DNA from: a virus
Length of the DNA: 34,884 nt
IMG/VR virus record: IMGVR_UViG_3300045988_174060
Location: 1-34,884 of that record
Reading direction: 5' to 3' (one strand)
The notes under the pieces were generated by a model that was not told the origin of the DNA, did no database searches, and was given only the letters and a program-made list of their open reading frames with translations. Positions within the stretch are counted from its first letter, which is position 1; the number at the start of each line of letters is the position of its first letter. Position numbers and translations under genes: made by a program. Positions 1 through 34,884 of the stretch are shown here, in pieces.

Positions 1-49
1 CCTGCTTTGGGAGCAGGGGGTCGTGGGTTCGAATCCCGTCGCCCCGACA
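1..49 (+). tRNA. 3' part of tRNA-Pro(UGG); the window starts inside the gene. Also the left copy of the att direct repeat
   Basis: Anticodon stem-loop CCTGC/TTTGGGA/GCAGG (anticodon TGG); variable loop GGGTC; T-arm GTGGG-TTCGAAT-CCCGT; acceptor 3' strand CGCCCCG with discriminator A at 47. Identical to 34836-34884. Confidence 0.75.
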
Positions 50-179
50 TTTACTTAAACCGCTGATTATCAGGTAATTAAACTTGACAATCGGCGGTTT
101 TTGCGTTGTGTTGATACTACTGCTTAAGCCTTTTTTATGGCTCATTTGGGTCTATTTTGCGATATTTTGGCGCAATTTT

Positions 180-208
180 GTGAGCATATTGTGAGCATAT
201 TGTGAGCA
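180..208 (+). repeat. Three tandem GTGAGCA(TATT) units, 11-bp period; candidate integrase arm-type sites
   Basis: Reads GTGAGCATATT GTGAGCATATT GTGAGCA. It lies between the att core and the int start. The same motif recurs at 34759-34776. Confidence 0.6.
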
Positions 209-244
209 ATCGGACTGCGGGAAGAAATGCAATAGGAACAAAAA

Positions 245-1537
245 ATGGCATACAAAATAAAATGGTATCTGGATTTGAGACGCACAAGCGATGAGGGCAA
301 AGGGCGGCTATACATGGTGATATACAACAATGGCACGGCGGCACAGATTGCCACCGGGCTGATGCTGCATAAGAATGAATTTGAAGCCGGCAAGGTGGTG
401 GGCGTGCCTATGGCCGGAAAACTGACGCAAATGCTCGGTACTAAAAGGGCTAAGCTGCAGCTTGACATTGAAGAACTTGCCTGCAACGGGTACGAGGTGG
501 ACAAGATGAAGGCGGCCGAGATTAAAAAGGCTGTGATGGCTAAACGCGGGAATGATGGCGAGGAAGGGAACGGCGAAGGTAAAGGGACCGGGAATGAGAC
601 GGCGTTTGGCACGTTTGCCGAGAAGTTTATAGCCCGAAGGGGCAAGGAGAAAACAAGGCAGGTGTATGAAATGACGCTGCGCAAGATGGGGGGATACTGT
701 GATGTGGGGCGCCTGAGGTTTGCCGACATCAGTGTGGGGTGGCTGCGCGACTTTGAGCAGTGGCTGGGGGAGACTTGCAGCGTGAACACGCGGGGCATTC
801 ACTTGCGCAATATTCGCGCGGTGATGAATGCGGCTATTGATGAGGGGGTGGTGCCGGCTGACTTGTACCCTTTCAGACGGTTTAAGATTAAGAAGGAGGA
901 GACGATGAAGCGGTCGCTTTCGGTGGGTGACTTGAGGCGGCTGAGGGATTACCCGTGTGAGGGGTGGCAGAGGAAGTATGTTGATGTGTTTATGCTGTCG
1001 TTTTATTTGGCGGGTATTAACTTGGTGGACTTGATGGGACTGCCGCCGTTGGGGGCGGACGGTGTCATAAGGTACAGGAGGAGCAAGACGGGTGTGCTGT
1101 GCCAGCTGTCGGTGCCGCCTGAGGCCCGGGCCATTATTGAGCGTTACAGGGGGGAGCGGCATTTGCTGTGGTTTGGGGAGCGGCTGAAGCCTGGCGCGGA
1201 GGGGTGGCATGACTGGCTGCACAGGTTTAATGAGGGGCTGCAGAAGGTGGGGCCGTCGGGTTATATGTATGTGCGCCGCAAGGGGCGGTGTGGCGGCAAG
1301 CAGCGGGTGAAGGTGTATAATGCCTTGTTTCCGGAGCTGACGTCGTACTGGGCGCGGCACACTTGGGCTACGCTGGCGGCTGAGATTGATGTGCCTGACG
1401 CGGTGATTGATGCTGCGCTGGGGCACAGGTCGCCGTGCAGAATGGCGGATATATACATAAGGCGTGATGCGCGCAAGGTGGACGAGGCGGTGAAGCGGGT
1501 GATTGAGTATGTGAATGGCAAGACTGATGGGAGTTAA
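245..1537 (+). CDS. int: Tyrosine recombinase / phage integrase
   Basis: 430 aa. Motifs RYRRSKTG (Arg-I/Lys region), YWARHTWAT (H-x-x-R box), ALGHRS and the catalytic Tyr in ADIYIRR. Adjacent to the tRNA att site. Confidence 0.9.
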   Translation: MAYKIKWYLDLRRTSDEGKGRLYMVIYNNGTAAQIATGLMLHKNEFEAGKVVGVPMAGKLTQMLGTKRAKLQLDIEELACNGYEVDKMKAAEIKKAVMAKRGNDGEEGNGEGKGTGNETAFGTFAEKFIARRGKEKTRQVYEMTLRKMGGYCDVGRLRFADISVGWLRDFEQWLGETCSVNTRGIHLRNIRAVMNAAIDEGVVPADLYPFRRFKIKKEETMKRSLSVGDLRRLRDYPCEGWQRKYVDVFMLSFYLAGINLVDLMGLPPLGADGVIRYRRSKTGVLCQLSVPPEARAIIERYRGERHLLWFGERLKPGAEGWHDWLHRFNEGLQKVGPSGYMYVRRKGRCGGKQRVKVYNALFPELTSYWARHTWATLAAEIDVPDAVIDAALGHRSPCRMADIYIRRDARKVDEAVKRVIEYVNGKTDGS

Positions 1538-1572
1538 AAGGTGAAATATATCATACTTTTTCAAAGGAAATA

Positions 1573-1603
1573 TTTGGCAAGGAGTAAATTATTTCATACC
1601 TTG
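1573..1603 (+). promoter_or_regulatory. Near-consensus Bacteroidota promoter (TTTG at -33, TACCTTG at -7)
   Basis: ATTTGGCAA...TACCTTGCATTG resembles the cassette at 33994-34031. There are 20 nt between TTTG (1573-1576) and TA (1597). The -7 box is one T short of TAnnTTTG. Confidence 0.4.
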
Positions 1604-1642
1604 CATTGCTAAACACAAAGAGAAATAATACAGAGATATAAT

Positions 1643-2044
1643 ATGGAACAGATTAAGATTAAGGTGAATTGGTGTGATAAGAATTATGCTGCGGTGTCTG
1701 ATGATGAGCGCTTGCATGGTGTGGTGGTTGCCACTGCCGGGAGTTACGATGAGTTGCTTGCCGGAGTGCGCCGTGCCATAGCCGAGCATGCGGGCGACAT
1801 GGAGGAGGTGGCGCCGTGGGTCAAGGCTGGCGAGTATGGGTTGGACGTGGAAATGGGGGCGGCGGCCCTCATTCGTTTGGCCGAAAATTATACGTCGCTT
1901 AAAATCATATCTCGTGTGTCGGGTATCAACCAGGCTTTGCTGACTCATTATGCCACGGGGCTTAAAGTGCCGCGCGACGGGCAGCGGGCGCGCATAGTTG
2001 ATGCCTTGCACGCTATTGGCGAAGCTTTGGCTGGCATGCGGTAG
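1643..2044 (+). CDS. HicB-like N-terminal domain fused to a C-terminal HTH; no adjacent HicA
   Basis: 133 aa. Same architecture as 10067-10480. The C-terminal segment SRVSGINQALLTHYATGLKVP parallels ARYLGINETLMRQYKRGGTY in that protein. Confidence 0.55.
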   Translation: MEQIKIKVNWCDKNYAAVSDDERLHGVVVATAGSYDELLAGVRRAIAEHAGDMEEVAPWVKAGEYGLDVEMGAAALIRLAENYTSLKIISRVSGINQALLTHYATGLKVPRDGQRARIVDALHAIGEALAGMR

Positions 2045-2105
2045 GCACATTCGCGGGCCGTCTCTTTGTTTTGACTGCTGCCCGGGGCCTGCGGGCGGCA
2101 TTATG

Positions 2106-2141
2106 GGGCTTCCCTCTGTTATGGGGGGAGGCCCTTTTTTT
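2106..2141 (+). terminator. Intrinsic terminator
   Basis: GGGCTTCCCTC-TGTTATG-GGGGGAGGCCC forms an 11-bp stem if G-U pairs are allowed. It is followed by T7. Confidence 0.6.
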
Positions 2142-2157
2142 GTGTGTTTATAAAGCG

Positions 2158-2196
2158 TTTACGCCCCTTTTGCGGTTGTGGCAAAAGGGGCGTAAA
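2158..2196. repeat. Perfect 16-bp inverted repeat; a bidirectional hairpin or operator
   Basis: TTTACGCCCCTTTTGC-GGTTGTG-GCAAAAGGGGCGTAAA. Confidence 0.7.
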
Positions 2197-2229
2197 TGCG
2201 CGTGCGTATTAAACATATCATGTATTCTT

Positions 2230-2237
2230 TACATTTG
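2230..2237 (+). promoter_or_regulatory. Candidate -7 box TACATTTG for the cI-like gene
   Basis: Matches TAnnTTTG, but no clear TTTG was seen at the -33 position. Confidence 0.3.
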
Positions 2238-2353
2238 TATGCGTAACGCGGTTACGTAACATCGTTATGTAGTGCAAAGATATGTAGCTCTAACGAAAAT
2301 ACAAAACGCAAAAACGATTAAATAACGCAATAGCGATAAATAGGACAATAATT

Positions 2354-2767
2354 ATGGATAAAAAAAGTATTTTAGAACAACTGATAATACATTTTGCAAA
2401 AGGTAATCAATCGCTTTTTGCAAGACTTCTTGGGCTCAGTCAAAGTACTGTAGGCACTTGGAGCGTCCGAAAAACCTTTAATGCGGAACAAATCAAGGCT
2501 GTTTTCCCCCAGGTCGACGGCAACTGGCTCCTTACAGGCGAAGGCGAAATGCTCCTACCCGACGACCAAGGCACAATACAAGTAGGCGGCCACCACAACA
2601 CAACGCAAATAAACTCCACAGGCAATATAGAGACAGCCCAAAGCAGTGATAATGAGGTGATAACGCTACAACACGCCATCGAACTCCTGCAAAAAGATAA
2701 TGCCGCCCTGCACGCCCTCCTCGACGAAAAAGAACGCCTCATTAAGGTTCTGCTCGACAAAGGCTGA
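2354..2767 (+). CDS. cI-type HTH transcriptional regulator (candidate lysogeny repressor) with a C-terminal coiled coil
   Basis: 137 aa. FARLLGLSQSTVGTWSVRK followed by NWLLTGEGEM is typical of the Bacteroidota phage CI-repressor-like HTH domain. Its composition is AT-richer than the backbone. Confidence 0.7.
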   Translation: MDKKSILEQLIIHFAKGNQSLFARLLGLSQSTVGTWSVRKTFNAEQIKAVFPQVDGNWLLTGEGEMLLPDDQGTIQVGGHHNTTQINSTGNIETAQSSDNEVITLQHAIELLQKDNAALHALLDEKERLIKVLLDKG

Positions 2768-2795
2768 AACGAATACATGTTATGTTTACAAGCAA

Positions 2796-3071
2796 ATGGA
2801 AGCAAAAAACAGGATACTGCGCAGCATCAGCCCGACGGCCACGCTGCGCTCAATGAAGCCGGGCAGCGGCATTGAAATACCTTGCAGTGCAATGAGTTTT
2901 TCGGCGCTGATAATGGCAAAAGCCAGGTTGAACCGCCAGAGCGGGCGCAACGAGTGGCAAGTGAGAGTGAAGAAGGACGCCGCACGCGGCAAGTGCTACC
3001 TGGTGGAGCGCGCGCAGGGCGAAGTGACAAACAACAACAAACAAAAGGAGGACAGCAACCATGATGACTGA
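2796..3071 (+). CDS. Hypothetical protein
   Basis: In-frame ATG at 2796 (MEAKNRIL...), just after the stop of the upstream gene. The longer ORF from 2700 would overlap that gene. Overlaps the next gene by 11 nt. Confidence 0.45.
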   Translation: MEAKNRILRSISPTATLRSMKPGSGIEIPCSAMSFSALIMAKARLNRQSGRNEWQVRVKKDAARGKCYLVERAQGEVTNNNKQKEDSNHDD

Positions 3072-3261
3072 AACCGAACCACAGGTGGCCGACGCTGGGC
3101 GTTACCCCATGGGACGCGCGGCAGAGCTGCTTGGTGTGTCGCGCTCCACCATCAAGCGGTGGGTGACGAGCGGGCGCATAACCTGCGGCTGGAGCAAGGT
3201 GAACTGCAGGAAGTTCATAACCGGTGCCGAGATTAAGCGTGTGTGGCGCGAGTACTATTAA
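3061..3261 (+). CDS. Excisionase-family / MerR-like HTH DNA-binding protein
   Basis: 66 aa. The segment GRAAELLGVSRSTIKRWVTSGRI has the HTH_17/Xis-like pattern. Confidence 0.65.
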   Translation: MMTETEPQVADAGRYPMGRAAELLGVSRSTIKRWVTSGRITCGWSKVNCRKFITGAEIKRVWREYY

Positions 3262-3399
3262 GTGCCATTGCACACACACGGGGCGGCAACGGGATAGAGA
3301 GTGACACGAGGCTCCGAGGGGCCATGCGGTGTGTGTGCGGCGGCACATGCGGGCGGCGCGAGCGGTTTGCGCCATATATAGGTAACTACTATGCAGTGT

Positions 3400-3452
3400 T
3401 GCTCACACACACCTCACACACAAGGCGGCTCACACATGGCTCACGCAAGGCG
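3400..3452 (-). repeat. Four imperfect (T)GCTCAC(A/G)C repeats, the reverse complement of the att-arm GTGAGC motif
   Basis: TGCTCACACACAC CTCACACACAAGGCG GCTCACACATG GCTCACGCAAGGCG, inside the roughly 300-bp non-coding stretch 3262-3564. Confidence 0.4.
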
Positions 3453-3564
3453 GGGGCTGCAAAGATGGCTTATAACACAACAACAACCCATATTAACAAC
3501 AACCCATGCACGCTGCGGCACCGGACGCCTGCGGCTGTGCGCACTAACAAAAAAGCATACAATT

Positions 3565-3780
3565 ATGAAAAAGACTGTTATACGACTCATGACCCTTACA
3601 AAGTGGGCCTTGGTGGGCGCGGCACTGTTTGCAGCCTTTGCCTGGGCTGGCAAGAGCGACTTTGTAGACTCCACTGTGGTGGAGATGAAGAACAACGGCA
3701 CGTACTATGCGCTGAGCGAGCGCTTCCCCGACTACTCTGACGCCGACCTGGTGCACTACTATGTGGAGCACTGCAAGTGA
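3565..3780 (+). CDS. Small membrane or secreted protein
   Basis: 71 aa starting at the internal ATG (MKKTVIRLMTLTKWALVGAALFAAFAWAG...). The N-terminus is hydrophobic, consistent with a signal peptide or TM segment. Confidence 0.5.
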   Translation: MKKTVIRLMTLTKWALVGAALFAAFAWAGKSDFVDSTVVEMKNNGTYYALSERFPDYSDADLVHYYVEHCK

Positions 3781-3826
3781 GGATCTCAACTTTATTGAAT
3801 TATAAAACCCTATAAAAAAGACGATT

Positions 3827-4129
3827 ATGACTATGAGCAGATGTAATATGACTTTGGTAAAGTACAAAATGTCCTCGACCGATGGCTTTGCCGAGGTGGA
3901 GGTGTCGTTCAGCCCCAACCTGAAGGAGTGGACGCTGAAGGCCAACTTTGTGCCGCTTGAGCAGCGTGAGTTCGTTGACGCGCTCGACCGCGCCCTGCCC
4001 TTCGAGGTAATAGTAAAGGACGGCCGCGGCGGCTGCATCATTCAAGGCCCCATGCCCGAGGGTATGGGCCGGGCCACGGTACTGAAACGCATGGTGGACG
4101 TGTTTGCCGACACGATAGTTGACGGGTGA
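3827..4129 (+). CDS. Hypothetical protein
   Basis: 100-aa ORF. The start is uncertain because there are in-frame ATGs at 3827, 3833, 3848 and 3869. Confidence 0.5.
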   Translation: MTMSRCNMTLVKYKMSSTDGFAEVEVSFSPNLKEWTLKANFVPLEQREFVDALDRALPFEVIVKDGRGGCIIQGPMPEGMGRATVLKRMVDVFADTIVDG

Positions 4130-4190
4130 ATGGTTAACCCGTCACCCCGCACACACACGTATATATAGATAGGAGTTAGAAATCACACAC

Positions 4191-4260
4191 GATGGCCGGG
4201 GGGCTTGACGTGTATATTCTTCATCACTTTGTTTTGGTTTTTGCTGTACCCCCGGCCATC
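4191..4260 (+). ncRNA. 12-bp stem hairpin opening the structured non-coding region
   Basis: GATGGCCGGGGG (4191-4202) pairs perfectly with CCCCCGGCCATC (4249-4260). Confidence 0.35.
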
Positions 4261-4302
4261 ATCAGGCTGCCGTAGTCCGCGACGGATAGTGGCAGCCACC
4301 CC

Positions 4303-4453
4303 GCAGGCGATAGGCCGCTAAACGGATAGGCGGCAAACGGATAGTACGCCGGGGGTGCACCATCAGCACAGACGCTGAATAGCCCCGCTCGATGGTGCCC
4401 CCGGTATTCGCGACGAAGTAGGACATTAACGGGTTCGACTCCCGCCGCCTGCG
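4303..4453 (+). ncRNA. tRNA-like structured RNA candidate 1: closed acceptor stem, T-arm and a long internal hairpin
   Basis: 5' GCAGGCG (4303-4309) pairs with 3' CGCCTGC (4446-4452). The T-arm is ACGGG-TTCGACT-CCCGC. The internal hairpin is CCGGGGGTGCACCATC (4349-4364) with GATGGTGCCCCCGG (4391-4404). At 151 nt it is not a canonical cloverleaf. Confidence 0.35.
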
Positions 4454-4518
4454 CTACATCCATTCTCATAATGTTAAGGCGTGTCATGGTTCGTGACGGA
4501 TAGTGCGCGCCGCCCTTT

Positions 4519-4626
4519 GCAGGCGATAGGCCGCTAAACGGATAGGCGGCATGTGTAAATGTTAGATGCACTGCCAGTGTGTTGTAAAGATAGGAACATT
4601 AGCGGGTTCGACTCCCGCCGCCTGCA
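4519..4626 (+). ncRNA. tRNA-like structured RNA candidate 2
   Basis: Its first 32 nt (GCAGGCGATAGGCCGCTAAACGGATAGGCGGC) are identical to those of candidate 1. The T-arm GCGGG-TTCGACT-CCCGC is perfect. Acceptor 3' strand CGCCTGC with A at 4626. An inner stem pairs AATGTT with AACATT. 108 nt. Confidence 0.4.
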
Positions 4627-4640
4627 CGAAGCTTGGTTTT

Positions 4641-4797
4641 AAGTTGAAAAGTTTAGGAGTTGAAAAGCCAAGAAGTCGCTTTAAGAGTTGAAAAGTTAAG
4701 AGGTTTCCTCTGCTTGCCCAACTCATAAAACCGACCGCTTAACTTTTCAACTTTTCAACTTGAAAAACTCCAAACTCCTACTCTAACTCCAAAAGAC
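4641..4797 (+). repeat. Composite intergenic palindromic element, copy a (TTGCCC subfamily)
   Basis: Left arms are of the GTTGAAAAGTT/TAGGAGTT type. Core TCCTCTGCTTGCCCAAC at 4706-4722. The right arm CTTAACTTTTCAACTTTTCAAC runs up to the ATG at 4801. Confidence 0.85.
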
Positions 4798-4800
4798 CCT

Positions 4801-7710
4801 ATGATAAGAATAGAAAACCTATATCGCGCCACCAACGAGGGGCTCGATATCATACTGCACTACTACCCGCAGGCACGCGAGGTGGTGGGCTCCAAAAACA
4901 AGTTCAGGGTGCGCCCCGCCGACAAAACGCCCTCGGCCTGCCTCTACCTGTGCCACACACAGGGGGGCGAGGGTGTGTGGAAGGTGACCGACTTCGGCGA
5001 TGAGGGCCACGCGCAAAGCCCGCTCGACATCTGCATGAGGGAGGAGGGCATCGAACGCCCCTACGAGGCAGTGCTCAAGCTGGCCGCCATGTTCGACGTG
5101 CGTGACGAGCTGAACCGCTCCATCAACAAGCCCGACATCAAGCACCGCCCCGCCACGGCCGACGAGAAGGACGGCACACGCATCTTTGCCCTGCTTGAGC
5201 GCATACCCGAGAGCCACCTCAAAGTGCTTGGCCCGAGGGTGACGCACGCCGACACCGATGCGCTGCACTGGTACGAGGCCGAGTATGTGGGCTATGTCAA
5301 GAACCGCGAGGTGACGCTCAAGTACTCCACCGAGCACTACCCCATCTTCATGCGCGAGTGTGTGGTGGAGGAGGGCGGCGGCGAAAAGGCCGAAGTAAAG
5401 TTTTACAAAATATATGAGCCATTGAACCCCGACAAGGGTTTTCGCTTCAGCTATCACCCCGCAGGGGGCAAGCCCAAGGCCTACATCAACGGCCTTCACG
5501 AGCTGAAAGCCCTGTGGCGCAAGCTGAACGCCGACGAGGAAGCGGCCTTTTACCGCGACCCCGCCAACGAGGGCAAGCCCTACCGGGAGCAAAAGCTGAA
5601 GGAGGCCTTCATTTGTTCGGGCGAGCGCGACTCGCTGTGCTGCCACTCCATGGGCTACAGCCCGCTGTGGTTCAACTCCGAAACGTACCGCCTGAGCGAG
5701 GCAGAGTACAAGGAGGTGATGAAGTATGTGGAGGTGCTCTACAACATTCCCGACCTCGACAGCACAGGCGTGCGCAAGGGGCGCGAGCTTGCGCTGCGCT
5801 TCATAGACATACACACCATGTGGCTGCCGCAGAGCCTCACGGGCTACCGCGACAACCGCGGCCGCCCGCGCAAGGACCTGCGCGACTGGCAGGAGCTGCG
5901 CGACAGGCGGAGCGACTTTGCGGGCCTGATGGCACTGGCCATGCCTGCCAAGTTCTGGACGGAGCGCACCAACCGCAAAACGGGGGCCGTGACGTACGAC
6001 ATCGACACGGAGTGCCTGTACAACTTCCTCCGGCTGAACGGCTTTTACACCCTGCACGACGACAACATAAAGGAGGCGCGCTACATACACGTGCAAGGCA
6101 ACATTGTGCGCGAGGTGAAGGCCAAGGACCTGCGCCGCTTCATAAGCGAGTGGGCCGAGGAGCGCTGCCTGCCGCGCCCCGTGCGCAACCTCATACACAA
6201 CTCGCCAAGGCTGAGCGACTCAGCCCTCGACAACATGCGCGAGGTGACGCTCGACTTTACCAACTACACGCCCACCACGCAGCTCTTTTTCTTCCCGGGC
6301 AAAACGATTGAGGCCACCCCCACGGGCCTTGTGGAGCACTCAGGCGGGGAAGGTCTTGACCGCTATGTGTGGCAGGAGAATGTGCTGGACCACCGCGTCA
6401 CGCTCATGCCCCCCATGTTTGAGGTGGAGCGCAGCGTCACGCCCACGGGCGAGGCGCGCTTCGGGGTGAAGGTGAAGGACGCCGAGAGCAGCCCCCTGTT
6501 TGGCTACGTAATCAACACGAGCCGCGTGCACTGGCGCAAGGAGCTGGAGTACAACTTTGCCGAGCGCGATGCCTCGGAGGCCGAAGCCTACCACCGCGCC
6601 CACAAGTTCTGCATCGACGGCGAGGGCCTCACGCCCGACGAGCGGCACGAGCAGGAGCAGAACCTTGTCAGCAAACTCTTCACCATAGGCTACATGCTGC
6701 ACCACTACAAAAGCCCCTCGCGGGCGTGGGCGCCAATGGCCATGGACAACAAGATTGGCGAGGACGGCGAGTGCAACGGCCGCAGCGGCAAGTCGTTCCT
6801 GTTCAAGGCCCTCAGCCTCTTTATGAAAACGGTGAAGCTGAGCGGCCGCAACGCCAAGTTGATGGACAACCCGCACGTGTTCGACCAAGTGACGCAGCAC
6901 ACCGACTTTGTGCTGGTTGACGACTGCGACCGCCACCTTGACACGGGGGCATTTTACGACCTCATAACCTCGGACATGACCGTCAACCCCAAGAACAACC
7001 AGAGCTACACCATACCCTTTGAGCAAAGCCCGAAGTTTGGCTTTACCACCAACTATGTGCCGCGCGACTTCAGCCCCAGCACCGAGGCGCGCCTGCTTTA
7101 CCTTGTGTTCAGCGACTACTACCACCAGCGCACCGAGGGCAACGACTACCTTGAGAGCCGCAGCATACGCGACGACTTCGGGCGCGACCTCATAAGCTCC
7201 TCGTACAAGGAGGAGGATTGGAACGCGGACATAAACTTCTTTATGCAGTGCTGCCAGTTCTACCTGTCGATGTGCCAGGAGAGCGTCAAGCCCATGCCGC
7301 CCATGGGCAACATATTAAAGCGCAAGTTCAAGGCCGACATGGGCACCAACTTTGAGGAATGGGCCAACGTGTACTTTGCCGAGGAGGGCGACAACCTCGA
7401 CACCTTCATCGTTCGCCGCGAGGCCTACGACGCCTTTATAGACGATGCCAAGGTGAACAAGAATTTTTACACCATGAACAAGTTCACCAAGGCCTTGCGC
7501 TCCTTTGCCGCCCTCTGCCCCTACGTGTACGACTACAACCCCGCCGACTTGCTCAACTCGCAGGGCCGCATCTCGCGCCGCATCGACGGCAAGAGCGAGG
7601 ACATGATATATCTGCGCTCCACCAAGAGCCAGGCCAACCGCGAAAGCCTCGACACGGGGGCGCACCTCGACCCCGGGGCGGGATTTGTGCCGGACGAGAG
7701 CGAAGGCTAA
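4801..7710 (+). CDS. DNA primase / SF3 (P4-alpha or D5-like) helicase
   Basis: 969 aa. Central Toprim-like segment FICSGERDSLCCHSMGYSPLWFNSE. Walker A NGRSGKSF and Walker B FVLVDDCD. Confidence 0.8.
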   Translation: MIRIENLYRATNEGLDIILHYYPQAREVVGSKNKFRVRPADKTPSACLYLCHTQGGEGVWKVTDFGDEGHAQSPLDICMREEGIERPYEAVLKLAAMFDVRDELNRSINKPDIKHRPATADEKDGTRIFALLERIPESHLKVLGPRVTHADTDALHWYEAEYVGYVKNREVTLKYSTEHYPIFMRECVVEEGGGEKAEVKFYKIYEPLNPDKGFRFSYHPAGGKPKAYINGLHELKALWRKLNADEEAAFYRDPANEGKPYREQKLKEAFICSGERDSLCCHSMGYSPLWFNSETYRLSEAEYKEVMKYVEVLYNIPDLDSTGVRKGRELALRFIDIHTMWLPQSLTGYRDNRGRPRKDLRDWQELRDRRSDFAGLMALAMPAKFWTERTNRKTGAVTYDIDTECLYNFLRLNGFYTLHDDNIKEARYIHVQGNIVREVKAKDLRRFISEWAEERCLPRPVRNLIHNSPRLSDSALDNMREVTLDFTNYTPTTQLFFFPGKTIEATPTGLVEHSGGEGLDRYVWQENVLDHRVTLMPPMFEVERSVTPTGEARFGVKVKDAESSPLFGYVINTSRVHWRKELEYNFAERDASEAEAYHRAHKFCIDGEGLTPDERHEQEQNLVSKLFTIGYMLHHYKSPSRAWAPMAMDNKIGEDGECNGRSGKSFLFKALSLFMKTVKLSGRNAKLMDNPHVFDQVTQHTDFVLVDDCDRHLDTGAFYDLITSDMTVNPKNNQSYTIPFEQSPKFGFTTNYVPRDFSPSTEARLLYLVFSDYYHQRTEGNDYLESRSIRDDFGRDLISSSYKEEDWNADINFFMQCCQFYLSMCQESVKPMPPMGNILKRKFKADMGTNFEEWANVYFAEEGDNLDTFIVRREAYDAFIDDAKVNKNFYTMNKFTKALRSFAALCPYVYDYNPADLLNSQGRISRRIDGKSEDMIYLRSTKSQANRESLDTGAHLDPGAGFVPDESEG

Positions 7711-7713
7711 AAG

Positions 7714-7892
7714 ATTCAAGTTGAAGAGTTTAGGAGTTGAAAAGTTAAGAAGATACCTCTGCTTGTCCAACTCATAAAAGCGACCGCTTAACTTTTCAAC
7801 TCTTAAACTCTTCAACTTAAAACTCCGACCTCTTAACTCTTCAACTCTTAAACTTTTCAACTTTCCCCCTCAACTTTTCAACTCATAAACTT
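7714..7892 (+). repeat. Composite intergenic element, copy b (TTGTCC)
   Basis: Core ACCTCTGCTTGTCCAAC at 7755-7771. There are two successive G-free right-arm blocks before the ATG at 7893. Confidence 0.85.
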
Positions 7893-8315
7893 ATGAACTT
7901 AAAAAAAGAACACCTCGTACCCCCGGGCAGCGTGCCCGACGCCACACGCATACTTACGAATGTGGCCTACCTCATGGGCGATGTGACCAACACCCTCATG
8001 ATGGACGCACAAAGCCGCGTGGAGCGGCTCGGCTTCGACCTCAAGCACGACTGCAAGCAGCGCTGGCGCATGGCCGTGCACCAAACCGAACTGGCCAAAA
8101 GAGCCTGGGCCAGCTTTGCCCGCGAAATGTACACCCTCGAAGATGCCGCACAGGCCTGCGACGACAGCGACTACTTTGCCGACCTAATCCTCCTCATTGC
8201 CGACCGCGTGGGCGACAACCACCGCCGGCAACAAATGGTGCGCAACATGATTAAACGCCTCAAAAGCGAAGCACACATCTACGACGAACTCACACAGGGG
8301 CGGGCAGGCTTCTGA
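7893..8315 (+). CDS. Hypothetical protein (early region)
   Basis: 140-aa ORF. It starts directly after a right arm and has backbone-like composition. Confidence 0.6.
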   Translation: MNLKKEHLVPPGSVPDATRILTNVAYLMGDVTNTLMMDAQSRVERLGFDLKHDCKQRWRMAVHQTELAKRAWASFAREMYTLEDAAQACDDSDYFADLILLIADRVGDNHRRQQMVRNMIKRLKSEAHIYDELTQGRAGF

Positions 8316-8322
8316 CACGCCG

Positions 8323-8430
8323 TTTCAAGTTTGAAGTTTTAAGGTTATGAGGTTATAAAGTCACCTCTGCGAGTTCAACCACTGACCCCGACCTCTTAAA
8401 TCTTCAAATTCCCCCCCCAACTTTTCAACT
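8323..8430 (+). repeat. Composite intergenic element, copy c1 (dialect B arms, GAGTTC core)
   Basis: Left arm GGTTATGAGGTTATAAAGT. Core ACCTCTGCGAGTTCAAC at 8363-8379. Confidence 0.8.
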
Positions 8431-8566
8431 TTACTACATAGGGGGATAGAAAAAACAACATAGGGCGGTAGAAAAAACTATCCCCCTATGTCGTTAAAAC
8501 GATATCGACTGAGAGAAAAAACGCGTCGCCTATACAATTAAAACGCGTCGCCTATGTAGTAAAGTT
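8427..8566. repeat. Nested inverted- and direct-repeat cluster (CATAGG-type motifs)
   Basis: Outer inverted repeat AACTTTACTACATAGG (8427-8442) with CCTATGTAGTAAAGTT (8551-8566). Inner inverted repeat CATAGGGGGATAG (8437-8449) with CTATCCCCCTATG (8478-8490). A related CATAGGGCGGTAG lies at 8459-8471. ACGCGTCGCCTAT occurs twice as a direct repeat, starting at 8521 and at 8543. Confidence 0.75.
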
Positions 8567-8686
8567 GAGAAGTTTATAAGTTGAAAAGCTTATGATGTCA
8601 CCTCAGCTATTTCAACTACTTAAACCGACCTCTTAACTCTTCAACTTTTCAACTTTACCCATAAACTTATAAACTCCAAAATTCCC
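8561..8686 (+). repeat. Composite intergenic element, copy c2 (degenerate core)
   Basis: Left arm AAAGTTGAGAAGTTTATAAGTTGAAAAGC. Degenerate core ACCTCAGCTATTTCAAC at 8600-8616. Right arm CCTCTTAACTCTTCAACTTTTCAAC. Confidence 0.7.
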
Positions 8687-8986
8687 ATGACACTACTCAC
8701 CCTCCTCCCCCTCGGCCTGCTGGCCCTCATCATCGCCACCGCCACCGCCTACCACTACGGCTGCCGACGCACACAGGCCACAGCCGACGACCAGATGCGC
8801 CAAGTCACAAGCAACACCCGACTCGCAGCCTACGACGAAGGCTACACCCGGGGCTACGACGACGGACACAAAGCTGGAAAAGATGAAGGCTTCAGCGACG
8901 GCCGACGCTACGAAGCCGCCACACACCACAACCAGCAAGTAATAGAGGCCGAAATAGCACGACACCTCAAACACCCACGCCAATGA
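8687..8986 (+). CDS. Small membrane-anchored protein
   Basis: 99 aa with an N-terminal TM segment LLTLLPLGLLALIIATATAY. Confidence 0.55.
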   Translation: MTLLTLLPLGLLALIIATATAYHYGCRRTQATADDQMRQVTSNTRLAAYDEGYTRGYDDGHKAGKDEGFSDGRRYEAATHHNQQVIEAEIARHLKHPRQ

Positions 8987-9234
8987 ACACACCCAAACTA
9001 CACTCCAGCATCAGCCAGCACGACGCACTGCGCCTGCTCGAAGACGGGGAACCGCACCGCCTGCGCGTGTGGAAACTCTCAACCGGCGACATACTCACCT
9101 ACGAGGGCGCACGCTGCATAGGCGGGCACAAGCGACGCGGCACACACCGCATCAGGCTCCCGCAGTCGGCACTCATTCGCGAGTTCCGCGACTGCACACT
9201 ATTTGAGATTGACCACATGACCATATACTGGTAA
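8983..9234 (+). CDS. Hypothetical protein
   Basis: 83 aa. Its start overlaps the upstream stop as ATGA, suggesting translational coupling. Confidence 0.55.
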   Translation: MNTPKLHSSISQHDALRLLEDGEPHRLRVWKLSTGDILTYEGARCIGGHKRRGTHRIRLPQSALIREFRDCTLFEIDHMTIYW

Positions 9235-9237
9235 GGC

Positions 9238-9349
9238 GAAAAGTTGAGGAGTTGAGGAGTTGAAAAGTTGAGAAGTTTCCTCTGCTTGCACAACTCTTAA
9301 AAGCGACCCCTTAACTTTTCAACTCTTAAACTCCTAAACTCTTCAACTC
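9238..9349 (+). repeat. Composite intergenic element, copy d (TTGCAC)
   Basis: Core TCCTCTGCTTGCACAAC at 9278-9294. The arms flank it and the right arm abuts the ATG at 9350. Confidence 0.85.
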
Positions 9350-9700
9350 ATGCTCCTCCTCCCCACCATACCCGATGAATGGCTCACCCCCCAAGGCTTC
9401 AGCCGCCTCTACCGCGAGGGCGGCGAAACATTCCGCACATTCGCCCGCCAAGTGTACGACTACCTCGAAACCATGCACCCCGGCCGCAGCGTCACCTTCC
9501 GTCGCTACCAAGGCTCGCCAAAACTCGAGTGGTGCGTGCGCACGGCAGCCATCTTCCTGCTCACCGCCGACCACTGGCGCCAATACGACCTCATGGACGA
9601 CCGCATAACCATACGCCGACACCGCACACCACCCACCAACACCCACTACCGACCCACAGCCACCATCAGCCAAGCCACACGCCGCATGTACGGCAAATAA
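9350..9700 (+). CDS. Hypothetical protein
   Basis: 116-aa ORF starting immediately after the right arm. Confidence 0.55.
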   Translation: MLLLPTIPDEWLTPQGFSRLYREGGETFRTFARQVYDYLETMHPGRSVTFRRYQGSPKLEWCVRTAAIFLLTADHWRQYDLMDDRITIRRHRTPPTNTHYRPTATISQATRRMYGK

Positions 9701-9706
9701 ATTTGC

Positions 9707-9762
9707 AGATACTACAAATATGTTATACAAATATTTGGCCATATAACATATTTGTAGTATCT
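9707..9762. promoter_or_regulatory. Perfect 21-bp inverted repeat overlapping the hicA promoter; candidate operator
   Basis: AGATACTACAAATATGTTATA (9707-9727) pairs with TATAACATATTTGTAGTATCT (9742-9762) across a 14-nt spacer. Confidence 0.7.
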
Positions 9763-9765
9763 TTG
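9734..9765 (+). promoter_or_regulatory. Canonical Bacteroidota promoter
   Basis: TTTG at 9734-9737, then 20 nt, then TATCTTTG at 9758-9765. Confidence 0.65.
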
Positions 9766-9809
9766 TATTGTGAAAAGAGAACTAAAGTATAACCCCTAAA
9801 ACCAACTTG

Positions 9810-9992
9810 ATGAAATGGAATGAACTAAAGAAACAAGCACTGCAACATGGATTTGAACTCAGCCGCCACGGCAAGGAGCACGACATCTATGTAAACCACG
9901 CGAAAGGCATAACCATACAAATTGAAAGACATGGGAACGCCGAAGTAAAAAAAGGCCTGTACTTCAAACTAAAAAAGCAAATAGGCTTTTAA
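9810..9992 (+). CDS. hicA: HicA-family mRNA-interferase toxin
   Basis: 60 aa. MKWNELKKQALQHGFELSRHGKEHDIYVN...IERHGNAEVKKGLYFKLKKQIGF fits the HicA/YcfA pattern. AT-rich. Confidence 0.75.
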   Translation: MKWNELKKQALQHGFELSRHGKEHDIYVNHAKGITIQIERHGNAEVKKGLYFKLKKQIGF

Positions 9993-10066
9993 CCTACACC
10001 AGAGCAAGGGAGGGCAACCCCCCACCCTCCCTTGCCTGCCACATTATAAAGGAAAGGTACAAAAAA

Positions 10067-10480
10067 ATGGAAAAAGCACACTTTACAGTAACAATCGAAA
10101 AGGACACCGACGGCACCTTCTTAGCCTACAACACCGACAACAGCCCATACACACTCATAGGGCGAGGCCACACGGTAAAAGAGGCAAAAGCCGACTTCGC
10201 CAACTCCATGGCCGAAGCAAGAGCCGACGAAGAACAGCGCGCCGGCAAAGCTGCCCCCATACTCAAGGCCGACCCCGTGTTCAAGTTTGACGTGTCCACC
10301 CTCTTCGACTACTACAACATGCTCAACGTGAGCGCCTTCGCACGATACTTAGGCATTAACGAAACACTCATGCGCCAATACAAAAGGGGAGGCACTTACA
10401 TATCAGACACACAACTGCAAAAAATTGAAGAAGGGCTGCACAAATTAGGCGCCGACCTCATCAGTACAAAGTTACTTTAG
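10067..10480 (+). CDS. hicB: HicB-family antitoxin with a C-terminal HTH
   Basis: 137 aa. The N-terminal fold motif FTVTIEKDTDGTFLAYNTD...GHTVKEAKADF is HicB/UPF0150-like. C-terminal HTH ARYLGINETLMRQYKRG. Lies directly downstream of hicA. Confidence 0.75.
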   Translation: MEKAHFTVTIEKDTDGTFLAYNTDNSPYTLIGRGHTVKEAKADFANSMAEARADEEQRAGKAAPILKADPVFKFDVSTLFDYYNMLNVSAFARYLGINETLMRQYKRGGTYISDTQLQKIEEGLHKLGADLISTKLL

Positions 10481-10505
10481 TTTCCCCCACATTCCATTTC
10501 ACACC

Positions 10506-10538
10506 GCCCGGCACGTCACCCCACGTGCCGGGCTTTTT
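10506..10538 (+). terminator. Intrinsic terminator of the hicAB moron
   Basis: GCCCGGCACGT-CACCCC-ACGTGCCGGGC followed by TTTTT. Confidence 0.75.
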
Positions 10539-10623
10539 CGTGCCCACACGCCGCCTTAAATCCGTAAAATTGACCAATCCCGAACCACTGAGAGGGAAGA
10601 AAGGTTTTACCACACCCCCTAAA

Positions 10624-10918
10624 ATCGTACTTTTTTTTTGTAATTTTGTATCACACTTTGTATCAAACAAAGAAAAGTATTGAATATCAATAAAATAAGT
10701 AAGAAAAAAAGGTGATACAAAACCCGATACAATTCTGATACAATTTTTTCCCGAAATGTATCACCCCCCGTTTTGTATCAGCCCCCGCCCCCCTGATACA
10801 ATTTTATTTTGCCCGATACAAAAATGTATCAGCCAAAGAAGAAAAATGTATCACTTGAAAATCAGATAGTTACGCTACAAAATTACGCTGATACAAAATT
10901 ACAGAAAAAAAGTACGAA
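10624..10918. repeat. AT-rich array of 12 TGTATCA/TGATACA heptamers bounded by 29-bp inverted repeats
   Basis: TGTATCA starts at 10647, 10659, 10757, 10774, 10825 and 10847. (T/C)GATACA starts at 10713, 10725, 10736, 10794, 10814 and 10889. The flanking inverted repeat 10624-10653 versus 10889-10917 has one internal mismatch. Confidence 0.85.
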
Positions 10919-11012
10919 ATTCGACCTCAGCCAGATTACAGGAAAAACACACCGCACGCACTACGCCACGAACCAAGCCCGAAAAACGACAAAAAGAACA
11001 AGGGTAAAAGTT

Positions 11013-11110
11013 GAAAAGTTTAGGAGTTGAAAAGTTTAGAGGTTACCTCTGCGAGTTCAACCTCTAAAACATTCCTCTTAACTCTTAAACTTTTCAACTC
11101 CTCAACTTTA
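11013..11110 (+). repeat. Composite intergenic element, copy e (GAGTTC)
   Basis: Core ACCTCTGCGAGTTCAAC at 11045-11061. ACATTCCTCTTAAC box at 11069-11082. Confidence 0.85.
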
Positions 11111-11130
11111 ATTTTCCCCCCTCCCCACAC

Positions 11131-11643
11131 ATGAAAGGCCTAACCGTATACCTCCGTCTTGAGCCATACCTGCGCCAATGGCTTACCCACCACTTTGGCA
11201 GCCCCGTGCGCTTCCCGCCACGCTCCTACGAGAATATGCTCCTCCACCGCCTGCTCTCACGCCCCGCAGCTGGAGCCACCACCGCCACGGGGCCAACCTG
11301 CCCGCCCGACAGCGTGGCAATAGTCATAACCGACCACGCCCAGCGGCGGCCCGAATACTGGTGCCACCTCTCACGCAGGGCACAGGCCGAAATGGCACGC
11401 GCCGTGGCCAACCTCTTTTGCCTCGCCCTGTGGAGCGAGTGCGTGTGCCTCATACACAGCGGCACACTCAACCGCGGCATCGACTCATGGTGTCAGGCCA
11501 ACGGCATTGCACTCATCTACCGCGAGGGCGTAAGGCAGAAGTTTTACCGCATGCGGCGCCTTTATGCGCAGAATGGCGTAATTCTTGGCAAAAAATATAC
11601 CCACGCAAGTGGTAATAATCACACACACACCACCCACCCATGA
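11131..11643 (+). CDS. Hypothetical protein in the small-terminase position
   Basis: 170 aa. Its stop overlaps the terL start as ATGA. No motif was recognised, so the TerS role rests on position only. Confidence 0.6.
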   Translation: MKGLTVYLRLEPYLRQWLTHHFGSPVRFPPRSYENMLLHRLLSRPAAGATTATGPTCPPDSVAIVITDHAQRRPEYWCHLSRRAQAEMARAVANLFCLALWSECVCLIHSGTLNRGIDSWCQANGIALIYREGVRQKFYRMRRLYAQNGVILGKKYTHASGNNHTHTTHP

Positions 11644-13262
11644 GCACCCCCACACCCCAACAAATATACATGAACCGCATGCAGCGCGAAGTGTGCGCCA
11701 TCGACGCCCACACCAACGTGATAGTGGCCGGCCGAGGCACAGGCAAAAGCATGCTGCACGCCTGGATCAACCTGCGCAACATGCAGGCCATGCCACGCAG
11801 CACCACCGCCTTTGTGTGCCCCACAGCCATCAGGGCAAAGACCAACACGCTGCCCTCAATGTTCGAGCACTGGGAGAAATGGGGCTACCGCCGCGGCCTG
11901 CACTGGGACATAGGCCACCGTCCGCCACGCTCGCTCGACTGGCCCGCGCCACTCGTCACACCCGACAACTGGGAGAACATCATCACCTTCTATAACGGTG
12001 CCATTGGCCAGATAGTGAGCCAGGACCGCGTGGGCACCTCCAACTCAAAGAGCTTTGACTACATAGACATTGACGAAGCCAAGTTTGTAGACTACGAGCG
12101 GCTGAAGGACGAAACCTTCCCCGCCAACCGCGGGCAGCAGCGCGAGTTTGGCGACCTGCCCTTCCACCACGGCATGCTCATCACCTCCGACATGCCCGTG
12201 TCGCGGCGCGGCTCATGGTTCATGCGCTATGCCGACCAGTGCGACACCGAACTCATAAGCACCATTGAGGCCCTGGTGGCCGACGAGCAACAAACCATGC
12301 AGCGCATGGCCCAGGGCGACACCACCCCCTACCTGCCCGAGCGCATCAAGCAAACGCGCCGCCTGCTCGCCTCGCTCCGCCGCCGCGCCACACTCTACCG
12401 CACCTACTCCAGCCTTACCAACATCGAAGTGCTGGGCGAGGCATGGGTGCGACAGATGCGGCGCGACCTCACCCCCATGGTGTTCCGCACCTCCATACTG
12501 TGCCGCCCCATCGAGGTGCTAAAGGACGGCTTCTACTCCTCAATGCGCCCCTCACACCGCTACACCTCCACCGACTACCATGTGGTCGACGCCCTGGGCT
12601 ACGACTTCAAGGCACTCACCCACATGGCCGGCACATGCAAGGCCGATGCCGACATCAACCGCGGCCACCCCCTGTGCATAGCCTTCGACTTTAACAACAA
12701 CATCAACTGGCTCGTGGCAGGCCAGCCCGACGAGGACCGCCGCCGCCTCAATGTGCTAAAGTCATTCTACGTAAAGTACGAGCGCAAGCTGCCCGCCCTC
12801 ATAGCCGACTTCTGCCAGTACTACGACCCGCTGCCCATGCACGAGGTCGTGTTCTACTACGACTCCACCGCCCTCGGCTCCAACTACGCCGTCAACGATC
12901 AGGACTTCCGGTGGGTCATCACACACGAGCTGCAGCTGCACGGCTGGCGCGTGCGCCCCGTCTACATAGGCGCCCCCATGCGCCACCTCGAAAAGTACCA
13001 GCTCATCAACCGCGGCTTCGACGGCAAGGCCCGCCTCATGCCATTCTTCAACGAGCCCAACAACCCCGACCTGCTCATCTCAGTACAAACTGCCGGCGTG
13101 TACAACGAAAAGAAGGACAAGCGACGCGAAAAGCTGGCCGAGACCGACGAGGACCGACTCGAAAACCGCACCGACGGCTCCGACGCCTTCGACACCTTAT
13201 ATATAGGCTGCGAACGTTTCCCCCAGCAGCCCGTGCAGCTCGTCGTCACTGGCGGCGGCTGA
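11640..13262 (+). CDS. terL: Terminase large subunit
   Basis: 540 aa. Walker A VAGRGTGKSM and Walker B FDYIDIDEAKF, with a C-terminal nuclease-sized domain. Confidence 0.8.
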   Translation: MSTPTPQQIYMNRMQREVCAIDAHTNVIVAGRGTGKSMLHAWINLRNMQAMPRSTTAFVCPTAIRAKTNTLPSMFEHWEKWGYRRGLHWDIGHRPPRSLDWPAPLVTPDNWENIITFYNGAIGQIVSQDRVGTSNSKSFDYIDIDEAKFVDYERLKDETFPANRGQQREFGDLPFHHGMLITSDMPVSRRGSWFMRYADQCDTELISTIEALVADEQQTMQRMAQGDTTPYLPERIKQTRRLLASLRRRATLYRTYSSLTNIEVLGEAWVRQMRRDLTPMVFRTSILCRPIEVLKDGFYSSMRPSHRYTSTDYHVVDALGYDFKALTHMAGTCKADADINRGHPLCIAFDFNNNINWLVAGQPDEDRRRLNVLKSFYVKYERKLPALIADFCQYYDPLPMHEVVFYYDSTALGSNYAVNDQDFRWVITHELQLHGWRVRPVYIGAPMRHLEKYQLINRGFDGKARLMPFFNEPNNPDLLISVQTAGVYNEKKDKRREKLAETDEDRLENRTDGSDAFDTLYIGCERFPQQPVQLVVTGGG

Positions 13263-13308
13263 TGCACGCCGTGCCCAAGAAATAATACAAAAAAACTTAT
13301 TGATTTTC

Positions 13309-13339
13309 TTTGATAATAAGTATATTATTATTATCTTTG
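13309..13339 (+). promoter_or_regulatory. Canonical Bacteroidota promoter
   Basis: TTTG at 13309-13312, then 19 nt, then TATCTTTG at 13332-13339, in a very AT-rich spacer. Confidence 0.6.
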
Positions 13340-13376
13340 CAGTGTAATAAAAACAAAGAAAGGAGGTGTACAATGA

Positions 13377-13514
13377 ATGACTAAGAAAGAAAAAGTAACA
13401 GCAGCCAAAGCGATAGTAATGCTTGCAGAGTTGGCCAACACAACAAAGCACGACTACATCAAAGCCGAAGCATTAAGACTTATCGAGGAACTTGCTGAAG
13501 CAATCGAAAGCTAA
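13377..13514 (+). CDS. 45-aa mini-protein (below the ORF-track cutoff)
   Basis: Encodes MTKKEKVTAAKAIVMLAELANTTKHDYIKAEALRLIEELAEAIES. AGGAGG lies 11 nt upstream. The ORF sits between a promoter and a hairpin. Confidence 0.45.
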   Translation: MTKKEKVTAAKAIVMLAELANTTKHDYIKAEALRLIEELAEAIES

Positions 13515-13520
13515 AACAAA

Positions 13521-13546
13521 GGGCCCGCACAAGGGCGGGCCCATTT
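13521..13546 (+). terminator. GC hairpin (terminator or attenuator)
   Basis: GGGCCCGC-ACAAGG-GCGGGCCC followed by ATTTT. Confidence 0.55.
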
Positions 13547-13561
13547 TAACCAACTACCACA

Positions 13562-13870
13562 ATGACACACACCGAAGCAACAGAAAAAGCGCGCCAGCTA
13601 CTATCCGCCGAAAGCGAGGGCGCAGTATGGCTCGCCATGATAGACACGAGCGAGTTTCTCAACCTCTCGGGCGTGGCCCGAAAATACTTCGACCGCTCGG
13701 GCAACTGGCTGCAGCAGCGCTTGCACGGGTACAAGGTTAACGGCAAGCCCGCCACCTTCAAGCCCACAGAGCTGCAACAACTCAGCCAGGCCATGCGCCA
13801 CATGGCCAAAGTGCTCGCCACCTCGGCCGACAACATAGACAAGGCCACACACACAACTCTTAACTCTTAG
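13562..13870 (+). CDS. Conserved small protein, paralog of 34277-34519 (possibly DUF5053-like; family name from memory only)
   Basis: 102 aa. The segment VARKYFDRSGNWLQQRLHGYKVNGKPATFKPTELQQLSQAMRHMAKVLATSADNI aligns by eye with VANQYFHKSSSWLYHKLNGIDGNGGTGGFTPAEREQLRQSLRDLAQRINHCADNI, sharing about 23 of 55 identities. Confidence 0.65.
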   Translation: MTHTEATEKARQLLSAESEGAVWLAMIDTSEFLNLSGVARKYFDRSGNWLQQRLHGYKVNGKPATFKPTELQQLSQAMRHMAKVLATSADNIDKATHTTLNS

Positions 13871-13909
13871 TCATTCACACCCCACTCATTTGTTTTTATT
13901 ACACCCCCA

Positions 13910-13947
13910 GCCCGCCAGCCTCACCCCGAGGCCGGCGGGCTTTTTTT
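13910..13947 (+). terminator. Intrinsic terminator
   Basis: GCCCGCCAGCC-TCACCCCGA-GGCCGGCGGGC followed by T7. Confidence 0.8.
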
Positions 13948-14232
13948 CGTCCTTTCGCCGCCACGCCGCCACACTTTACCGGCATATACCGCCCGCGCGC
14001 CCCCCTCCAGCCGGGCGCGGGGCGTAGGGCATTGGGGGGTCGAAAAGCTGACAAAGCGCACCATTTCAGAGGCCGCCAGGCCCTGATGCCCACTAAAATG
14101 GGACAAACTGCCGCCCCGTGTGCCGCAAGCGCGCAAGGAGCGGCCCAAAGGCGGGCGGGTGTCTTTTACAAGCCTATATATATAGCTGTACATTTGCCCA
14201 CAACTTTTAACCATTTAACACACACGCTACTT

Positions 14233-15369
14233 ATGCCACGCACTTACCACATCGACATCGACTCCTACATTGGCTACCCCATAAGCAAGGGGTACATAAA
14301 GAGCAAGCTGCAGCCCATGAAGGGCAAGCCCTGCAACGTGCGCGTCAACTCCTACGGGGGCGACGTGCAGACGGCCCTCGACATCAGACAACAATTCATT
14401 GACCACGGACAGGTCACCGCCTACATCATAGGCATGACGGCCAGCGCGGCCACCATACTGGCCATGGGTGCGCGCAAGGTGGTGATGAGCCGCTACGCGC
14501 TGATGCTTGTGCACCCCTGTTCGGCCGCCGTGAGCACTTGGGGCTACTATAACAAGGAGGAACTTGCCAAGGCCATTGAGGGGCTGCGCAAGGCTCAGAC
14601 CGACCTCAAGACGCTCGACCGCGTGGTGGCCTCGATATATGCCGCCAAGGTGGGCAACGGCAATGTCGACAGCATGGCGGCCCTCATGCATGAGGCGCGA
14701 TGGATAGGTGCCGAGGAGGCGCTGCGCCTTGGCCTCATTGACGAGATTGACCCCGACGAAGAGCAGCCCGACCCCGCCAAGGAGCCCATGACCGACGCAC
14801 AGCGCGAGCACATTGTGGCATGCGGGCTGCCTGTGCCAACTTTCGGCATGGCGGCTGGAAGCATGGCGGCCGAAAGCACTGAGGCTGGAAGCACTGAGGG
14901 CACTGCCGCCGCCACCATCACCACCACGGCCGAACAGCAAATGCGTAAGTCGATAGGCGAGGCGGTGCGCGATTTTTTTGAAACCCTTTTTGCGCGCGCC
15001 GCCAAGCCATCTTGCGCCGCCAAGCCGCAGGGCGCGGCCGCTGCCACCACCGACAGCAAACCTCATAACACAAACAACACCATAATGAACGAACAAACCA
15101 TCACCCCCGCCACCCTGTGCGCCAAGCTCGGCGTGGCACACATCACCGCCACCGACGACAAGGTGACATTCACCACCGAGCAGATTGACGCGCTCGAAAA
15201 GGTGATCAAGGCTCTGGACGATGAAAAGAATGAGGCCGAAGCCAAGCTCAACGCCACCGACGGCGACACTACAAACTCTGCCAAGCCAAGCACCGAGGCC
15301 GACGAAGGCACAGCACTGCCGGGTGCCGAGGCATGCGACTTTTACCGCAAGTACGGCTCCCTCATTTAA
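14233..15369 (+). CDS. ClpP-family (S14) prohead protease fused to an Ala/Thr/Glu-rich scaffold-like C-terminal half
   Basis: 378 aa from the ATG at 14233 (MPRTYHIDIDSY...). Ser motif GMTASAATIL and His motif MLVHPCS. The C-terminal half is low-complexity with a coiled-coil segment (EQIDALEKVIKALDDEKNEAEAKL). Confidence 0.8.
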   Translation: MPRTYHIDIDSYIGYPISKGYIKSKLQPMKGKPCNVRVNSYGGDVQTALDIRQQFIDHGQVTAYIIGMTASAATILAMGARKVVMSRYALMLVHPCSAAVSTWGYYNKEELAKAIEGLRKAQTDLKTLDRVVASIYAAKVGNGNVDSMAALMHEARWIGAEEALRLGLIDEIDPDEEQPDPAKEPMTDAQREHIVACGLPVPTFGMAAGSMAAESTEAGSTEGTAAATITTTAEQQMRKSIGEAVRDFFETLFARAAKPSCAAKPQGAAAATTDSKPHNTNNTIMNEQTITPATLCAKLGVAHITATDDKVTFTTEQIDALEKVIKALDDEKNEAEAKLNATDGDTTNSAKPSTEADEGTALPGAEACDFYRKYGSLI

Positions 15370-15414
15370 CCAACTCATCAACTCTTAAACTCTTAAACTT
15401 CTAAACTCTACACA
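15370..15414 (+). repeat. Composite intergenic element, right arm only (copy f)
   Basis: CAACTCATCAACTCTTAAACTCTTAAACTTCTAAACTC. It is G-free and abuts the ATG at 15415. Confidence 0.7.
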
Positions 15415-16380
15415 ATGGCAAAAACTATCACCACCCTCGAGGCACTGCAGAAGAGTGCCACCCGCTACGAGAAGGAACTCCTCATCATGCCGGCCACATC
15501 GGCCGGTGCCACGCTCCAGCACATGACGGGCATGCCCGGCTTGCTTGGCGACGTGGTGCTCGGCCAGCTTGACGGCGATGCCGAACTCGGCCCGTACAAG
15601 AGCACACGCTCGGCCGACGGCAACTTTACCATCGCCCCGCGCGAGCTCGAGCTATTCCTTGGCAACTGTGCCTACGGCTTCGACCCCAACGACGTGTGGG
15701 GCACCATCTACGGCTCGCTTGTGGCACAGGGCGAGTCGCTCAAGACGGTGGACGTGAACAAGTACATCCTCATGTTTGTGGCCGGCAAACTTGGCCGCAA
15801 GCTCAACATGGCCATCTGGGGCGCAAAGCGCAACGCCGATGGCGACAGCACAAAGGACTTGTTCAACGGTTTCGACACCATCACCGCCACCGAGGCCACT
15901 GCGGGCAACATTGCCGCAGGCAAGGGCAACTACATGGAGCTGACGGCCGCCATCGACAAGACTAACGCCATCGACACATTCAACGCCATCTACGCCGCCG
16001 CCGATGACGAGCTGCAGGGCCAGAAGGCTAAAATATATGTGTCGAAGGACATTTACAACGCCTACAACCAGAACTACCAGTTGTTGCACGGCTCGCTGCC
16101 TTACAACACGGAGTTCAAGAAAACCTTCCTCGAGGGTTCGGACAACCTGTGGGAGTTCTGCCCGCTGGCATCAAAGAAGGGCTCGCAGTACATACACATT
16201 GCCCCGCAGAGCAACATGGTGTACGGCTACGGCGCTGGCGACAACCCCGGCGAGCGTCTGGCCATCGAGAAGTACTCATCATGGAAGCTCACCCTCGAGG
16301 CTGCAATGGCCTTCGGCGTGCAGTTCCGCAGCCTGAGCCCCGAAATGCTCATGGTGGCCAAACTCAAGGGCGGAGAATGA
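15415..16380 (+). CDS. Major capsid protein (probable)
   Basis: 321 aa, immediately downstream of the protease-scaffold gene. The call rests on size and position. No motif was verified. Confidence 0.65.
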   Translation: MAKTITTLEALQKSATRYEKELLIMPATSAGATLQHMTGMPGLLGDVVLGQLDGDAELGPYKSTRSADGNFTIAPRELELFLGNCAYGFDPNDVWGTIYGSLVAQGESLKTVDVNKYILMFVAGKLGRKLNMAIWGAKRNADGDSTKDLFNGFDTITATEATAGNIAAGKGNYMELTAAIDKTNAIDTFNAIYAAADDELQGQKAKIYVSKDIYNAYNQNYQLLHGSLPYNTEFKKTFLEGSDNLWEFCPLASKKGSQYIHIAPQSNMVYGYGAGDNPGERLAIEKYSSWKLTLEAAMAFGVQFRSLSPEMLMVAKLKGGE

Positions 16381-16548
16381 GTTGAAAAGTTGAAAAGTTG
16401 AAAAGTTAAGAGGTCACCTCTGCGAGTTCGACCTCTAAAACTGACCTCTTAACTCTTAAACTCTTAAACTTTTCAACTTAAATCCCTCCGAGCCTGACAT
16501 TCCTCTTAACTTCTCAACTCTTAAACTCTTAAACTTAAAAAACTCCCC
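16381..16548 (+). repeat. Composite intergenic element, copy g (GAGTTC) with a second module
   Basis: The left arm is GTTGAAAAGTT three times. Core ACCTCTGCGAGTTCGAC at 16416-16432. Module-2 box CAACTTAAATCCCTCC...GACATTCCTCTTAAC at 16474-16510. Confidence 0.9.
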
Positions 16549-17172
16549 ATGGCAGTACAAACCCCCACAACCACCCCCTGCGCCAACGGCGCACCCTTCA
16601 GCAGTCTGCGCTTCTGCGCCGGCCAGCGCGTTATACCCGGCATTCGCACCGCGGTATACTACACAGCAAAGGAAAACATCACGGCATGGCCCACCCTGCC
16701 CCAGCCCACCGACAAGGACGTGACACTGGCCAAACTCGCCACCTACGACGGCAACTTCACACTAAAGGCCGACAAGAAGTGGCAGCGCATTGACCTCGTA
16801 ACAAATAAAGGCAACGTTGAATGGGAAACTCAGGGCGAGCGCCCCTCGTGCACATTCCTCAACAAACTTACAGCCAGCCACCCCGGCACGGCCGAGGAGG
16901 CGGCAGGTTTTTGCTCGGTGGCGCAGAACGCCGACCTCGTGTTCCTGGTGCAGCAGCGCGACGGCAAGTTCCGCGTGCTGGGCAACGAAATGTTCGAGAC
17001 GGTGGTGAAACCCAAAGGCTCGCTCGGCGAGGGCACAAGCACCAACGCGAGCACCGACATCGAAATCGAAGCCACCGACGTGGTGCCGGCTCCCTTCTAC
17101 CCCGGCGAAATCGACACCGCCGACGACGGCAAGATTAGCGGCGCCACGGGCAAGCCGGTGGTGGCAGCGTAG
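16549..17172 (+). CDS. Structural-module hypothetical protein
   Basis: 207-aa ORF between two repeat elements. Confidence 0.6.
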   Translation: MAVQTPTTTPCANGAPFSSLRFCAGQRVIPGIRTAVYYTAKENITAWPTLPQPTDKDVTLAKLATYDGNFTLKADKKWQRIDLVTNKGNVEWETQGERPSCTFLNKLTASHPGTAEEAAGFCSVAQNADLVFLVQQRDGKFRVLGNEMFETVVKPKGSLGEGTSTNASTDIEIEATDVVPAPFYPGEIDTADDGKISGATGKPVVAA

Positions 17173-17295
17173 CTCTGAGTTCTGAGTTTTAAGGTTATGA
17201 GGTTATAAAGTCACCTCTGCGAGTTCGATAGCACAAAGTAACTTTATAACCTTATAACCTCAAAACTCAAAACTAAACTTATAAACTTAAACACT
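17173..17295 (+). repeat. Composite intergenic element, copy h (dialect B)
   Basis: Left arm GAGTTCTGAGTTTTAAGGTTATGAGGTTATAAAGT. Core ACCTCTGCGAGTTCGAT at 17213-17229. Right arm AACTTTATAACCTTATAACCTCAAAACTC. Confidence 0.85.
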
Positions 17296-17829
17296 ATGCT
17301 CGACCCCGAATTTACCCAACAACTGCAGGCGTACCTTGCCAAGCCGTCAGATGAACGCGACGTGAGGCAAGGGGCCCTGCTCTTGTTACGCATCAACTCC
17401 AACCGCTACCTCTACGCCTGTGCCTGTGCGGCCCCCGCGCGCTACGCCGACACCATAGCCTACGAACTGAACAAGCACCTGCGCATACGCCTCGACGGAC
17501 TGACGCGGCAGGACGTGGCCACCATGGAGCAAGAGGCGCTGCCGCTCATTGAGCAGAGCATCAGCCAAGGCGCGCCCGTCATCAGCACCGACGCCGACCA
17601 CCCCAAGGGCCAGTACCGCGGCCGCCGCCCCGACCACGACAAGCTGCCCGACCACATCAAGAAGCTGTACGACGACAACGGCGAGCTTTACTTCAAGATG
17701 AAGCAGGCCTTTGAAACGCTCAAGACCATGGCCGACAAGGAGCCGTGCGACCGCTACGAACTGCTCAAACTGCTCAAAAAGGCTGATGAGAGGTACAGGC
17801 TGAATTGGGAGGCATACGATAAGTTCTGA
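17296..17829 (+). CDS. Structural-module hypothetical protein
   Basis: 177-aa ORF. Confidence 0.6.
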   Translation: MLDPEFTQQLQAYLAKPSDERDVRQGALLLLRINSNRYLYACACAAPARYADTIAYELNKHLRIRLDGLTRQDVATMEQEALPLIEQSISQGAPVISTDADHPKGQYRGRRPDHDKLPDHIKKLYDDNGELYFKMKQAFETLKTMADKEPCDRYELLKLLKKADERYRLNWEAYDKF

Positions 17830-18139
17830 GTTTGGCTTAGTTTGGAGTTCTAAGGTTATGAGGTTATAAAGTAACCTTTAAGAGTTGGGCTCGCAGAGGT
17901 AACTTTATAACCTCATAACCTCAAAACTCCAAACTAAAAGAACCTCAAAACTCCGAACTAAAAGAACCTCAAAGCTCCAACCTCTTAAAGGTAACTTTAT
18001 AACCTCATAACCTCAGAACTCCAAACTAAAAGAACCTCAAAACTCCGAACTAAAAGAACCTCAAAGCTCCAACCTTTTAAAGGTAACTTTATAACCTCAT
18101 AACCTCAGAACTCAAAACTAAACCCCTCCAAACTTTACG
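17830..18139 (-). repeat. Composite intergenic element, copy i: core inverted and right arm expanded
   Basis: GCTCGCAGAGGT at 17889-17900 is the reverse complement of ACCTCTGCGAGC. This is the only inverted core. At 310 bp it is the second-longest backbone spacer carrying the element (8316-8686 is 371 bp). Confidence 0.85.
17898..18125 (+). repeat. Tandem repeat, 92-bp unit, about 2.5 copies
   Basis: Units start at 17898, 17990 and 18082. The two full units differ at 2 positions. Each unit begins GGTAACTTTATAACCTCATAACCTCA and contains an internal duplication of about 22 bp (AACTCCRAACTAAAAGAACCTCAAA). Confidence 0.9.
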
Positions 18140-18709
18140 ATGACCGACACCCTCGCCGACCGCGCGCAACGCTACCTCATGGCCTCTGCCGAAGAGATGC
18201 AGAAGGCAGGCCTGCCCTCATACATGCAGGCCCGCTTGTTCCGCCTCAGGGAGATGTATGCCTACTGGCTGCAAAACCCCCGCATGGTGGACAAGGACAT
18301 TGTGGGCGTGCTGCGCCAGAAGTACGGCCTTGGCCTGTCGCAAGCCTATGAGGACGTGCGCTGCATCAAGATATGCCTGGGCAACCTCGGGCGCATCACC
18401 AAGGACTACGACCGCTGGCTATTCCGCGAACGGTGCGAGGAGGGCTGGCAGATGGCACGCGAGGCGGGCGACGCCAAAGCCTTTGCCGCTGTCACGGCCA
18501 CCTACCTCAAGGGCACGCAGCTCGACAAGGAGGACTCAGCCGCCCCCGACTATTCGAGCATCACCCCGCAGCAGTTCGTCATATCGGCCGACCCCGCCGT
18601 GGCTGGCTTCAAGGTGGTGCCCGGCATCATCGAGAAGGCAAAGCGGCTCGAGGCGCGCTACGTGCAGGAGTTTGAGGAGGTTGACAACCACACCCCACCC
18701 ACACCATGA
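18140..18709 (+). CDS. Structural-module hypothetical protein
   Basis: 189-aa ORF. Confidence 0.6.
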   Translation: MTDTLADRAQRYLMASAEEMQKAGLPSYMQARLFRLREMYAYWLQNPRMVDKDIVGVLRQKYGLGLSQAYEDVRCIKICLGNLGRITKDYDRWLFRERCEEGWQMAREAGDAKAFAAVTATYLKGTQLDKEDSAAPDYSSITPQQFVISADPAVAGFKVVPGIIEKAKRLEARYVQEFEEVDNHTPPTP

Positions 18710-19116
18710 CACGCTACATCACCCACATAAGCCTTGCCCCCGCCGCCAGCATGGGCCAGCTCACCCTCGGCCCCGACGGGCACACGGCCGCCCTCAACAC
18801 CAAGGGCGCACAGTGGCACACCGTGCCCACCACGGGCCTTGCGGCCATGGAGGTGAACGACGAGGTGGCCGACGGCCGCCACACATGCTCGGCCAAGCTC
18901 ACCGCCACGCTGTGCGGCCGCTACACCCCCATGGCCGGCCCTGTGGCCGTGCTGCTCACCTGTGCCGACGGCACACGCCTGCTCCTGGGTACGGGCGAAA
19001 GGCCCATGCCCGCCGTCACGCTGCCCGACACGCTGCCCGACAAGGCGGCCGAACGCTCGGCGCAAACGATAACAGTCAGCTACGCAGCAAGGCCGCTGGC
19101 CTTGATGGGTAGCTGA
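18706..19116 (+). CDS. Structural-module hypothetical protein
   Basis: 136 aa. ATGA overlap with the upstream gene. Confidence 0.55.
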   Translation: MTRYITHISLAPAASMGQLTLGPDGHTAALNTKGAQWHTVPTTGLAAMEVNDEVADGRHTCSAKLTATLCGRYTPMAGPVAVLLTCADGTRLLLGTGERPMPAVTLPDTLPDKAAERSAQTITVSYAARPLALMGS

Positions 19117-19118
19117 CA

Positions 19119-19261
19119 AGTTGAAAAGTTTATAAGTTTATGAGGTTACCTCTGCTTGTCAAACTCATAAAAGCGCCCTCTTAACTTCTCAACTCCTCAA
19201 CTTTTCAACTCAGAAAACCGACCTCATAAACTCCTCAACTTCTAAACTTCTCAACTTTATA
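19119..19261 (+). repeat. Composite intergenic element, copy j (TTGTCA)
   Basis: Core ACCTCTGCTTGTCAAAC at 19148-19164. Confidence 0.85.
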
Positions 19262-20632
19262 ATGACGAACTTCGACCAACTACGCGACACTGCCGCCACC
19301 ATACGCGACGAAAAGGCACGCTACGCCAACACCGCCAACCGTGTGGGCACACTGCTCTACAACATGTGCCTGGCCATGGCCGACACCGACGCCGCCGCAT
19401 CGGCCGACCACCCCATAACGCAGGGCCTCGGCCAGTGGCTCACCACCCACGACAACCTGACCACCCTCGACGCCCTGAACGCCGCGCTCGACGCCATGAA
19501 CGTGGACTCCCCCCAGGGCCTGCACCGCTTCAAGTGCCTCGACATACCGGTGCTCACCTACTTCGGCGTGCTCGTGAAGGACACCAAGCGCTATGTGCAG
19601 ATAGCGGTGGGGGCTTTCACCCTCAACACGCATGGCACCGCGCTGGCCTCGATCAACGACACAGCATCAACGCGCAACGTGATAGTGCGCTACTTTAACG
19701 GCACCAAGTGGCAGGCATGGCAGCCCCTGCAGCCGCAAAAGCAAACGTCGTACTCGGGCTACAACGGCAACTATGTATACTCCGAAGGCACGACCGACAA
19801 CACGCGCACCATACTGAGCAGCAAAATGTGGACTTATACACACGGCGACCGCAACTTGTTTTTACGCTTCAAGCACTGGGGCGCAGAGAACAACACTGAG
19901 ACAAGCCAATACAGTCAAGTGCTGCTATGCTATTTGGTGAACAGGAACCAAGACGGGCTGATGGATAAGTATGTGTTTGCCCGCATTCTGAATAACAATC
20001 TTGCAGAAGGGCTGAGCACTACGGACAGCGTAATTGTTAACTACACAAACTTTGCCGAGAGTGGCAACAAGCAACTTGTACTCACCAAGGCCACAAGCGC
20101 CAAGGCGGGCGTCATGACGGCCGCACAGGCCACGCAGCTGAGTGCGCTGGACGAAGGCATAAAGCAAGTGAGCCTGAACGGCGGCAAAAAGTGGGAGTTC
20201 CGCACCCTCGGGGGCGAAAAGGTGTTGGAAACGCTCTCCGACGTAATGGGCGAGGAGGTAAGCCACTCCGACTTCGAGAACGCCGAACTCGCCACCTACA
20301 TGGAGGGCAACCCCATCGAGGTGTACCAAACGCAGGGTGCCTACGGTGTGCCTGCGCAAAAGTACATGATATGGTTCGGCCACCGCATCAAGGGCGCCAG
20401 CGGCACACTGCAGCGCTACGACTTCAAGACCATTGCCGGCATGGAGCCGCTCGCGTTGTACTACAGAGTGCCACAGGGCACCGCGATGCACTTCTGGACT
20501 CTGACCAATGGCCATGCCATTGCCTACAAAGGCTCGGGGGGCCTCACGGCGCAACTGAGTACCGCGCCCTACATCATGAGCACCAACGACAAGGCGGTGC
20601 TCGAAAAGTTGAGGGGGCAGTTGAAAAGTTGA
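19262..20632 (+). CDS. Structural-module hypothetical protein
   Basis: 456-aa ORF. The last codons (KLRGQLKS-stop) are encoded by left-arm repeat units. Confidence 0.65.
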   Translation: MTNFDQLRDTAATIRDEKARYANTANRVGTLLYNMCLAMADTDAAASADHPITQGLGQWLTTHDNLTTLDALNAALDAMNVDSPQGLHRFKCLDIPVLTYFGVLVKDTKRYVQIAVGAFTLNTHGTALASINDTASTRNVIVRYFNGTKWQAWQPLQPQKQTSYSGYNGNYVYSEGTTDNTRTILSSKMWTYTHGDRNLFLRFKHWGAENNTETSQYSQVLLCYLVNRNQDGLMDKYVFARILNNNLAEGLSTTDSVIVNYTNFAESGNKQLVLTKATSAKAGVMTAAQATQLSALDEGIKQVSLNGGKKWEFRTLGGEKVLETLSDVMGEEVSHSDFENAELATYMEGNPIEVYQTQGAYGVPAQKYMIWFGHRIKGASGTLQRYDFKTIAGMEPLALYYRVPQGTAMHFWTLTNGHAIAYKGSGGLTAQLSTAPYIMSTNDKAVLEKLRGQLKS

Positions 20633-20725
20633 AAAGTTAAGAGGTAACCTCTGCTTGCCCCAACTCTTAAAACCGACATCTTAACTCTTAAACTCTTAAA
20701 CTCATAAACTTAAAAATCCTCCTCT
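20604..20725 (+). repeat. Composite intergenic element, copy k (TTGCCC); left arm inside the upstream CDS
   Basis: Left arm AAAAGTTGAGGGGGCAGTTGAAAAGTTGAAAAGTTAAGAGGT. Core ACCTCTGCTTGCCCCAAC at 20647-20664. Confidence 0.85.
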
Positions 20726-20977
20726 ATGACCAAAGAAGACCGTACAAAATACCAAGTTTACTCGGCGCTGGCCATGCTCCTTGCGGGTGTGGCACTGAGT
20801 GTGGCGGGGTTCCTGGTGCCCCCGGTGGGCGAGATCAGCGACTCGGTGCTGTGGTTCTTTGCCCAGTGCCTCATTTATGCCGGCTCAATATTCGGCGTGA
20901 GCATCTACGTGCAAAGCAAGTTCACCGAGCTGAAAGAAGAAATAAACAACCGCAAAAACATTGACAAGAGTAGTTGA
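20726..20977 (+). CDS. Holin candidate (two TM segments)
   Basis: 83 aa. TM1 VYSALAMLLAGVALSVAGFLV and TM2 VLWFFAQCLIYAGSIFGVSIYV, with a charged C-terminal tail. Lies directly upstream of the amidase. Confidence 0.55.
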   Translation: MTKEDRTKYQVYSALAMLLAGVALSVAGFLVPPVGEISDSVLWFFAQCLIYAGSIFGVSIYVQSKFTELKEEINNRKNIDKSS

Positions 20978-21117
20978 AAAGTTTATGAGTTGAAAAGTTA
21001 AGAGGTTACCTCTGCTTGCCCAACTCTTAAAAGCGTCCTCTTCACTTGTCAACTTATAAACTCTTAAAAGCGACCTCTTAACTCATAAACTTATAAACTT
21101 ATAAACTTTTCCATTCC
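20970..21117 (+). repeat. Composite intergenic element, copy l (TTGCCC)
   Basis: The holin stop TGA lies inside GTTGAAAAG. Core ACCTCTGCTTGCCCAAC at 21008-21024. Confidence 0.85.
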
Positions 21118-21540
21118 ATGCTTGACCCCCGACAAATCAAATACCTCATAGTGCACTGCACCGCCACCGCCCGCGGCAAGGACTTCACCGCCGCCGACGT
21201 GGACCGCTGGCACCGCCAGCAGGGGTGGGACATGATAGGCTACCACTACCTGGTGCGACTCGACGGCACCATAGAGCCCGGCCGCCCCGAAACCATGCAG
21301 GGCGCACACTGCAAGGGCTACAACCGCCAGAGCCTGGGCATATGCTACGTGGGAGGGCTCGACGCCCAGGGCCGCCGCCCCGAGGACACCCGCACCACGG
21401 CACAGGTGGCAGCCCTTGGCGCACTGCTCAAACGGCTGCGCCGCAAGTACCCCAAGGCCCGCATCGTGGGCCACCACAACCTTAACCCCGGCAAGGCGTG
21501 CCCATCGTTCGACGCCCGTGCCGAATATGCCGACCTATGA
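21118..21540 (+). CDS. N-acetylmuramoyl-L-alanine amidase (Amidase_2/PGRP, T7-lysozyme-like endolysin)
   Basis: 140 aa. Motifs IVHCTAT, GYHY and GHHNL..GKACPSF match the Zn-ligand pattern H...H...C of the T7 lysozyme family. Confidence 0.9.
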   Translation: MLDPRQIKYLIVHCTATARGKDFTAADVDRWHRQQGWDMIGYHYLVRLDGTIEPGRPETMQGAHCKGYNRQSLGICYVGGLDAQGRRPEDTRTTAQVAALGALLKRLRRKYPKARIVGHHNLNPGKACPSFDARAEYADL

Positions 21541-22019
21541 CCCACACCCCACACCCCAACCCATTAAGGCGGCTTACACTCGTAACCCTTGGCCGCGTGG
21601 CCACCATGGCGGCCCTGCTCGCCCTGCTTGCCTTCACGGCCACAAGTTGCCGCCAAGTGCACTACATCACCACCAACCGCACCACCCACACCACCGACAC
21701 GGTGGAGCGCTGGCACGTGAGGCTCGACTCTGTGCTCGTGGCCGACTCGGTGAGCCTCACTCAGTGGCAGCGGGACGACACCGTATATGTCGAAAAAACG
21801 CGCCTCAAAATTCGTAACCGTGTAACTCTGCAGCACGACACGCTGTGGCGCACTGCCATCAGGCACGACACCATCAGCACCGAGGCCAAGCCCGCCAAGG
21901 CCGGCACGGGGGGCAGAATTCTACAAAATCGGTCGAATTTTGCCAACACCCTCAAACGGCTCATCGTGCTGGTGCCCCTTGTGCTGCTCTGCGTGTATAT
22001 GAAGAAACGCAAGCTCTAA
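21537..22019 (+). CDS. Lipoprotein with a C-terminal TM segment; unimolecular-spanin-like candidate
   Basis: 160 aa from the ATG at 21537, which overlaps the amidase stop as ATGA. Signal peptide and lipobox-like LLAFTATSC. C-terminal hydrophobic segment LIVLVPLVLLCVY followed by MKKRKL. Confidence 0.5.
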   Translation: MTHTPHPNPLRRLTLVTLGRVATMAALLALLAFTATSCRQVHYITTNRTTHTTDTVERWHVRLDSVLVADSVSLTQWQRDDTVYVEKTRLKIRNRVTLQHDTLWRTAIRHDTISTEAKPAKAGTGGRILQNRSNFANTLKRLIVLVPLVLLCVYMKKRKL

Positions 22020-22127
22020 TGGGGGCGTTTCTTCAAGCTGCACCTTCTTACCCGCGGGAAAGTTTCCAAACTTTTAAGGGTTGGAAAGTTTCAGCCCGCC
22101 CTTGCTAAATCCGAAAATTGGAACCTT

Positions 22128-22175
22128 GGCATTCCTCTTAACTTTTCAACTCCTCAACTTATAAACTTAAAACTC
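22128..22175 (+). repeat. Composite intergenic element, right arm only (copy m)
   Basis: GGCATTCCTCTTAACTTTTCAACTCCTCAACTTATAAACTTAAAACTC, directly before the ATG at 22176. Confidence 0.7.
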
Positions 22176-23255
22176 ATGCTCCGCCTCACCACCACACTGC
22201 CCACCCTGGCCTTTGCCACCGAGATACAGGACCTCGGCTTCAGCGGCGGCACCCCCGGCACACCGTGCCACATAAGTATCACCCTCGGAGGGGCCGTGGT
22301 GCTCGACATCTACCTCACACCCGACACCGCGGGCCGCTTTGCCCTGCACGACCTTGGCTGGCTGATTAGCACATACGCCATGGCCACACAGGGCAAGTGG
22401 CTCACCGAGCTGCGCATAGAGGCCGACAAAAAGCTGCTTGCCACCGTGAGCATCATGCCCTGCCGCCAGCGGCTCTACATCAACGGGGCCGACTTTGTGC
22501 AGCGTTCCTTCCTCACCATGGCGGGCGGCGGCTGCAAGGTGGTGCCAAAGCTGGCCACCGAGCGCCTTGTGTGGAAGCCGTCGGACGAGGAGCGAAAGCA
22601 GGAGCGCCCCGTGAGTGTGCGCGTCACCCTGATGGACCTCACTACGGGAAAAACCCGCCGCATAGGCAGCGAGTTCAGGGCCGAGGAGTACAACGACGAA
22701 CTGCTCTGCTACAACACCTCGCCCGCCTACATTGTGGGCAACCTCGAGCAGTACGGCCCCTTGAGCGGCGCCACAAGCCAGCCCGTGGGCTACGACGTGA
22801 CGGTGGGCCAGCGCACCATGCGCTACCGCCTCGCCCCATGGGACGCGGACGCCGCACCCGTCACCACGCTCGACTTTACCAACGTGTTTGGCCTGTCGGA
22901 CTCCTTGTATCTGTATGGCGAGGTGGAGGAAGCACTCAAGCCCACCTACACGCAGGTGGTGGTGGGCGGCTCGGCCTACAACGCCAACGTGGAGGCGCAG
23001 GCCGAATTCAAGGCCACCACGGGTGCACTGAACGCGGCCGAGGTGGCTCTCATCAAGGACGTGATGACGGCGCGCGAGGTGTGGCACGACGACACGCCCG
23101 TCACCATAACCGCTGCCGAACTCAAAGGCTCGAATGCCTACAACACGGCCGACTCGGCCACGCTGACGTGGCGCGAGAGTCAGGGCGGCTTGGCGGTGCT
23201 CACACCGCTGCCCGTGCGCACGTTCGACGGAACTTTCGACGAAACGTTTTTATAA
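22176..23255 (+). CDS. Structural-module hypothetical protein
   Basis: 359-aa ORF. Confidence 0.65.
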   Translation: MLRLTTTLPTLAFATEIQDLGFSGGTPGTPCHISITLGGAVVLDIYLTPDTAGRFALHDLGWLISTYAMATQGKWLTELRIEADKKLLATVSIMPCRQRLYINGADFVQRSFLTMAGGGCKVVPKLATERLVWKPSDEERKQERPVSVRVTLMDLTTGKTRRIGSEFRAEEYNDELLCYNTSPAYIVGNLEQYGPLSGATSQPVGYDVTVGQRTMRYRLAPWDADAAPVTTLDFTNVFGLSDSLYLYGEVEEALKPTYTQVVVGGSAYNANVEAQAEFKATTGALNAAEVALIKDVMTAREVWHDDTPVTITAAELKGSNAYNTADSATLTWRESQGGLAVLTPLPVRTFDGTFDETFL

Positions 23256-23428
23256 GTTGAAAAGTTTAGGAGTTGAAAGGTTAAGAGGATACCTCTGCGA
23301 GTTCAACTCTTAAAAGCGACCGCTTAACTCTTAAACTCTTCAACTTCTCAACTTAAAATTCCTCCTCGCCAGACATTCCTCTTAACTCTTCAACTTCTAA
23401 ACTTTTCAACTTAAAACCCCCTCCCCCT
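23256..23428 (+). repeat. Composite intergenic element, copy n (GAGTTC) with a second module
   Basis: Core ACCTCTGCGAGTTCAAC at 23291-23307. Module-2 box at 23349-23386. Confidence 0.9.
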
Positions 23429-24772
23429 ATGGAATACTTCGCCATACCCCAAACCCAATTTGCCGCCGTCATGGCCGAGGTGGAGGACACCACCACCGTG
23501 TTCGACACCCCGGGCGGCACCATCGTCACACGCCCCGTGCCGGGCTACCCGCAGGAGGCCTACGTGCCCTACGGATCAGACAACCAGCTGCCCTACGACC
23601 TTGTGCGCCTTGTGGCATCAGACGAGGTGACGGCACAGAACAAACTCTTTAACGTGCTCACATGCTACGGCGCAGGCCTCAGGCTCACCGACTCTACCAC
23701 ACACGAGCCCACCACCGACCCCGAGGTGCGCGCATGGCTCAAACGGCAGAACATGCCGGCCTACATGCTGGACCAAATGACGGACATGAAGTACTTTTAC
23801 TTCTCCGTGGCCGTCATCATACTCTCACGCGACGGCCGCCGCATCAACCGCCTTGTGCACAAGGAGGCGTGCCACTGCCGCCTTGAAAAGGCCGACCGCC
23901 GCGGACGCATCAACCACCTGTACTACGCCAACTGGCAGGACTGGCAGGAGGGCATCAACGGTGTGGAACGCATAGAGCTGCTCTCGCTCGCCGACCCCTA
24001 CGGCGACCTGTGCCGCCGCATGGCCATTGACCCCGACACGCACCAGCCCACAGGGCGCACACCCACACGCACACGAAAGTTCGCCGTAGTGATGCGGTTC
24101 CCCACAGCGGGCGCGCAGTACTACCCCGTGCCCTACTGGAGCGCCGTGCTGCGCGGCGGCTCCTACGACGAGAAACGCCTCATAAGCACCGGCAAGCGCG
24201 CCAAACTGCGCAACACCACGAGCGTGAAGTATCAAATTGAAATCGAGCGCTCCTACTGGCAACGCATCTGCATGGAGGAGAACATCACCGACCCCGAGGA
24301 GATGCAGAAACGCGTGGTGAGGGAGAAACAGAACATTAAGGACTTCCTGTGCGGTGTGGAGAACTCGGGCAAGGCGTGGATTAGCGGTTACTATGTGAAC
24401 CCCGACGGACACGAGGTGCGCGACATTCGCATCGTCAACATTGAGGGGGCAAAGGAGGGCGGCGACTGGAACGAGGACGTGCAGGCCGCGGCCAACACCA
24501 TTTGCTATGCCGACAATGTGCACCCCAACCTGGTGGGGGCTGTGCCGGGAAAAACGCAGACTAACAACTCGGGCTCCGACAAGCGCGAACTCTTTACCAT
24601 GAAGCAGGCGCTCGAAATTGCCTTCCACGACATGTTGCTCACGCCCATCAACATGGTGCTGTGGTACAACCAGTGGGCGCACATCGAGCCCACCATTCCG
24701 ATGATACAACTCACCACGCTCGACGAACACGCCGACGCTAAAAAAGTTAATGCTAATGGAGATAATAATTGA
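23429..24772 (+). CDS. Portal-like protein (tentative)
   Basis: 447 aa. The size fits a portal, and no other portal candidate is in the window. I did not verify a diagnostic motif. Confidence 0.4.
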   Translation: MEYFAIPQTQFAAVMAEVEDTTTVFDTPGGTIVTRPVPGYPQEAYVPYGSDNQLPYDLVRLVASDEVTAQNKLFNVLTCYGAGLRLTDSTTHEPTTDPEVRAWLKRQNMPAYMLDQMTDMKYFYFSVAVIILSRDGRRINRLVHKEACHCRLEKADRRGRINHLYYANWQDWQEGINGVERIELLSLADPYGDLCRRMAIDPDTHQPTGRTPTRTRKFAVVMRFPTAGAQYYPVPYWSAVLRGGSYDEKRLISTGKRAKLRNTTSVKYQIEIERSYWQRICMEENITDPEEMQKRVVREKQNIKDFLCGVENSGKAWISGYYVNPDGHEVRDIRIVNIEGAKEGGDWNEDVQAAANTICYADNVHPNLVGAVPGKTQTNNSGSDKRELFTMKQALEIAFHDMLLTPINMVLWYNQWAHIEPTIPMIQLTTLDEHADAKKVNANGDNN

Positions 24773-25583
24773 ACGTGCCGACTTTGAGCGCGCCGTGCCG
24801 GCCTTCCGCTCGCCCACGCCCGAGGTGTGGAACAAGGTGCAGCGATATGTGCAGGGCTGCACCGACTCGTGGCAAGCCATCATCACCACCGGGGCCACAC
24901 TGCCCGACCATGTGGCCGAAGGCCTTACCACGGCCATCTGCCTGCGCGCGGCCTATGATGCCGTGCCGCAAATGGACCTCGTGCTCACGCCCACGGGCTT
25001 CGGCATTGTGAGCAACCAGAACACCGCACCCGCCAGCCGCGAGAGGGTGGACGCCCTGCGCCTGCAGCTGCGCCGCGAGGCATGCCACCTCGAGGACGGC
25101 GTGCTCTCCCACCTGGCGGCACGTGGCCTCATGACTCTGCGCCGCTCGCGGGCCGACTCCCTGCTCTGGACGCCCACGCTGTGCACCCTGCACGGCATAC
25201 GCACCCCCGACGGCCGCGAGGTGCTGCGCGAGGAGTTCGAGGCCATGGCCACCGCGCTGCACGCGGCTTCGGCACGGGTGGTGGACGCCATTTCGCCCGA
25301 ACTCTATGCCGCACTTGTCAGCCGCCAGTATGAGGCCGATGCCGACCTCACGCCCGACACCACGCCAGCGGCCTACGCCGAGGCACTGACCATGGCACGC
25401 AGGCTCATGGCGGCGCACGTGATGCAAGGGCCGGGCATTGCCACCCACACACGCCACATCATCAACTTTATTGAGGCGCACGCCGACCAGCTGGACGAGT
25501 ACAGGCTGAGCCCCACTTACCAAGCACGACACGCAAAGCTTTATGAAAACAAACAAGCAGACCCCTCCTTCTTTTTCGGCTAA
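24750..25583 (+). CDS. Structural-module hypothetical protein
   Basis: 277-aa ORF. The start is ATG 24750 or ATG 24756, and either overlaps the upstream gene. Confidence 0.6.
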   Translation: MLMEIIIERADFERAVPAFRSPTPEVWNKVQRYVQGCTDSWQAIITTGATLPDHVAEGLTTAICLRAAYDAVPQMDLVLTPTGFGIVSNQNTAPASRERVDALRLQLRREACHLEDGVLSHLAARGLMTLRRSRADSLLWTPTLCTLHGIRTPDGREVLREEFEAMATALHAASARVVDAISPELYAALVSRQYEADADLTPDTTPAAYAEALTMARRLMAAHVMQGPGIATHTRHIINFIEAHADQLDEYRLSPTYQARHAKLYENKQADPSFFFG

Positions 25584-26268
25584 AAGGGTGCGCTCATCTA
25601 TCAGGGCGCACATTCCGCAGTCGTGGCTGGCCCTTACCAACGAGCAACGCCACTACCTGTGCGCGCTGATGGCCCGCGGCGAATGGACGTCCGACGAGAT
25701 GCAGGCCTTGTTCCTTGCACGCATCATCGGCCAGAGCCACAGCGTGCTGATCCGCCTCAAGGACGACATTGCAGCACTCATGCCCCTGGTGGACTTTATA
25801 GCCCAGCCGCCCGCCGAACCCTCGCGCATGAGCCACATAGCGGGCCATGCCGCTGTGGACGCCATGCTCGACGGGGTGCCGTTCCGCACCTACCTGGAGG
25901 TGGAGAACTACTACCAAGGCTACCTCAAAGTGCAAAGCCCCGAGGCCTTGAACGCCATAGGCATGTCGCTCTACCCCGGCACGGCGGAGGCCGACTTTGA
26001 CAACGCGCACCGCGTGATGCTCCTGCTGTGGCTCGTGGGGCTCAAGGCGCAGTATGCGGCCCTATTCCCCCACCTGTTCGGGCAACCCGGCTCGGCCGAC
26101 CCTGACAGCGCACCGCCCGACCCGCGCGCCATGATGGTGACTTGCCTGCGCGCACTGACGGGGGGCGACATTACCAAACAGCCGGCAGTGCTCAGCACGC
26201 CCACGCTCGACGCGCTGACCGAACTTGATGCCAAGGCAGAAGAAATGAAAGCTTTGAAGCTTTCATAA
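25543..26268 (+). CDS. Structural-module hypothetical protein
   Basis: 241 aa from ATG 25543, which gives a 41-nt overlap. The alternative GTG at 25588 lies 4 nt after the upstream stop. Confidence 0.55.
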   Translation: MKTNKQTPPSFSAKRVRSSIRAHIPQSWLALTNEQRHYLCALMARGEWTSDEMQALFLARIIGQSHSVLIRLKDDIAALMPLVDFIAQPPAEPSRMSHIAGHAAVDAMLDGVPFRTYLEVENYYQGYLKVQSPEALNAIGMSLYPGTAEADFDNAHRVMLLLWLVGLKAQYAALFPHLFGQPGSADPDSAPPDPRAMMVTCLRALTGGDITKQPAVLSTPTLDALTELDAKAEEMKALKLS

Positions 26269-26270
26269 TA

Positions 26271-26436
26271 GTTGAAAAGTTGGAAAGTTTAAGAGTTAAG
26301 AGGTCACCTCTGCGAGTTCAACCGCTAAAACATTTCTCTTAACTTCTAAACTTTTCAACTCATCAACTTAAAATCCCCCTCCAAGCTTGACATTCCTCTT
26401 AACTTCTCAACTTATAAACTTTTCAACTCTAAAAGT
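26271..26436 (+). repeat. Composite intergenic element, copy o (GAGTTC) with a second module
   Basis: Core ACCTCTGCGAGTTCAAC at 26306-26322. Module-2 box at 26364-26403. Confidence 0.9.
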
Positions 26437-26955
26437 ATGTACGACTTCACCAACTACATGAGCCAGCTCACCGGGCAGAACAACATGGCCCGCGCCTGGC
26501 AGTTTGAGCACACCACCTGTTCGGGCCTTGGCTACCTTGAAGGCATGCTCGAGCAATACCAGAGCACCGCCAACTTTGTTTGCACCTCCGACGTGTGCCA
26601 GGAAAGCCTCTACGCACAAAGCGGCGGGTGGTTCAAGCGGCGGGTGTACACCGTGTTCATAATAGCCCGCTACGAGTATGGCAACCAGGCCGACTACGCC
26701 ATCAAGATGGACCGCTGCCGCGAGCTCGCCCGACAGTTCACCGCACGCATGCTGCACGACTCGCTACAGCTGCAAACCGAGATGCTCTACCTCGACACCG
26801 ACAACATAAAGTGCTCCGAACTGGGCGGCATCTTCCTTAACGGCTGCACGGGCCTCTACCTGATGGTGGGCATGGACGAACCCACCGACCTCACCTATAA
26901 CCCCGACCTCTGGGCCGACAACACCACCAGCCATGAGCCACAACAGCAGCCGTGA
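26437..26955 (+). CDS. Structural-module hypothetical protein
   Basis: 172-aa ORF. Confidence 0.6.
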   Translation: MYDFTNYMSQLTGQNNMARAWQFEHTTCSGLGYLEGMLEQYQSTANFVCTSDVCQESLYAQSGGWFKRRVYTVFIIARYEYGNQADYAIKMDRCRELARQFTARMLHDSLQLQTEMLYLDTDNIKCSELGGIFLNGCTGLYLMVGMDEPTDLTYNPDLWADNTTSHEPQQQP

Positions 26956-27367
26956 CGACCGCGTGCAATACCTGCGCGCATGGCGCGCCAAGATGGTGCA
27001 GATATGGCAGGACCGGCTCGACCTCATGGGCATTCACCACACGGGCGCGCTGCGCCGCTCTGTCAAGGCGGGGGCGGCAGCAATAGCGGGGCGCGAGGCG
27101 GTGATGGCCTTCAACTATCTGGAGTATGGCATTTATGTGGACCTCGGTGTGGGCAACGGTTACCGCCCGGGCAATGGGGGCGACCTCCACTTCCTTGGCA
27201 AGGCCTACCGCAAGTTGCACAACCTTGGCGAACCGCGAAAGCGCCGCCCGTGGTTCAACAAGTCGTGGTACATCAGCGTCGAGGTGCTGAAAGACCACAT
27301 GGCGCGCATCATGGGCGACGAGTTCAGCGGTGCCTTTGACACGCTGACGGAGCGAGAGAGGGGGTGA
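26933..27367 (+). CDS. Hypothetical protein, possibly a HK97-gp10-like tail-completion protein
   Basis: 144 aa. FNYLEYGIYVDLGVGNGY and PWFNKSWY are reminiscent of gp10-family neck or tail-completion proteins. This is weak and based on memory only. Confidence 0.5.
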   Translation: MSHNSSRDDRVQYLRAWRAKMVQIWQDRLDLMGIHHTGALRRSVKAGAAAIAGREAVMAFNYLEYGIYVDLGVGNGYRPGNGGDLHFLGKAYRKLHNLGEPRKRRPWFNKSWYISVEVLKDHMARIMGDEFSGAFDTLTERERG

Positions 27368-27391
27368 CCATTGGGCACTTTAAGCCCTCAG

Positions 27392-27426
27392 TTTGTTGCG
27401 CGGTAGTGATTAAAGCCATATCTTTG
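27392..27426 (+). promoter_or_regulatory. Bacteroidota-type promoter for the moron upstream of the tape measure gene
   Basis: TTTG at 27392-27395, then 23 nt, then TATCTTTG at 27419-27426. Confidence 0.5.
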
Positions 27427-27465
27427 CGGAAAGAATATAAACACATTATATACACACTACGCAGC

Positions 27466-27726
27466 ATGCTCACACTCTTTGTCATAATATTATCAGCTAT
27501 AGTCTTGTTTTTTCTCTGCGCCATCATCACAGGCATAGTCAAAGCCATCAGCCTGACTCCCGAGGAGCAAAAAGAACTCTTGGAGAACTACCGAATGGAG
27601 AAAAAACAAAGGAAGGAGAGCAAACGACTATACAGGAGCATTGAAAGCCGAGCCTATGAGAAATACCCCGGGCTTTTTGGATTTAACTATGACAAAAGAA
27701 AGAAATACATAGACAAGCACCTCTAA
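27466..27726 (+). CDS. Small membrane protein (AT-rich moron)
   Basis: 86 aa from the internal ATG. TM segment LTLFVIILSAIVLFFLCAIITGIV followed by a Lys/Glu-rich tail. Confidence 0.55.
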   Translation: MLTLFVIILSAIVLFFLCAIITGIVKAISLTPEEQKELLENYRMEKKQRKESKRLYRSIESRAYEKYPGLFGFNYDKRKKYIDKHL

Positions 27727-27759
27727 CCGTGCCGCGTGTCTTTTAACACCCCATCAAGC

Positions 27760-27806
27760 CGTGTTACTTTTGGAACATCACACACCAAAAGTAACACGCT
27801 TTTTTT
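27760..27806 (+). terminator. Intrinsic terminator ending 1 nt before the tape measure ATG
   Basis: CGTGTTACTTTTGG-AACATCACACA-CCAAAAGTAACACG followed by CTTTTTTT. Confidence 0.8.
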
Positions 27807-30800
27807 ATGAATAACAACGACATCAAGACCGTAACCCTCACCATCAACTCGGAGCAGGCACAACGCAAGCTCGACGACATCAACCGCCGGCTGGAGCAGG
27901 CACGCCTCAAGCGGCAGGAGGCCTTTGAGCGCGGCGACGGCAAGGCTTTGCAAGCCTACGCAAAGGAGATTAAAAGCCTCGAGACGCAAGCCACAAGGCT
28001 CTCATCACGTGCACAGACCGTGGAGAAGGTGCTGCGCTCCCTCGACTCGGCCACACCCAAGGAACTGAAAGCCACCATAAAGGAAATAAACAGGGAGCTG
28101 AACAGCGGCAACGTGGAGCGAGGCTCTGAACAGTGGCAGGCGCTCACACGCTCGCTGCAAGAGGCTAACAAGGAACTACAAAAGATAAAGGACGAGCAAA
28201 AGGCGGCAAACGACAGCTCTTTCATTACCAAAATTGGCCAAACGTGGTCGGGCGTGGCCGTAGTGTTCGACAGCATCGCCAGCAAATTCAGCGCCCTCAA
28301 GCAGGCCATGGCCGAATACGTGAACGAATATGCCGACATGGCAGAGCACATGAGCGGGGTGAAAAAGTATACGGGGCTGGCCAAGGAGGAGGTGGACGCA
28401 CTCAACGAGAGCTTCAAGCAGATGGACACACGCACATCGCGAGAGAAACTCAACGACCTGGCAGCCGATGCGGGCCGGCTGGGCATTCAGAGCCGCGACG
28501 CTGTGCTCGACTTTGTGGAGGCTGCCGACCAAATAAACACCGCACTTGGCGAGGACCTTGGCGAGGACGCTGTAAAGAACATTGGCAAACTGGCGCAAAT
28601 GTTTGGCACCGACAAGAGCATGGGGCTCAAGCAGGCCATGCTCTCGACGGCCTCAGTCATTAACGAACTGGCACAAAGCTCGTCGGCAAGCGAGGGCTAT
28701 ATAATGGAGTTCACCAACCGACTGGCGGGGGTTGGCAATCAGGCGGGCATGACGCAGGCGCAACTCATGGGCCTGGCATCTGTCATGGACCAGAACCAAG
28801 TGAACGTGGAGAAGGGGGCCACAGCCTTGCAAAACGTGCTCACGGCCCTGTTTGCTGAACCCGAAAAAATGGCCAAGGCCGCGGGGCTGGAGGTGAAACA
28901 GTTTACCGAACTGCTCTCTACCGATGCCAATGCCGCCCTGCTACAGTTCCTCGGCGCGCTGAACCAAGCCGGGGGCATGGACAAACTCGCGCCACTGCTT
29001 GACGAAATGAACCTCAGCGGCGCAGGCGTCACGCAAACGCTCTCCACACTGGCCGGCAAACTCTCTGACGTGAAAAGCGCGCAAGAGCAAGCCGCCGTGG
29101 CCTTTAACCAAGGCACCTCATGCACCAACGAGGCTAACCAGGCCAACCACACAGCACAGGCGGAACTCGAAAAGGCGCAAAAACGCATGAAGGACTTGCG
29201 CGTGGAACTTGGCGAACGCCTCTACCCCATCTACACCGCCACCATCAACGGCGTGCTCAACTTTGTGGCGGCGGTACGCACTGCCATTACATTCGTGGCA
29301 TCACACGCCAAGGCCATCACCACCGCGGTAGTGGCCATAAGGGTGTTCACCACCGCGCTCGCGCTGCAAGTGTACTGGACCAAAATATGCGCCACCGCCA
29401 CCGCGGCACTCTCCGCCGCAAAGGAGGCCTATACCACCGTGACCACTGCCGCCACCGCAGCCATGACGGCATTTAACGTGGCGGTGAAGAGTAACGGCTT
29501 CAGCGCCATCATTTCGCTCATTCTCTCAGCCGTGGCAGCACTCGGCACGTGGCTCCTCTTGACCGACTCCGACACCGAGGCCACCAAAGCTAACACCAAG
29601 GCTAAAAAGGATAACGCACAGGCCAGCGATGAGCAACGACGAAAACAAGAATTGCTCAAAAGCATACAGAAGGACTCGGCCGACAACGCCAAGGCCGAAC
29701 GCGCACAAATCGAGAGGCTCACCAACGTCATTCACGACAACTCGGCAAGCATCGACTCCCGACGTAAAGCCATTGCCAAACTGCAAAGCATCGTGCCGGG
29801 CTACCATGCCTCACTCTCGTCAAGCGGCACACTCGTCGAAAAGAACACCGAGGCCATAGGCAAGTATATCGAACAACTTGACAGGCTGGCTCTGGCTCAA
29901 GCACTCTTCAAAAAAATACAGGAGAACGCCGAGAAGCAATTCAACATTGACCGAGCCATCACATCATGGCAAAACGCTGTGGCCTACCGCGACAAACAAA
30001 TGCAGAAGAACGGACACTTGAGCCAGCCTTCAGTGCATGTGAATACTGCCACCGACGACCCAACCATGCGCACAACCGTAATCGAAACCAACGAAACACG
30101 CATCAACGACCAAAACATACAACGACACAACAAGGCGCGCCTAAACTGGTGGCGGCTACAGGACAAACTCAACAAAAAGGAAAATCAATTCATATTCGAC
30201 TACGCCAAAAGCCACAGAGTACAAGGCGAACTGGCCAAAATAATAACCAACGGAGGAACCACACCCACCACACCAGCCATCACGCCCGTAACCACTACCA
30301 ACAACGGCGGAGGAGGTAACAGCAGCGGGGGAAACAGCAGCGGAAATGCCACACACACCCCCAAAAACACCACCGACCCCGTAAAGGCACAACTCAAAGC
30401 ACTGGAGGACGCTGCCAGCCAACAACGGCTCATAGCACGCACCAACTACGAGAACGGCATTATCGACCACCGAGAATACTCGGCACAACTGCTCGACATT
30501 GACCAAAAACTATACACCGACCAACGAAACCTATACACCGAGAACTCGCCCGAATGGGTGAAACTCGAACAAAAACGCTACGACGCCACAGCGGCCGTGC
30601 GAAAAAACAACCACGCATGGAGCATACACGAACTCGACATCGAGGAACAAGACGAACTCAACACCGAAAAACAAAACTATCTGGACGGCATCACCAACGA
30701 GGAACAATATCAAAGCAACAAAACAGAGATAAGGCTCAGATACCTCAAACGACGCGCCAACCTGAGCAAACTCTACGGACAAGACGAGGAGGCCAAAAAG

Positions 30801-31973
30801 TATCAGCAGCAATATGACACCGAAACGGATAACGACAAACTGCAACGGCAAAAGGACTTCTGGCAACGCGTTGACCAGGCACGCAAAGAGTGGTTCAAGA
30901 AATCGGCCGACGAACAAAAGGCTGAAGAACTCAATTTTGCAGAGGAACTACACAAAAAAGGCATTCTGACCGAAGATGAATATCAAAAGGCTAAAAAAGA
31001 AATAGAGGAAAAATACAAAGATAAAGAAACCAATCTCGGACAGCCCACCGACGGAATGAGCCAAGGCGTCATCAACCTGGCACAAAACCTCTCCAACCTG
31101 TCTCAAAAACTCAAAGAAGGCAAAGCGCAATGGCAAGACTATGCCGCAGTGGGCATTGCGGCCATGAGCATGATTATGGCCACCATGAGCCAAGCCACGC
31201 AAATCTTCCAGGCACAAAGCCAGCTCGAACAAGCCGAAGTAACAAAAAAATACGACGCGCAAATCAAAGCCGCTGGCAAAAACACCAAACGCACCAAAAA
31301 ACTTGAGGAACAAAAGCAGGCCGAACTCGCCAAAATCAAAAGCAAGTACAACCGCAAACAAATGAAGGTGCAACTGGCACAAGCCGTGGCACAAACTGCC
31401 ATGAACGCCATCATGGCATACGGTTCCGTGGTCAACATTCCCGTCGTGGGCCCCATCATGGCGCCCATAGCCGCTGCAGCAGCCATCGCAGCCGGTGCCA
31501 TACAGATTGCCGCCATCAAAAAACAACACCAGGCCGAAGCCGAGGGCTACTACCTCGGTGGCTTTACAGGCGGCAGACAGTACCGCCGACAGGCTGGCAT
31601 CGTGCACGAGGGCGAGTTCGTGGCCAACCACCAAGCCGTCAACAACCCCCACCTCATGCCCGTACTCCAACTCATCGACCACGCACAACGCACCAACACC
31701 GTGGCACGACTCACAGCCGACGACGTGAGCCGCGTCATCACTGCACCACAAACCACCGCCAGCCTCGCAGGGCAAGCCATCGCCTCTGCCGCCACCGCCG
31801 CCAACAACACACCCTCCCTGCAAGTGGTGGACACTGCCACACCTGCACAGACCGAAGCCATTAACCAGCTAAACCAACAACTCGCCAAGGGCATCAAGGC
31901 ATACGTCGTAATGAGCGGACCCGACGGACTCGACCAACAATATACCCACTACAAAAAACTCACCAACCCATGA
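27807..31973 (+). CDS. Tail tape measure protein
   Basis: 1388 aa. Long coiled-coil regions and hydrophobic Ala-rich blocks (roughly 29230-29570 and 31140-31520). Low-complexity linker TTPTTPAITPVTTTNNGGGGNSSGGNSSG. Sits in the tail-module position. Confidence 0.85.
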   Translation: MNNNDIKTVTLTINSEQAQRKLDDINRRLEQARLKRQEAFERGDGKALQAYAKEIKSLETQATRLSSRAQTVEKVLRSLDSATPKELKATIKEINRELNSGNVERGSEQWQALTRSLQEANKELQKIKDEQKAANDSSFITKIGQTWSGVAVVFDSIASKFSALKQAMAEYVNEYADMAEHMSGVKKYTGLAKEEVDALNESFKQMDTRTSREKLNDLAADAGRLGIQSRDAVLDFVEAADQINTALGEDLGEDAVKNIGKLAQMFGTDKSMGLKQAMLSTASVINELAQSSSASEGYIMEFTNRLAGVGNQAGMTQAQLMGLASVMDQNQVNVEKGATALQNVLTALFAEPEKMAKAAGLEVKQFTELLSTDANAALLQFLGALNQAGGMDKLAPLLDEMNLSGAGVTQTLSTLAGKLSDVKSAQEQAAVAFNQGTSCTNEANQANHTAQAELEKAQKRMKDLRVELGERLYPIYTATINGVLNFVAAVRTAITFVASHAKAITTAVVAIRVFTTALALQVYWTKICATATAALSAAKEAYTTVTTAATAAMTAFNVAVKSNGFSAIISLILSAVAALGTWLLLTDSDTEATKANTKAKKDNAQASDEQRRKQELLKSIQKDSADNAKAERAQIERLTNVIHDNSASIDSRRKAIAKLQSIVPGYHASLSSSGTLVEKNTEAIGKYIEQLDRLALAQALFKKIQENAEKQFNIDRAITSWQNAVAYRDKQMQKNGHLSQPSVHVNTATDDPTMRTTVIETNETRINDQNIQRHNKARLNWWRLQDKLNKKENQFIFDYAKSHRVQGELAKIITNGGTTPTTPAITPVTTTNNGGGGNSSGGNSSGNATHTPKNTTDPVKAQLKALEDAASQQRLIARTNYENGIIDHREYSAQLLDIDQKLYTDQRNLYTENSPEWVKLEQKRYDATAAVRKNNHAWSIHELDIEEQDELNTEKQNYLDGITNEEQYQSNKTEIRLRYLKRRANLSKLYGQDEEAKKYQQQYDTETDNDKLQRQKDFWQRVDQARKEWFKKSADEQKAEELNFAEELHKKGILTEDEYQKAKKEIEEKYKDKETNLGQPTDGMSQGVINLAQNLSNLSQKLKEGKAQWQDYAAVGIAAMSMIMATMSQATQIFQAQSQLEQAEVTKKYDAQIKAAGKNTKRTKKLEEQKQAELAKIKSKYNRKQMKVQLAQAVAQTAMNAIMAYGSVVNIPVVGPIMAPIAAAAAIAAGAIQIAAIKKQHQAEAEGYYLGGFTGGRQYRRQAGIVHEGEFVANHQAVNNPHLMPVLQLIDHAQRTNTVARLTADDVSRVITAPQTTASLAGQAIASAATAANNTPSLQVVDTATPAQTEAINQLNQQLAKGIKAYVVMSGPDGLDQQYTHYKKLTNP

Positions 31974-33919
31974 TGCAACTCACCATCAACAACCAAATAG
32001 CCGAAATAAAAAAGGGCACCACCATCAAACTCACACGCGTCAACCCTTACTTTGCCGACCAAGGCGACTACACCCTCGAGGTGCAGTTGCCCTTGAGGGG
32101 CTGCCCGACGAACCTCGCCATATTCGGACCACGCAACCACCCCGCCCTGGCGCAATACCCCCACATAGGCGAACAATATACCATGCAGCTCATCGCACCA
32201 CCGCTGCAACTCGAAGGCACCGCCACCGTCACCTCAATCACCGAGGCCGAAATAAAAGCGCAACTCAAAGCCGGTGTCAAAGCATCACCACTCAACAACG
32301 ACACCACCTATATTGACGAGCTACCACTCGGCAACGTGTGGGACGGCTTCGGCTCCGTGCAATACTCCAGCAGCGAAGTGCTCGAAAGTGGAACCGACGT
32401 GCGCACCCAAATTAAAATATTCAGCAGCTGCATCGGCCAAAAATTCCTGCGCACCACCACACCCGTGCGGCAAGCAGCCTACGGCACCTACGGACAAACC
32501 GACGCTATATGCCTGCCCATATACAGCTCCACCGACGACATCATAGCCAACCCTGCGAACATGATAACCACCACGCCCGGCCTCGACGGCGACTCAATAG
32601 ACAGCATCACACTCGCACCCTGCCCCTACCTGCTCGACATCACCGCGCGCATATTCAAGTGCCTCGGCTTCACCCCCGGCGACTGGAACCAATACACCAA
32701 AAACCCGCTCACACGCGCCATCTACATAGCCAACACACGGCAGACACTGCAACGGACCAAAATTCTCCCGCACTGGACCGTAAAAGAATACCTCAACGAA
32801 CTGCAAAACCTGCTCGGCTGCGTGTTCACCTTCAAGGGGCAATACGTCGACATGTACACCCGCCAAGACTACTACACCAAGAACCGCAAACCCATCACCA
32901 TCACACAAGTATCCGACACACACACCATCAACATATCAACCGACCCCGAAGCCGAAACCACAGCCAACGGCAATGTCGACTACGACTACCCCAACATAAG
33001 CCCCATGCTGCGCCTGCCCGACGAAGTATGGGAAAACGCCACCATACTGCCCACCGCCACATACGAAGAAGCCAAGAACCACTACGACAAACTAACCGAC
33101 TACTACAAGAAGCAAAGCCCCAACCTCTACACCGTCACACCCACCAACCGCGCATACGCCATACTCATCACCGATCTCGACACACCCGTCCTCCGCGAGG
33201 TAGACCAATTCGCACCACTCATGCGCACCACCAACCGCGAGCAAATGACCAAGCTGCGCATCACACCAGCCAACATGCTCATCACCGACCCATTCATCGG
33301 CACCAACAACGGGCAACTCAAAGACCCCACCACCACCGGGCGGCGCTACCCCATCATAGCCGTGGCCGACACCATACTCACCAAAAGCAACGTCTACTCC
33401 GTCAACAACGCCATCAACCCACCCGACACCGACACCACCGACACCACCACCGAAGCCAAAGACCACATAGACATAGCCTGGTACAACGGCGAGTACGACA
33501 CCTTTTATGAAGAATACTTTCCAGGCCCCGACGGTTCCCCCAGCAAAAACCCAACCATCTCGCTCTGCCCCATCGCCATACCCTACACCATAGCCTCCGA
33601 CGGCCCCCGCCACATACCCGCAACACTCGTAACAAAGGCCTACACCTTCCCCACACCAGAAGGCCCATTCGCCCTCACCACCAAAGGCCCCATCAACACC
33701 CTCGCCACCTACGGCAACATAGGCCAACTGCTCACCACAGCCCCCACCATCGACACACGCATCGAACTACAAGTACAATTCACCGACTCAATCAACCCCG
33801 ACCCCACACAACCCTACCTCATAGGCTCCCGCCGCTACGCCTGCGCCCGCCTCGAAATCACCATCGACCAAAACGGCATACAACCACTCAAGCAAGCCTA
33901 CCTCTACGAGATACAATGA
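31970..33919 (+). CDS. Distal tail / baseplate-type protein (by position)
   Basis: 649 aa. ATGA overlap with the tape measure stop. Thr/Pro/Asn/Ile-rich. Confidence 0.6.
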   Translation: MMQLTINNQIAEIKKGTTIKLTRVNPYFADQGDYTLEVQLPLRGCPTNLAIFGPRNHPALAQYPHIGEQYTMQLIAPPLQLEGTATVTSITEAEIKAQLKAGVKASPLNNDTTYIDELPLGNVWDGFGSVQYSSSEVLESGTDVRTQIKIFSSCIGQKFLRTTTPVRQAAYGTYGQTDAICLPIYSSTDDIIANPANMITTTPGLDGDSIDSITLAPCPYLLDITARIFKCLGFTPGDWNQYTKNPLTRAIYIANTRQTLQRTKILPHWTVKEYLNELQNLLGCVFTFKGQYVDMYTRQDYYTKNRKPITITQVSDTHTINISTDPEAETTANGNVDYDYPNISPMLRLPDEVWENATILPTATYEEAKNHYDKLTDYYKKQSPNLYTVTPTNRAYAILITDLDTPVLREVDQFAPLMRTTNREQMTKLRITPANMLITDPFIGTNNGQLKDPTTTGRRYPIIAVADTILTKSNVYSVNNAINPPDTDTTDTTTEAKDHIDIAWYNGEYDTFYEEYFPGPDGSPSKNPTISLCPIAIPYTIASDGPRHIPATLVTKAYTFPTPEGPFALTTKGPINTLATYGNIGQLLTTAPTIDTRIELQVQFTDSINPDPTQPYLIGSRRYACARLEITIDQNGIQPLKQAYLYEIQ

Positions 33920-33993
33920 CAACGCCACACACATCAGCCCGCCCAACCCACAATTCTAAAACGCTGAAAATCAACAAAAAAGTACACAGATAA

Positions 33994-34025
33994 TTTGGCA
34001 AATACGAATTATTGTAGTATCTTTG
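33994..34025 (+). promoter_or_regulatory. Canonical Bacteroidota promoter
   Basis: TTTG at 33994-33997, then 20 nt, then TATCTTTG at 34018-34025. The stretch 34012-34031 matches 9752-9771 at 19 of 20 positions. Confidence 0.65.
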
Positions 34026-34048
34026 CATTGTCAAAAACAAAAAACAAT

Positions 34049-34204
34049 ATGAAACAGAAAACATTCAAAATCGCAGTTTCCGAAAAAGAGTACGAACTGC
34101 TCGAAGCCATTCGCAACTACAACAAAAGTTTCCCCGATGGCTATCCACAACTACTTTGGTACGCGCAAGAACTCTTCGACCAAATGCTAAGGCAACCCAA
34201 CTAA
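34049..34204 (+). CDS. 51-aa mini-protein
   Basis: Encodes MKQKTFKIAVSEKEYELLEAIRNYNKSFPDGYPQLLWYAQELFDQMLRQPN. It starts 24 nt after the -7 box. The track start at 33995 lies upstream of that promoter. Confidence 0.5.
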   Translation: MKQKTFKIAVSEKEYELLEAIRNYNKSFPDGYPQLLWYAQELFDQMLRQPN

Positions 34205-34208
34205 CACA

Positions 34209-34239
34209 AAGAGCCCCGTCACAAGCGGGCGGGGCTCTT
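34209..34239 (+). terminator. GC hairpin (terminator or attenuator)
   Basis: AAGAGCCCCG-TCACAAGCGGG-CGGGGCTCTT. Confidence 0.55.
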
Positions 34240-34276
34240 TACACTATATCAAACACAACCCACAACACCATACATC

Positions 34277-34519
34277 ATGGACAACACCCAACCCATCACC
34301 AATATGAGGGAGCGTCTACAAGACATACAACTCATCATATCATGGCGCGAAGTCGCCAACCAATACTTTCACAAGTCATCATCATGGCTCTACCACAAGC
34401 TCAACGGCATCGACGGCAACGGAGGCACAGGCGGCTTCACCCCTGCCGAACGGGAGCAACTTCGTCAAAGCCTGCGCGACCTCGCGCAGCGCATCAACCA
34501 TTGCGCAGACAACATATAA
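34277..34519 (+). CDS. Conserved small protein, paralog of 13562-13870
   Basis: 80 aa. Shares the YF..S..WL...L.G....G....F.P.E..QL.Q..R..A.......ADNI pattern with its paralog. Confidence 0.65.
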   Translation: MDNTQPITNMRERLQDIQLIISWREVANQYFHKSSSWLYHKLNGIDGNGGTGGFTPAEREQLRQSLRDLAQRINHCADNI

Positions 34520-34659
34520 CCCTCCAGCCGTGCAGCCCGCCACAAAACGGCAGCCCACAATGAGCGGCACAACAGCTACACCACATACATCAGCCGGGGT
34601 TTTACTTTCATACGTTTCCCCTTTGACACAAGCCGCCTGCGGCTGACAGGCGCACCCAC

Positions 34660-34690
34660 CTGGCCACGCATTCACGTGGCCAGTTTTTTT
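34660..34690 (+). terminator. Intrinsic terminator at the right end of the phage
   Basis: CTGGCCACG-CATTCA-CGTGGCCAG followed by T7. Confidence 0.8.
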
Positions 34691-34696
34691 GCATAC

Positions 34697-34755
34697 GCTT
34701 GTGGTGTTTATGCGCGCACCACAAGCACCTTATACGCGCGCACCACAAGCACCTT
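34697..34755. repeat. att-proximal repeats: 20-bp direct repeat twice plus one inverted half-site
   Basis: GCGCGCACCACAAGCACCTT at 34712-34731 and 34736-34755. GCTTGTGGTG at 34697-34706 is the reverse complement of CACCACAAGC. Confidence 0.75.
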
Positions 34756-34758
34756 TTT

Positions 34759-34776
34759 GTGAGCATATTGTGAGCA
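34759..34776 (+). repeat. GTGAGCATATTGTGAGCA, matching the left-end arm repeats
   Basis: Same 11-bp-period motif as 180-208. It is followed by CTCAC, which forms GTGAG-CA-CTCAC. Confidence 0.65.
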
Positions 34777-34835
34777 CTCACGTACAGTCACCCGCTCAAC
34801 CTATTGTATATCAACGATTTAGGCCTCCTATTCCC

Positions 34836-34884
34836 CCTGCTTTGGGAGCAGGGGGTCGTGGGTTCGAATCCCGTCGCCCCGACA
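34836..34884 (+). repeat. Right copy of the 49-bp att direct repeat (tRNA-Pro 3' fragment)
   Basis: Identical to 1-49. The upstream sequence (GGCCTCCTATTCCC) does not continue a tRNA D-arm or acceptor, so this copy is a fragment. Confidence 0.85.

Follow-up and report, generated by a model that had tools for sequence, protein, structure and literature searches.

Embedded tRNA-like folds recruit RNase P or RNase Z in plant mitochondrial t-elements, in the mascRNA at the 3' end of MALAT1 and in mitochondrial tRNA punctuation, and the neighboring RNAs thereby acquire their ends. Just 5' of the RNase P cut, MALAT1 carries a protective structure. The C4 RNAs of phages P1/P7 and the CI RNA of phage P4 are small RNAs that are excised by RNase P from the early/immunity operon transcript of temperate phages, and CI of P4 lies upstream of the alpha primase-helicase gene. 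C4 and CI are antisense to repeats in their own transcripts and possess no T-loop/D-loop elbow. In lambdoid phages, nut/put-type elements are found between the immunity/small early genes and the replication/recombination genes. The bacterial Y RNAs YrlA/Yrn1 mimic tRNA without decoding, carry look-alikes of the D and T arms and are in some cases phage-encoded (Chen et al., 2014; PMC4201824). YrlA of M. smegmatis is cut by RNase P, and CA is added to complete CCA after an encoded C (PMC4201824). YrlA is circularly permuted (T, acceptor-like stem-loop, D), its ends form the Ro60-binding stem and it is encoded beside Ro60 (PMC4201824). A survey of structured RNAs in IMG/VR also mentions tRNA-like candidates (PMC10690425).

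The window of this study, i.e., the whole stretch of 34,884 nt that was analyzed, contains two tandem units at positions 4265–4625, in each of which a tRNA-like RNA comes after a leader hairpin. The features of this region are as follows.

4191–4260, + strand: hairpin H1, a perfect 12-bp stem (GATGGCCGGGGG/CCCCCGGCCATC) with a 46-nt T-rich loop
4265–4297, + strand: leader hairpin 1 (GGCUGCCG...UGGCAGCC), 3' end 5 nt ahead of module 1
4303–4452, + strand: tRNA-like module 1, 150 nt (CM R1 83.2 bits, E = 4e-21)
4303–4309, 4310–4313 and 4314–4334, + strand: acceptor 5' strand, AUAG and D arm of module 1
4335–4422, + strand: variable insert of module 1, including a long bulged hairpin (4349–4404)
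4423–4428, 4429–4445 and 4446–4452, + strand: ACAUUA, T arm and acceptor 3' strand of module 1
4453–4454, + strand: positions 73–74 of module 1 (G, C)
4478–4511, + strand: leader hairpin 2 (GGCGUG...CGCGCC), 3' end 7 nt ahead of module 2
4519–4625, + strand: tRNA-like module 2, 107 nt (CM R1 90 bits, E = 4e-23)
4519–4525, 4526–4529 and 4530–4550, + strand: acceptor 5' strand, AUAG and D arm of module 2
4551–4595, 4596–4601, 4602–4618 and 4619–4625, + strand: insert, ACAUUA, T arm and acceptor 3' strand of module 2
4636–4775, no strand assigned: AT-rich imperfect palindrome with AGTTGAAAAG words, three direct copies followed by inverted CTTTTCAAC copies
4801–7710, + strand: ORF of 969 amino acid residues, a putative Toprim primase and P-loop (D5/VirE-like) helicase

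A previous sequence-only reading of this region had described a perfect 12-bp stem (4191–4202 with 4249–4260), two modules with a shared 5' block, a nearly identical 3' block and a closed acceptor stem, and a 14-bp hairpin inside module 1, all of which were present. The 5' block GCAGGCGATAGGCCGCTAAACGGATAGGCGGC(A) was identical between the modules (4303–4335 and 4519–4551), the 3' blocks ACATTA(A/G)CGGGTTCGACTCCCGCCGCCTGC (4423–4452 and 4596–4625) were 97% identical, and the acceptor strands GCAGGCG/CGCCTGC of the modules were perfect complements. The interior hairpin of module 1 paired 4349–4364 with 4391–4404 over 14 bp and contained a 2-nt bulge. The module lengths of 151 and 108 nt given previously, however, had to be shortened to 150 and 107 nt, as the modules end at 4452 and 4625, and positions 4453 and 4626 are discriminator positions outside the modules. 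The structure of both modules and both leader hairpins was also obtained from the MFE fold. Leader hairpin 2 is paralogous to leader hairpin 1 but has diverged from it, with stem changes that compensate each other. The two leader hairpins (4265–4297 and 4478–4511), which contain two of the five copies of the octamer ACGGATAG, had not been singled out previously. Hairpin H1 was kept in the closest relatives of the window and is outside the family-wide unit. The arms of H1 resemble the insert hairpin of module 1, which is the sole exception to the chance-level complementarity of the inserts.

The modules belong to a phage-borne family of structured RNAs that is absent from Rfam 15. Members were identified in about 50 viral and MAG contigs and comprised 47 distinct module sequences with 28 different acceptor stems. 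The family is small, and its members came mostly from one metagenome project (3300045988). The lengths of the modules ranged from 70 to 226 nt. From 5' to 3', they consist of one strand of a 7-bp acceptor stem, AUAG, a 6-bp D stem with the loop AAACGGAUA, an insert of 9 to ~170 nt, CAUUA, a 5-bp T stem with the loop UUCGACU and the acceptor 3' strand. In the members of 70–76 nt, a mere linker of 9–15 nt leads from the D arm to the T arm. GUUCGA and AAACGGAUA were invariant over the family, although the apparent invariance of AUAG, the D-loop and CAUUA results partly from search patterns that required some of them. Each RNA combines a coaxial stack of the acceptor stem and T arm (7+5 bp) with the D-loop/T-loop elbow of tRNA. 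A stub and a freely variable insert take the place of the anticodon arm, and thus the RNA cannot decode. Tandem arrays of 2–3 units with differing acceptor stems recurred in at least eight lineages. Blastn of 4150–4800 against GenBank phages returned no match. Full-text literature searches yielded no account of the family, although the tRNA-like candidates of the IMG/VR survey (PMC10690425) may overlap with it. The family, which folds as the top half and elbow of tRNA minus the anticodon arm, appears to be previously uncatalogued.

The acceptor, D and T helices covaried over 35–47 homologs on unrelated phage backbones. In a MAFFT alignment of 22 modules, 95.5% of the cells were paired, compared with 35–51% when the partners were slid, and 16 of the 18 pairs showed compensatory changes on both sides. 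In a CM-based alignment of 35 modules, 96.8% were paired, with a covariation score of 0.88 vs. at most 0.19 in the controls. The viral matches had been picked without using the acceptor or T stems. The insert hairpins also kept their stems through compensatory changes, as found between lineages L103 and L107. The D stem was closed by a conserved U.G pair in 33/35 modules, and further G.U pairs were scattered in the stems. These pairs would be A.C mismatches on the opposite strand; thus, the fold is strand-specific, and the element is an RNA. Moreover, the T-loop UUCGACU and the D-loop AAACGGAUA are tRNA motifs on this strand only. These comparisons establish the fold, its strand and the family. 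The check for covariation of the acceptor and T stems in relatives, which had been proposed with the sequence-only reading, was thus positive and extended to the D stem. Of the two readings offered then, a novel phage tRNA-like or tRNA-mimic RNA is strongly supported by the covariation, the strand-specific fold and the lack of an Rfam match at the gathering score. Phage biology thereby gains a well-supported and strongly covarying RNA family that standard tRNA and Rfam tools missed, and the family indicates that the top half plus elbow of tRNA can persist naturally without the decoding part.

Similar to tRNA (RF00005), the family has a 7-bp acceptor stem stacked on a 5-bp T stem, a T-loop (UUCGACU) that follows the T54-Psi55-C56-R57-A58 pattern and a D-loop with equivalents of A14, R15, G18G19 and A21. 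It also shares the N73-C74-A75 trailer with true tRNAs on the same contigs, and its tandem arrays are like those of phage tRNA gene clusters. The acceptor stem, T stem and elbow nucleotides that define tRNA were all found, as covarying helices and invariant loops. Different from tRNA, the family has no anticodon stem-loop, its 6-bp D stem is reached through the 4-nt AUAG linker, and the insert varies from 9 to ~170 nt. The family was also missed by the Rfam tRNA model and, generally, by ARAGORN. The assignment to tRNA was rejected for the anticodon arm, as the minimal members have only a linker of 9–15 nt at its place. The ARAGORN run proposed with the sequence-only reading gave one aberrant call in the window, a tRNA-Gly(gcc) at 4535–4625 that left the real acceptor stem unused. 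ARAGORN was silent on 22 family loci.

Similar to tmRNA (RF00023), the family combines an acceptor stem and T arm with an interior that is swapped for other RNA, and a GGAC-like sequence precedes the T arm. Different from tmRNA, the family contains no G3:U70, tag ORF or pseudoknots, possesses a true D stem that tmRNA does not have, and is 70–226 nt rather than about 350 nt in length. No match to Rfam 15 was found in the whole window at the gathering score. A permissive Rfam scan of 4100–4850 returned a sub-threshold tmRNA match together with spurious miRNA matches on the AT-rich palindrome, and the same kind of scan of five loci with short members returned nothing, even at E ≤ 1. The tmRNA match reached 19.9 bits vs. 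a gathering score of 47 and covered the acceptor stem and T arm only, and the inserts are as short as 9 nt, for which tmRNA was rejected as well. Thus, the resemblance to tmRNA noted in the sequence-only reading is real for the acceptor stem and T arm but does not go beyond them. Its observations that pair 3:70 is not G-U and that no tag ORF exists both hold: pair 3:70 was C-G, A-U or G-C in 35/35 modules and G3:U70 in 0/35.

The perfect acceptor stem and T arm, the weak tmRNA match, the tRNA-Gly call on module 2 and the tyrosine integrase of the phage would also fit a tRNA that functions in decoding, a rescue RNA of the tmRNA type, or the decayed remnant of a tRNA/att site left after integration. 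Such an identity of the modules is very improbable, however, given the minimal members without an anticodon arm, the lack of an Rfam tRNA/tmRNA match (in the window at the gathering score and in short members even at E ≤ 1), the absence of G3:U70 (0/35), tag ORF and pseudoknots, the rarity of G at position -1 (2/47) and the variable discriminator. For an att remnant in particular, both halves covary, and therefore the modules are not a copy of a tRNA 3' half; the family is also found in transposable phages, which use no att sites. Moreover, the modules of the window, whose phage has a tyrosine integrase, are ~2.8 kb 3' of the end of the integrase gene and not at the prophage end.

With YrlA, the family shares non-decoding tRNA mimicry with D- and T-arm likeness. 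YrlA was rejected as a relative, as its permuted order was not found: the order in the family is acceptor-D-insert-T-acceptor, i.e., that of native tRNA, and the ends are at the acceptor stem. No Rfam Y-RNA match was found, and no TROVE (Ro60) protein was detected among the 20 ORFs of the window and the scanned neighbors at other loci, which are part of all ORFs there. An antisense RNA of the C4/CI type was also rejected, as no Rfam C4 match was found at E ≤ 10 in 4100–4850 and no antisense targets were found in the window. The inserts had no complement of more than 9 nt in the window, and only chance-level 9-mers were found.

The flanks of the modules also resembled those of tRNA genes. C74 was found in 45/47 modules and A75 in 25/47, position -1 was U or C in 36/47 and G in 2/47, and the discriminator was variable over the family. 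The true tRNA genes on the contigs with family members had the same N73-C-A trailer (6/6), and in lineage L100 a module was followed ~600 nt downstream by real tRNA genes in the same orientation. In ~20 of 24 lineages, a stable hairpin ended 2–7 nt before +1; the mean MFE of these leader windows was -14.4 kcal/mol vs. -8.0 kcal/mol in the controls (Mann-Whitney p = 8.5e-8). The second units of spaced arrays were also preceded by a leader hairpin, and the stem of leader hairpin 1 was kept in relatives through G-U/G-C and C-G/U.G changes. The flanks are thus established as conserved.

These units combine the features of substrates of RNase P and tRNA 3' processing, including the 12-bp acceptor/T stack and elbow, a pyrimidine-rich position -1 and C74 for the P15 loop. 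By analogy with such substrates, the two copies in the window are probably a processing signal for host tRNA-processing enzymes between phage early genes. The + strand transcript of the phage early operon would include the units. The 12-bp stack, elbow and C74 would be read by bacterial RNase P, 3' tRNA-maturation nucleases and the CCA-adding enzyme, and since the units show the features that these enzymes read, the host machinery would cut at +1 and probably after position 73/74. From this resemblance, we infer that host RNase P or a 3' nuclease may cleave the transcript, and that RNase P and 3' tRNA maturation together may excise the RNA. The cuts would punctuate the polycistronic early mRNA, of which the upstream fragment would end in a protective hairpin 2–7 nt from the cut, the downstream message would begin, or remain capped, at the tRNA-like fold, and a compact stable tRNA-like RNA would be set free. 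The leader hairpin is analogous to the upstream protective structure of MALAT1; alternatively, it could be a protein-binding site or insulate the folding. Different from the family, t-elements, mascRNA and tRNA punctuation are eukaryotic or organellar and unrelated in sequence, and the processing of the family is putative. If such processing is true, the family would be a bacterial/phage counterpart of mascRNA or t-element punctuation, and the hairpin with a ~70-nt insert-tolerant tRNA-like unit would be a compact natural part with which Bacteroides engineering could process and stabilize RNA. The persistence of the tRNA top half and elbow bears on how mobile elements exploit RNase P, the CCA-adding enzyme and other elbow readers.

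The family is intercistronic among the early genes of many Bacteroidales phages, with hosts assigned from MAG labels and integrase type, and this position is established across lineages. The next ORF on the same strand began 16–50 nt 3' of the module in 12/22 lineages, and the 5' ORF terminated 38–170 nt ahead of it. The Bacteroides-type promoter motif TAnnTTTG was missing from the 300 nt upstream of the module in 21/22 lineages. Most family members were beside genes unlike those of the window, namely Mu-like transposase/MuB, RecT/YqaJ and methylases. All-against-all clustering of the ORFs within ~4 kb of modules revealed no universal partner protein. Given that the neighbor genes vary between lineages and that no dedicated protein accompanies the modules, these results point to host factors. 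An uncleaved cis-regulatory RNA of the early operon, either for antitermination similar to lambda nut/HK022 put or as a protein-binding tRNA mimic that controls the translation of the next gene, would fit the position between immunity/small early genes and replication/recombination genes, as of nut/put in lambdoid phages, the closeness of the module to the downstream start codon and the accompanying hairpin. Such a role is unlikely, however, as the tRNA-processing machinery is indicated by a T-loop and a D-loop that match the tRNA consensus exactly, by the 7+5-bp stack and by the C74/N-C-A trailer that real tRNA genes also have. Moreover, the downstream genes are unrelated, and thus there is no common regulated target. 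We also know of no antitermination RNA with this fold.

The RNA freed by the putative processing may act in trans, e.g., as a decoy that draws off a factor with affinity for tRNA tops. The arrays with different acceptor stems exceed what one cut site would need, which hints that the freed RNA itself matters. As a decoy or sponge, the RNA might titrate a host factor that recognizes tRNA by its acceptor end and elbow but not by its anticodon, or it might be a natural tRNA scaffold that stabilizes its insert; such a role is a tentative possibility at best. It would account for the arrays of 2–3 units with different acceptors in at least eight lineages, which suggest dosage or diversity of the product, for the conservation of the D-loop, T-loop, AUAG and CAUUA beyond that of a bare minihelix, for the location of the modules in the early region, a frequent site of counter-defence genes, and for the insert hairpin stems maintained by compensatory changes (L103 vs. 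L107). However, no partner or target was found, no defence system is known to be involved, and the inserts had no extended antisense match elsewhere in the window. The scaffold version cannot be general, as the insert is all but absent from many members. A decoy could be aimed at RNase P, the CCA-adding enzyme or a toxin of abortive infection that acts on tRNA 3' ends by modification or cleavage, among others. This role overlaps with the processing signal and does not exclude it. It is doubtful, though conceivable, that temperate phages of Bacteroidales make a dedicated anticodon-less tRNA top-half RNA that is excised by host RNase P from the early transcript and then, working in trans as a decoy, lures a host factor or an immune effector that recognizes tRNAs by the acceptor end and elbow. 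If so, the decoy RNA would be an RNA-based device of counter-defence or takeover and a natural tRNA scaffold for arbitrary inserts. As a decoy, the freed RNA would also add a new RNA-based type of anti-host function.

The octamer ACGGATAG had been reported to occur five times, and all five copies were found on the + strand, starting at 4282, 4322, 4337, 4496, and 4538, and nowhere else in the 34.9 kb. Shuffled sequences were expected to contain 0.35 ± 0.64 copies, and 0/100 shuffles reached five. The copies at 4282 and 4496 are in leader hairpins 1 and 2, respectively, of which the former pairs with GUCCG of the same hairpin, those at 4322 and 4538 are in the D-arm loops of modules 1 and 2, and that at 4337 is in the variable insert of module 1. 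The copy at 4337 was degenerate in the close relatives L002 and L003, and the leader hairpins of other lineages had no ACGGATAG. Across the family, conservation of the octamer was confined to the RNA's D-loop. ACGGATAG represents this D-loop motif, with the equivalents of G18/G19, plus lineage-specific paralogous copies in the two leader hairpins and one local duplicate; the copies are not protein-binding iterons.

The second of the two earlier readings, an iteron-containing replication origin bound by the adjacent primase-helicase and analogous to ori/crr of P4, takes the five ACGGATAG copies as iterons. In its favor, the copies are on the same strand within 265 bp and directly 5' of the putative primase-helicase gene. 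With the octamer kept family-wide only as a D-loop, the copy at 4337 degenerate in relatives and the leaders of other lineages without it, this reading is not supported, and such an origin is highly unlikely. The compensatory and G.U changes indicate that selection acted on the fold of a single strand rather than on a binding site in duplex DNA. The family is beside unrelated replication modules, including those of Mu-like transposable phages, RecT/YqaJ and methylase genes and this primase-helicase, and therefore an origin is unsupported. As a class, iteron-type origins were rejected for the lack of duplex-site conservation linked to a cognate initiator, the family being mostly unlinked to the 969-aa gene. 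Among 80 loci with homologs of the 969-aa protein, modules were found within 1 kb upstream only in the window group, L008/L009 and L082, and ~70 of the 80 homologs had no upstream module. The cultured Bacteroides phage BT-TP2, whose protein is 64.5% identical, had no module anywhere in its 45 kb. The 969-aa gene and the RNA family have no specific link.

The label of primase-helicase given to this gene is plausible, as Toprim-like and Walker A/B motifs were seen by eye in the 969-aa protein, and a Polaribacter phage homolog with 36% identity is annotated as "DNA primase/TOPRIM." However, the protein had no match in Pfam (also at E ≤ 10), NCBIfam or PDB sequences, and its only match in PHROGs was a family of unknown function. 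The palindrome at 4636–4775, which is composed of word repeats, sits between the RNA modules and the 969-aa gene and is outside the RNA family. Within this locus, the palindrome is the better candidate for an origin, an operator or a structure of the 5' UTR.

Two tandem tRNA-like units were present on the + strand of the window, as the sequence-only reading had described, and so were their sequence features, the 12-bp stem at 4191-4202/4249-4260 and a long hairpin inside module 1. The lengths given there were each revised, as the true ends at 4452 and 4625 make the modules 150 and 107 nt long. The 33-nt 5' blocks (4303-4335 and 4519-4551) were identical, the 30-nt 3' blocks (4423-4452 and 4596-4625) were 97% identical and the end heptamers GCAGGCG/CGCCTGC were perfectly complementary. 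The inserts of modules 1 and 2 were 88 and 45 nt, respectively. Four IMG/VR contigs also have the exact 5' block; each has a single module, which is module-1-like in three of them and module-2-like in one. Thus, the window combines both module types.

Features of the window around the modules
245-1537: tyrosine integrase with a SAM_5 domain
2354-2767: cI-like HTH protein
3061-3261: excisionase/MerR-like ORF
4265-4297: leader hairpin 1, preceding module 1
4303-4452, + strand: module 1
4478-4511: leader hairpin 2, preceding module 2
4519-4625, + strand: module 2
4801-7710: ORF of 969 amino acid residues

A degenerate scan with ATAG-N5-TAAACGGATAR identified 72 viral loci. In about 30 of them, N5 was complementary to the 5 nt following the scan motif, a GTTCGAnYC T-loop was found 18-174 nt downstream, and the 7 nt 5' of ATAG paired 7/7 with the 7 nt 3' of the T stem, this acceptor stem being formed by a dozen unrelated sequences. 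When 22 distinct modules were aligned with MAFFT (A1), 95.5% of the cells of the three helices were paired, compared with 35-51% for slid partners. Changes on both sides were found in 16 of the 18 pairs, and the covariation score was 0.84 vs. 0.19 in shuffles. Because neither the acceptor nor the T stem was used to select hits, their covariation is independent of ascertainment. Further modules, including tandem partners, were recovered with a covariance model (R1); in the 35-sequence model alignment, 96.8% of the cells were paired and the covariation score was 0.88. In total, 47 distinct modules were collected for the family, which was ascertained with patterns that fixed part of the D-loop and whose contigs come mostly from one metagenome project. 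The modules have 28 acceptor sequences, and their lengths ranged from 70 to 226 nt, with a median near 85 nt.

The consensus consists of a 7-bp acceptor stem, A-U-A-G, a 6-bp D stem that has a conserved U.G closing pair and carries AAACGGAUA as its loop, an insert that varies, (RGGR)CAUUA and a 5-bp T stem with the loop UUCGACU, which abuts the acceptor 3' strand. On the opposite strand the conserved U.G and other G.U pairs would become A.C, and the tRNA motifs are legible only on the + strand of the unit. Therefore, the selected object is a single-stranded fold of the + strand. The covariation and this strand-specific fold support the proposal of a novel phage tRNA-like RNA, and the comparative sequence evidence identifies the family as an RNA transcribed in the early-gene direction.

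This RNA was assigned to no established class. An Rfam search of the window gave no match at gathering score, and ARAGORN returned one aberrant call (tRNA-Gly at 4535-4625) that ignores the real acceptor stem. The likeness to tmRNA held only for the acceptor and T arm, the sole parts aligned in a permissive Rfam scan, which reached 19.9 bits where the threshold is 47. In the members of 70-76 nt (L098, L104, L092, L093 and L155 among the loci compared), just 9-15 unpaired nt separate the D and T arms; thus, the RNA can do without an anticodon arm, and its insert can vary freely. These short members had no Rfam tRNA or tmRNA match even at E ≤ 1, ARAGORN made no call on 22 family loci, pair 3:70 was never G.U in the 35-sequence alignment and no tag frame was found in the family RNA, so membership of tRNA or tmRNA was rejected. 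G at position -1 was found in 2 of the 47 modules, and the discriminator was variable. The YrlA Y RNAs, which are linked to Ro60, have the permuted order of T arm, acceptor-like stem-loop and D arm (PMC4201824), whereas the arms of the family are in native tRNA order, which excludes it from this class. The Rfam model of C4/CI RNA gave no match in a permissive scan of 4100-4850. The family is also absent from Rfam 15 and was not found in full-text searches of the literature; an IMG/VR structured-RNA survey lists thousands of candidates without names, and the family might be one of them (PMC10690425). A tRNA L-shape would accommodate the AUAG linker of 4 nt and the D helix of 6 bp, the helix being two pairs longer than in tRNA and then capped. 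With a well-supported structure and a putative function, the family joins the tRNA mimics and tRNA-like processing elements.

Diverged tRNA-like elements of 15-20 bits were also found just upstream of strong modules in L008 (2474-2546), L103 (721-784) and L107 (12863-12962). They had a good T arm and acceptor and a different D region (e.g., ACGGGAAUAG), suggesting that the family is broader than D-loop-anchored searches reveal.

The region had alternatively been read as an iteron-containing origin of the adjacent putative primase-helicase gene, similar to P4 ori/crr. The octamer ACGGATAG did occur five times, with all copies on the + strand inside a 264-nt stretch and none in the rest of the 34.9 kb; 0.35 copies were expected from shuffles, and five copies were found in 0 of 100 shuffles. 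The copies were located as follows.

4322 and 4538, + strand: D-loops of modules 1 and 2, bearing the G18G19 equivalents
4282 and 4496, + strand: inside the leader hairpins, CGGAU being paired with GUCCG or GUUCG
4337, + strand: local duplication 3' of the D arm of module 1

The leader hairpins of the window are D-arm-like, and those of other lineages lack ACGGATAG. The loci L002 and L003 already have a degenerate version (AAGAAGATAG) of the copy at 4337. As the copies are D-loops, parts of leader hairpins and a local duplicate, their repetition is a side effect of how the RNA is built and of that duplication, and they are not an iteron set. Moreover, a module was found ≤1 kb upstream in only about 9 of 80 loci with homologs of the 969-aa gene, and Bacteroides phage BT-TP2 had no module. 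Depending on the lineage, the modules were followed by a Mu-like rve transposase and then a MuB-like AAA protein, RecT and YqaJ, DUF4494, DNA methyltransferases or small membrane proteins, and in three lineages only by the 969-aa primase-helicase. These results speak against an origin linked to the primase-helicase, leaving that reading unsupported. An att remnant is argued against by the transposable phages that also bear the family RNA.

The 969-aa protein had no match in Pfam, NCBIfam or PDB sequences. By eye, SGERD and DLD are recognizable in it as Toprim-like motifs, GRSGKS as a Walker A and VLVDD as a Walker B, and a full-length homolog of Polaribacter phage Leef_1, annotated as 'DNA primase/TOPRIM', is 36% identical to it. 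The label 'primase-helicase', which no database assigns, is plausible because of these motifs and this homolog. More than 100 homologs were found in IMG/VR, and the protein belongs to phrog_28855 ('unknown function'). It looks like a member of a primase-helicase family of Bacteroidota phages that has not been catalogued.

The window is a tailed temperate phage; in addition to the early genes listed above, it encodes a terminase, a head protease and a tape measure protein. Tyrosine integrases bearing SAM_5 are typical of Bacteroidota. When one genome per species was scanned, only 8 matches were obtained, all in Bacteroidales or Prevotella MAGs or in short contigs binned elsewhere; therefore, the RNA is phage-borne and not a host housekeeping RNA. 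Short family-bearing contigs in MAGs labelled Akkermansia, Oscillibacter and Saccharibacteria (L154, L156, L157 and L159) are probably mis-binned phages rather than signs of true hosts.

The genes flanking the modules of the window are all on the + strand, and across the family every module has the orientation of the genes downstream of it. In 12 of 22 lineages, 16-50 nt separate the module from the start of the next ORF; the previous ORF ends 38-170 nt 5' of the module. A Bacteroides -7 motif was absent upstream of the module in 21 of the 22 lineages, and cI-like repressors recurred upstream.

In about 20 of 24 lineages, a stable hairpin ended 2-7 nt 5' of position +1, with a mean MFE of -14.4 kcal/mol vs. 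-8.0 kcal/mol for control windows (p = 8.5e-8). Similar to the window, spaced arrays had a hairpin for each unit, and leader hairpin 1 was kept in close relatives via G-U/G-C and C-G/U.G changes. For these hairpins and for the nucleotides next to the acceptor, structure or identity was conserved in flanks whose sequences were unrelated. Position 74, the second nt past the acceptor, was C in 45 of the 47 modules, position 75 was A in 25 and position -1 was U or C in 36. The genuine tRNA genes on family-bearing contigs had a matching N73-C-A trailer in 6/6 cases. These phage genes (Gln, Ser and Pro; L100, L105, L117, L124 and L125) do not encode CCA; one Ser-type tRNA has the unusual anticodon ACT, and those of L100 (11613-12170, - strand) lie about 600 nt downstream of a tRNA-like module on the same strand.

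Bacterial RNase P, 3' tRNA maturation and the CCA-adding enzyme recognize a 12-bp stack, an elbow and flanks of this kind, and the part of tRNA missing from the family is the part that these ignore. Since the modules match these cues, excision by host machinery is proposed. To the observed fold, strand, position and flanks can be added a model in which host tRNA-processing machinery would cut the units out of an early polycistronic transcript; the upstream fragment would be left with a protective hairpin at its end, and the tRNA-like fold, or a point just past it, would mark the start of the downstream message. Functionally, such processing would most closely resemble that of mascRNA/MALAT1, of the plant mitochondrial t-elements and of the C4/CI RNAs that RNase P processes in P1 and P4.

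In at least 8 lineages, 2-3 units form an array and differ in their acceptor stems. The tightest were those of L108 (3331-3667, equal to L119 1150-1486), with three modules and 11-nt gaps, and L085 (2391-2715), with two modules 5 nt apart and different acceptor stems; its first module has a 170-nt insert. The recurrence of arrays suggests a possible further role in trans for the released RNA. No antisense targets of the inserts were found in the window, and clustering of module-neighboring ORFs revealed no partner protein.

Other structures were found near the modules. An AT-rich imperfect palindrome between the modules and the 969-aa gene (4636-4775, with 4170-4182 and 4782-4790) contains three direct copies of AGTTGAAAAG/GGAGTT and then inverted CTTTTCAAC. 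In relatives both arms change word together, TTTATAAG with CTTATAAAC. This candidate operator, origin or 5'-UTR hairpin gave spurious plant-miRNA matches in Rfam. H1, the upstream hairpin at 4191-4260, has a perfect GC-rich 12-bp stem and a 46-nt T-rich loop (…CTTGACGTGTATATTCTTCATCACTTTGTTTTGGTTTTTG…) and is kept in the closest relatives. The arms of H1 are similar to those of the insert hairpin of module 1, with 87% complementarity between 4242-4256 and 4348-4362, which would permit alternative pairing. Finally, a small hairpin or palindrome without a U-tract (TGACGGGTGAA…TTAACCCGTCA, 4120-4147) overlaps the stop codon of the ORF at 3827-4129.

Follow-up and report, generated by a model that had tools for sequence, protein, structure and literature searches.

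Almost all gaps between genes in a gut Bacteroidota prophage are occupied by a single modular element family, as an earlier note on this DNA had proposed. In the window, by which we mean the whole 34,884-nucleotide stretch that was analysed, 14 full elements and two right-arm-only copies lie between genes from 4641 to 26436 (Table 1). Each is a spacer of ~100-300 bp that runs from a stop-rich G/T/A arm through a conserved loop to G-free arms reaching up to the start codon. We tentatively read it, with a probability of about 45%, as a recombination-prone intercistronic cassette that combines stops, a hairpin and a Shine-Dalgarno (SD)-independent leader, analogous to the PeSLs of T4-like phages and the ESAS/SAS of mycobacteriophages. 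The element appears to be phage-specific. It marks points of gene swapping and is common to unrelated phages of the same host group.

The earlier count of 16 junctions, 14 with a core and two with a right arm, stands for the copies but not for the junctions, which are 15 intergenic intervals as 8316-8686 holds two copies. Together these intervals total ~7% of the genome, a figure that takes in two non-element stretches of ~120 bp in 8316-8686 and ~110 bp in 22020-22175. An nhmmer core profile finds 14 full cores in the window, spanning 4687-26361, of which 100% are intergenic, with 13 on the + strand and one on the - strand, and the earlier division into seven GAG-type, six TTG-type and one degenerate core is correct. 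With up to one mismatch, AGAGGTNACCTCT has eight matches in the window, all on the + strand, where 0.03 are expected; exact ACCTCTGC has 11 against 1.3 expected, all 11 within elements. Each arm is an array of 8-nt units (GTTKADRA or its complement), and the period found by TRF is 8 nt in every arm rather than the 8-11 bp first described. A 6+6 palindrome is indeed present in the core, but it is conserved asymmetrically: the right half plus GC, i.e. ACCTCTGC, is nearly invariant, whereas the left half, which is the last arm unit, is variable and poorly conserved within the 13-mer. Being an inverted repeat, the two arms appear with G first and C last on either strand; arm polarity is no orientation marker, and only the loop and the extra right arms give the element a direction. 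Elements occur solely within the long lytic operon, whose genes are co-directional. They are absent where genes overlap as ATGA, from morons with their own promoters and hairpin-plus-T terminators and, by the core profile, from the half of this operon that holds the tail genes (26437-34000).

Table 1. Copies of the junction element in the window, with flanking, folding and comparative observations at each.
Feature	Position	Strand	Arms and core	Flanks, fold and relatives
Element 1	4641-4800	+	Double G-type left arm; TTG-type core 4687-4760	Preceded by a tRNA/tmRNA-like region, not a gene
Element 1 right arm	up to ATG 4801	+	G-free	
Element 2	7711-7892	+	TTG-type core 7736-7809; perfect hairpin of ~32 bp	MFE -47.8, z -8.8
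Element 2 right side	up to ATG 7893	+	Two more unpaired right-arm modules	
Element 3	8316-8440	+	Dialect-B left arm; GAG-type core 8344-8410; dialect-A-like right arm	Mismatched arms, weak fold, z -1.3
Element 4	8560-8686	+	Degenerate core CCTCAGCTATTTCAAC at 8582-8654; right arm reaches ATG 8687	
Element 5	9235-9378	+	TTG-type core 9259-9332	Loop flipped in relatives 172432 and 177933
Element 6	11003-11130	+	GAG-type core 11026-11099	Left arm overlaps final codons and stop of 10809-11030
Right-arm-only copy	15370-15414	+	Four to five G-free 8-nt units abutting ATG 15415	Right arm only in all relatives too
Element 7	16378-16548	+	GAG-type core 16397-16470, then second unpaired right arm	TGA stop forms the first paired bases; loop flipped in 4 relatives
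Element 8	17173-17295	+	Both arms dialect B (GGTTATGAGGTTATAAAG / CTTTATAACCTTATAACC); core 17194-17268	z -8.9; dialect A in relatives
Element 9	17830-18139	+	Dialect B; inverted core 17846-17919 on - strand	92-nt right-arm module x2.5 in tandem, 17897-18122 (TRF)
Element 10	19117-19261	+	TTG-type core 19130-19202; second right arm 19205-19248	Two HU-like gene cassettes inserted in relatives 169842 and 171945, each element-bounded
Element 11	20605-20725	+	TTG-type core 20628-20702	Left-arm units are the last codons and stop of 19262-20632
Element 12	20972-21117	+	TTG-type core 20989-21062; second right arm 21059-21099	TGA of the holin-like gene (20726-20977) lies within GTTGAAAAG
Right-arm-only copy	22130-22175 (start approximate)	+	Upstream of ATG 22176	Full element in relatives 177933, 170438, 169842 and 171945
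Element 13	23256-23428	+	GAG-type core 23272-23345; second right arm	z -12.3; loop flipped in relatives 178118, 170438, 169842 and 171945
Element 14	26269-26436	+	GAG-type core 26287-26361; second right arm	Element-bounded insert with extra ORF of ~262 aa in relative 177933; element-bounded antisense two-gene insert in relative 172432

The element is fitted closely between stop and start codons. Among 54 unique syntenic junction sequences, the first left unit begins a median of 4 nt past the stop and the last right unit ends a median of 13 nt before the ATG. That the arm begins at or inside the upstream stop, as had been claimed, is borne out by three genes whose stop codons lie inside arm units (10809-11030, 19262-20632 and the holin-like 20726-20977), and at 26 of 40 junctions the G arms hold a stop in every frame, against 5% of length-matched random windows. 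On the other side, the right arms are G-free with about 30-35% C over 30-230 nt, and the 40 nt upstream of element-preceded ATGs hold no G at all in 11 of 15 cases and 1-3 G at the other four (4801, 9379, 18140 and 26437). In the sense orientation, 337 G-free units stand against 158 G-type units, a 2.1-fold excess on the start-codon side that agrees with the earlier suggestion of a G-free leader. Such directional asymmetry of units is not expected of a symmetric DNA element.

In seven relatives (88-98% nucleotide identity) the element is kept at every syntenic junction, while its copies are reshuffled: unit number, core subtype and dialect differ, one core subtype can replace another at a given site in close relatives, and the loop is flipped at four junctions, where the 13-bp palindrome is rebuilt upon flipping. 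The count of 13 of 14 cores pointing with transcription is thus right for the window, but the orientation is not fixed, being flipped in these relatives and antisense in another phage lineage. The best-conserved stretch of the element is ACCTCTGC, present in ~55 of the 60 syntenic copies, which were collected independently of the motif. The 15 junctions yielded no empty sites, target-site duplications or clean insertions in the seven relatives; the differences between them are replacements with breakpoints inside arms. Differing inserts occur in relatives at the junctions at 19117 and 26269.

Across 185,579 species genomes, only prophage-like regions of Prevotellamassilia timonensis carry the element in multiple copies, and no copies were found in ~19 kb of the host flanks of this prophage or in 165 unrelated loci totalling 1.37 Mb. 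Scattering through the host and loss from the syntenic junctions of related phages had been named as the observations that would speak against the earlier reading; given the absence from the host flank and the syntenic retention, neither was seen. In an unrelated lineage encoding a giant polyvalent protein, the element (140-195 bp) is the only DNA in common with the window lineage, and these phages have one copy after the last gene of an operon with no start codon behind it. A lineage with only 40-50% amino acid identity carries elements at nearly all lysis-region junctions. Element-bounded HU-like genes are 93% identical in amino acids and 83-87% in nucleotides between two lineages, with the homology of the cassette stopping at the elements, and contig 175129 holds an element-bounded duplicate within its genome. 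Gene cassettes bounded by the element have been swapped from lineage to lineage and also duplicated inside a single genome. The sharing by unrelated phages and the bounding of exchanged cassettes had both been missed by the earlier reader.

The arms fold as hairpins of 15-35 bp with MFE of -20 to -94 kcal/mol, matching the pairing length given earlier, and z lies between -4 and -12 at 11 of the 14 core-bearing junctions, with three weak folds at 8313-8440 (z -1.3), 20590-20728 (z -0.1) and 8560-8689 (z -4.0). The signs of selection keeping a sense-RNA hairpin are weak: no covariation between arms was found at variable unit positions within dialect A, the sole arm covariation being the A/B dialect switch; cognate arms pair barely better than non-cognate ones (-31.3 vs -29.0 kcal/mol); and isolated stem mismatches in the sense orientation include 39 A·C against 24 G·U. 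The minus strand has the more stable fold at all junctions. Start regions are accessible, with a mean unpaired probability of 0.65, and show no significant gain over genes without elements (p = 0.14). On the + strand, neither the Bacteroidota -33/-7 promoter consensus at any element junction nor intrinsic-terminator-like sites at elements were found, so transcription must pass through the elements and yield polycistronic RNA.

We propose a model in which a portable intercistronic cassette would serve a guild of temperate phages that infect Prevotellamassilia-like gut Bacteroidota. Its first arm, C-free and made of G/U/A units 8 nt long, placed 0-10 nt past the upstream stop or containing it, would close the upstream cistron by being rich in stops in all frames. 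This arm and the first G-free arm would form a long imperfect hairpin around the conserved ~30 nt loop (ACCUCUGC...), which may insulate cistrons via mRNA 3' end protection or processing by a double-strand RNase. One to three more G-free A/C/U arms, predicted not to fold on themselves and ending ~13 nt before the next AUG, would supply the unstructured leader needed by SD-independent Bacteroidota ribosomes; Bacteroidetes mRNAs lack SD sequences and rely on low structure near the start (PMC3155529, PMC6847099, PMC9976891). The cassette would work in either orientation because its arms are an inverted repeat. At the DNA level, ~150 bp common to all junctions and to co-infecting unrelated phages acts as portable homology, and recombination at elements reshuffles them, flips their loops and leads to the insertion, deletion, duplication and exchange of the genes they bound. 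Sequence comparison shows this DNA-level action, whereas a role in processing or stabilising RNA and an advantage for translation are what we infer. The model gives the conserved loop motif ACCTCTGC no role, which counts against it, as do the lack of within-dialect covariation, the excess of A·C over G·U, the non-significant start accessibility and the start-less copy in the polyvalent-protein phages.

Alternatively, the element may be a selfish palindromic mobile element of MITE, REPIN or BOX type that spreads among the phages of one host and is tolerated in gaps, its apparent 'design' reflecting where insertion is not lethal. It is multi-copy, palindromic and modular, as is the pneumococcal BOX A-B(n)-C, and its arms are interchangeable between copies; the same-site swaps of core subtype, the missing RNA-type covariation and the discrete unit that is all the polyvalent-protein phages have in common with the window lineage suit such an origin, and a survey has counted 'vMITEs' in Prevotella phages without describing the elements (PMC11602168). 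We nevertheless regard it as unlikely, though worth serious attention, given the lack of empty sites, target-site duplications and clean insertions, the breakpoints inside arms, the failure to recognise any transposase in the window, the copy-free host flanks and the near-saturating occupancy kept in the lineage diverged to 40-50% amino acid identity. The sense excess of G-free units and the right-arm-only junctions beside ATGs also point to selection by the flanking genes. A distributed DNA binding site, in which a protein of the phage or its host (a stoperator-like repressor, for instance, or a nucleoid, packaging or replication protein) recognises the ACCTCTGC core or the arrays of 8-bp units, would be consistent with the conservation of that motif and with the rebuilding of the palindrome on loop flip. 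A CI-like repressor is moreover the best-conserved protein (51% identity) between two element-rich lineages. This reading is very improbable in our view, as ACCTCTGC was not found in the immunity/early-promoter region, where a stoperator operator would sit and the palindromes are of another type (TAACGCGGTTACGTAA), the 13-mer is poorly conserved in its left half, the 8-bp period differs from the DNA helical repeat, and the sense-oriented arm asymmetry is left unexplained.

Two further possibilities assign the arms other roles in expression. In translational coupling, a ribosome ending at the stop at the hairpin base would melt the outer stem and free the G-free arm, which would tie initiation on the following cistron to translation of the preceding one. 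At nearly all junctions the stop does fall in the stem or 0-10 nt away from its first paired base, junctions with a single right arm pair the outermost left arm with the ATG-nearest right arm, and elements are missing from ATGA overlaps, the usual coupling solution. However, most junctions have surplus unpaired right arms and a start predicted to be open without melting, element 1 has no upstream cistron and no cistron follows a copy in the polyvalent-protein lineage, all of which makes coupling improbable. In a conditional transcription barrier, a functional analogue of stoperators, G-free C-rich arms with YC every 8 nt would load Rho in rut-like fashion and the hairpins would be pause sites, such that stray late-operon transcription in the lysogen would be cut at each junction and read-through would occur only under phage antitermination. 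A G-free, C-rich composition is what Rho is expected to find in rut sites, and the right arms have it; confinement to the lytic operon and absence from morons with their own promoters and terminators agree with a barrier as well. The chance that this is correct seems small, since a leader explains the rut-like composition equally well, no antiterminator was identified, and the tail-gene half of the same operon is without elements.

The 'mobile regulatory cassettes' of T4-like phages RB49 and phi1, the promoter-early stem-loops or PeSLs (Arbiol et al. 2010, PMC2839356), offer the closest placement for the element, because it is common to unrelated phages and bounds exchanged gene cassettes. A PeSL brings together a stop, a stem-loop and a start, and genes are shuffled by way of these cassettes (PMC2839356). 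Like the element, PeSLs are repeated intergenic cassettes of ~100 bp with a stem-loop between upstream stop and downstream start, occur in dozens of copies per genome with related copies in other phages, and flank genes that differ between close relatives, where recombination between copies accounts for gene insertion, deletion and replacement. They share no sequence similarity with it, however, and have a strong sigma-70 promoter and an SD, whereas the element has no recognisable Bacteroidota promoter and no SD; their stems are short G/C terminators as opposed to 15-35 bp of 8-nt units without a T-tract, and they cluster in hyperplastic early-ORFan regions rather than in the replication, head and lysis backbone.

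The start-associated sequences (SAS) and extended SAS (ESAS) of Cluster K mycobacteriophages (Pope et al. 2011, PMC3203893) and the RNase III hairpins of T7, both compared with the element in the earlier note, fit its architecture. SAS are conserved directly upstream of start codons, preceded in about half of cases by an imperfect inverted repeat, almost all in one orientation and at the same genes across related phages, with a role in translation suspected. Unlike the element, with its multi-unit arms, conserved 30 nt loop and start-proximal G-free repeat array, the SAS consists of one 13-bp motif, and the ESAS of a 17-bp inverted repeat whose spacer measures 4-13 bp; host phylum and mode of translation initiation differ, and the sharing by unrelated phages and loop flipping are particular to the element. 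T7 likewise has about ten or more conserved intercistronic hairpins in long polycistronic transcripts, oriented with transcription, and the stem length of the element would fit double-strand RNase recognition. The T7 sites, however, are not built of tandem units, have no repeat leaders behind them and are not common to unrelated phages, and the mismatch pattern of the element does not favour sense RNA. In the stoperators of Cluster A mycobacteriophages, too, a short conserved motif recurs many times, in a set orientation, in the small gaps between the genes of a temperate phage, but each stoperator is one asymmetric 13-bp repressor site, which occurs at the early promoter as well, as the operator. 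The analogy drawn earlier fails in that the motif of the element is missing from the immunity region, and the motif is moreover embedded in a 100-300 bp repeat structure whose orientation flips between close relatives. REP, BIME and REPIN elements and pneumococcal BOX are likewise short, modular, palindromic, multi-copy extragenic repeats that can form hairpins in RNA or single-stranded DNA, BOX with a variable number of internal modules, and REP elements near stop codons affect expression. Whereas these families are scattered over host chromosomes, the element was found only in phage or prophage DNA, has no known RAYT or transposase association, and keeps strictly to gene junctions, where one type of arm is in excess in the sense orientation.

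The repeated element at the gene junctions of this prophage is best supported as a recombination-prone intercistronic cassette. That one such family occupies the junctions, as the earlier note had claimed, is borne out by AGAGGTNACCTCT, which matches eight times with at most one mismatch, all on the + strand (0.03 expected), and by ACCTCTGC, whose 11 matches (1.3 expected) each lie within an element. Reading every gap between + strand genes together with a core profile search recovers the 14 cored and two right-arm-only copies predicted, divided into seven GAG-type, six TTG-type and one degenerate core, with the two arm-unit vocabularies, dialects A and B, as described. Also as described, the cores point forward in all but one case (13/14, binomial p = 0.002) and the left arm can reach into the upstream stop codon, the stops of three genes falling inside arm units. 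The proposed unit length of 8-11 bp gives way to an 8-nt period, found for every arm by Tandem Repeats Finder, the left-hand unit being GTTKADRA and the right-hand unit its complement. From the 13-bp core palindrome the right half plus GC survives as conserved sequence, the left half being simply the last arm unit. As the inverted repeat reads G-rich then C-rich on both strands, arm polarity is uninformative on element orientation, for which the loop and surplus right arms are the only markers.

The element, stem-loop included, spans the interval from upstream stop to downstream start, the first left unit lying a median 4 nt downstream of the stop and the last right unit a median 13 nt upstream of the ATG. 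Stops in all three frames occur within the G arms at 65% of junctions compared with 5% of random windows, and the stop-rich arm would thereby close the upstream cistron. In the sense orientation, G-free units number 337 against 158 G-type units. The 40 nt upstream of element-preceded ATGs contain no G at 11 of 15 and one to three G at the other four, and the start regions downstream of elements are predicted to stay open. Bacteroidetes initiation is SD-independent and structure-sensitive (PMC3155529, PMC6847099, PMC9976891), and the G-free leaders, stop and start spacing and open starts fit this mode of initiation. The G-free arms may serve as leaders for the next cistron, a role at the RNA level that we infer.

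Pairing of the two arms over 15-35 bp, also proposed from the sequence, holds at 11 of the 14 core-bearing junctions (z -4 to -12), the other three folding weakly. The predicted stems agree with the intercistronic double-stranded RNA of ~20 bp or more expected in the sense transcript at a T7-type RNase III site, and the long imperfect hairpin could act as an insulator or processing site. Several observations nevertheless speak against a finely selected hairpin in the sense RNA. In a set of 96 unique copies, pairing extends to 79% of stem positions, and variable unit positions in the two arms vary independently, the sole covariation being the switch between dialects A and B. Pairing between cognate arms is stronger by only 2 kcal/mol than pairing between arms of different copies, and the minus strand gives the more stable fold at every junction. 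Purifying selection on RNA structure was dropped as an established fact because the wobble-asymmetry test came out reversed, with A·C mismatches commoner than G·U, an excess that follows the coding strand's bias towards A and C. No Rfam family matches the element at gathering thresholds, and in E-value mode (E <= 1) only sub-threshold eukaryotic miRNA precursors, equivalent to generic long hairpins, are returned. The loop mini-stems GCTT/AAGC, CAAG-CT-CTTG and GAGTT-C-AACTC are unsupported, being palindromes whose 1-2 nt spacers preclude their formation in RNA. A likeness of GAG-type cores (GCGAGTTCGACC) to the tRNA T-arm is treated as coincidence, the 3' stem strand being absent.

Comparison with seven contigs, whose coding DNA is 88-98% identical to the window, places an element at the counterpart of every element-bearing junction, although the elements diverge far more than the genes. 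Between relatives unit number and type vary and GAG and TTG cores swap. Junctions 17173 and 17830 (named by start coordinate) are dialect B in the window and dialect A in relatives, and junction 22020 has a right arm only in the window and a full element in four relatives. At 8316, 9235, 16381 and 23256 the loop is flipped in some relatives with the arms unchanged, so the near-fixed core orientation of the window is not essential. With arms that form an inverted repeat, the cassette would function in both directions. Family-wide, unique copies in all loci divide into ~82 forward and 35 inverted, an approximate ratio given noisy gene calls on the fetched loci, and in one phage lineage the core is antisense at both sites examined. 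With an inverted segment of only ~30 bp an invertase-driven inverton is unlikely, and the flips would be explained more simply by the arms recombining or by template switching from one to the other.

Sequence comparison further reveals that genes are traded at these reshuffled junctions. In a second element-rich lineage, comprising contig 175129 and a Prevotellamassilia timonensis prophage, few window proteins are shared and at 40-50% amino acid identity, yet two element-bounded HU-like genes are 93% identical in amino acids and 83-87% in nucleotides to inserts at junction 19117 in relatives of the window. Homology between the two lineages' HU-like cassettes stops at the elements, and one HU-like gene is duplicated elsewhere in 175129, the copy also lying between elements. 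Junction 26269 carries differing element-bounded inserts in two relatives. Together with the HU-like exchange and duplication, the inserts at 19117 and 26269 indicate that copies flank genes differing between relatives, as PeSL cassettes do. Contig 178118 contains a 186-aa ORF that joins the N-terminal part of HU-a to the C-terminal part of HU-b at a shared ADIKAV motif, a chimera that indicates recombination between neighbouring cassettes. In phages encoding a polyvalent protein the element, 140-195 bp, is the only DNA shared with the window lineage; it occupies three conserved sites, with core subtype swaps among members. At the DNA level, these comparisons show, the element is the shared homology used for junction reshuffling and gene trade among these phages. 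In the polyvalent protein, of up to 3918 aa, InPase, LPD3, LPD23, ART-PolyVal and methyltransferase domains are recognised. Directly after the stop of its gene lies one copy of the element, and 9 nt ahead of the ATG of a gene adjoining another copy there is a strong SD-like AGGAGG, unusual in a Bacteroidota host.

The principal alternative, a purely selfish palindromic mobile element, would account for a repeat found in otherwise unrelated phages, and is weakened by two observations. Across 15 junctions and up to seven relatives neither empty sites nor target-site duplications were found, all differences being replacements or rearrangements inside elements, and the excess of G-free over G-type units is oriented with the sense strand. 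A distributed protein-binding site is disfavoured in its stoperator version, the analogy drawn in the earlier note. A stoperator site doubles as an operator at the early lytic promoter beside the repressor gene, whereas the element motif does not: all 11 copies of ACCTCTGC lie in junction elements between 7755 and 26313 and none in the immunity region (1-4600). A hairpin for translational coupling and a Rho/rut-type conditional barrier are the other rival readings. A promoter inside the element is rejected, as TAnnTTTG and TTTG-N17-23-TAnnTTTG are absent from the + strand of every junction and no sigma-70-like site occurs at the elements; nor is there a terminator consensus on the coding strand within junctions.

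In function and evolution the closest known system is the PeSL cassettes of T4-like phages, which flank and shuffle genes as the elements here do (PMC2839356). PeSL are defined by a host-type vegetative promoter, however, which the element lacks. In architecture the closest are the ESAS/SAS of Cluster K mycobacteriophages (PMC3203893), although SAS has a 13-bp consensus within a few bp of the start codon and ESAS a 17-bp inverted repeat whose spacer measures 4-13 bp, neither of which describes the element; its own spacer is ~30 nt, and sequences and lengths are not shared. REP/REPIN or MITE copies are dispersed in the host chromosome, whereas the element has no copy in ~19 kb of host flank and, in the genome-collection scan, is multi-copy only in P. 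timonensis prophage-like regions. An integron attC (RYYYAAC ... GTTRRRY) was rejected on reversed polarity, GTT-type 5' and AAC-type 3' on both strands, and IntI was not found; by Pfam and PHROG the only integrase or transposase among window proteins is a tyrosine integrase. We file the element in no existing family, as a phage-specific repeated gene-junction cassette. Several traits set it apart: arms built as arrays of 8-nt units, leaders free of G in a phylum without SD, a design indifferent to orientation, loops that flip, and copies shared by unrelated phages.

A 14-base core scan of viral contigs proved too unspecific (116 loci, mostly chance) and was replaced by an arm-plus-core pattern, which occurs in ~22 IMG/VR contigs and in numerous contigs (10-56 kb) from human-gut metagenomes. 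In a set of 185,579 species genomes, multiple matches are confined to P. timonensis, with 13 copies in a prophage-like stretch of 56-60% G+C and one more in a second phage-like locus; the prophage of the cultured strain Marseille-P2831T contains at least 13 copies. The core profile matches 85 of 250 fetched loci, and has no match in the 165 unrelated loci (1.37 Mb) or in ~19 kb of host DNA flanking the same prophage. In GenBank phages (INPHARED) nothing matched the capsid region and its junctions at the nucleotide level, and the element's sequence strings were found in no relevant paper.

How Bacteroidota phages express their genes is poorly understood, because their hosts ignore Shine-Dalgarno sequences. 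A broader reading, which we advance tentatively and consider rather unlikely, would make the element a 'universal gene junction', usable in any orientation, that combines three-frame stops, hairpin and G-free leader both to express and to mobilise genes, with an integron-like cassette economy achieved by general recombination. If the reading is correct, any ORF set between two copies would be correctly terminated and would need no SD for its translation, and unrelated phages of one host could trade ORFs through shared homology, without a dedicated integrase, in the SD-less Bacteroidota. Stop, insulating hairpin and G-free leader in one natural spacer would model the punctuation and translation of polycistronic phage mRNAs in Bacteroidota and offer a ready part for Bacteroides and Prevotella engineering. 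Gene exchange at elements between unrelated gut phages, which the comparative data show, gives a concrete mechanism for mosaicism of the human gut virome, and the element could mark phages of one host group.

The window comprises a complete temperate prophage (34.9 kb, 55-60% G+C), encoding a Bacteroidota-type tyrosine integrase, CI-like repressor, large terminase, head protease, amidase and tape-measure protein. In metagenomic copies it is integrated in DNA of 48-50% G+C, flanked on one side by TrkH, LytTR and HU and on the other by a hybrid two-component sensor, RimP and NusA. IMG/VR contig 169842 joins both prophage ends, matching the expectation for an excised circular form.

Coordinates of features in the prophage and, where named, in related loci
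Feature	Position	Remark
49-bp direct repeats	1-49; 34836-34884	attL/attR cores; match 3' half of a tRNA (Rfam tRNA 28.9 bits, match cut at 5' end)
24-nt inverted repeats	2210-2233; 2765-2788	Enclose repressor gene and upstream region
CI-like repressor gene	2354-2767	
Non-coding region	4130-4640	tRNA/tmRNA-like 3' end (GGGTTCGACTCCCGCCGCCTGC) in two copies; one or two copies in relatives
Rfam tmRNA match	4519-4629	Sub-threshold
ARAGORN tRNA-Gly(gcc)	4535-4625	Odd, 91 nt
All element copies	4641-26436	
Weakly folding junction	8313-8440	z -1.3
Weakly folding junction	8560-8689	z -4.0
Weakly folding junction	20590-20728	z -0.1
Iteron-like repeats	8430-8560	22-bp ACATAGGGCGATAGAAAAAACA twice; repeated ACGCGTCGCCTAT(A/G)(C/T)A, AAAAC runs between
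AT-rich moron	9734-10533	
Moron promoter	9734	Bacteroidota-type, TTTG-N-TAnnTTTG
Moron ORF, HicA-toxin-like	~9810-9992	Pfam HicA_toxin matched on identical gene in locus L251
Moron second ORF	10067-10480	137-aa partner of HicA-toxin-like ORF
Moron terminator	10506-10533	GC hairpin plus T-tract
AGAGGTNACCTCT inner palindrome then TAACTTTTCA	16409-16421; 20640-20652; 21001-21013	Antisense strand; weak terminator-like flag
Single inverted core	17846-17919	
HU-a/HU-b chimera	4042-4602 of L139	Contig 178118
Polyvalent-protein lineage	109-11865 of L132	Also IMG/VR contigs 109794, 119370, 076680, 086542, 088549; P. timonensis L161

The 0.55-kb repressor segment is found in both orientations among independent metagenomic copies of the prophage, with breakpoints exactly at the inverted repeats (inverted in loci L250, L251, L108 and L112; window orientation in L252-L257), which gives 2210-2788 the appearance of an inversion switch for the immunity gene. 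The antisense palindrome sites might damp antisense transcription, marginally given a 5-bp stem. The iteron-like repeats might mark a replication origin or serve as an array bound by a regulator; in relatives 169842 and 171945, five tandem copies of AAAAACGCGTAGGCACAACCGT lie inside the junction-19117 insert.

Follow-up and report, generated by a model that had tools for sequence, protein, structure and literature searches.

By sequence comparison, the repeat array at 10647-10895 of the phage DNA analysed here (the window, 34,884 nucleotides) appears to be a lineage-specific form of an ancient and conserved nucleoprotein assembly site of ~270 bp in Bacteroidota phages. The array is flanked by the early/replication operon, with its terminator, on one side and by the first late gene on the other. 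Judged by its anatomy, it is best filed as an iteron-type nucleoprotein site, probably similar to those of SaPIs and phage P4. As to its function, our leading but tentative proposal is that the array is the phage replication origin, of the SaPI/P4 type and served by a 969-aa primase-helicase; origins of this type belong to self-loading enzymes such as SaPI Rep / PriRep and P4 alpha. Control of the late operon is the main rival to this proposal. In the literature on Bacteroidota phages, we found no description of the element.

The repeat array and its position in the window

The window belongs to a temperate siphovirus of Bacteroidota type, and its genes are in prophage order (Table 1). Beyond terL, there are a DUF5053 gene, a ClpP-type protease gene, the capsid gene, and tail genes. 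Upstream of the array, Pfam agreed with the initial annotation that HicA of a hicAB moron is present. This moron is variable, and it was missing or swapped in close relatives. Past such differing upstream morons, the homology among relatives picks up exactly at the terminator (10500), whose stem is a perfect 11-nt inverted repeat followed by TTTTT. A terminator-like hairpin was also found ahead of the array in the relatives L213, L295, and L297 and in the phage Leef_1. In addition, a DNA search of 9700-13300, near and distant, gave no match among GenBank phages.

The array contains 12 copies of the hexamer TGTATC, six on each strand (starts in Table 1). The first description had counted twelve heptamers. 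The number twelve and the even split between strands hold for the hexamer, whereas 10 of the 12 copies are full TGTATCA and the other two are TGTATCG. The exact heptamer TGTATCA/TGATACA was found 11 times in the whole window against an expectation of 2.24, and 10 of these copies are inside the array; none of 100 dinucleotide-preserving shuffles of the whole window reached 11. Outside the array, only 4 copies of TGTATC were found in the other 34.6 kb. Furthermore, the array DNA is AT-rich, as was first noted (GC 0.33 vs ~0.56 for the window).

A 29-nt inverted repeat brackets the array, and its arms are 97% complementary with one mismatch and lie 235 nt apart. This bracketing repeat had been recognised in the initial annotation, which was also correct in the position and sequence of the inverted pair GATACAAAAATGTATC at 10815-10830. 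It had also observed the peptide DTKLQKKST on opposite strands. We found this peptide in the ORFs 10461-10670(-) and 10809-11030(+), where it is a by-product of the inverted repeat; neither ORF is a credible gene.

Between the left pair of motif copies and the run of three direct copies, there is a spacer that we regard as a candidate segment for unwinding and/or bending. The stretch 10661-10710 is 84% A+T and ranks second among the AT-rich 50-mers of the window, and the top strand of the spacer is 79% purine. Near the right end, 12 of the 13 positions of 10860-10872 agree with WATCAANNNNTTR, the IHF consensus of E. coli. The TTGAAAATCAG-ATAGTTACG element around it is kept in the relatives named in Table 1 despite their different repeat motifs. 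It may be a site for an IHF/HU-type protein.

Table 1. Features of the window discussed in the text (+ and - before a position give the strand of a motif copy)
Feature	Position	Strand	Description
Integrase gene	245-1537		Phage_int_SAM_5 domain
CI-like HTH gene	2354-2767		
969-aa primase-helicase, candidate array-acting protein	4801-7710	+	Toprim-like N-terminal part, P-loop GRSGKS, variable C-terminal ~150 residues
HicA gene	9807-9992		Pfam
HicB-position ORF	10067-10480		
Intrinsic terminator ending the early/moron transcription unit	10506-10538	+	Stem 10506-10516 / 10523-10533, T run
Left arm of terminal inverted repeat	10625-10653		GTAC, T-run, TGTAAT, TTT, TGTATCA
Left motif pair, right-pointing	10647-10665	+	TGTATCA at +10647 and +10659
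A/T- and purine-rich spacer, 47 bp	10666-10712		Palindrome TTGAATATCAA at 10680-10690
Three direct GATACA copies, left-pointing, 11-12 bp apart	10713-10742	-	-10714, -10726, -10737
Six more motif copies, alternating orientation, C-rich spacers	10757-10853		+10757, +10774, -10795, -10815, +10825, +10847
Conserved TTGAAAATCAG-ATAGTTACG element	10855-10874		Also in L291, L213, L250, L274, L312, Leef_1
Right arm of terminal inverted repeat	10889-10917		Holds last motif copy (-10890); from inverted-repeat search
Copy of dispersed intergenic hairpin element, outside the array	11006-11109		Between array and 170-aa gene, window's clade only
170-aa protein, unannotated family	11131-11643	+	Always first gene past array; stop overlaps terL start in this clade
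terL	11640-13262		Start overlapped by stop of 170-aa gene
GC-rich conserved non-coding element, cos candidate	13982-14041		GCATATACCGCC ... GGGGCGTAGGGCATTGGGGGGTC

Conservation of the element in related phages

To gather related loci, an HMM of the 170-aa protein family was used, and ~95 loci with a homologue were obtained. Within the 700 bp that precede the 170-aa gene, each distinct locus had 6-13 copies of a short motif in both orientations. The motif itself varied among lineages. For instance, GATACA was found in the clade of the window and in L291 (where the 170-aa proteins share just 46% identity), GTTACA and a few GATACA in the L213 clade, ACTACA or GACTACA in L295 and L297, and TGCTACA in L312. 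The motifs of other lineages were ATCACA, GTCACA, GTAACA, ATTACA, GTTGCA, and ATATACA. The core common to these motifs is nnnACA(A).

The cultured Polaribacter phage Leef_1 has the same layout as the ~95 related loci. After the early-operon terminator, there are one or two right-pointing sites and an A/T- or purine-rich spacer of 63-67 bp, measured from the first right-pointing to the first left-pointing site, with the shared words GTWTTGAAAA and AATAAATAAAGG. Then, three to four left-pointing direct sites follow at a spacing of 10-13 bp, and more sites in both orientations come after them. At the right end, TGA-N5-TCA and then AGTTA (together fitting the E. coli IHF consensus) precede the last site, which is inside the terminal inverted repeat. 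The run of 3-4 direct copies was found at this position of the layout in nearly all lineages. In addition, the left-end design TTTGTnnn-TTTGTAAY, after GTAC/GTCC and an A/T run, was found in 13 divergent lineages including Leef_1, and the right-end block (the motif plus ACTTTTCGGACGAAATTACATCAG-like sequence) was kept in other lineages.

The distances between neighbouring copies peaked at a period of 10.5-10.75 bp (R = 0.35, 138 distances, 20 lineages), a statistic that pools non-independent lineages and is indicative only. In the viral, genome, and metagenome collections, the array was always at the early/late gene boundary and directly upstream of the 170-aa gene. In Leef_1, the 520-bp gap before the gene Leef1_39 holds a GATTACA/TGTAATC array with end elements like those of the window. 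The left end is TGTAATTTTGTAATC in Leef_1 and TGTAATTTTGTATCA in the window, and the right end is AAAATCAAATAGTTAAG ... GATTACAGAATTACAGAA in Leef_1 and AAAATCAGATAGTTACG ... GATACAAAATTACAGAA in the window. The initial annotation had proposed that a DNA-binding protein binds the array cooperatively. The helical period, the deeply conserved architecture, and the switching of motifs between lineages all support such binding, which we consider probable.

The 170-aa protein encoded next to the array belongs to a family of 472 clusters at 50% identity in a library of 1.84 billion proteins. It had no match in Pfam, PHROGs, NCBIfam, or PDB sequences by single or profile searches, and tblastn against phages and plasmids gave nothing. 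Its AlphaFold model (pLDDT 88, pTM 0.80) had no fold match in PDB by Foldseek, solved small terminases included, and displayed no recognisable DNA-binding or winged-helix Rep fold. The sole structural match was Leef1_39, an uncharacterised protein of the marine phage Leef_1 (TM 0.60; Foldseek, BFVD). The C-terminal helix of the 170-aa protein, VRQKFYRMRR, is basic and conserved. The only gene invariably next to the array is the 170-aa gene, and not that of the replicase. Among ~100 loci, no moron or gene insertion was found between the array and the 170-aa gene, whereas insertions were frequent on the other side. The sole insertion was the non-coding hairpin element of ~105 bp in the clade of the window (Table 1), and there was none at the equivalent position of L291.

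A candidate replication origin

In SaPIs (Staphylococcus aureus pathogenicity islands), the origin directly follows rep or a pri-rep fusion and comprises 6-12 iterons of five or six nucleotides. Its centre is AT-rich, each side carries two or more iterons that run in the direction opposite to those of the other side, and the iterons are read by the variable C-terminal winged-helix domain of a self-loading helicase (PMC9371898). The array shares with the SaPI origins its short iterons in both orientations, the AT-rich centre, the opposed flanking groups, and the element-specific sequence of the iterons. Like them, it is also found downstream of a primase-helicase gene and at the junction with the packaging/late operon. 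However, no similarity to solved Rep proteins was detected in the replicase sequence of our phage, and binding of the replicase to the array is only proposed. Furthermore, the array is not always beside the replicase gene. Unlike the SaPI origins, it also has TGA-N5-TCA and IHF-like sites and a conserved terminal inverted repeat, and it is invariably coupled to the 170-aa gene, which has no SaPI counterpart.

Two other kinds of replicon can be compared with the array. The ori and crr of phage P4 contain type I iterons, TGTTCACC, that are bound by the C-terminal domain of the alpha primase-helicase. The several short motif copies in both orientations are P4-like, and in P4 they are read by this multifunctional primase-helicase. 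However, P4 needs two separated loci (ori and crr), and there is a single locus here. Iteron plasmids have, beside the rep gene, direct iterons and an inverted-repeat operator together with an IHF site and an AT-rich DUE. The order of parts in these plasmids is also similar: an AT-rich segment, direct repeats, inverted repeats, a promoter, and an adjacent small gene. In contrast to the ~20-bp iterons at 22-bp spacing of these plasmids, the units of the array are 6-7 bp at a spacing of ~10.5 bp. In addition, the adjacent 170-aa protein has no winged-helix Rep fold, and its gene heads the structural operon.

The candidate initiator is the 969-aa protein, which is 36% identical over its full length to Leef1_27 ('DNA primase/TOPRIM'). 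This likeness and the P-loop mark it as a primase-helicase. Its profile had no match in PDB, solved Rep proteins included. The primase-helicase was present in more than 100 viral contigs, and in ~80 related contigs the array begins 300-600 bp past its stop codon. The distance from the replicase gene to the array is 2.9 kb in the window, 2.6 kb in L295, and 5 kb in Leef_1.

A replication origin had been listed as an alternative in the initial annotation, and it is now the best-supported reading, still short of an even chance in our estimate. First, the anatomy of the array fits a SaPI origin, with 12 hexamers and an 84% A+T segment between opposed groups. Second, the array follows closely on the primase-helicase gene in the ~80 contigs mentioned above. 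Third, the motif varies by lineage under a constant architecture, as in the specificity groups of initiators and origins. The helical period of the copy spacing is also in favour of an origin. Moreover, a single array per genome, with 4 stray hexamers, fits a unique cis-acting site and not the regulon of a transcription factor. Other unique cis sites are placed elsewhere or excluded: a cos candidate lies past terL, the array is not attP (both discussed below), and the repeats of the immunity region differ from those of the array. For a unique multi-site element at the early/late boundary, the remaining roles are replication origin or control of the late operon.

We also compared the array motif with the replicase sequence. 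Among close relatives, the divergence of the replicase is concentrated in residues 820-969. At equal identity of the replicase core, the C-terminal identity was lower in pairs with different motifs (0.72 vs 0.87; 0.78 vs 0.99), a correlation that rests on few independent events. In the same pairs, the identity of the 170-aa protein was not lower (0.84 vs 0.82 in the 0.85-0.95 bin and 0.38 vs 0.38 in the 0.65-0.75 bin); in the top bin, which has two pairs, it was 0.87 for different motifs vs 0.95. Physical linkage may account for the correlation with the replicase, since the array lies next to the part of the gene that encodes the C-terminus. In addition, one subclade has fuzzy sites (RTTACAA), which suggests that some motif classes may not be real changes of specificity. 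We then scanned for columns that are shared by two GTC lineages and unlike their nearest relatives. There were 2 such columns among 212 in the 170-aa protein and 7 among 995 in the replicase; three of the seven are at residues 915-920, a signal too weak to decide.

Not every lineage has this replicase. L295 has a DnaG-type primase-helicase, and similarity of its sampled C-terminal 456 residues to the 969-aa family was undetectable. The L295 array keeps the architecture and the ACA(A) core despite this primase-helicase. Both this and the invariable coupling of the array to the 170-aa gene, with the replicase gene 2.6-5 kb away in the window, L295, and Leef_1, count against the origin reading. 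When an early array-binding candidate shared by L295 and the window was sought, only DUF5053 proteins were common to both, and these were undetected in L213, L211/L291, L250, L279, and Leef_1 (tblastn, E <= 1e-3). Meanwhile, the spacer of L259 has ~50% G+C, which indicates that AT-richness is not universal among the lineages. Together with the conserved spacer words, this spacer suggests protein binding rather than simple melting. Cumulative GC and AT skews of the window and Leef_1 had no inflection at the array and were uninformative.

If the array is the origin, initiation might proceed as follows. The variable C-terminal domain of the primase-helicase would recognise the TGTATC hexamers, and several copies of the protein would occupy one helix face in a cooperative manner. 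The left pair, pointing rightward, and the triple run, pointing leftward, would then face each other over the 47-bp A/T-rich spacer. An IHF/HU-type protein of the host or the phage could bend the DNA at the conserved TGA-N5-TCA / ATCA-N4-TTA elements. Finally, the spacer would melt, and two helicase rings would be loaded. Both the protein that binds the array and the outcome, replication initiation, are what we infer here.

Other explanations and the significance of the element

In the main rival explanation, the late (structural) operon is controlled from the array. A phage protein on the 12 sites, either the 170-aa product or an early protein, would loop or wrap the DNA with the help of an IHF/HU-type bend and thereby switch the late promoter. 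Promoters were scanned as TAnnTTTG and not as sigma-70 promoters, since those of Bacteroidota differ. Most lineages have a Bacteroidota promoter (a -7 box TAnnTTTG, often with TTTG 20 nt upstream) at 20-60 nt before the start codon of the 170-aa gene, and in most lineages 100-150 bp separate this late promoter from the array upstream. A lysogen has to keep a promoter of this kind silent. Furthermore, the array is always between the early terminator and the first late gene, and the block of terminator, array, promoter, and gene is free of moron or gene insertions in ~100 loci. The array and the 170-aa gene also stay together when the replicase family differs, and the basic C-terminal helix of the protein is conserved. 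However, 12 sites over 250 bp that end more than 100 bp upstream of the promoter are unusual for a bacterial activator or repressor, and the genome has no second target. The 170-aa protein would be made from the very operon that it controls, it has no recognisable DNA-binding fold, and its conserved segments barely differ between lineages with different motifs. In addition, the clade of the window itself has no canonical promoter box. On balance, we regard control of the late operon as possible but rather unlikely.

It is also conceivable that the array and the novel-fold 170-aa protein form a new cis/trans module of Bacteroidota siphoviruses. The protein would assemble on ~12 helically phased sites with an IHF/HU-type bend at the early/late boundary, and it would license the late operon or couple replication initiation to late transcription. 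In that case, the element would fall outside the classes of classical origin, terminase site, and operator. We hold such a module, too, to be possible but rather unlikely.

The array had first been taken for a pac/cos-type packaging region by its proximity to terL. In such a case, it would be a pac or cosB-like recognition site, bound by a small terminase subunit encoded at 11131-11643. The 170-aa gene directly precedes terL in the window, L291, L295, and L297, with its stop codon overlapping the terL start in the window. Packaging sites of comparable make-up exist: P1 pac and lambda cosB have clustered short repeats around an IHF site, beside the cleavage site and the terminase genes. One related contig, L003, even begins inside the array. 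However, its start bears a remnant of a Nextera adapter, which points to a library or assembly artefact. Unlike P1 pac and lambda cosB, the array parts from terL in most relatives. A distance of 5-8 kb separates the array and the 170-aa gene from the downstream terL in the phages of the L213 type, which are most of the relatives, and likewise in L313 and Leef_1. The order there is the array, the 170-aa gene, a small gene, the ClpP protease gene, capsid and head genes, a small gene, and terL. The gene that overlaps the start of terL in these phages is o210 (Leef1_47 in Leef_1). The o210 protein (window 18140-18709), considered as another candidate for the small terminase, had no database match, and its AlphaFold model (pLDDT 82) had no PDB match. 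Meanwhile, the model of the 170-aa protein matches no solved small terminase. The label 'TerS-position' that was first given to the 170-aa gene is positional only, and the position is not kept across the family.

Also in contrast to P1 pac and lambda cosB, another element of our phages appears to behave as cos. A separate GC-rich element stays right after terL in every arrangement. Its consensus is GCATATWCCGC, 26-40 nt, and AGGGCGTWGGG..., directly 3' of terL, and in the window it includes the most GC-rich 40-mer. Homologous elements after terL were found in L291, L295, L297, L213, L281, and L284. The record of Leef_1 ends 83 bp past terL with ...CATATTATC...GTAGGCCACGGCGTTGT, at 8 kb from the Leef_1 array. 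This end patch is GC-rich in a genome of 29.7% G+C, and it aligns with the 13982-14041 block. The cos 3' ends of Leef_1 were predicted by PhageTerm, without experimental verification (PMC8776804). Based on the constant company of terL, the alignment to the end of the Leef_1 record, and these predicted ends, we place the cos site of the family after terL and not at the array, with moderate confidence. A role of the array in packaging is improbable in our judgement.

Two further readings, taken jointly, are very improbable. One is a structured RNA, either a leader or a non-coding RNA. As RNA, the predicted fold of the 301-nt segment has an energy of -80 kcal/mol (z = -12.9), and a TAnnTTTG box is found on the + strand at the left end of the array in several lineages. 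However, the strong fold energy results from the dyad-symmetric repeats. The counts of the two orientations are very uneven in many lineages (e.g. 3 vs 11), direct runs of 3-4 have no pairing partner, and a mismatch is conserved in the terminal arms, where the left one has AAAAC and the right one ACAAAC. In addition, a terminator lies upstream of the array, and an Rfam search gave no match. The other is the arm-site region of attP for the integrase. The attP of lambda spans ~240 bp and combines IHF sites with arm sites of either orientation, and in Leef_1 the integrase gene is just upstream of the array. However, the array is 9 kb from int in the window. It was also unbroken in the interior of prophages, flanked by phage genes left and right, in contigs of 56-135 kb, whose host flanks were inferred from their exceeding the phage size. 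An intact array on contigs larger than the phage indicates that it is not the site of the integration crossover. A partition-like site had also been suggested at first, but the phage has an integrase, and no ParA or ParB was found among the ~35 proteins scanned (Pfam, PHROGs, NCBIfam).

The last explanation, a passenger MITE bounded by the 29-bp terminal inverted repeats, had been drawn from the inverted repeat around a non-coding segment of 235 bp, and we give it almost no weight: a search with 15 nt per arm at 220-250 nt apart found 0 copies in 185,579 species-representative genomes, all 6 of 6 metagenome copies were followed after ~280-300 bp by a 170-aa gene of 92-98% identity and terL, matches in viral contigs were confined to the same phage clade, no target-site duplication was evident in the flanks, and the element and its terminal repeat are conserved in position, with diverged sequence, down to 32% TerL identity. 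A search of viral contigs with an arm 17-mer and the triple GATACAA gave mostly chance matches in AT-rich viruses or tandem repeats of giant viruses, and a mixed-orientation array was found only in the phage's own clade. With no dispersed copies and a single genomic context, the MITE reading is refuted within the collections searched.

The phage family is common in human-gut metagenomes and extends to marine Flavobacteriia, and it has almost no annotated genes. The array as candidate origin, the GC-rich element past terL as candidate cos, and the late promoter are landmarks for Bacteroidota phages. These landmarks would anchor annotation, the prediction of genome ends, and the engineering of phages and phage-derived vectors. 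As by-products, the analysis gave a candidate cos site, a conserved late promoter, a protein family with a novel fold, and a cultured model phage, Leef_1. If the 170-aa protein binds the array, both its DNA-binding fold and the way in which late genes are controlled would be new. If the array is the origin, the motifs of the lineages would define replication specificity groups, as in SaPIs.

Dispersed hairpin element

We found that an intergenic hairpin element was dispersed in the window, where it was present in at least 11 copies. The arms of this element were built of 8-bp-periodic units (AAGTTGAA / AAGTTTAG ... TTCAACTC / TTAAACTC), and the core between them (GAGGTnACCTCTGC) was invariant. 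The related phage L291 had its own version of the element (AATGTGCAAATGTGAG...), and the contig of another relative, L207, was broken within a copy of the window type. In addition, ARAGORN called an unusually long tRNA-Gly(GCC) of 91 nt at window 4535-4625, adjoining a hairpin-element copy. This might be a false call, or the tRNA may contain an intron or be degenerate.

Coordinates of features in the window's phage and its relatives
Feature	Record	Coordinates	Location
Hairpin-element copies	window	4630-4800, 7710-7900, 9225-9330, 10985-11130, 16375-16550, 17170-17300, 19112-19270, 20630-20760, 20965-21130, 23245-23430, 26262-26440	intergenic
HU-like genes	L302	18101-18511	between o149-like and portal-position genes
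HU-like genes	L303	18294-19286	same
HU-like genes	L304	18049-19049	same
Conserved 190-210 aa all-helical protein	window	18140-18709	among head genes
Conserved 190-210 aa all-helical protein	L213	19023-19655	overlaps terL start
Conserved 190-210 aa all-helical protein	Leef_1	35385-35966	overlaps terL start
45-aa ORF of AT-rich moron	window	13377-13514
GC-rich conserved non-coding element	window	13982-14041	downstream of terL, past two morons

Swappable genes and control regions

The hicAB genes (window 9807-10480) are a swappable moron, which was absent in the relatives L001 and L012 and had a DUF4160/DUF2442 pair in its place in L302-L305. The boundary of this exchange was exactly the terminator at window 10500. 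Three close relatives had HU-like genes, either one or two each (Pfam HU-HIG / HU-DNA_bdg); at that site the window has no HU-like genes and carries a copy of the hairpin element instead.

The divergent control region adjoining the CI-like gene (window 2101-2354) had its own repeats (GCGTAACGCGGTTACGTAAC and the GGCAAAAGGGGCGTAAA palindrome). These repeats showed no relation to TGTATC, the hexamer of the array, and are presumably immunity operators.

One public viral contig among the relatives (L003, IMGVR_UViG_3300045988_171945) begins at positions 1-17 with a remnant of the Nextera mosaic-end adapter (ATGTGTATAAGAGACAG), joined to array position ~10727. This start is adapter contamination within the deposited contig.

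Genes and elements around terL

The first gene past the array was always that of the 170-aa protein (window 11131-11643 and relatives), which represents an unannotated family of 472 clusters at 50% identity. Its structure was predicted with confidence and had no match in PDB. The all-helical protein is an alternative candidate for the small terminase. The table places its gene at the start of terL in Leef_1, a cultured Polaribacter phage, and in L213-type phages. For the window, it shows the gene among head genes. Relative to this gene, terL has shifted its position.

Directly 3' of terL there is an AT-rich moron (window 13290-13545), which carries promoter boxes of the Bacteroidota type and a terminator of its own. 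Of all 50-mers in the window, the one richest in A+T falls in this moron. Furthermore, the GC-rich element was homologous to the end of the Leef_1 genome record and to elements that follow terL in six further lineages. We propose this element as a candidate cos site for the window's phage family.

Follow-up and report, generated by a model that had tools for sequence, protein, structure and literature searches.

The 310-nt spacer at positions 17830-18139 of IMG/VR virus record IMGVR_UViG_3300045988_174060 (34,884 nt, analysed over its whole length and called the window below) is an allele of a modular intergenic spacer, whose likeliest role, favoured on balance, is that of a Shine-Dalgarno-independent translation leader with a modulating hairpin. 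It would be one allele of a spacer type found throughout an integrated Prevotella-type siphophage and its uncultured relatives. The evidence comprises the anatomy of the spacer, a layout common to the family, recurrent flips of a central box, a copy-number polymorphism, and the pairing states predicted for the transcript. Together these suggest a translational role and some effect on expression, in which a copy-variable leader module may tune translation of the next gene.

Anatomy of the spacer

The spacer lies between two plus-strand genes and carries a 92-bp unit 2.5 times, over 17898-18122. Its parts, with the flanking genes taken from the open reading frame list, are as follows.

17296-17829, plus strand: upstream gene, 177 aa, with stop codon TGA at 17827-17829
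17830-17872, plus strand: left array, or left arm, of the GGTTATGAGGTTATAAAGT family; C-poor (2 C in 43 nt) and G/T-rich
17873-17900, minus strand: flipped central box, made of B' AACCTTTAAGAGTTGG at 17873-17888 and core A' GCTCGCAGAGGT at 17889-17900
17898-17989, plus strand: 92-bp unit 1, with a G-poor right array at 17901-17935 (partner P1) and 24-nt sub-repeats
17990-18081, plus strand: 92-bp unit 2, differing from unit 1 at positions 27 (A/G) and 87 (C/T)
18082-18122, plus strand: partial unit 3; 18069-18121 forms the full partner P3, closest to the start codon
18123-18139, plus strand: leader end, with a CCCCTCC motif at 18123-18129, 10-16 nt upstream of the ATG
18140-18709, plus strand: downstream gene, 189 aa, which runs into the beginning of the following gene (18706-19116)

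The initial annotation described a tandem expansion of about 2.5 units of 92 bp with two differences between the full units, and both Tandem Repeats Finder and alignment confirm it. The program reports a 92-bp period at 17897-18122 (2.5 copies, 97% matches, score 431) and, nested inside it at 17917-18072, 6.7 copies of a 24-bp period. The two differences listed above are the only ones between 17898-17989 and 17990-18081, the units being 98% identical, and the third copy is partial at about 41 nt. A forward box-B-like end, CCAACCTCTTAAAGGT, begins in unit 1 at 17977-17989 and continues to 17992 in unit 2. The minus-strand core at 17889-17900 is the sole exact core match in the window, and the reverse complement of the whole flipped box (17873-17900), ACCTCTGCGAGCCCAACTCTTAAAGGTT, agrees with the forward boxes of the other 13 spacers.

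Complementarity to the units extends over a segment of 53 nt, 17836-17888, of which the inverted half of the box forms part. Only the unit junctions, 17977-18029 (partner P2, its full 53-nt partner) and 18069-18121, can pair with the whole of this segment; pairing with the first copy is partial. An earlier placement of the left arm at about 17850-17885 was right about its complementarity to the unit starts and wrong about its position: the quoted string lies at 17841-17876, and its reverse complement has 3, 2 and 3 mismatches over 36 positions to the three unit starts. The arm is also longer than then proposed, extending over the 53 nt given here.

Homologues of the upstream gene in relatives take their last codons and stop codon from the first array unit, and their C-terminal ends are variable in L004-L009. 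Neither flanking gene matches anything in Pfam, PHROGs, NCBIfam or PADLOC. A fold search, made for the downstream gene, used an all-alpha AlphaFold model (pLDDT 80.8), which has no PDB structural match at E <= 0.001 in Foldseek; the only match in BFVD is a 99%-identical uncharacterised protein of 'Siphoviridae sp. ct13O11'. A type III toxin-antitoxin system (ToxI/ToxN/AbiQ) was rejected for this locus: the downstream protein lacks a PADLOC match, its all-alpha fold is not a ToxN/Kid-like barrel, and similar arrays precede most genes.

Host-type signals for a promoter or a terminator are absent from the sense strand of the spacer. An intrinsic terminator scan of 17000-19400 finds no plus-strand site in the spacer and only minus-strand matches within the repeat units; GC-rich hairpins with T-runs occur elsewhere in the window, where they end accessory genes ('morons'). 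Bacteroidetes sigma-A promoters (TTTG-N17-21-TAnnTTTG, with TTTG at -33 and TAnnTTTG at -7) number four in the window against 0.45 expected, at 2275, 9734, 13309 and 33994; neither 17830-18139 nor any other spacer of this type contains one. Searching the whole window against Rfam 15 at E <= 1 yields nothing at the gathering threshold, only sub-threshold miRNA-precursor models such as let-7 at 17846-17928 (33 bits against a threshold of 53.5), matches that the long hairpins explain.

A layout shared by most gene junctions

Most gene junctions of this Prevotella-type prophage share one layout, and 14 spacers have the same order of parts. Each runs from a stop codon through a C-poor, stop-codon-rich array of 8-mers, a central box of about 28 nt, at least one G-free array and a CCCTCC motif to the ATG. 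The central box combines box A, ACCTCTGC(GAGT/TTGC), with box B, ..CAACTCTTAAAAGCGACC, and a box-B-like piece often precedes each G-free array. All 14 core copies are intergenic and 13 are co-oriented with transcription; counted with CTGCTTGY variants and one degenerate copy included, these forward cores lie at about 4706, 7755, 8363, 8599, 9278, 11045, 16416, 17213, 19148, 20647, 21008, 23291 and 26306. The spacer had also been read as a boundary between gene blocks, a view that loses its basis since like spacers occupy most junctions between 4.7 and 26.4 kb and the flanking genes carry no annotation.

Base composition follows this layout closely. G accounts for 15 of the 750 nt (2%) that immediately precede 15 start codons (50 nt each), compared with 25% in the window, and C makes up 10% of the 40 nt after 11 stop codons, against 31%. 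The G-poor side tracks the gene strand in relatives with genes on either strand, and one G-free leader, at 15370-15414 directly before a start codon, has no hairpin at all. Stops in all three frames occur in the left arrays of 6 spacers out of 11, where 2.8 would be expected (p about 0.04), a weak signal that is mostly a by-product of composition.

The TMV omega leader is G-free and contains 8-nt direct repeats. Bacteroidetes lack Shine-Dalgarno sequences, initiation there needs an unstructured region, and extra AUGs are depleted from it (PMC6847099); their leaders resemble those described here in being G-depleted, unstructured and AUG-free directly before the start codon. No Shine-Dalgarno sequence is present in the leader end at 18123-18139. 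The G-free arrays would be unstructured, start-codon-free leaders, on which Bacteroidetes ribosomes would load without Shine-Dalgarno pairing and find the first AUG. Unlike the Bacteroidetes and TMV leaders, these are rapidly changing tandem arrays accompanied by a complementary array after the preceding stop codon, and their part in translation is putative. Relatives L010-L014 and L017 have a strong AAGGAGG and no G-free arrays, a link that would hold generally if the leader model is right.

The same composition can be read in terms of Rho-dependent polarity, with the C-rich, G-free arrays as rut sites, the left array masking one of them, and copy number altering read-through, not translation. 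A C-rich, G-poor stretch is the textbook rut site, and the leaders contain 32% C and 2% G over 50-240 nt. Box B, with its CTCTTAA, is also similar to boxA, an element of lambda nut sites and of rrn operons, and it contains CTCTTAAAA, as does lambda boxA plus its spacer, CGCUCUUAAAAA. That likeness, however, follows trivially from the AACTCTTA repeat unit, and CTCTTAA is missing from other array families. Fourteen strong Rho entry sites within a single late operon would also defeat their purpose unless a dedicated antiterminator were made, and a search of the window proteins found none. Rho-dependent polarity is very unlikely to be the explanation, and an SD-independent leader remains the preferred reading of these arrays.

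Distribution and turnover of the spacers

Spacer parts recur widely and change quickly. The left-arm family of 17830-17872 occurs in 30 stretches of viral contigs, leader families recur across many unrelated viral contigs, and the core is conserved across different arm families. Array families are fully different between related phages (AGTTGAAA, GGTTATGA, GAGTTAAC, AATGTGCA), and the polarity from C-poor to G-free is retained. Relative L016 has spacers whose left and right arrays come from different families and are unable to pair. Exact-pattern scans for the 17830-18139 spacer in IMG/VR and JGI metagenome contigs gave no match; near-identical phages were located only by exact-protein look-ups in ENA assemblies. 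A scan of IMG/VR with a 14-mer core finds at least 118 stretches in samples of many kinds, most of which we take to be chance matches for so short a pattern. The closest large terminase subunit from a cultured relative shares only 33% identity, so there is no annotated model phage. The layout was not found described in the literature on intergenic repeats or hairpins in Prevotella or Bacteroidetes phages.

A rival reading is a selfish palindromic repeat of the MITE, REPIN or Correia type, a small mobile or gene-converting palindrome that has spread to the junctions, whose flip and expansion would reflect neutral decay and leave expression unaffected. The spacers are indeed palindromic, multi-copy (14 copies with complementary arms) and strictly intergenic; their arms appear in many unrelated viral contigs; whole spacers have been swapped between relatives whose flanking genes are about 93% identical; and neither compensatory changes nor a wobble bias is seen in the arms. 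A Bacteroidales precedent exists in BrickBuilt, a MITE with a minisatellite (PMC4596501). Against this, no transposase or RAYT-like gene occurs among the window proteins (Pfam, PHROGs), and insertion in either orientation is not observed, the arms never standing in opposite polarity to the gene. The element sits at nearly every spaced junction and is there in all relatives compared, so it does not segregate as alleles with and without an insertion. G-free arrays also stand alone directly before start codons, as at 15370-15414, and a G content of 2% across 750 nt of leader sequence would be difficult to account for unless the transcript is under selection. A selfish repeat is unlikely to be the explanation.

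The REP/BIME and REPIN elements of enterobacteria and pseudomonads and the Correia elements of Neisseria are, like these spacers, multi-copy, palindromic, intergenic, co-transcribed, modular and copy-variable. The spacers here differ in being phage-borne, in keeping a constant polarity to the gene, in occupying nearly every junction, and in having no RAYT or transposase partner found. BrickBuilt of Porphyromonas gingivalis, likened here by its description, is a Bacteroidales intergenic element with inverted-repeat ends and a variable-number tandem repeat, suspected of influencing neighbouring expression; it differs in being chromosomal and in having a 23-nt repeat with promoter activity (PMC4596501).

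The core and the arrays might alternatively act on double-stranded DNA at every junction, as operator- or iteron-like sites (a 12-nt core plus 8-bp arrays) for a phage regulator, much as stoperators do in Cluster A mycobacteriophages. Its form fits: an asymmetric 12-mer, within the 12-13 bp of stoperator-like sites, occurs in 14 copies, 13 forward and one reverse, all intergenic and 13 of them co-oriented with transcription. The core is kept across arm families, flipped copies are tolerated, and RNA-type covariation is absent. Repressor sites of the stoperator kind were nevertheless rejected, as no core, even with up to two mismatches, lies in the early/immunity region at 1.5-4.6 kb, where a repressor operator would be expected. 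The arrays, with a period of 8 bp, also do not keep phase with the DNA helix. Between related phages the array families are entirely different with the C-poor to G-free polarity kept, which suggests that composition is maintained and not a shared binding sequence. DNA-level sites are, on this evidence, quite improbable. Genes for phage HTH proteins are present in the window, for example at 2354-2767.

Copy-number polymorphism

Contigs from at least 12 gut metagenome samples carry either 1.5 units, in a 218-nt spacer, or 2.5 units, in the 310-nt spacer. The longer allele occurs in the window and four other samples (assemblies include ERZ2664105, ERZ963429 and ERZ2661062) and the shorter in eight (including ERZ2660830, ERZ960526 and ERZ961501), the latter lacking one unit's worth of sequence (unit 2, 17990-18081). 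Contigs with 1.5 and 2.5 units differ against a background of 0-1 substitutions in 4-6.6 kb; L048 and L049, with 1.5 units, have no substitution in 6.6 kb compared with the window, the 92-bp gap being their only difference. A third allele, in L064, has unit 2 made identical to unit 1. The initial annotation had suggested recent slippage and proposed a copy-number comparison beforehand; that comparison, in which copy number changes by exactly one unit between contigs that are elsewhere 100% identical over 4-6.6 kb, bears the suggestion out.

Short-read assemblers could in principle have made either the 2.5-copy form or, by collapse, the 1.5-copy (218-nt) form. The repeat (226 nt) exceeds typical k-mers, the SPAdes contigs have a coverage of about 3x, and two contigs, L061 and L063, break inside the repeat. 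Yet MEGAHIT (k127) and SPAdes both produced these forms, in separate assemblies of four more samples for the 310-nt form and of eight for the 218-nt form. Across the eight independent assemblies, from two assemblers, the one unit of the 218-nt allele never departs from the A...T chimera (positions 27 and 87), whereas random collapsing of bubbles would be expected to mix variants, and L064 carries a different variant pattern again. An assembly artefact is thus hardly credible.

These near-identical head-to-tail units, whose number differs among close genomes, form a variable-number tandem repeat. A module consisting of a box-B-like piece and a G-free array would have been duplicated in tandem, by slippage or unequal crossing-over, to give 2.5 units, and unit number still varies in nature between 1.5 and 2.5. 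Contingency-locus repeats likewise consist of near-identical tandem units that differ in number between otherwise identical genomes. The unit here is distinct in being 92 bp long and non-coding, and its proposed effect would come through competition in RNA pairing, not through frame shifts or promoter spacing.

Inversion of the central box

Within the window, the flipped box is the only inverted core (1 of 14), as first noted; among relatives this uniqueness disappears. Of 59 central boxes that could be scored, 11 run against the gene direction; these flips fall at six or more other junctions and leave the arms as they were. Gene direction was taken here from the AT skew of flanking sequence, since ORF length gave too much noise in a genome this rich in GC. 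Forward boxes outnumber flipped ones about 4:1, a hint that the orientation of the box matters.

Flips of this kind could reflect a programmed switch, in which the box or a larger segment between the 53-nt inverted repeats inverts often within a population. The box is flanked by inverted repeats, both orientations occur across the family, and at the tip of contig L063 the left segment adjoins the unit interior read in reverse complement (junction AAGAGGTTGGAGCTTTGAGG), as expected from inversion of 17889-17976. That junction is a single contig tip, ambiguous and possibly a chimeric read. The near-identical contigs that span the core are all flipped alike (17 of 17), the box is only 28 nt long, and an integrase is the only recombinase found. 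The class of invertible switches was rejected on this orientation and recombinase evidence, and a programmed switch here is extremely improbable.

Because all 17 contigs share one orientation, the flip looks like a hairpin-loop inversion and not a switch: the central box would have been turned by recombination or template switching between the complementary arms. Plastid non-coding DNA is known to undergo small inversions, of 4-50 bp, in hairpin loops (PMC12371153). Such a loop flips from one arm of the hairpin to the other, repeatedly and independently in related genomes (Kelchner and Wendel 1996, via PMC12371153), and the 28-nt box here and in relatives matches this; the genomes are of a different kind, and the forward orientation is favoured about 4:1 in the phage spacers.

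Predicted RNA pairing

The spacer transcript is predicted to fold strongly. The hairpin at 17830-17945 reaches -61.6 kcal/mol (z = -12.5) and the whole spacer -91.7 kcal/mol (z = -9.9), values attained by no shuffle. The left segment can form duplexes of -63.0, -76.9 and -70.2 kcal/mol with its three partners, all very stable and mutually exclusive, in line with the original proposal of one left arm and three alternative partners. This arrangement is not special to the junction: about half of the 14 spacers have two or more right modules, which makes it the norm in this phage.

Structurally, a long hairpin of 35-53 bp can form in which the C-poor array ties up one G-free module, and after the flip the left segment would pair best with a full copy of box B plus array. 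With 2.5 units, the best full copy would be the middle one, leaving the start-proximal leader free; with 1.5 units, the sole full copy is start-proximal, and the leader would be sequestered. Equilibrium folding, which leaves aside co-transcriptional kinetics and ribosomes, places the left arm of the 310-nt allele on the middle copy (30.9 of 32 expected pairs), with a probability of being unpaired of 0.65 over -30 to -1. For the 218-nt allele it places the arm on the start-proximal copy (29.5 pairs), with corresponding values of 0.25 over -30 to -1 and 0.07 over -60 to -31. The model thus predicts that the extra 92-bp unit acts as a decoy that leaves the start-proximal leader unpaired (0.65 versus 0.25). 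Depending on which copy the left segment captures, copy number is predicted to set translation of the gene pair at 18140-19116. The adjacent partner P1, whose own hairpin amounts to -61.6 kcal/mol, forms first.

Several comparative tests bear on selection for these structures. A wobble-bias test for sense-RNA structure was negative, the arm mismatches comprising 14 of G.U type, 26 of A.C type and 31 transversions, and the antisense strand folds better at most spacers tested (14 of 14 in one test and 12 of 14 in another). Left arms pair about equally well with the right arms of other spacers (permutation p = 0.07), on which ground arm-specific co-evolution in the main family was rejected, and left-arm changes in the L032/L035/L036 series are uncompensated. 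None of these tests supports selection of the hairpins as structures of the sense-strand RNA.

Long intergenic hairpins, as at T7-type RNase III sites, are nonetheless predicted across the family, with stems of 26-47 pairs and -19 to -62 kcal/mol. The T7 hairpins (R0.3 ... R18.5) offer the parallel of some ten or more long imperfect intergenic hairpins on a polycistronic phage transcript, with sequence shared through common origin. Here, in contrast, the arms are tandem 8-mer arrays of 35-53 bp with a strict polarity from C-poor to G-free, spacers are replaced wholesale between close relatives, and the pairing, in stems that are predicted only, lacks a wobble or covariation signature.

Implications for phage and host biology

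A more ambitious reading treats the 92-bp unit as a heritable decoy dial. After the flip, the 53-nt left segment would take up whichever full copy of box B plus array binds it most stably. Gain or loss of a unit by unequal crossing-over would switch the start-proximal leader between free (2.5 units) and sequestered (1.5 units), giving the phage population a reversible, high-rate translation switch for the downstream gene pair; more broadly, minisatellite arrays of C-poor and G-free type would be a previously undescribed way for phages to build and tune ribosome landing pads in hosts without Shine-Dalgarno pairing. This is speculative, with a small chance of being right.

These spacers may offer a natural allele series for studying how Bacteroidetes ribosomes select start codons in the absence of Shine-Dalgarno pairing: G-free, AUG-free leaders of varied length and family, with or without a complementary masking array, and one junction where circulating genomes differ only by one 92-bp leader module. 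If copy number alters expression, this junction would be a gut-phage contingency locus of a simple kind, working through RNA pairing, and a useful part for expression engineering in Prevotella and Bacteroides. If copy number has no effect, the spacers still record a very fast, repeat-driven turnover limited to gene junctions, which bears on phage mosaicism and on the assembly and comparison of gut viromes.

Architecture of the spacer

The spacer at 17830-18139 lies between a 177-aa gene (17296-17829) and a 189-aa gene (18140-18709), and every element that the initial annotation described in it is present in the sequence. Its parts follow in this order:

17830-17872: left array (left arm), C-poor 8-mers after the stop codon
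17873-17900: central box (box A and box B), flipped, with the 12-nt core
17898-18122: 92-bp units
18123-18139: end of the leader, up to the ATG

Tandem Repeats Finder places 2.5 copies of a 92-bp period at 17897-18122 (97% matches) and a 24-bp sub-repeat nested within it. Only positions 27 (A/G) and 87 (C/T) distinguish the full units, 17898-17989 and 17990-18081. The core, GCTCGCAGAGGT at 17889-17900, is the sole minus-strand copy in the window; the forward copies number 13 if CTGCTTGY variants and one degenerate copy are included. The left-arm string, located at 17841-17876, is complementary to the unit starts, and its reverse complement mismatches the three starts at 3, 2 and 3 of 36 positions. 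Predicted energies are -61.6 kcal/mol for the local hairpin (z = -12.5) and -91.7 kcal/mol for the entire spacer (z = -9.9).

The flipped box half at 17873-17888, AACCTTTAAGAGTTGG, is complementary to CCAACCTYTTAAAGGT at every unit junction, with one unpaired C in CCAACCTYTTAAAGGT, which extends the left pairing segment to 53 nt (17836-17888). This segment can pair fully with 17977-18029 and with 18069-18121, and in part with 17898-17935. The proposal of alternative pairing partners and recent slippage is partly supported, in sharper form. Duplex energies are -63.0 kcal/mol with the adjacent partner, -76.9 with the middle one and -70.2 with the start-proximal one.

Copy-number polymorphism

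Exact-sequence look-up of both flanking proteins in ENA gut metagenome assembly contigs returned 18 loci, 17 of them with the spacer, in three alleles.

Table. Spacer alleles (units; length; bases at positions 27...87; occurrence)
2.5 units; 310 nt; A...C, then G...T; the window plus three other samples
2.5 units, unit 2 the same as unit 1; 310 nt; A...C, then A...C; contig L064
1.5 units; 218 nt; A...T only; eight samples

Two contigs, L048 and L049, differ from the window by the 92-bp gap alone, with 0 substitutions in 6.6 kb, and the remaining near-identical contigs compared carry at most one substitution. Each sequencing project and each assembler yielded both sizes. The 218-nt form invariably holds one chimeric unit, as expected of unequal crossover between positions 27 and 87, and eight collapsed assemblies, the alternative source of this form, would not be expected to share it. 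The polymorphism, as read from assembled contigs, is therefore regarded as real. Two contigs end within the repeat; at the tip of one (L063:2972-3054, ERZ961065) the left arm and flipped box half are fused to the reverse complement of the unit interior, a junction that could reflect inversion between the 53-nt inverted repeats or a chimeric read.

A spacer family across gene junctions

Across all non-coding gaps of the window, a common order of parts emerges at 14 junctions, spread from 4.7 to 26.4 kb. The special gene-block boundary once proposed for the spacer is not supported. Each begins with a C-poor 8-mer array right after, or overlapping, the stop codon, drawn from one of two families (AGTTGAAA/AGTTTAAG and GGTTATGA/GGTTATAA). 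A conserved central box follows, made of box A, ACCTCTGC(GAGT or TTGC), and box B, YCAACYNWTAAAAGCGACC. Next come one or more G-free 8-mer arrays (right modules), largely complementary to the first array and often with a preceding box-B-like piece, and finally a CCCTCC-like motif and the ATG. One G-free leader, at 15370-15414, has neither left array nor box.

About half of the spacers hold at least two right modules; multi-partner spacers are therefore usual in the family. Of these cases the 92-bp repeat is both longest and youngest. Tandem Repeats Finder identifies further duplications of 46 bp (19162-19256) and 37 bp (21022-21099), and in some multi-module spacers the left array pairs with the second right module in the minimum-energy fold. 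The 371-nt spacer at 8316-8686 contains two family elements, and the one with its core at 8363 forms a weak hairpin (-19 kcal/mol) because its arms belong to different families. This spacer also includes unrelated repeats, ACATAGGGCGATAGAAAAAACA and AAAACGCGTCGCCTAT, each present twice.

The CCCTCC/CCTCC motif lies in Shine-Dalgarno position, 5-16 nt 5' of the ATGs at 11131, 16549, 18140, 20726 and 23429, and additionally sits between consecutive right modules. It is the anti-Shine-Dalgarno sequence itself, not the complement of that sequence.

The prophage and its relatives

The first 49 bases of the window are identical to the last 49 (direct repeat, 1-49 and 34836-34884) and match the 3' end of a tRNA gene, the attachment-site core. 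Because these identical tRNA-gene ends flank it, the window is a complete integrated prophage delimited by attachment sites. Its recognizable genes are:

245-1537: tyrosine integrase, Bacteroidetes-type
2354-2767: HTH protein, CI-like
4535-4625: tRNA-Gly(GCC) gene, in the early region (4130-4800)
11640-13262: large terminase subunit
14032-15369: head protease, ClpP-type
21118-21540: amidase endolysin
27807-31973: tape measure protein
9734-10066, 13309-13530 and 33994-34230: accessory genes ("morons") with a canonical TTTG...TAnnTTTG promoter and a GC-hairpin/T-run terminator

Bacteroidetes-type promoters (TTTG-N17-21-TAnnTTTG) number four in the window against 0.45 expected, and three of the four stand upstream of these small accessory genes, which end in a GC-rich hairpin and T-run. 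The first of them (9810-9992) encodes a HicA toxin (Pfam E = 2.3e-8), and gene 13562-13870 carries DUF5053. The early region also contains a second tRNA- or tmRNA-like 3' end, with GGGTTCGACTCCCGCCGCCTGC present twice, and duplicated GATAGGCCGCTAAACGGATAGGCGGCA segments, all immediately 5' of a spacer-family member and a 969-aa gene. The 170-aa gene at 11131-11643, which precedes the large terminase subunit and has no family match, is possibly the small terminase subunit. Upstream of it, at about 10690-11000, lie some 12 copies of TGATACA/TGTATCA, candidate binding sites in packaging, late activation or a replication origin; contigs L016 and L011 have clusters of different short motifs at the equivalent place.

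Relatives occur in contigs labelled uncultured Prevotella, and the large terminase subunit of the closest cultured phage is just 33% identical. Homologues of the downstream gene are encoded in 14 viral contigs. The homologous junction of the six closest (97-98% amino-acid identity) has a forward box, arms of a different family and another number of right modules. Coding columns diverge by about 7% over 18-20 kb, and about half of the spacer columns are unalignable. At the junction homologous to window 17820-17840, the upstream gene's last 2-5 codons and stop vary in L004-L009 and are supplied by the first array unit (AGT TGA), so that replacement of the spacer extends into the gene's 3' end.

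The GGTTATGAGG-type arm appears in 30 stretches of other viral contigs, always with the G/T-rich arm after a stop codon and the C/A-rich arm before a start codon, on either gene strand. L016, a more distant relative, has four array families, and some of its spacers are incapable of pairing, their left and right arrays coming from different families. Six contigs at 74% amino-acid identity (L010-L014 and L017) have solely purine-rich arrays (GGGCTAGAGGA, GGTGGTATTTGG and GGTGTGTTTGCAAG) after stop codons, for example at L011:9910-10000, 13929-14030 and 5802-6479. Together with a strong AAGGAGG before their ATGs, this suggests a Shine-Dalgarno-using host or ribosome population.

Inversion of the central box

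The inverted box, initially taken to be unique, recurs among relatives. Of their 59 scorable boxes, 11 point against the direction of the genes; these come from at least six different junctions, and their arms are unchanged. At the junction homologous to window 23291, L006 and L009 hold the exact reverse complement of box A and box B between unchanged GTTAAG/CTTAAC arm ends. This pattern is the product expected of recombination or template switching between hairpin arms, and belongs with the 4-50 bp hairpin-loop inversions that form a well-known class in non-coding plastid DNA (PMC12371153). The box is not an active switch in this lineage: each of the 17 near-identical contigs spanning the core has the flipped form. 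Forward boxes outnumber flipped ones roughly 4:1, a bias suggesting that orientation is not entirely neutral. An extra forward module, a box-B-like piece plus array, lies downstream of most flipped elements, the one in the 17830-18139 spacer included.

A candidate translation leader

The strongest signal in the spacers is compositional and follows the coding strand, namely the G-free run up to the start codon. G makes up 15 of the 750 nt (2%) in the 50 nt 5' of 15 start codons, versus 25% in the window, and C makes up 10% of the 40 nt 3' of 11 stop codons, versus 31%. The sense strand of the 17830-18139 spacer has no host-type promoter or terminator, the spacer matches no Rfam family, and no transposase or defence-system protein is encoded nearby. 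In Bacteroidetes, Shine-Dalgarno pairing is unused, and initiation relies on an unstructured initiation region depleted of extra AUGs (PMC6847099). A G-free leader has no base with which to make G-C or G-U pairs, and it lacks AUG, GUG and UUG altogether. We therefore infer that the right arrays are putative ribosome landing pads, which slippage would lengthen cheaply.

The left arrays have a less certain role. Left arrays usually match the adjoining right array, and the hairpins are very stable. Wobble bias is absent from the arm mismatches (14 G.U-type versus 26 A.C-type), cognate arms match no better than non-cognate ones, and left-arm changes are uncompensated. The hairpin may modulate expression through leader masking, transcript stabilisation or processing, or a coupling with upstream-gene termination; in part, it may also result from inverted duplication.

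Partition-function folding, a thermodynamic prediction, links copy number to the downstream leader.

Table. Predicted pairing states of the two spacer lengths (left-arm partner at equilibrium; expected pairs; P(unpaired) at -30..-1; at -60..-31)
310-nt allele (2.5 units); middle copy; 30.9 of 32; 0.65; 0.54
218-nt allele (1.5 units); only full copy, start-proximal; 29.5; 0.25; 0.07

The predicted partner shift and the higher P(unpaired) of the 310-nt allele suggest that the extra 92-bp unit would act as a decoy, freeing the leader of gene 18140-18709, which encodes a predicted all-alpha protein and overlaps the start of the next gene at its end. During transcription the adjacent partner would pair first; the forward box-B piece may then displace it, invading at the hairpin apex.

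The spacer combines known kinds of element: an intergenic hairpin repeat, an inverted loop and a variable-number tandem repeat. The layout it shares with its family was not described in the literature searched. This layout may inform on how translation proceeds without Shine-Dalgarno pairing.
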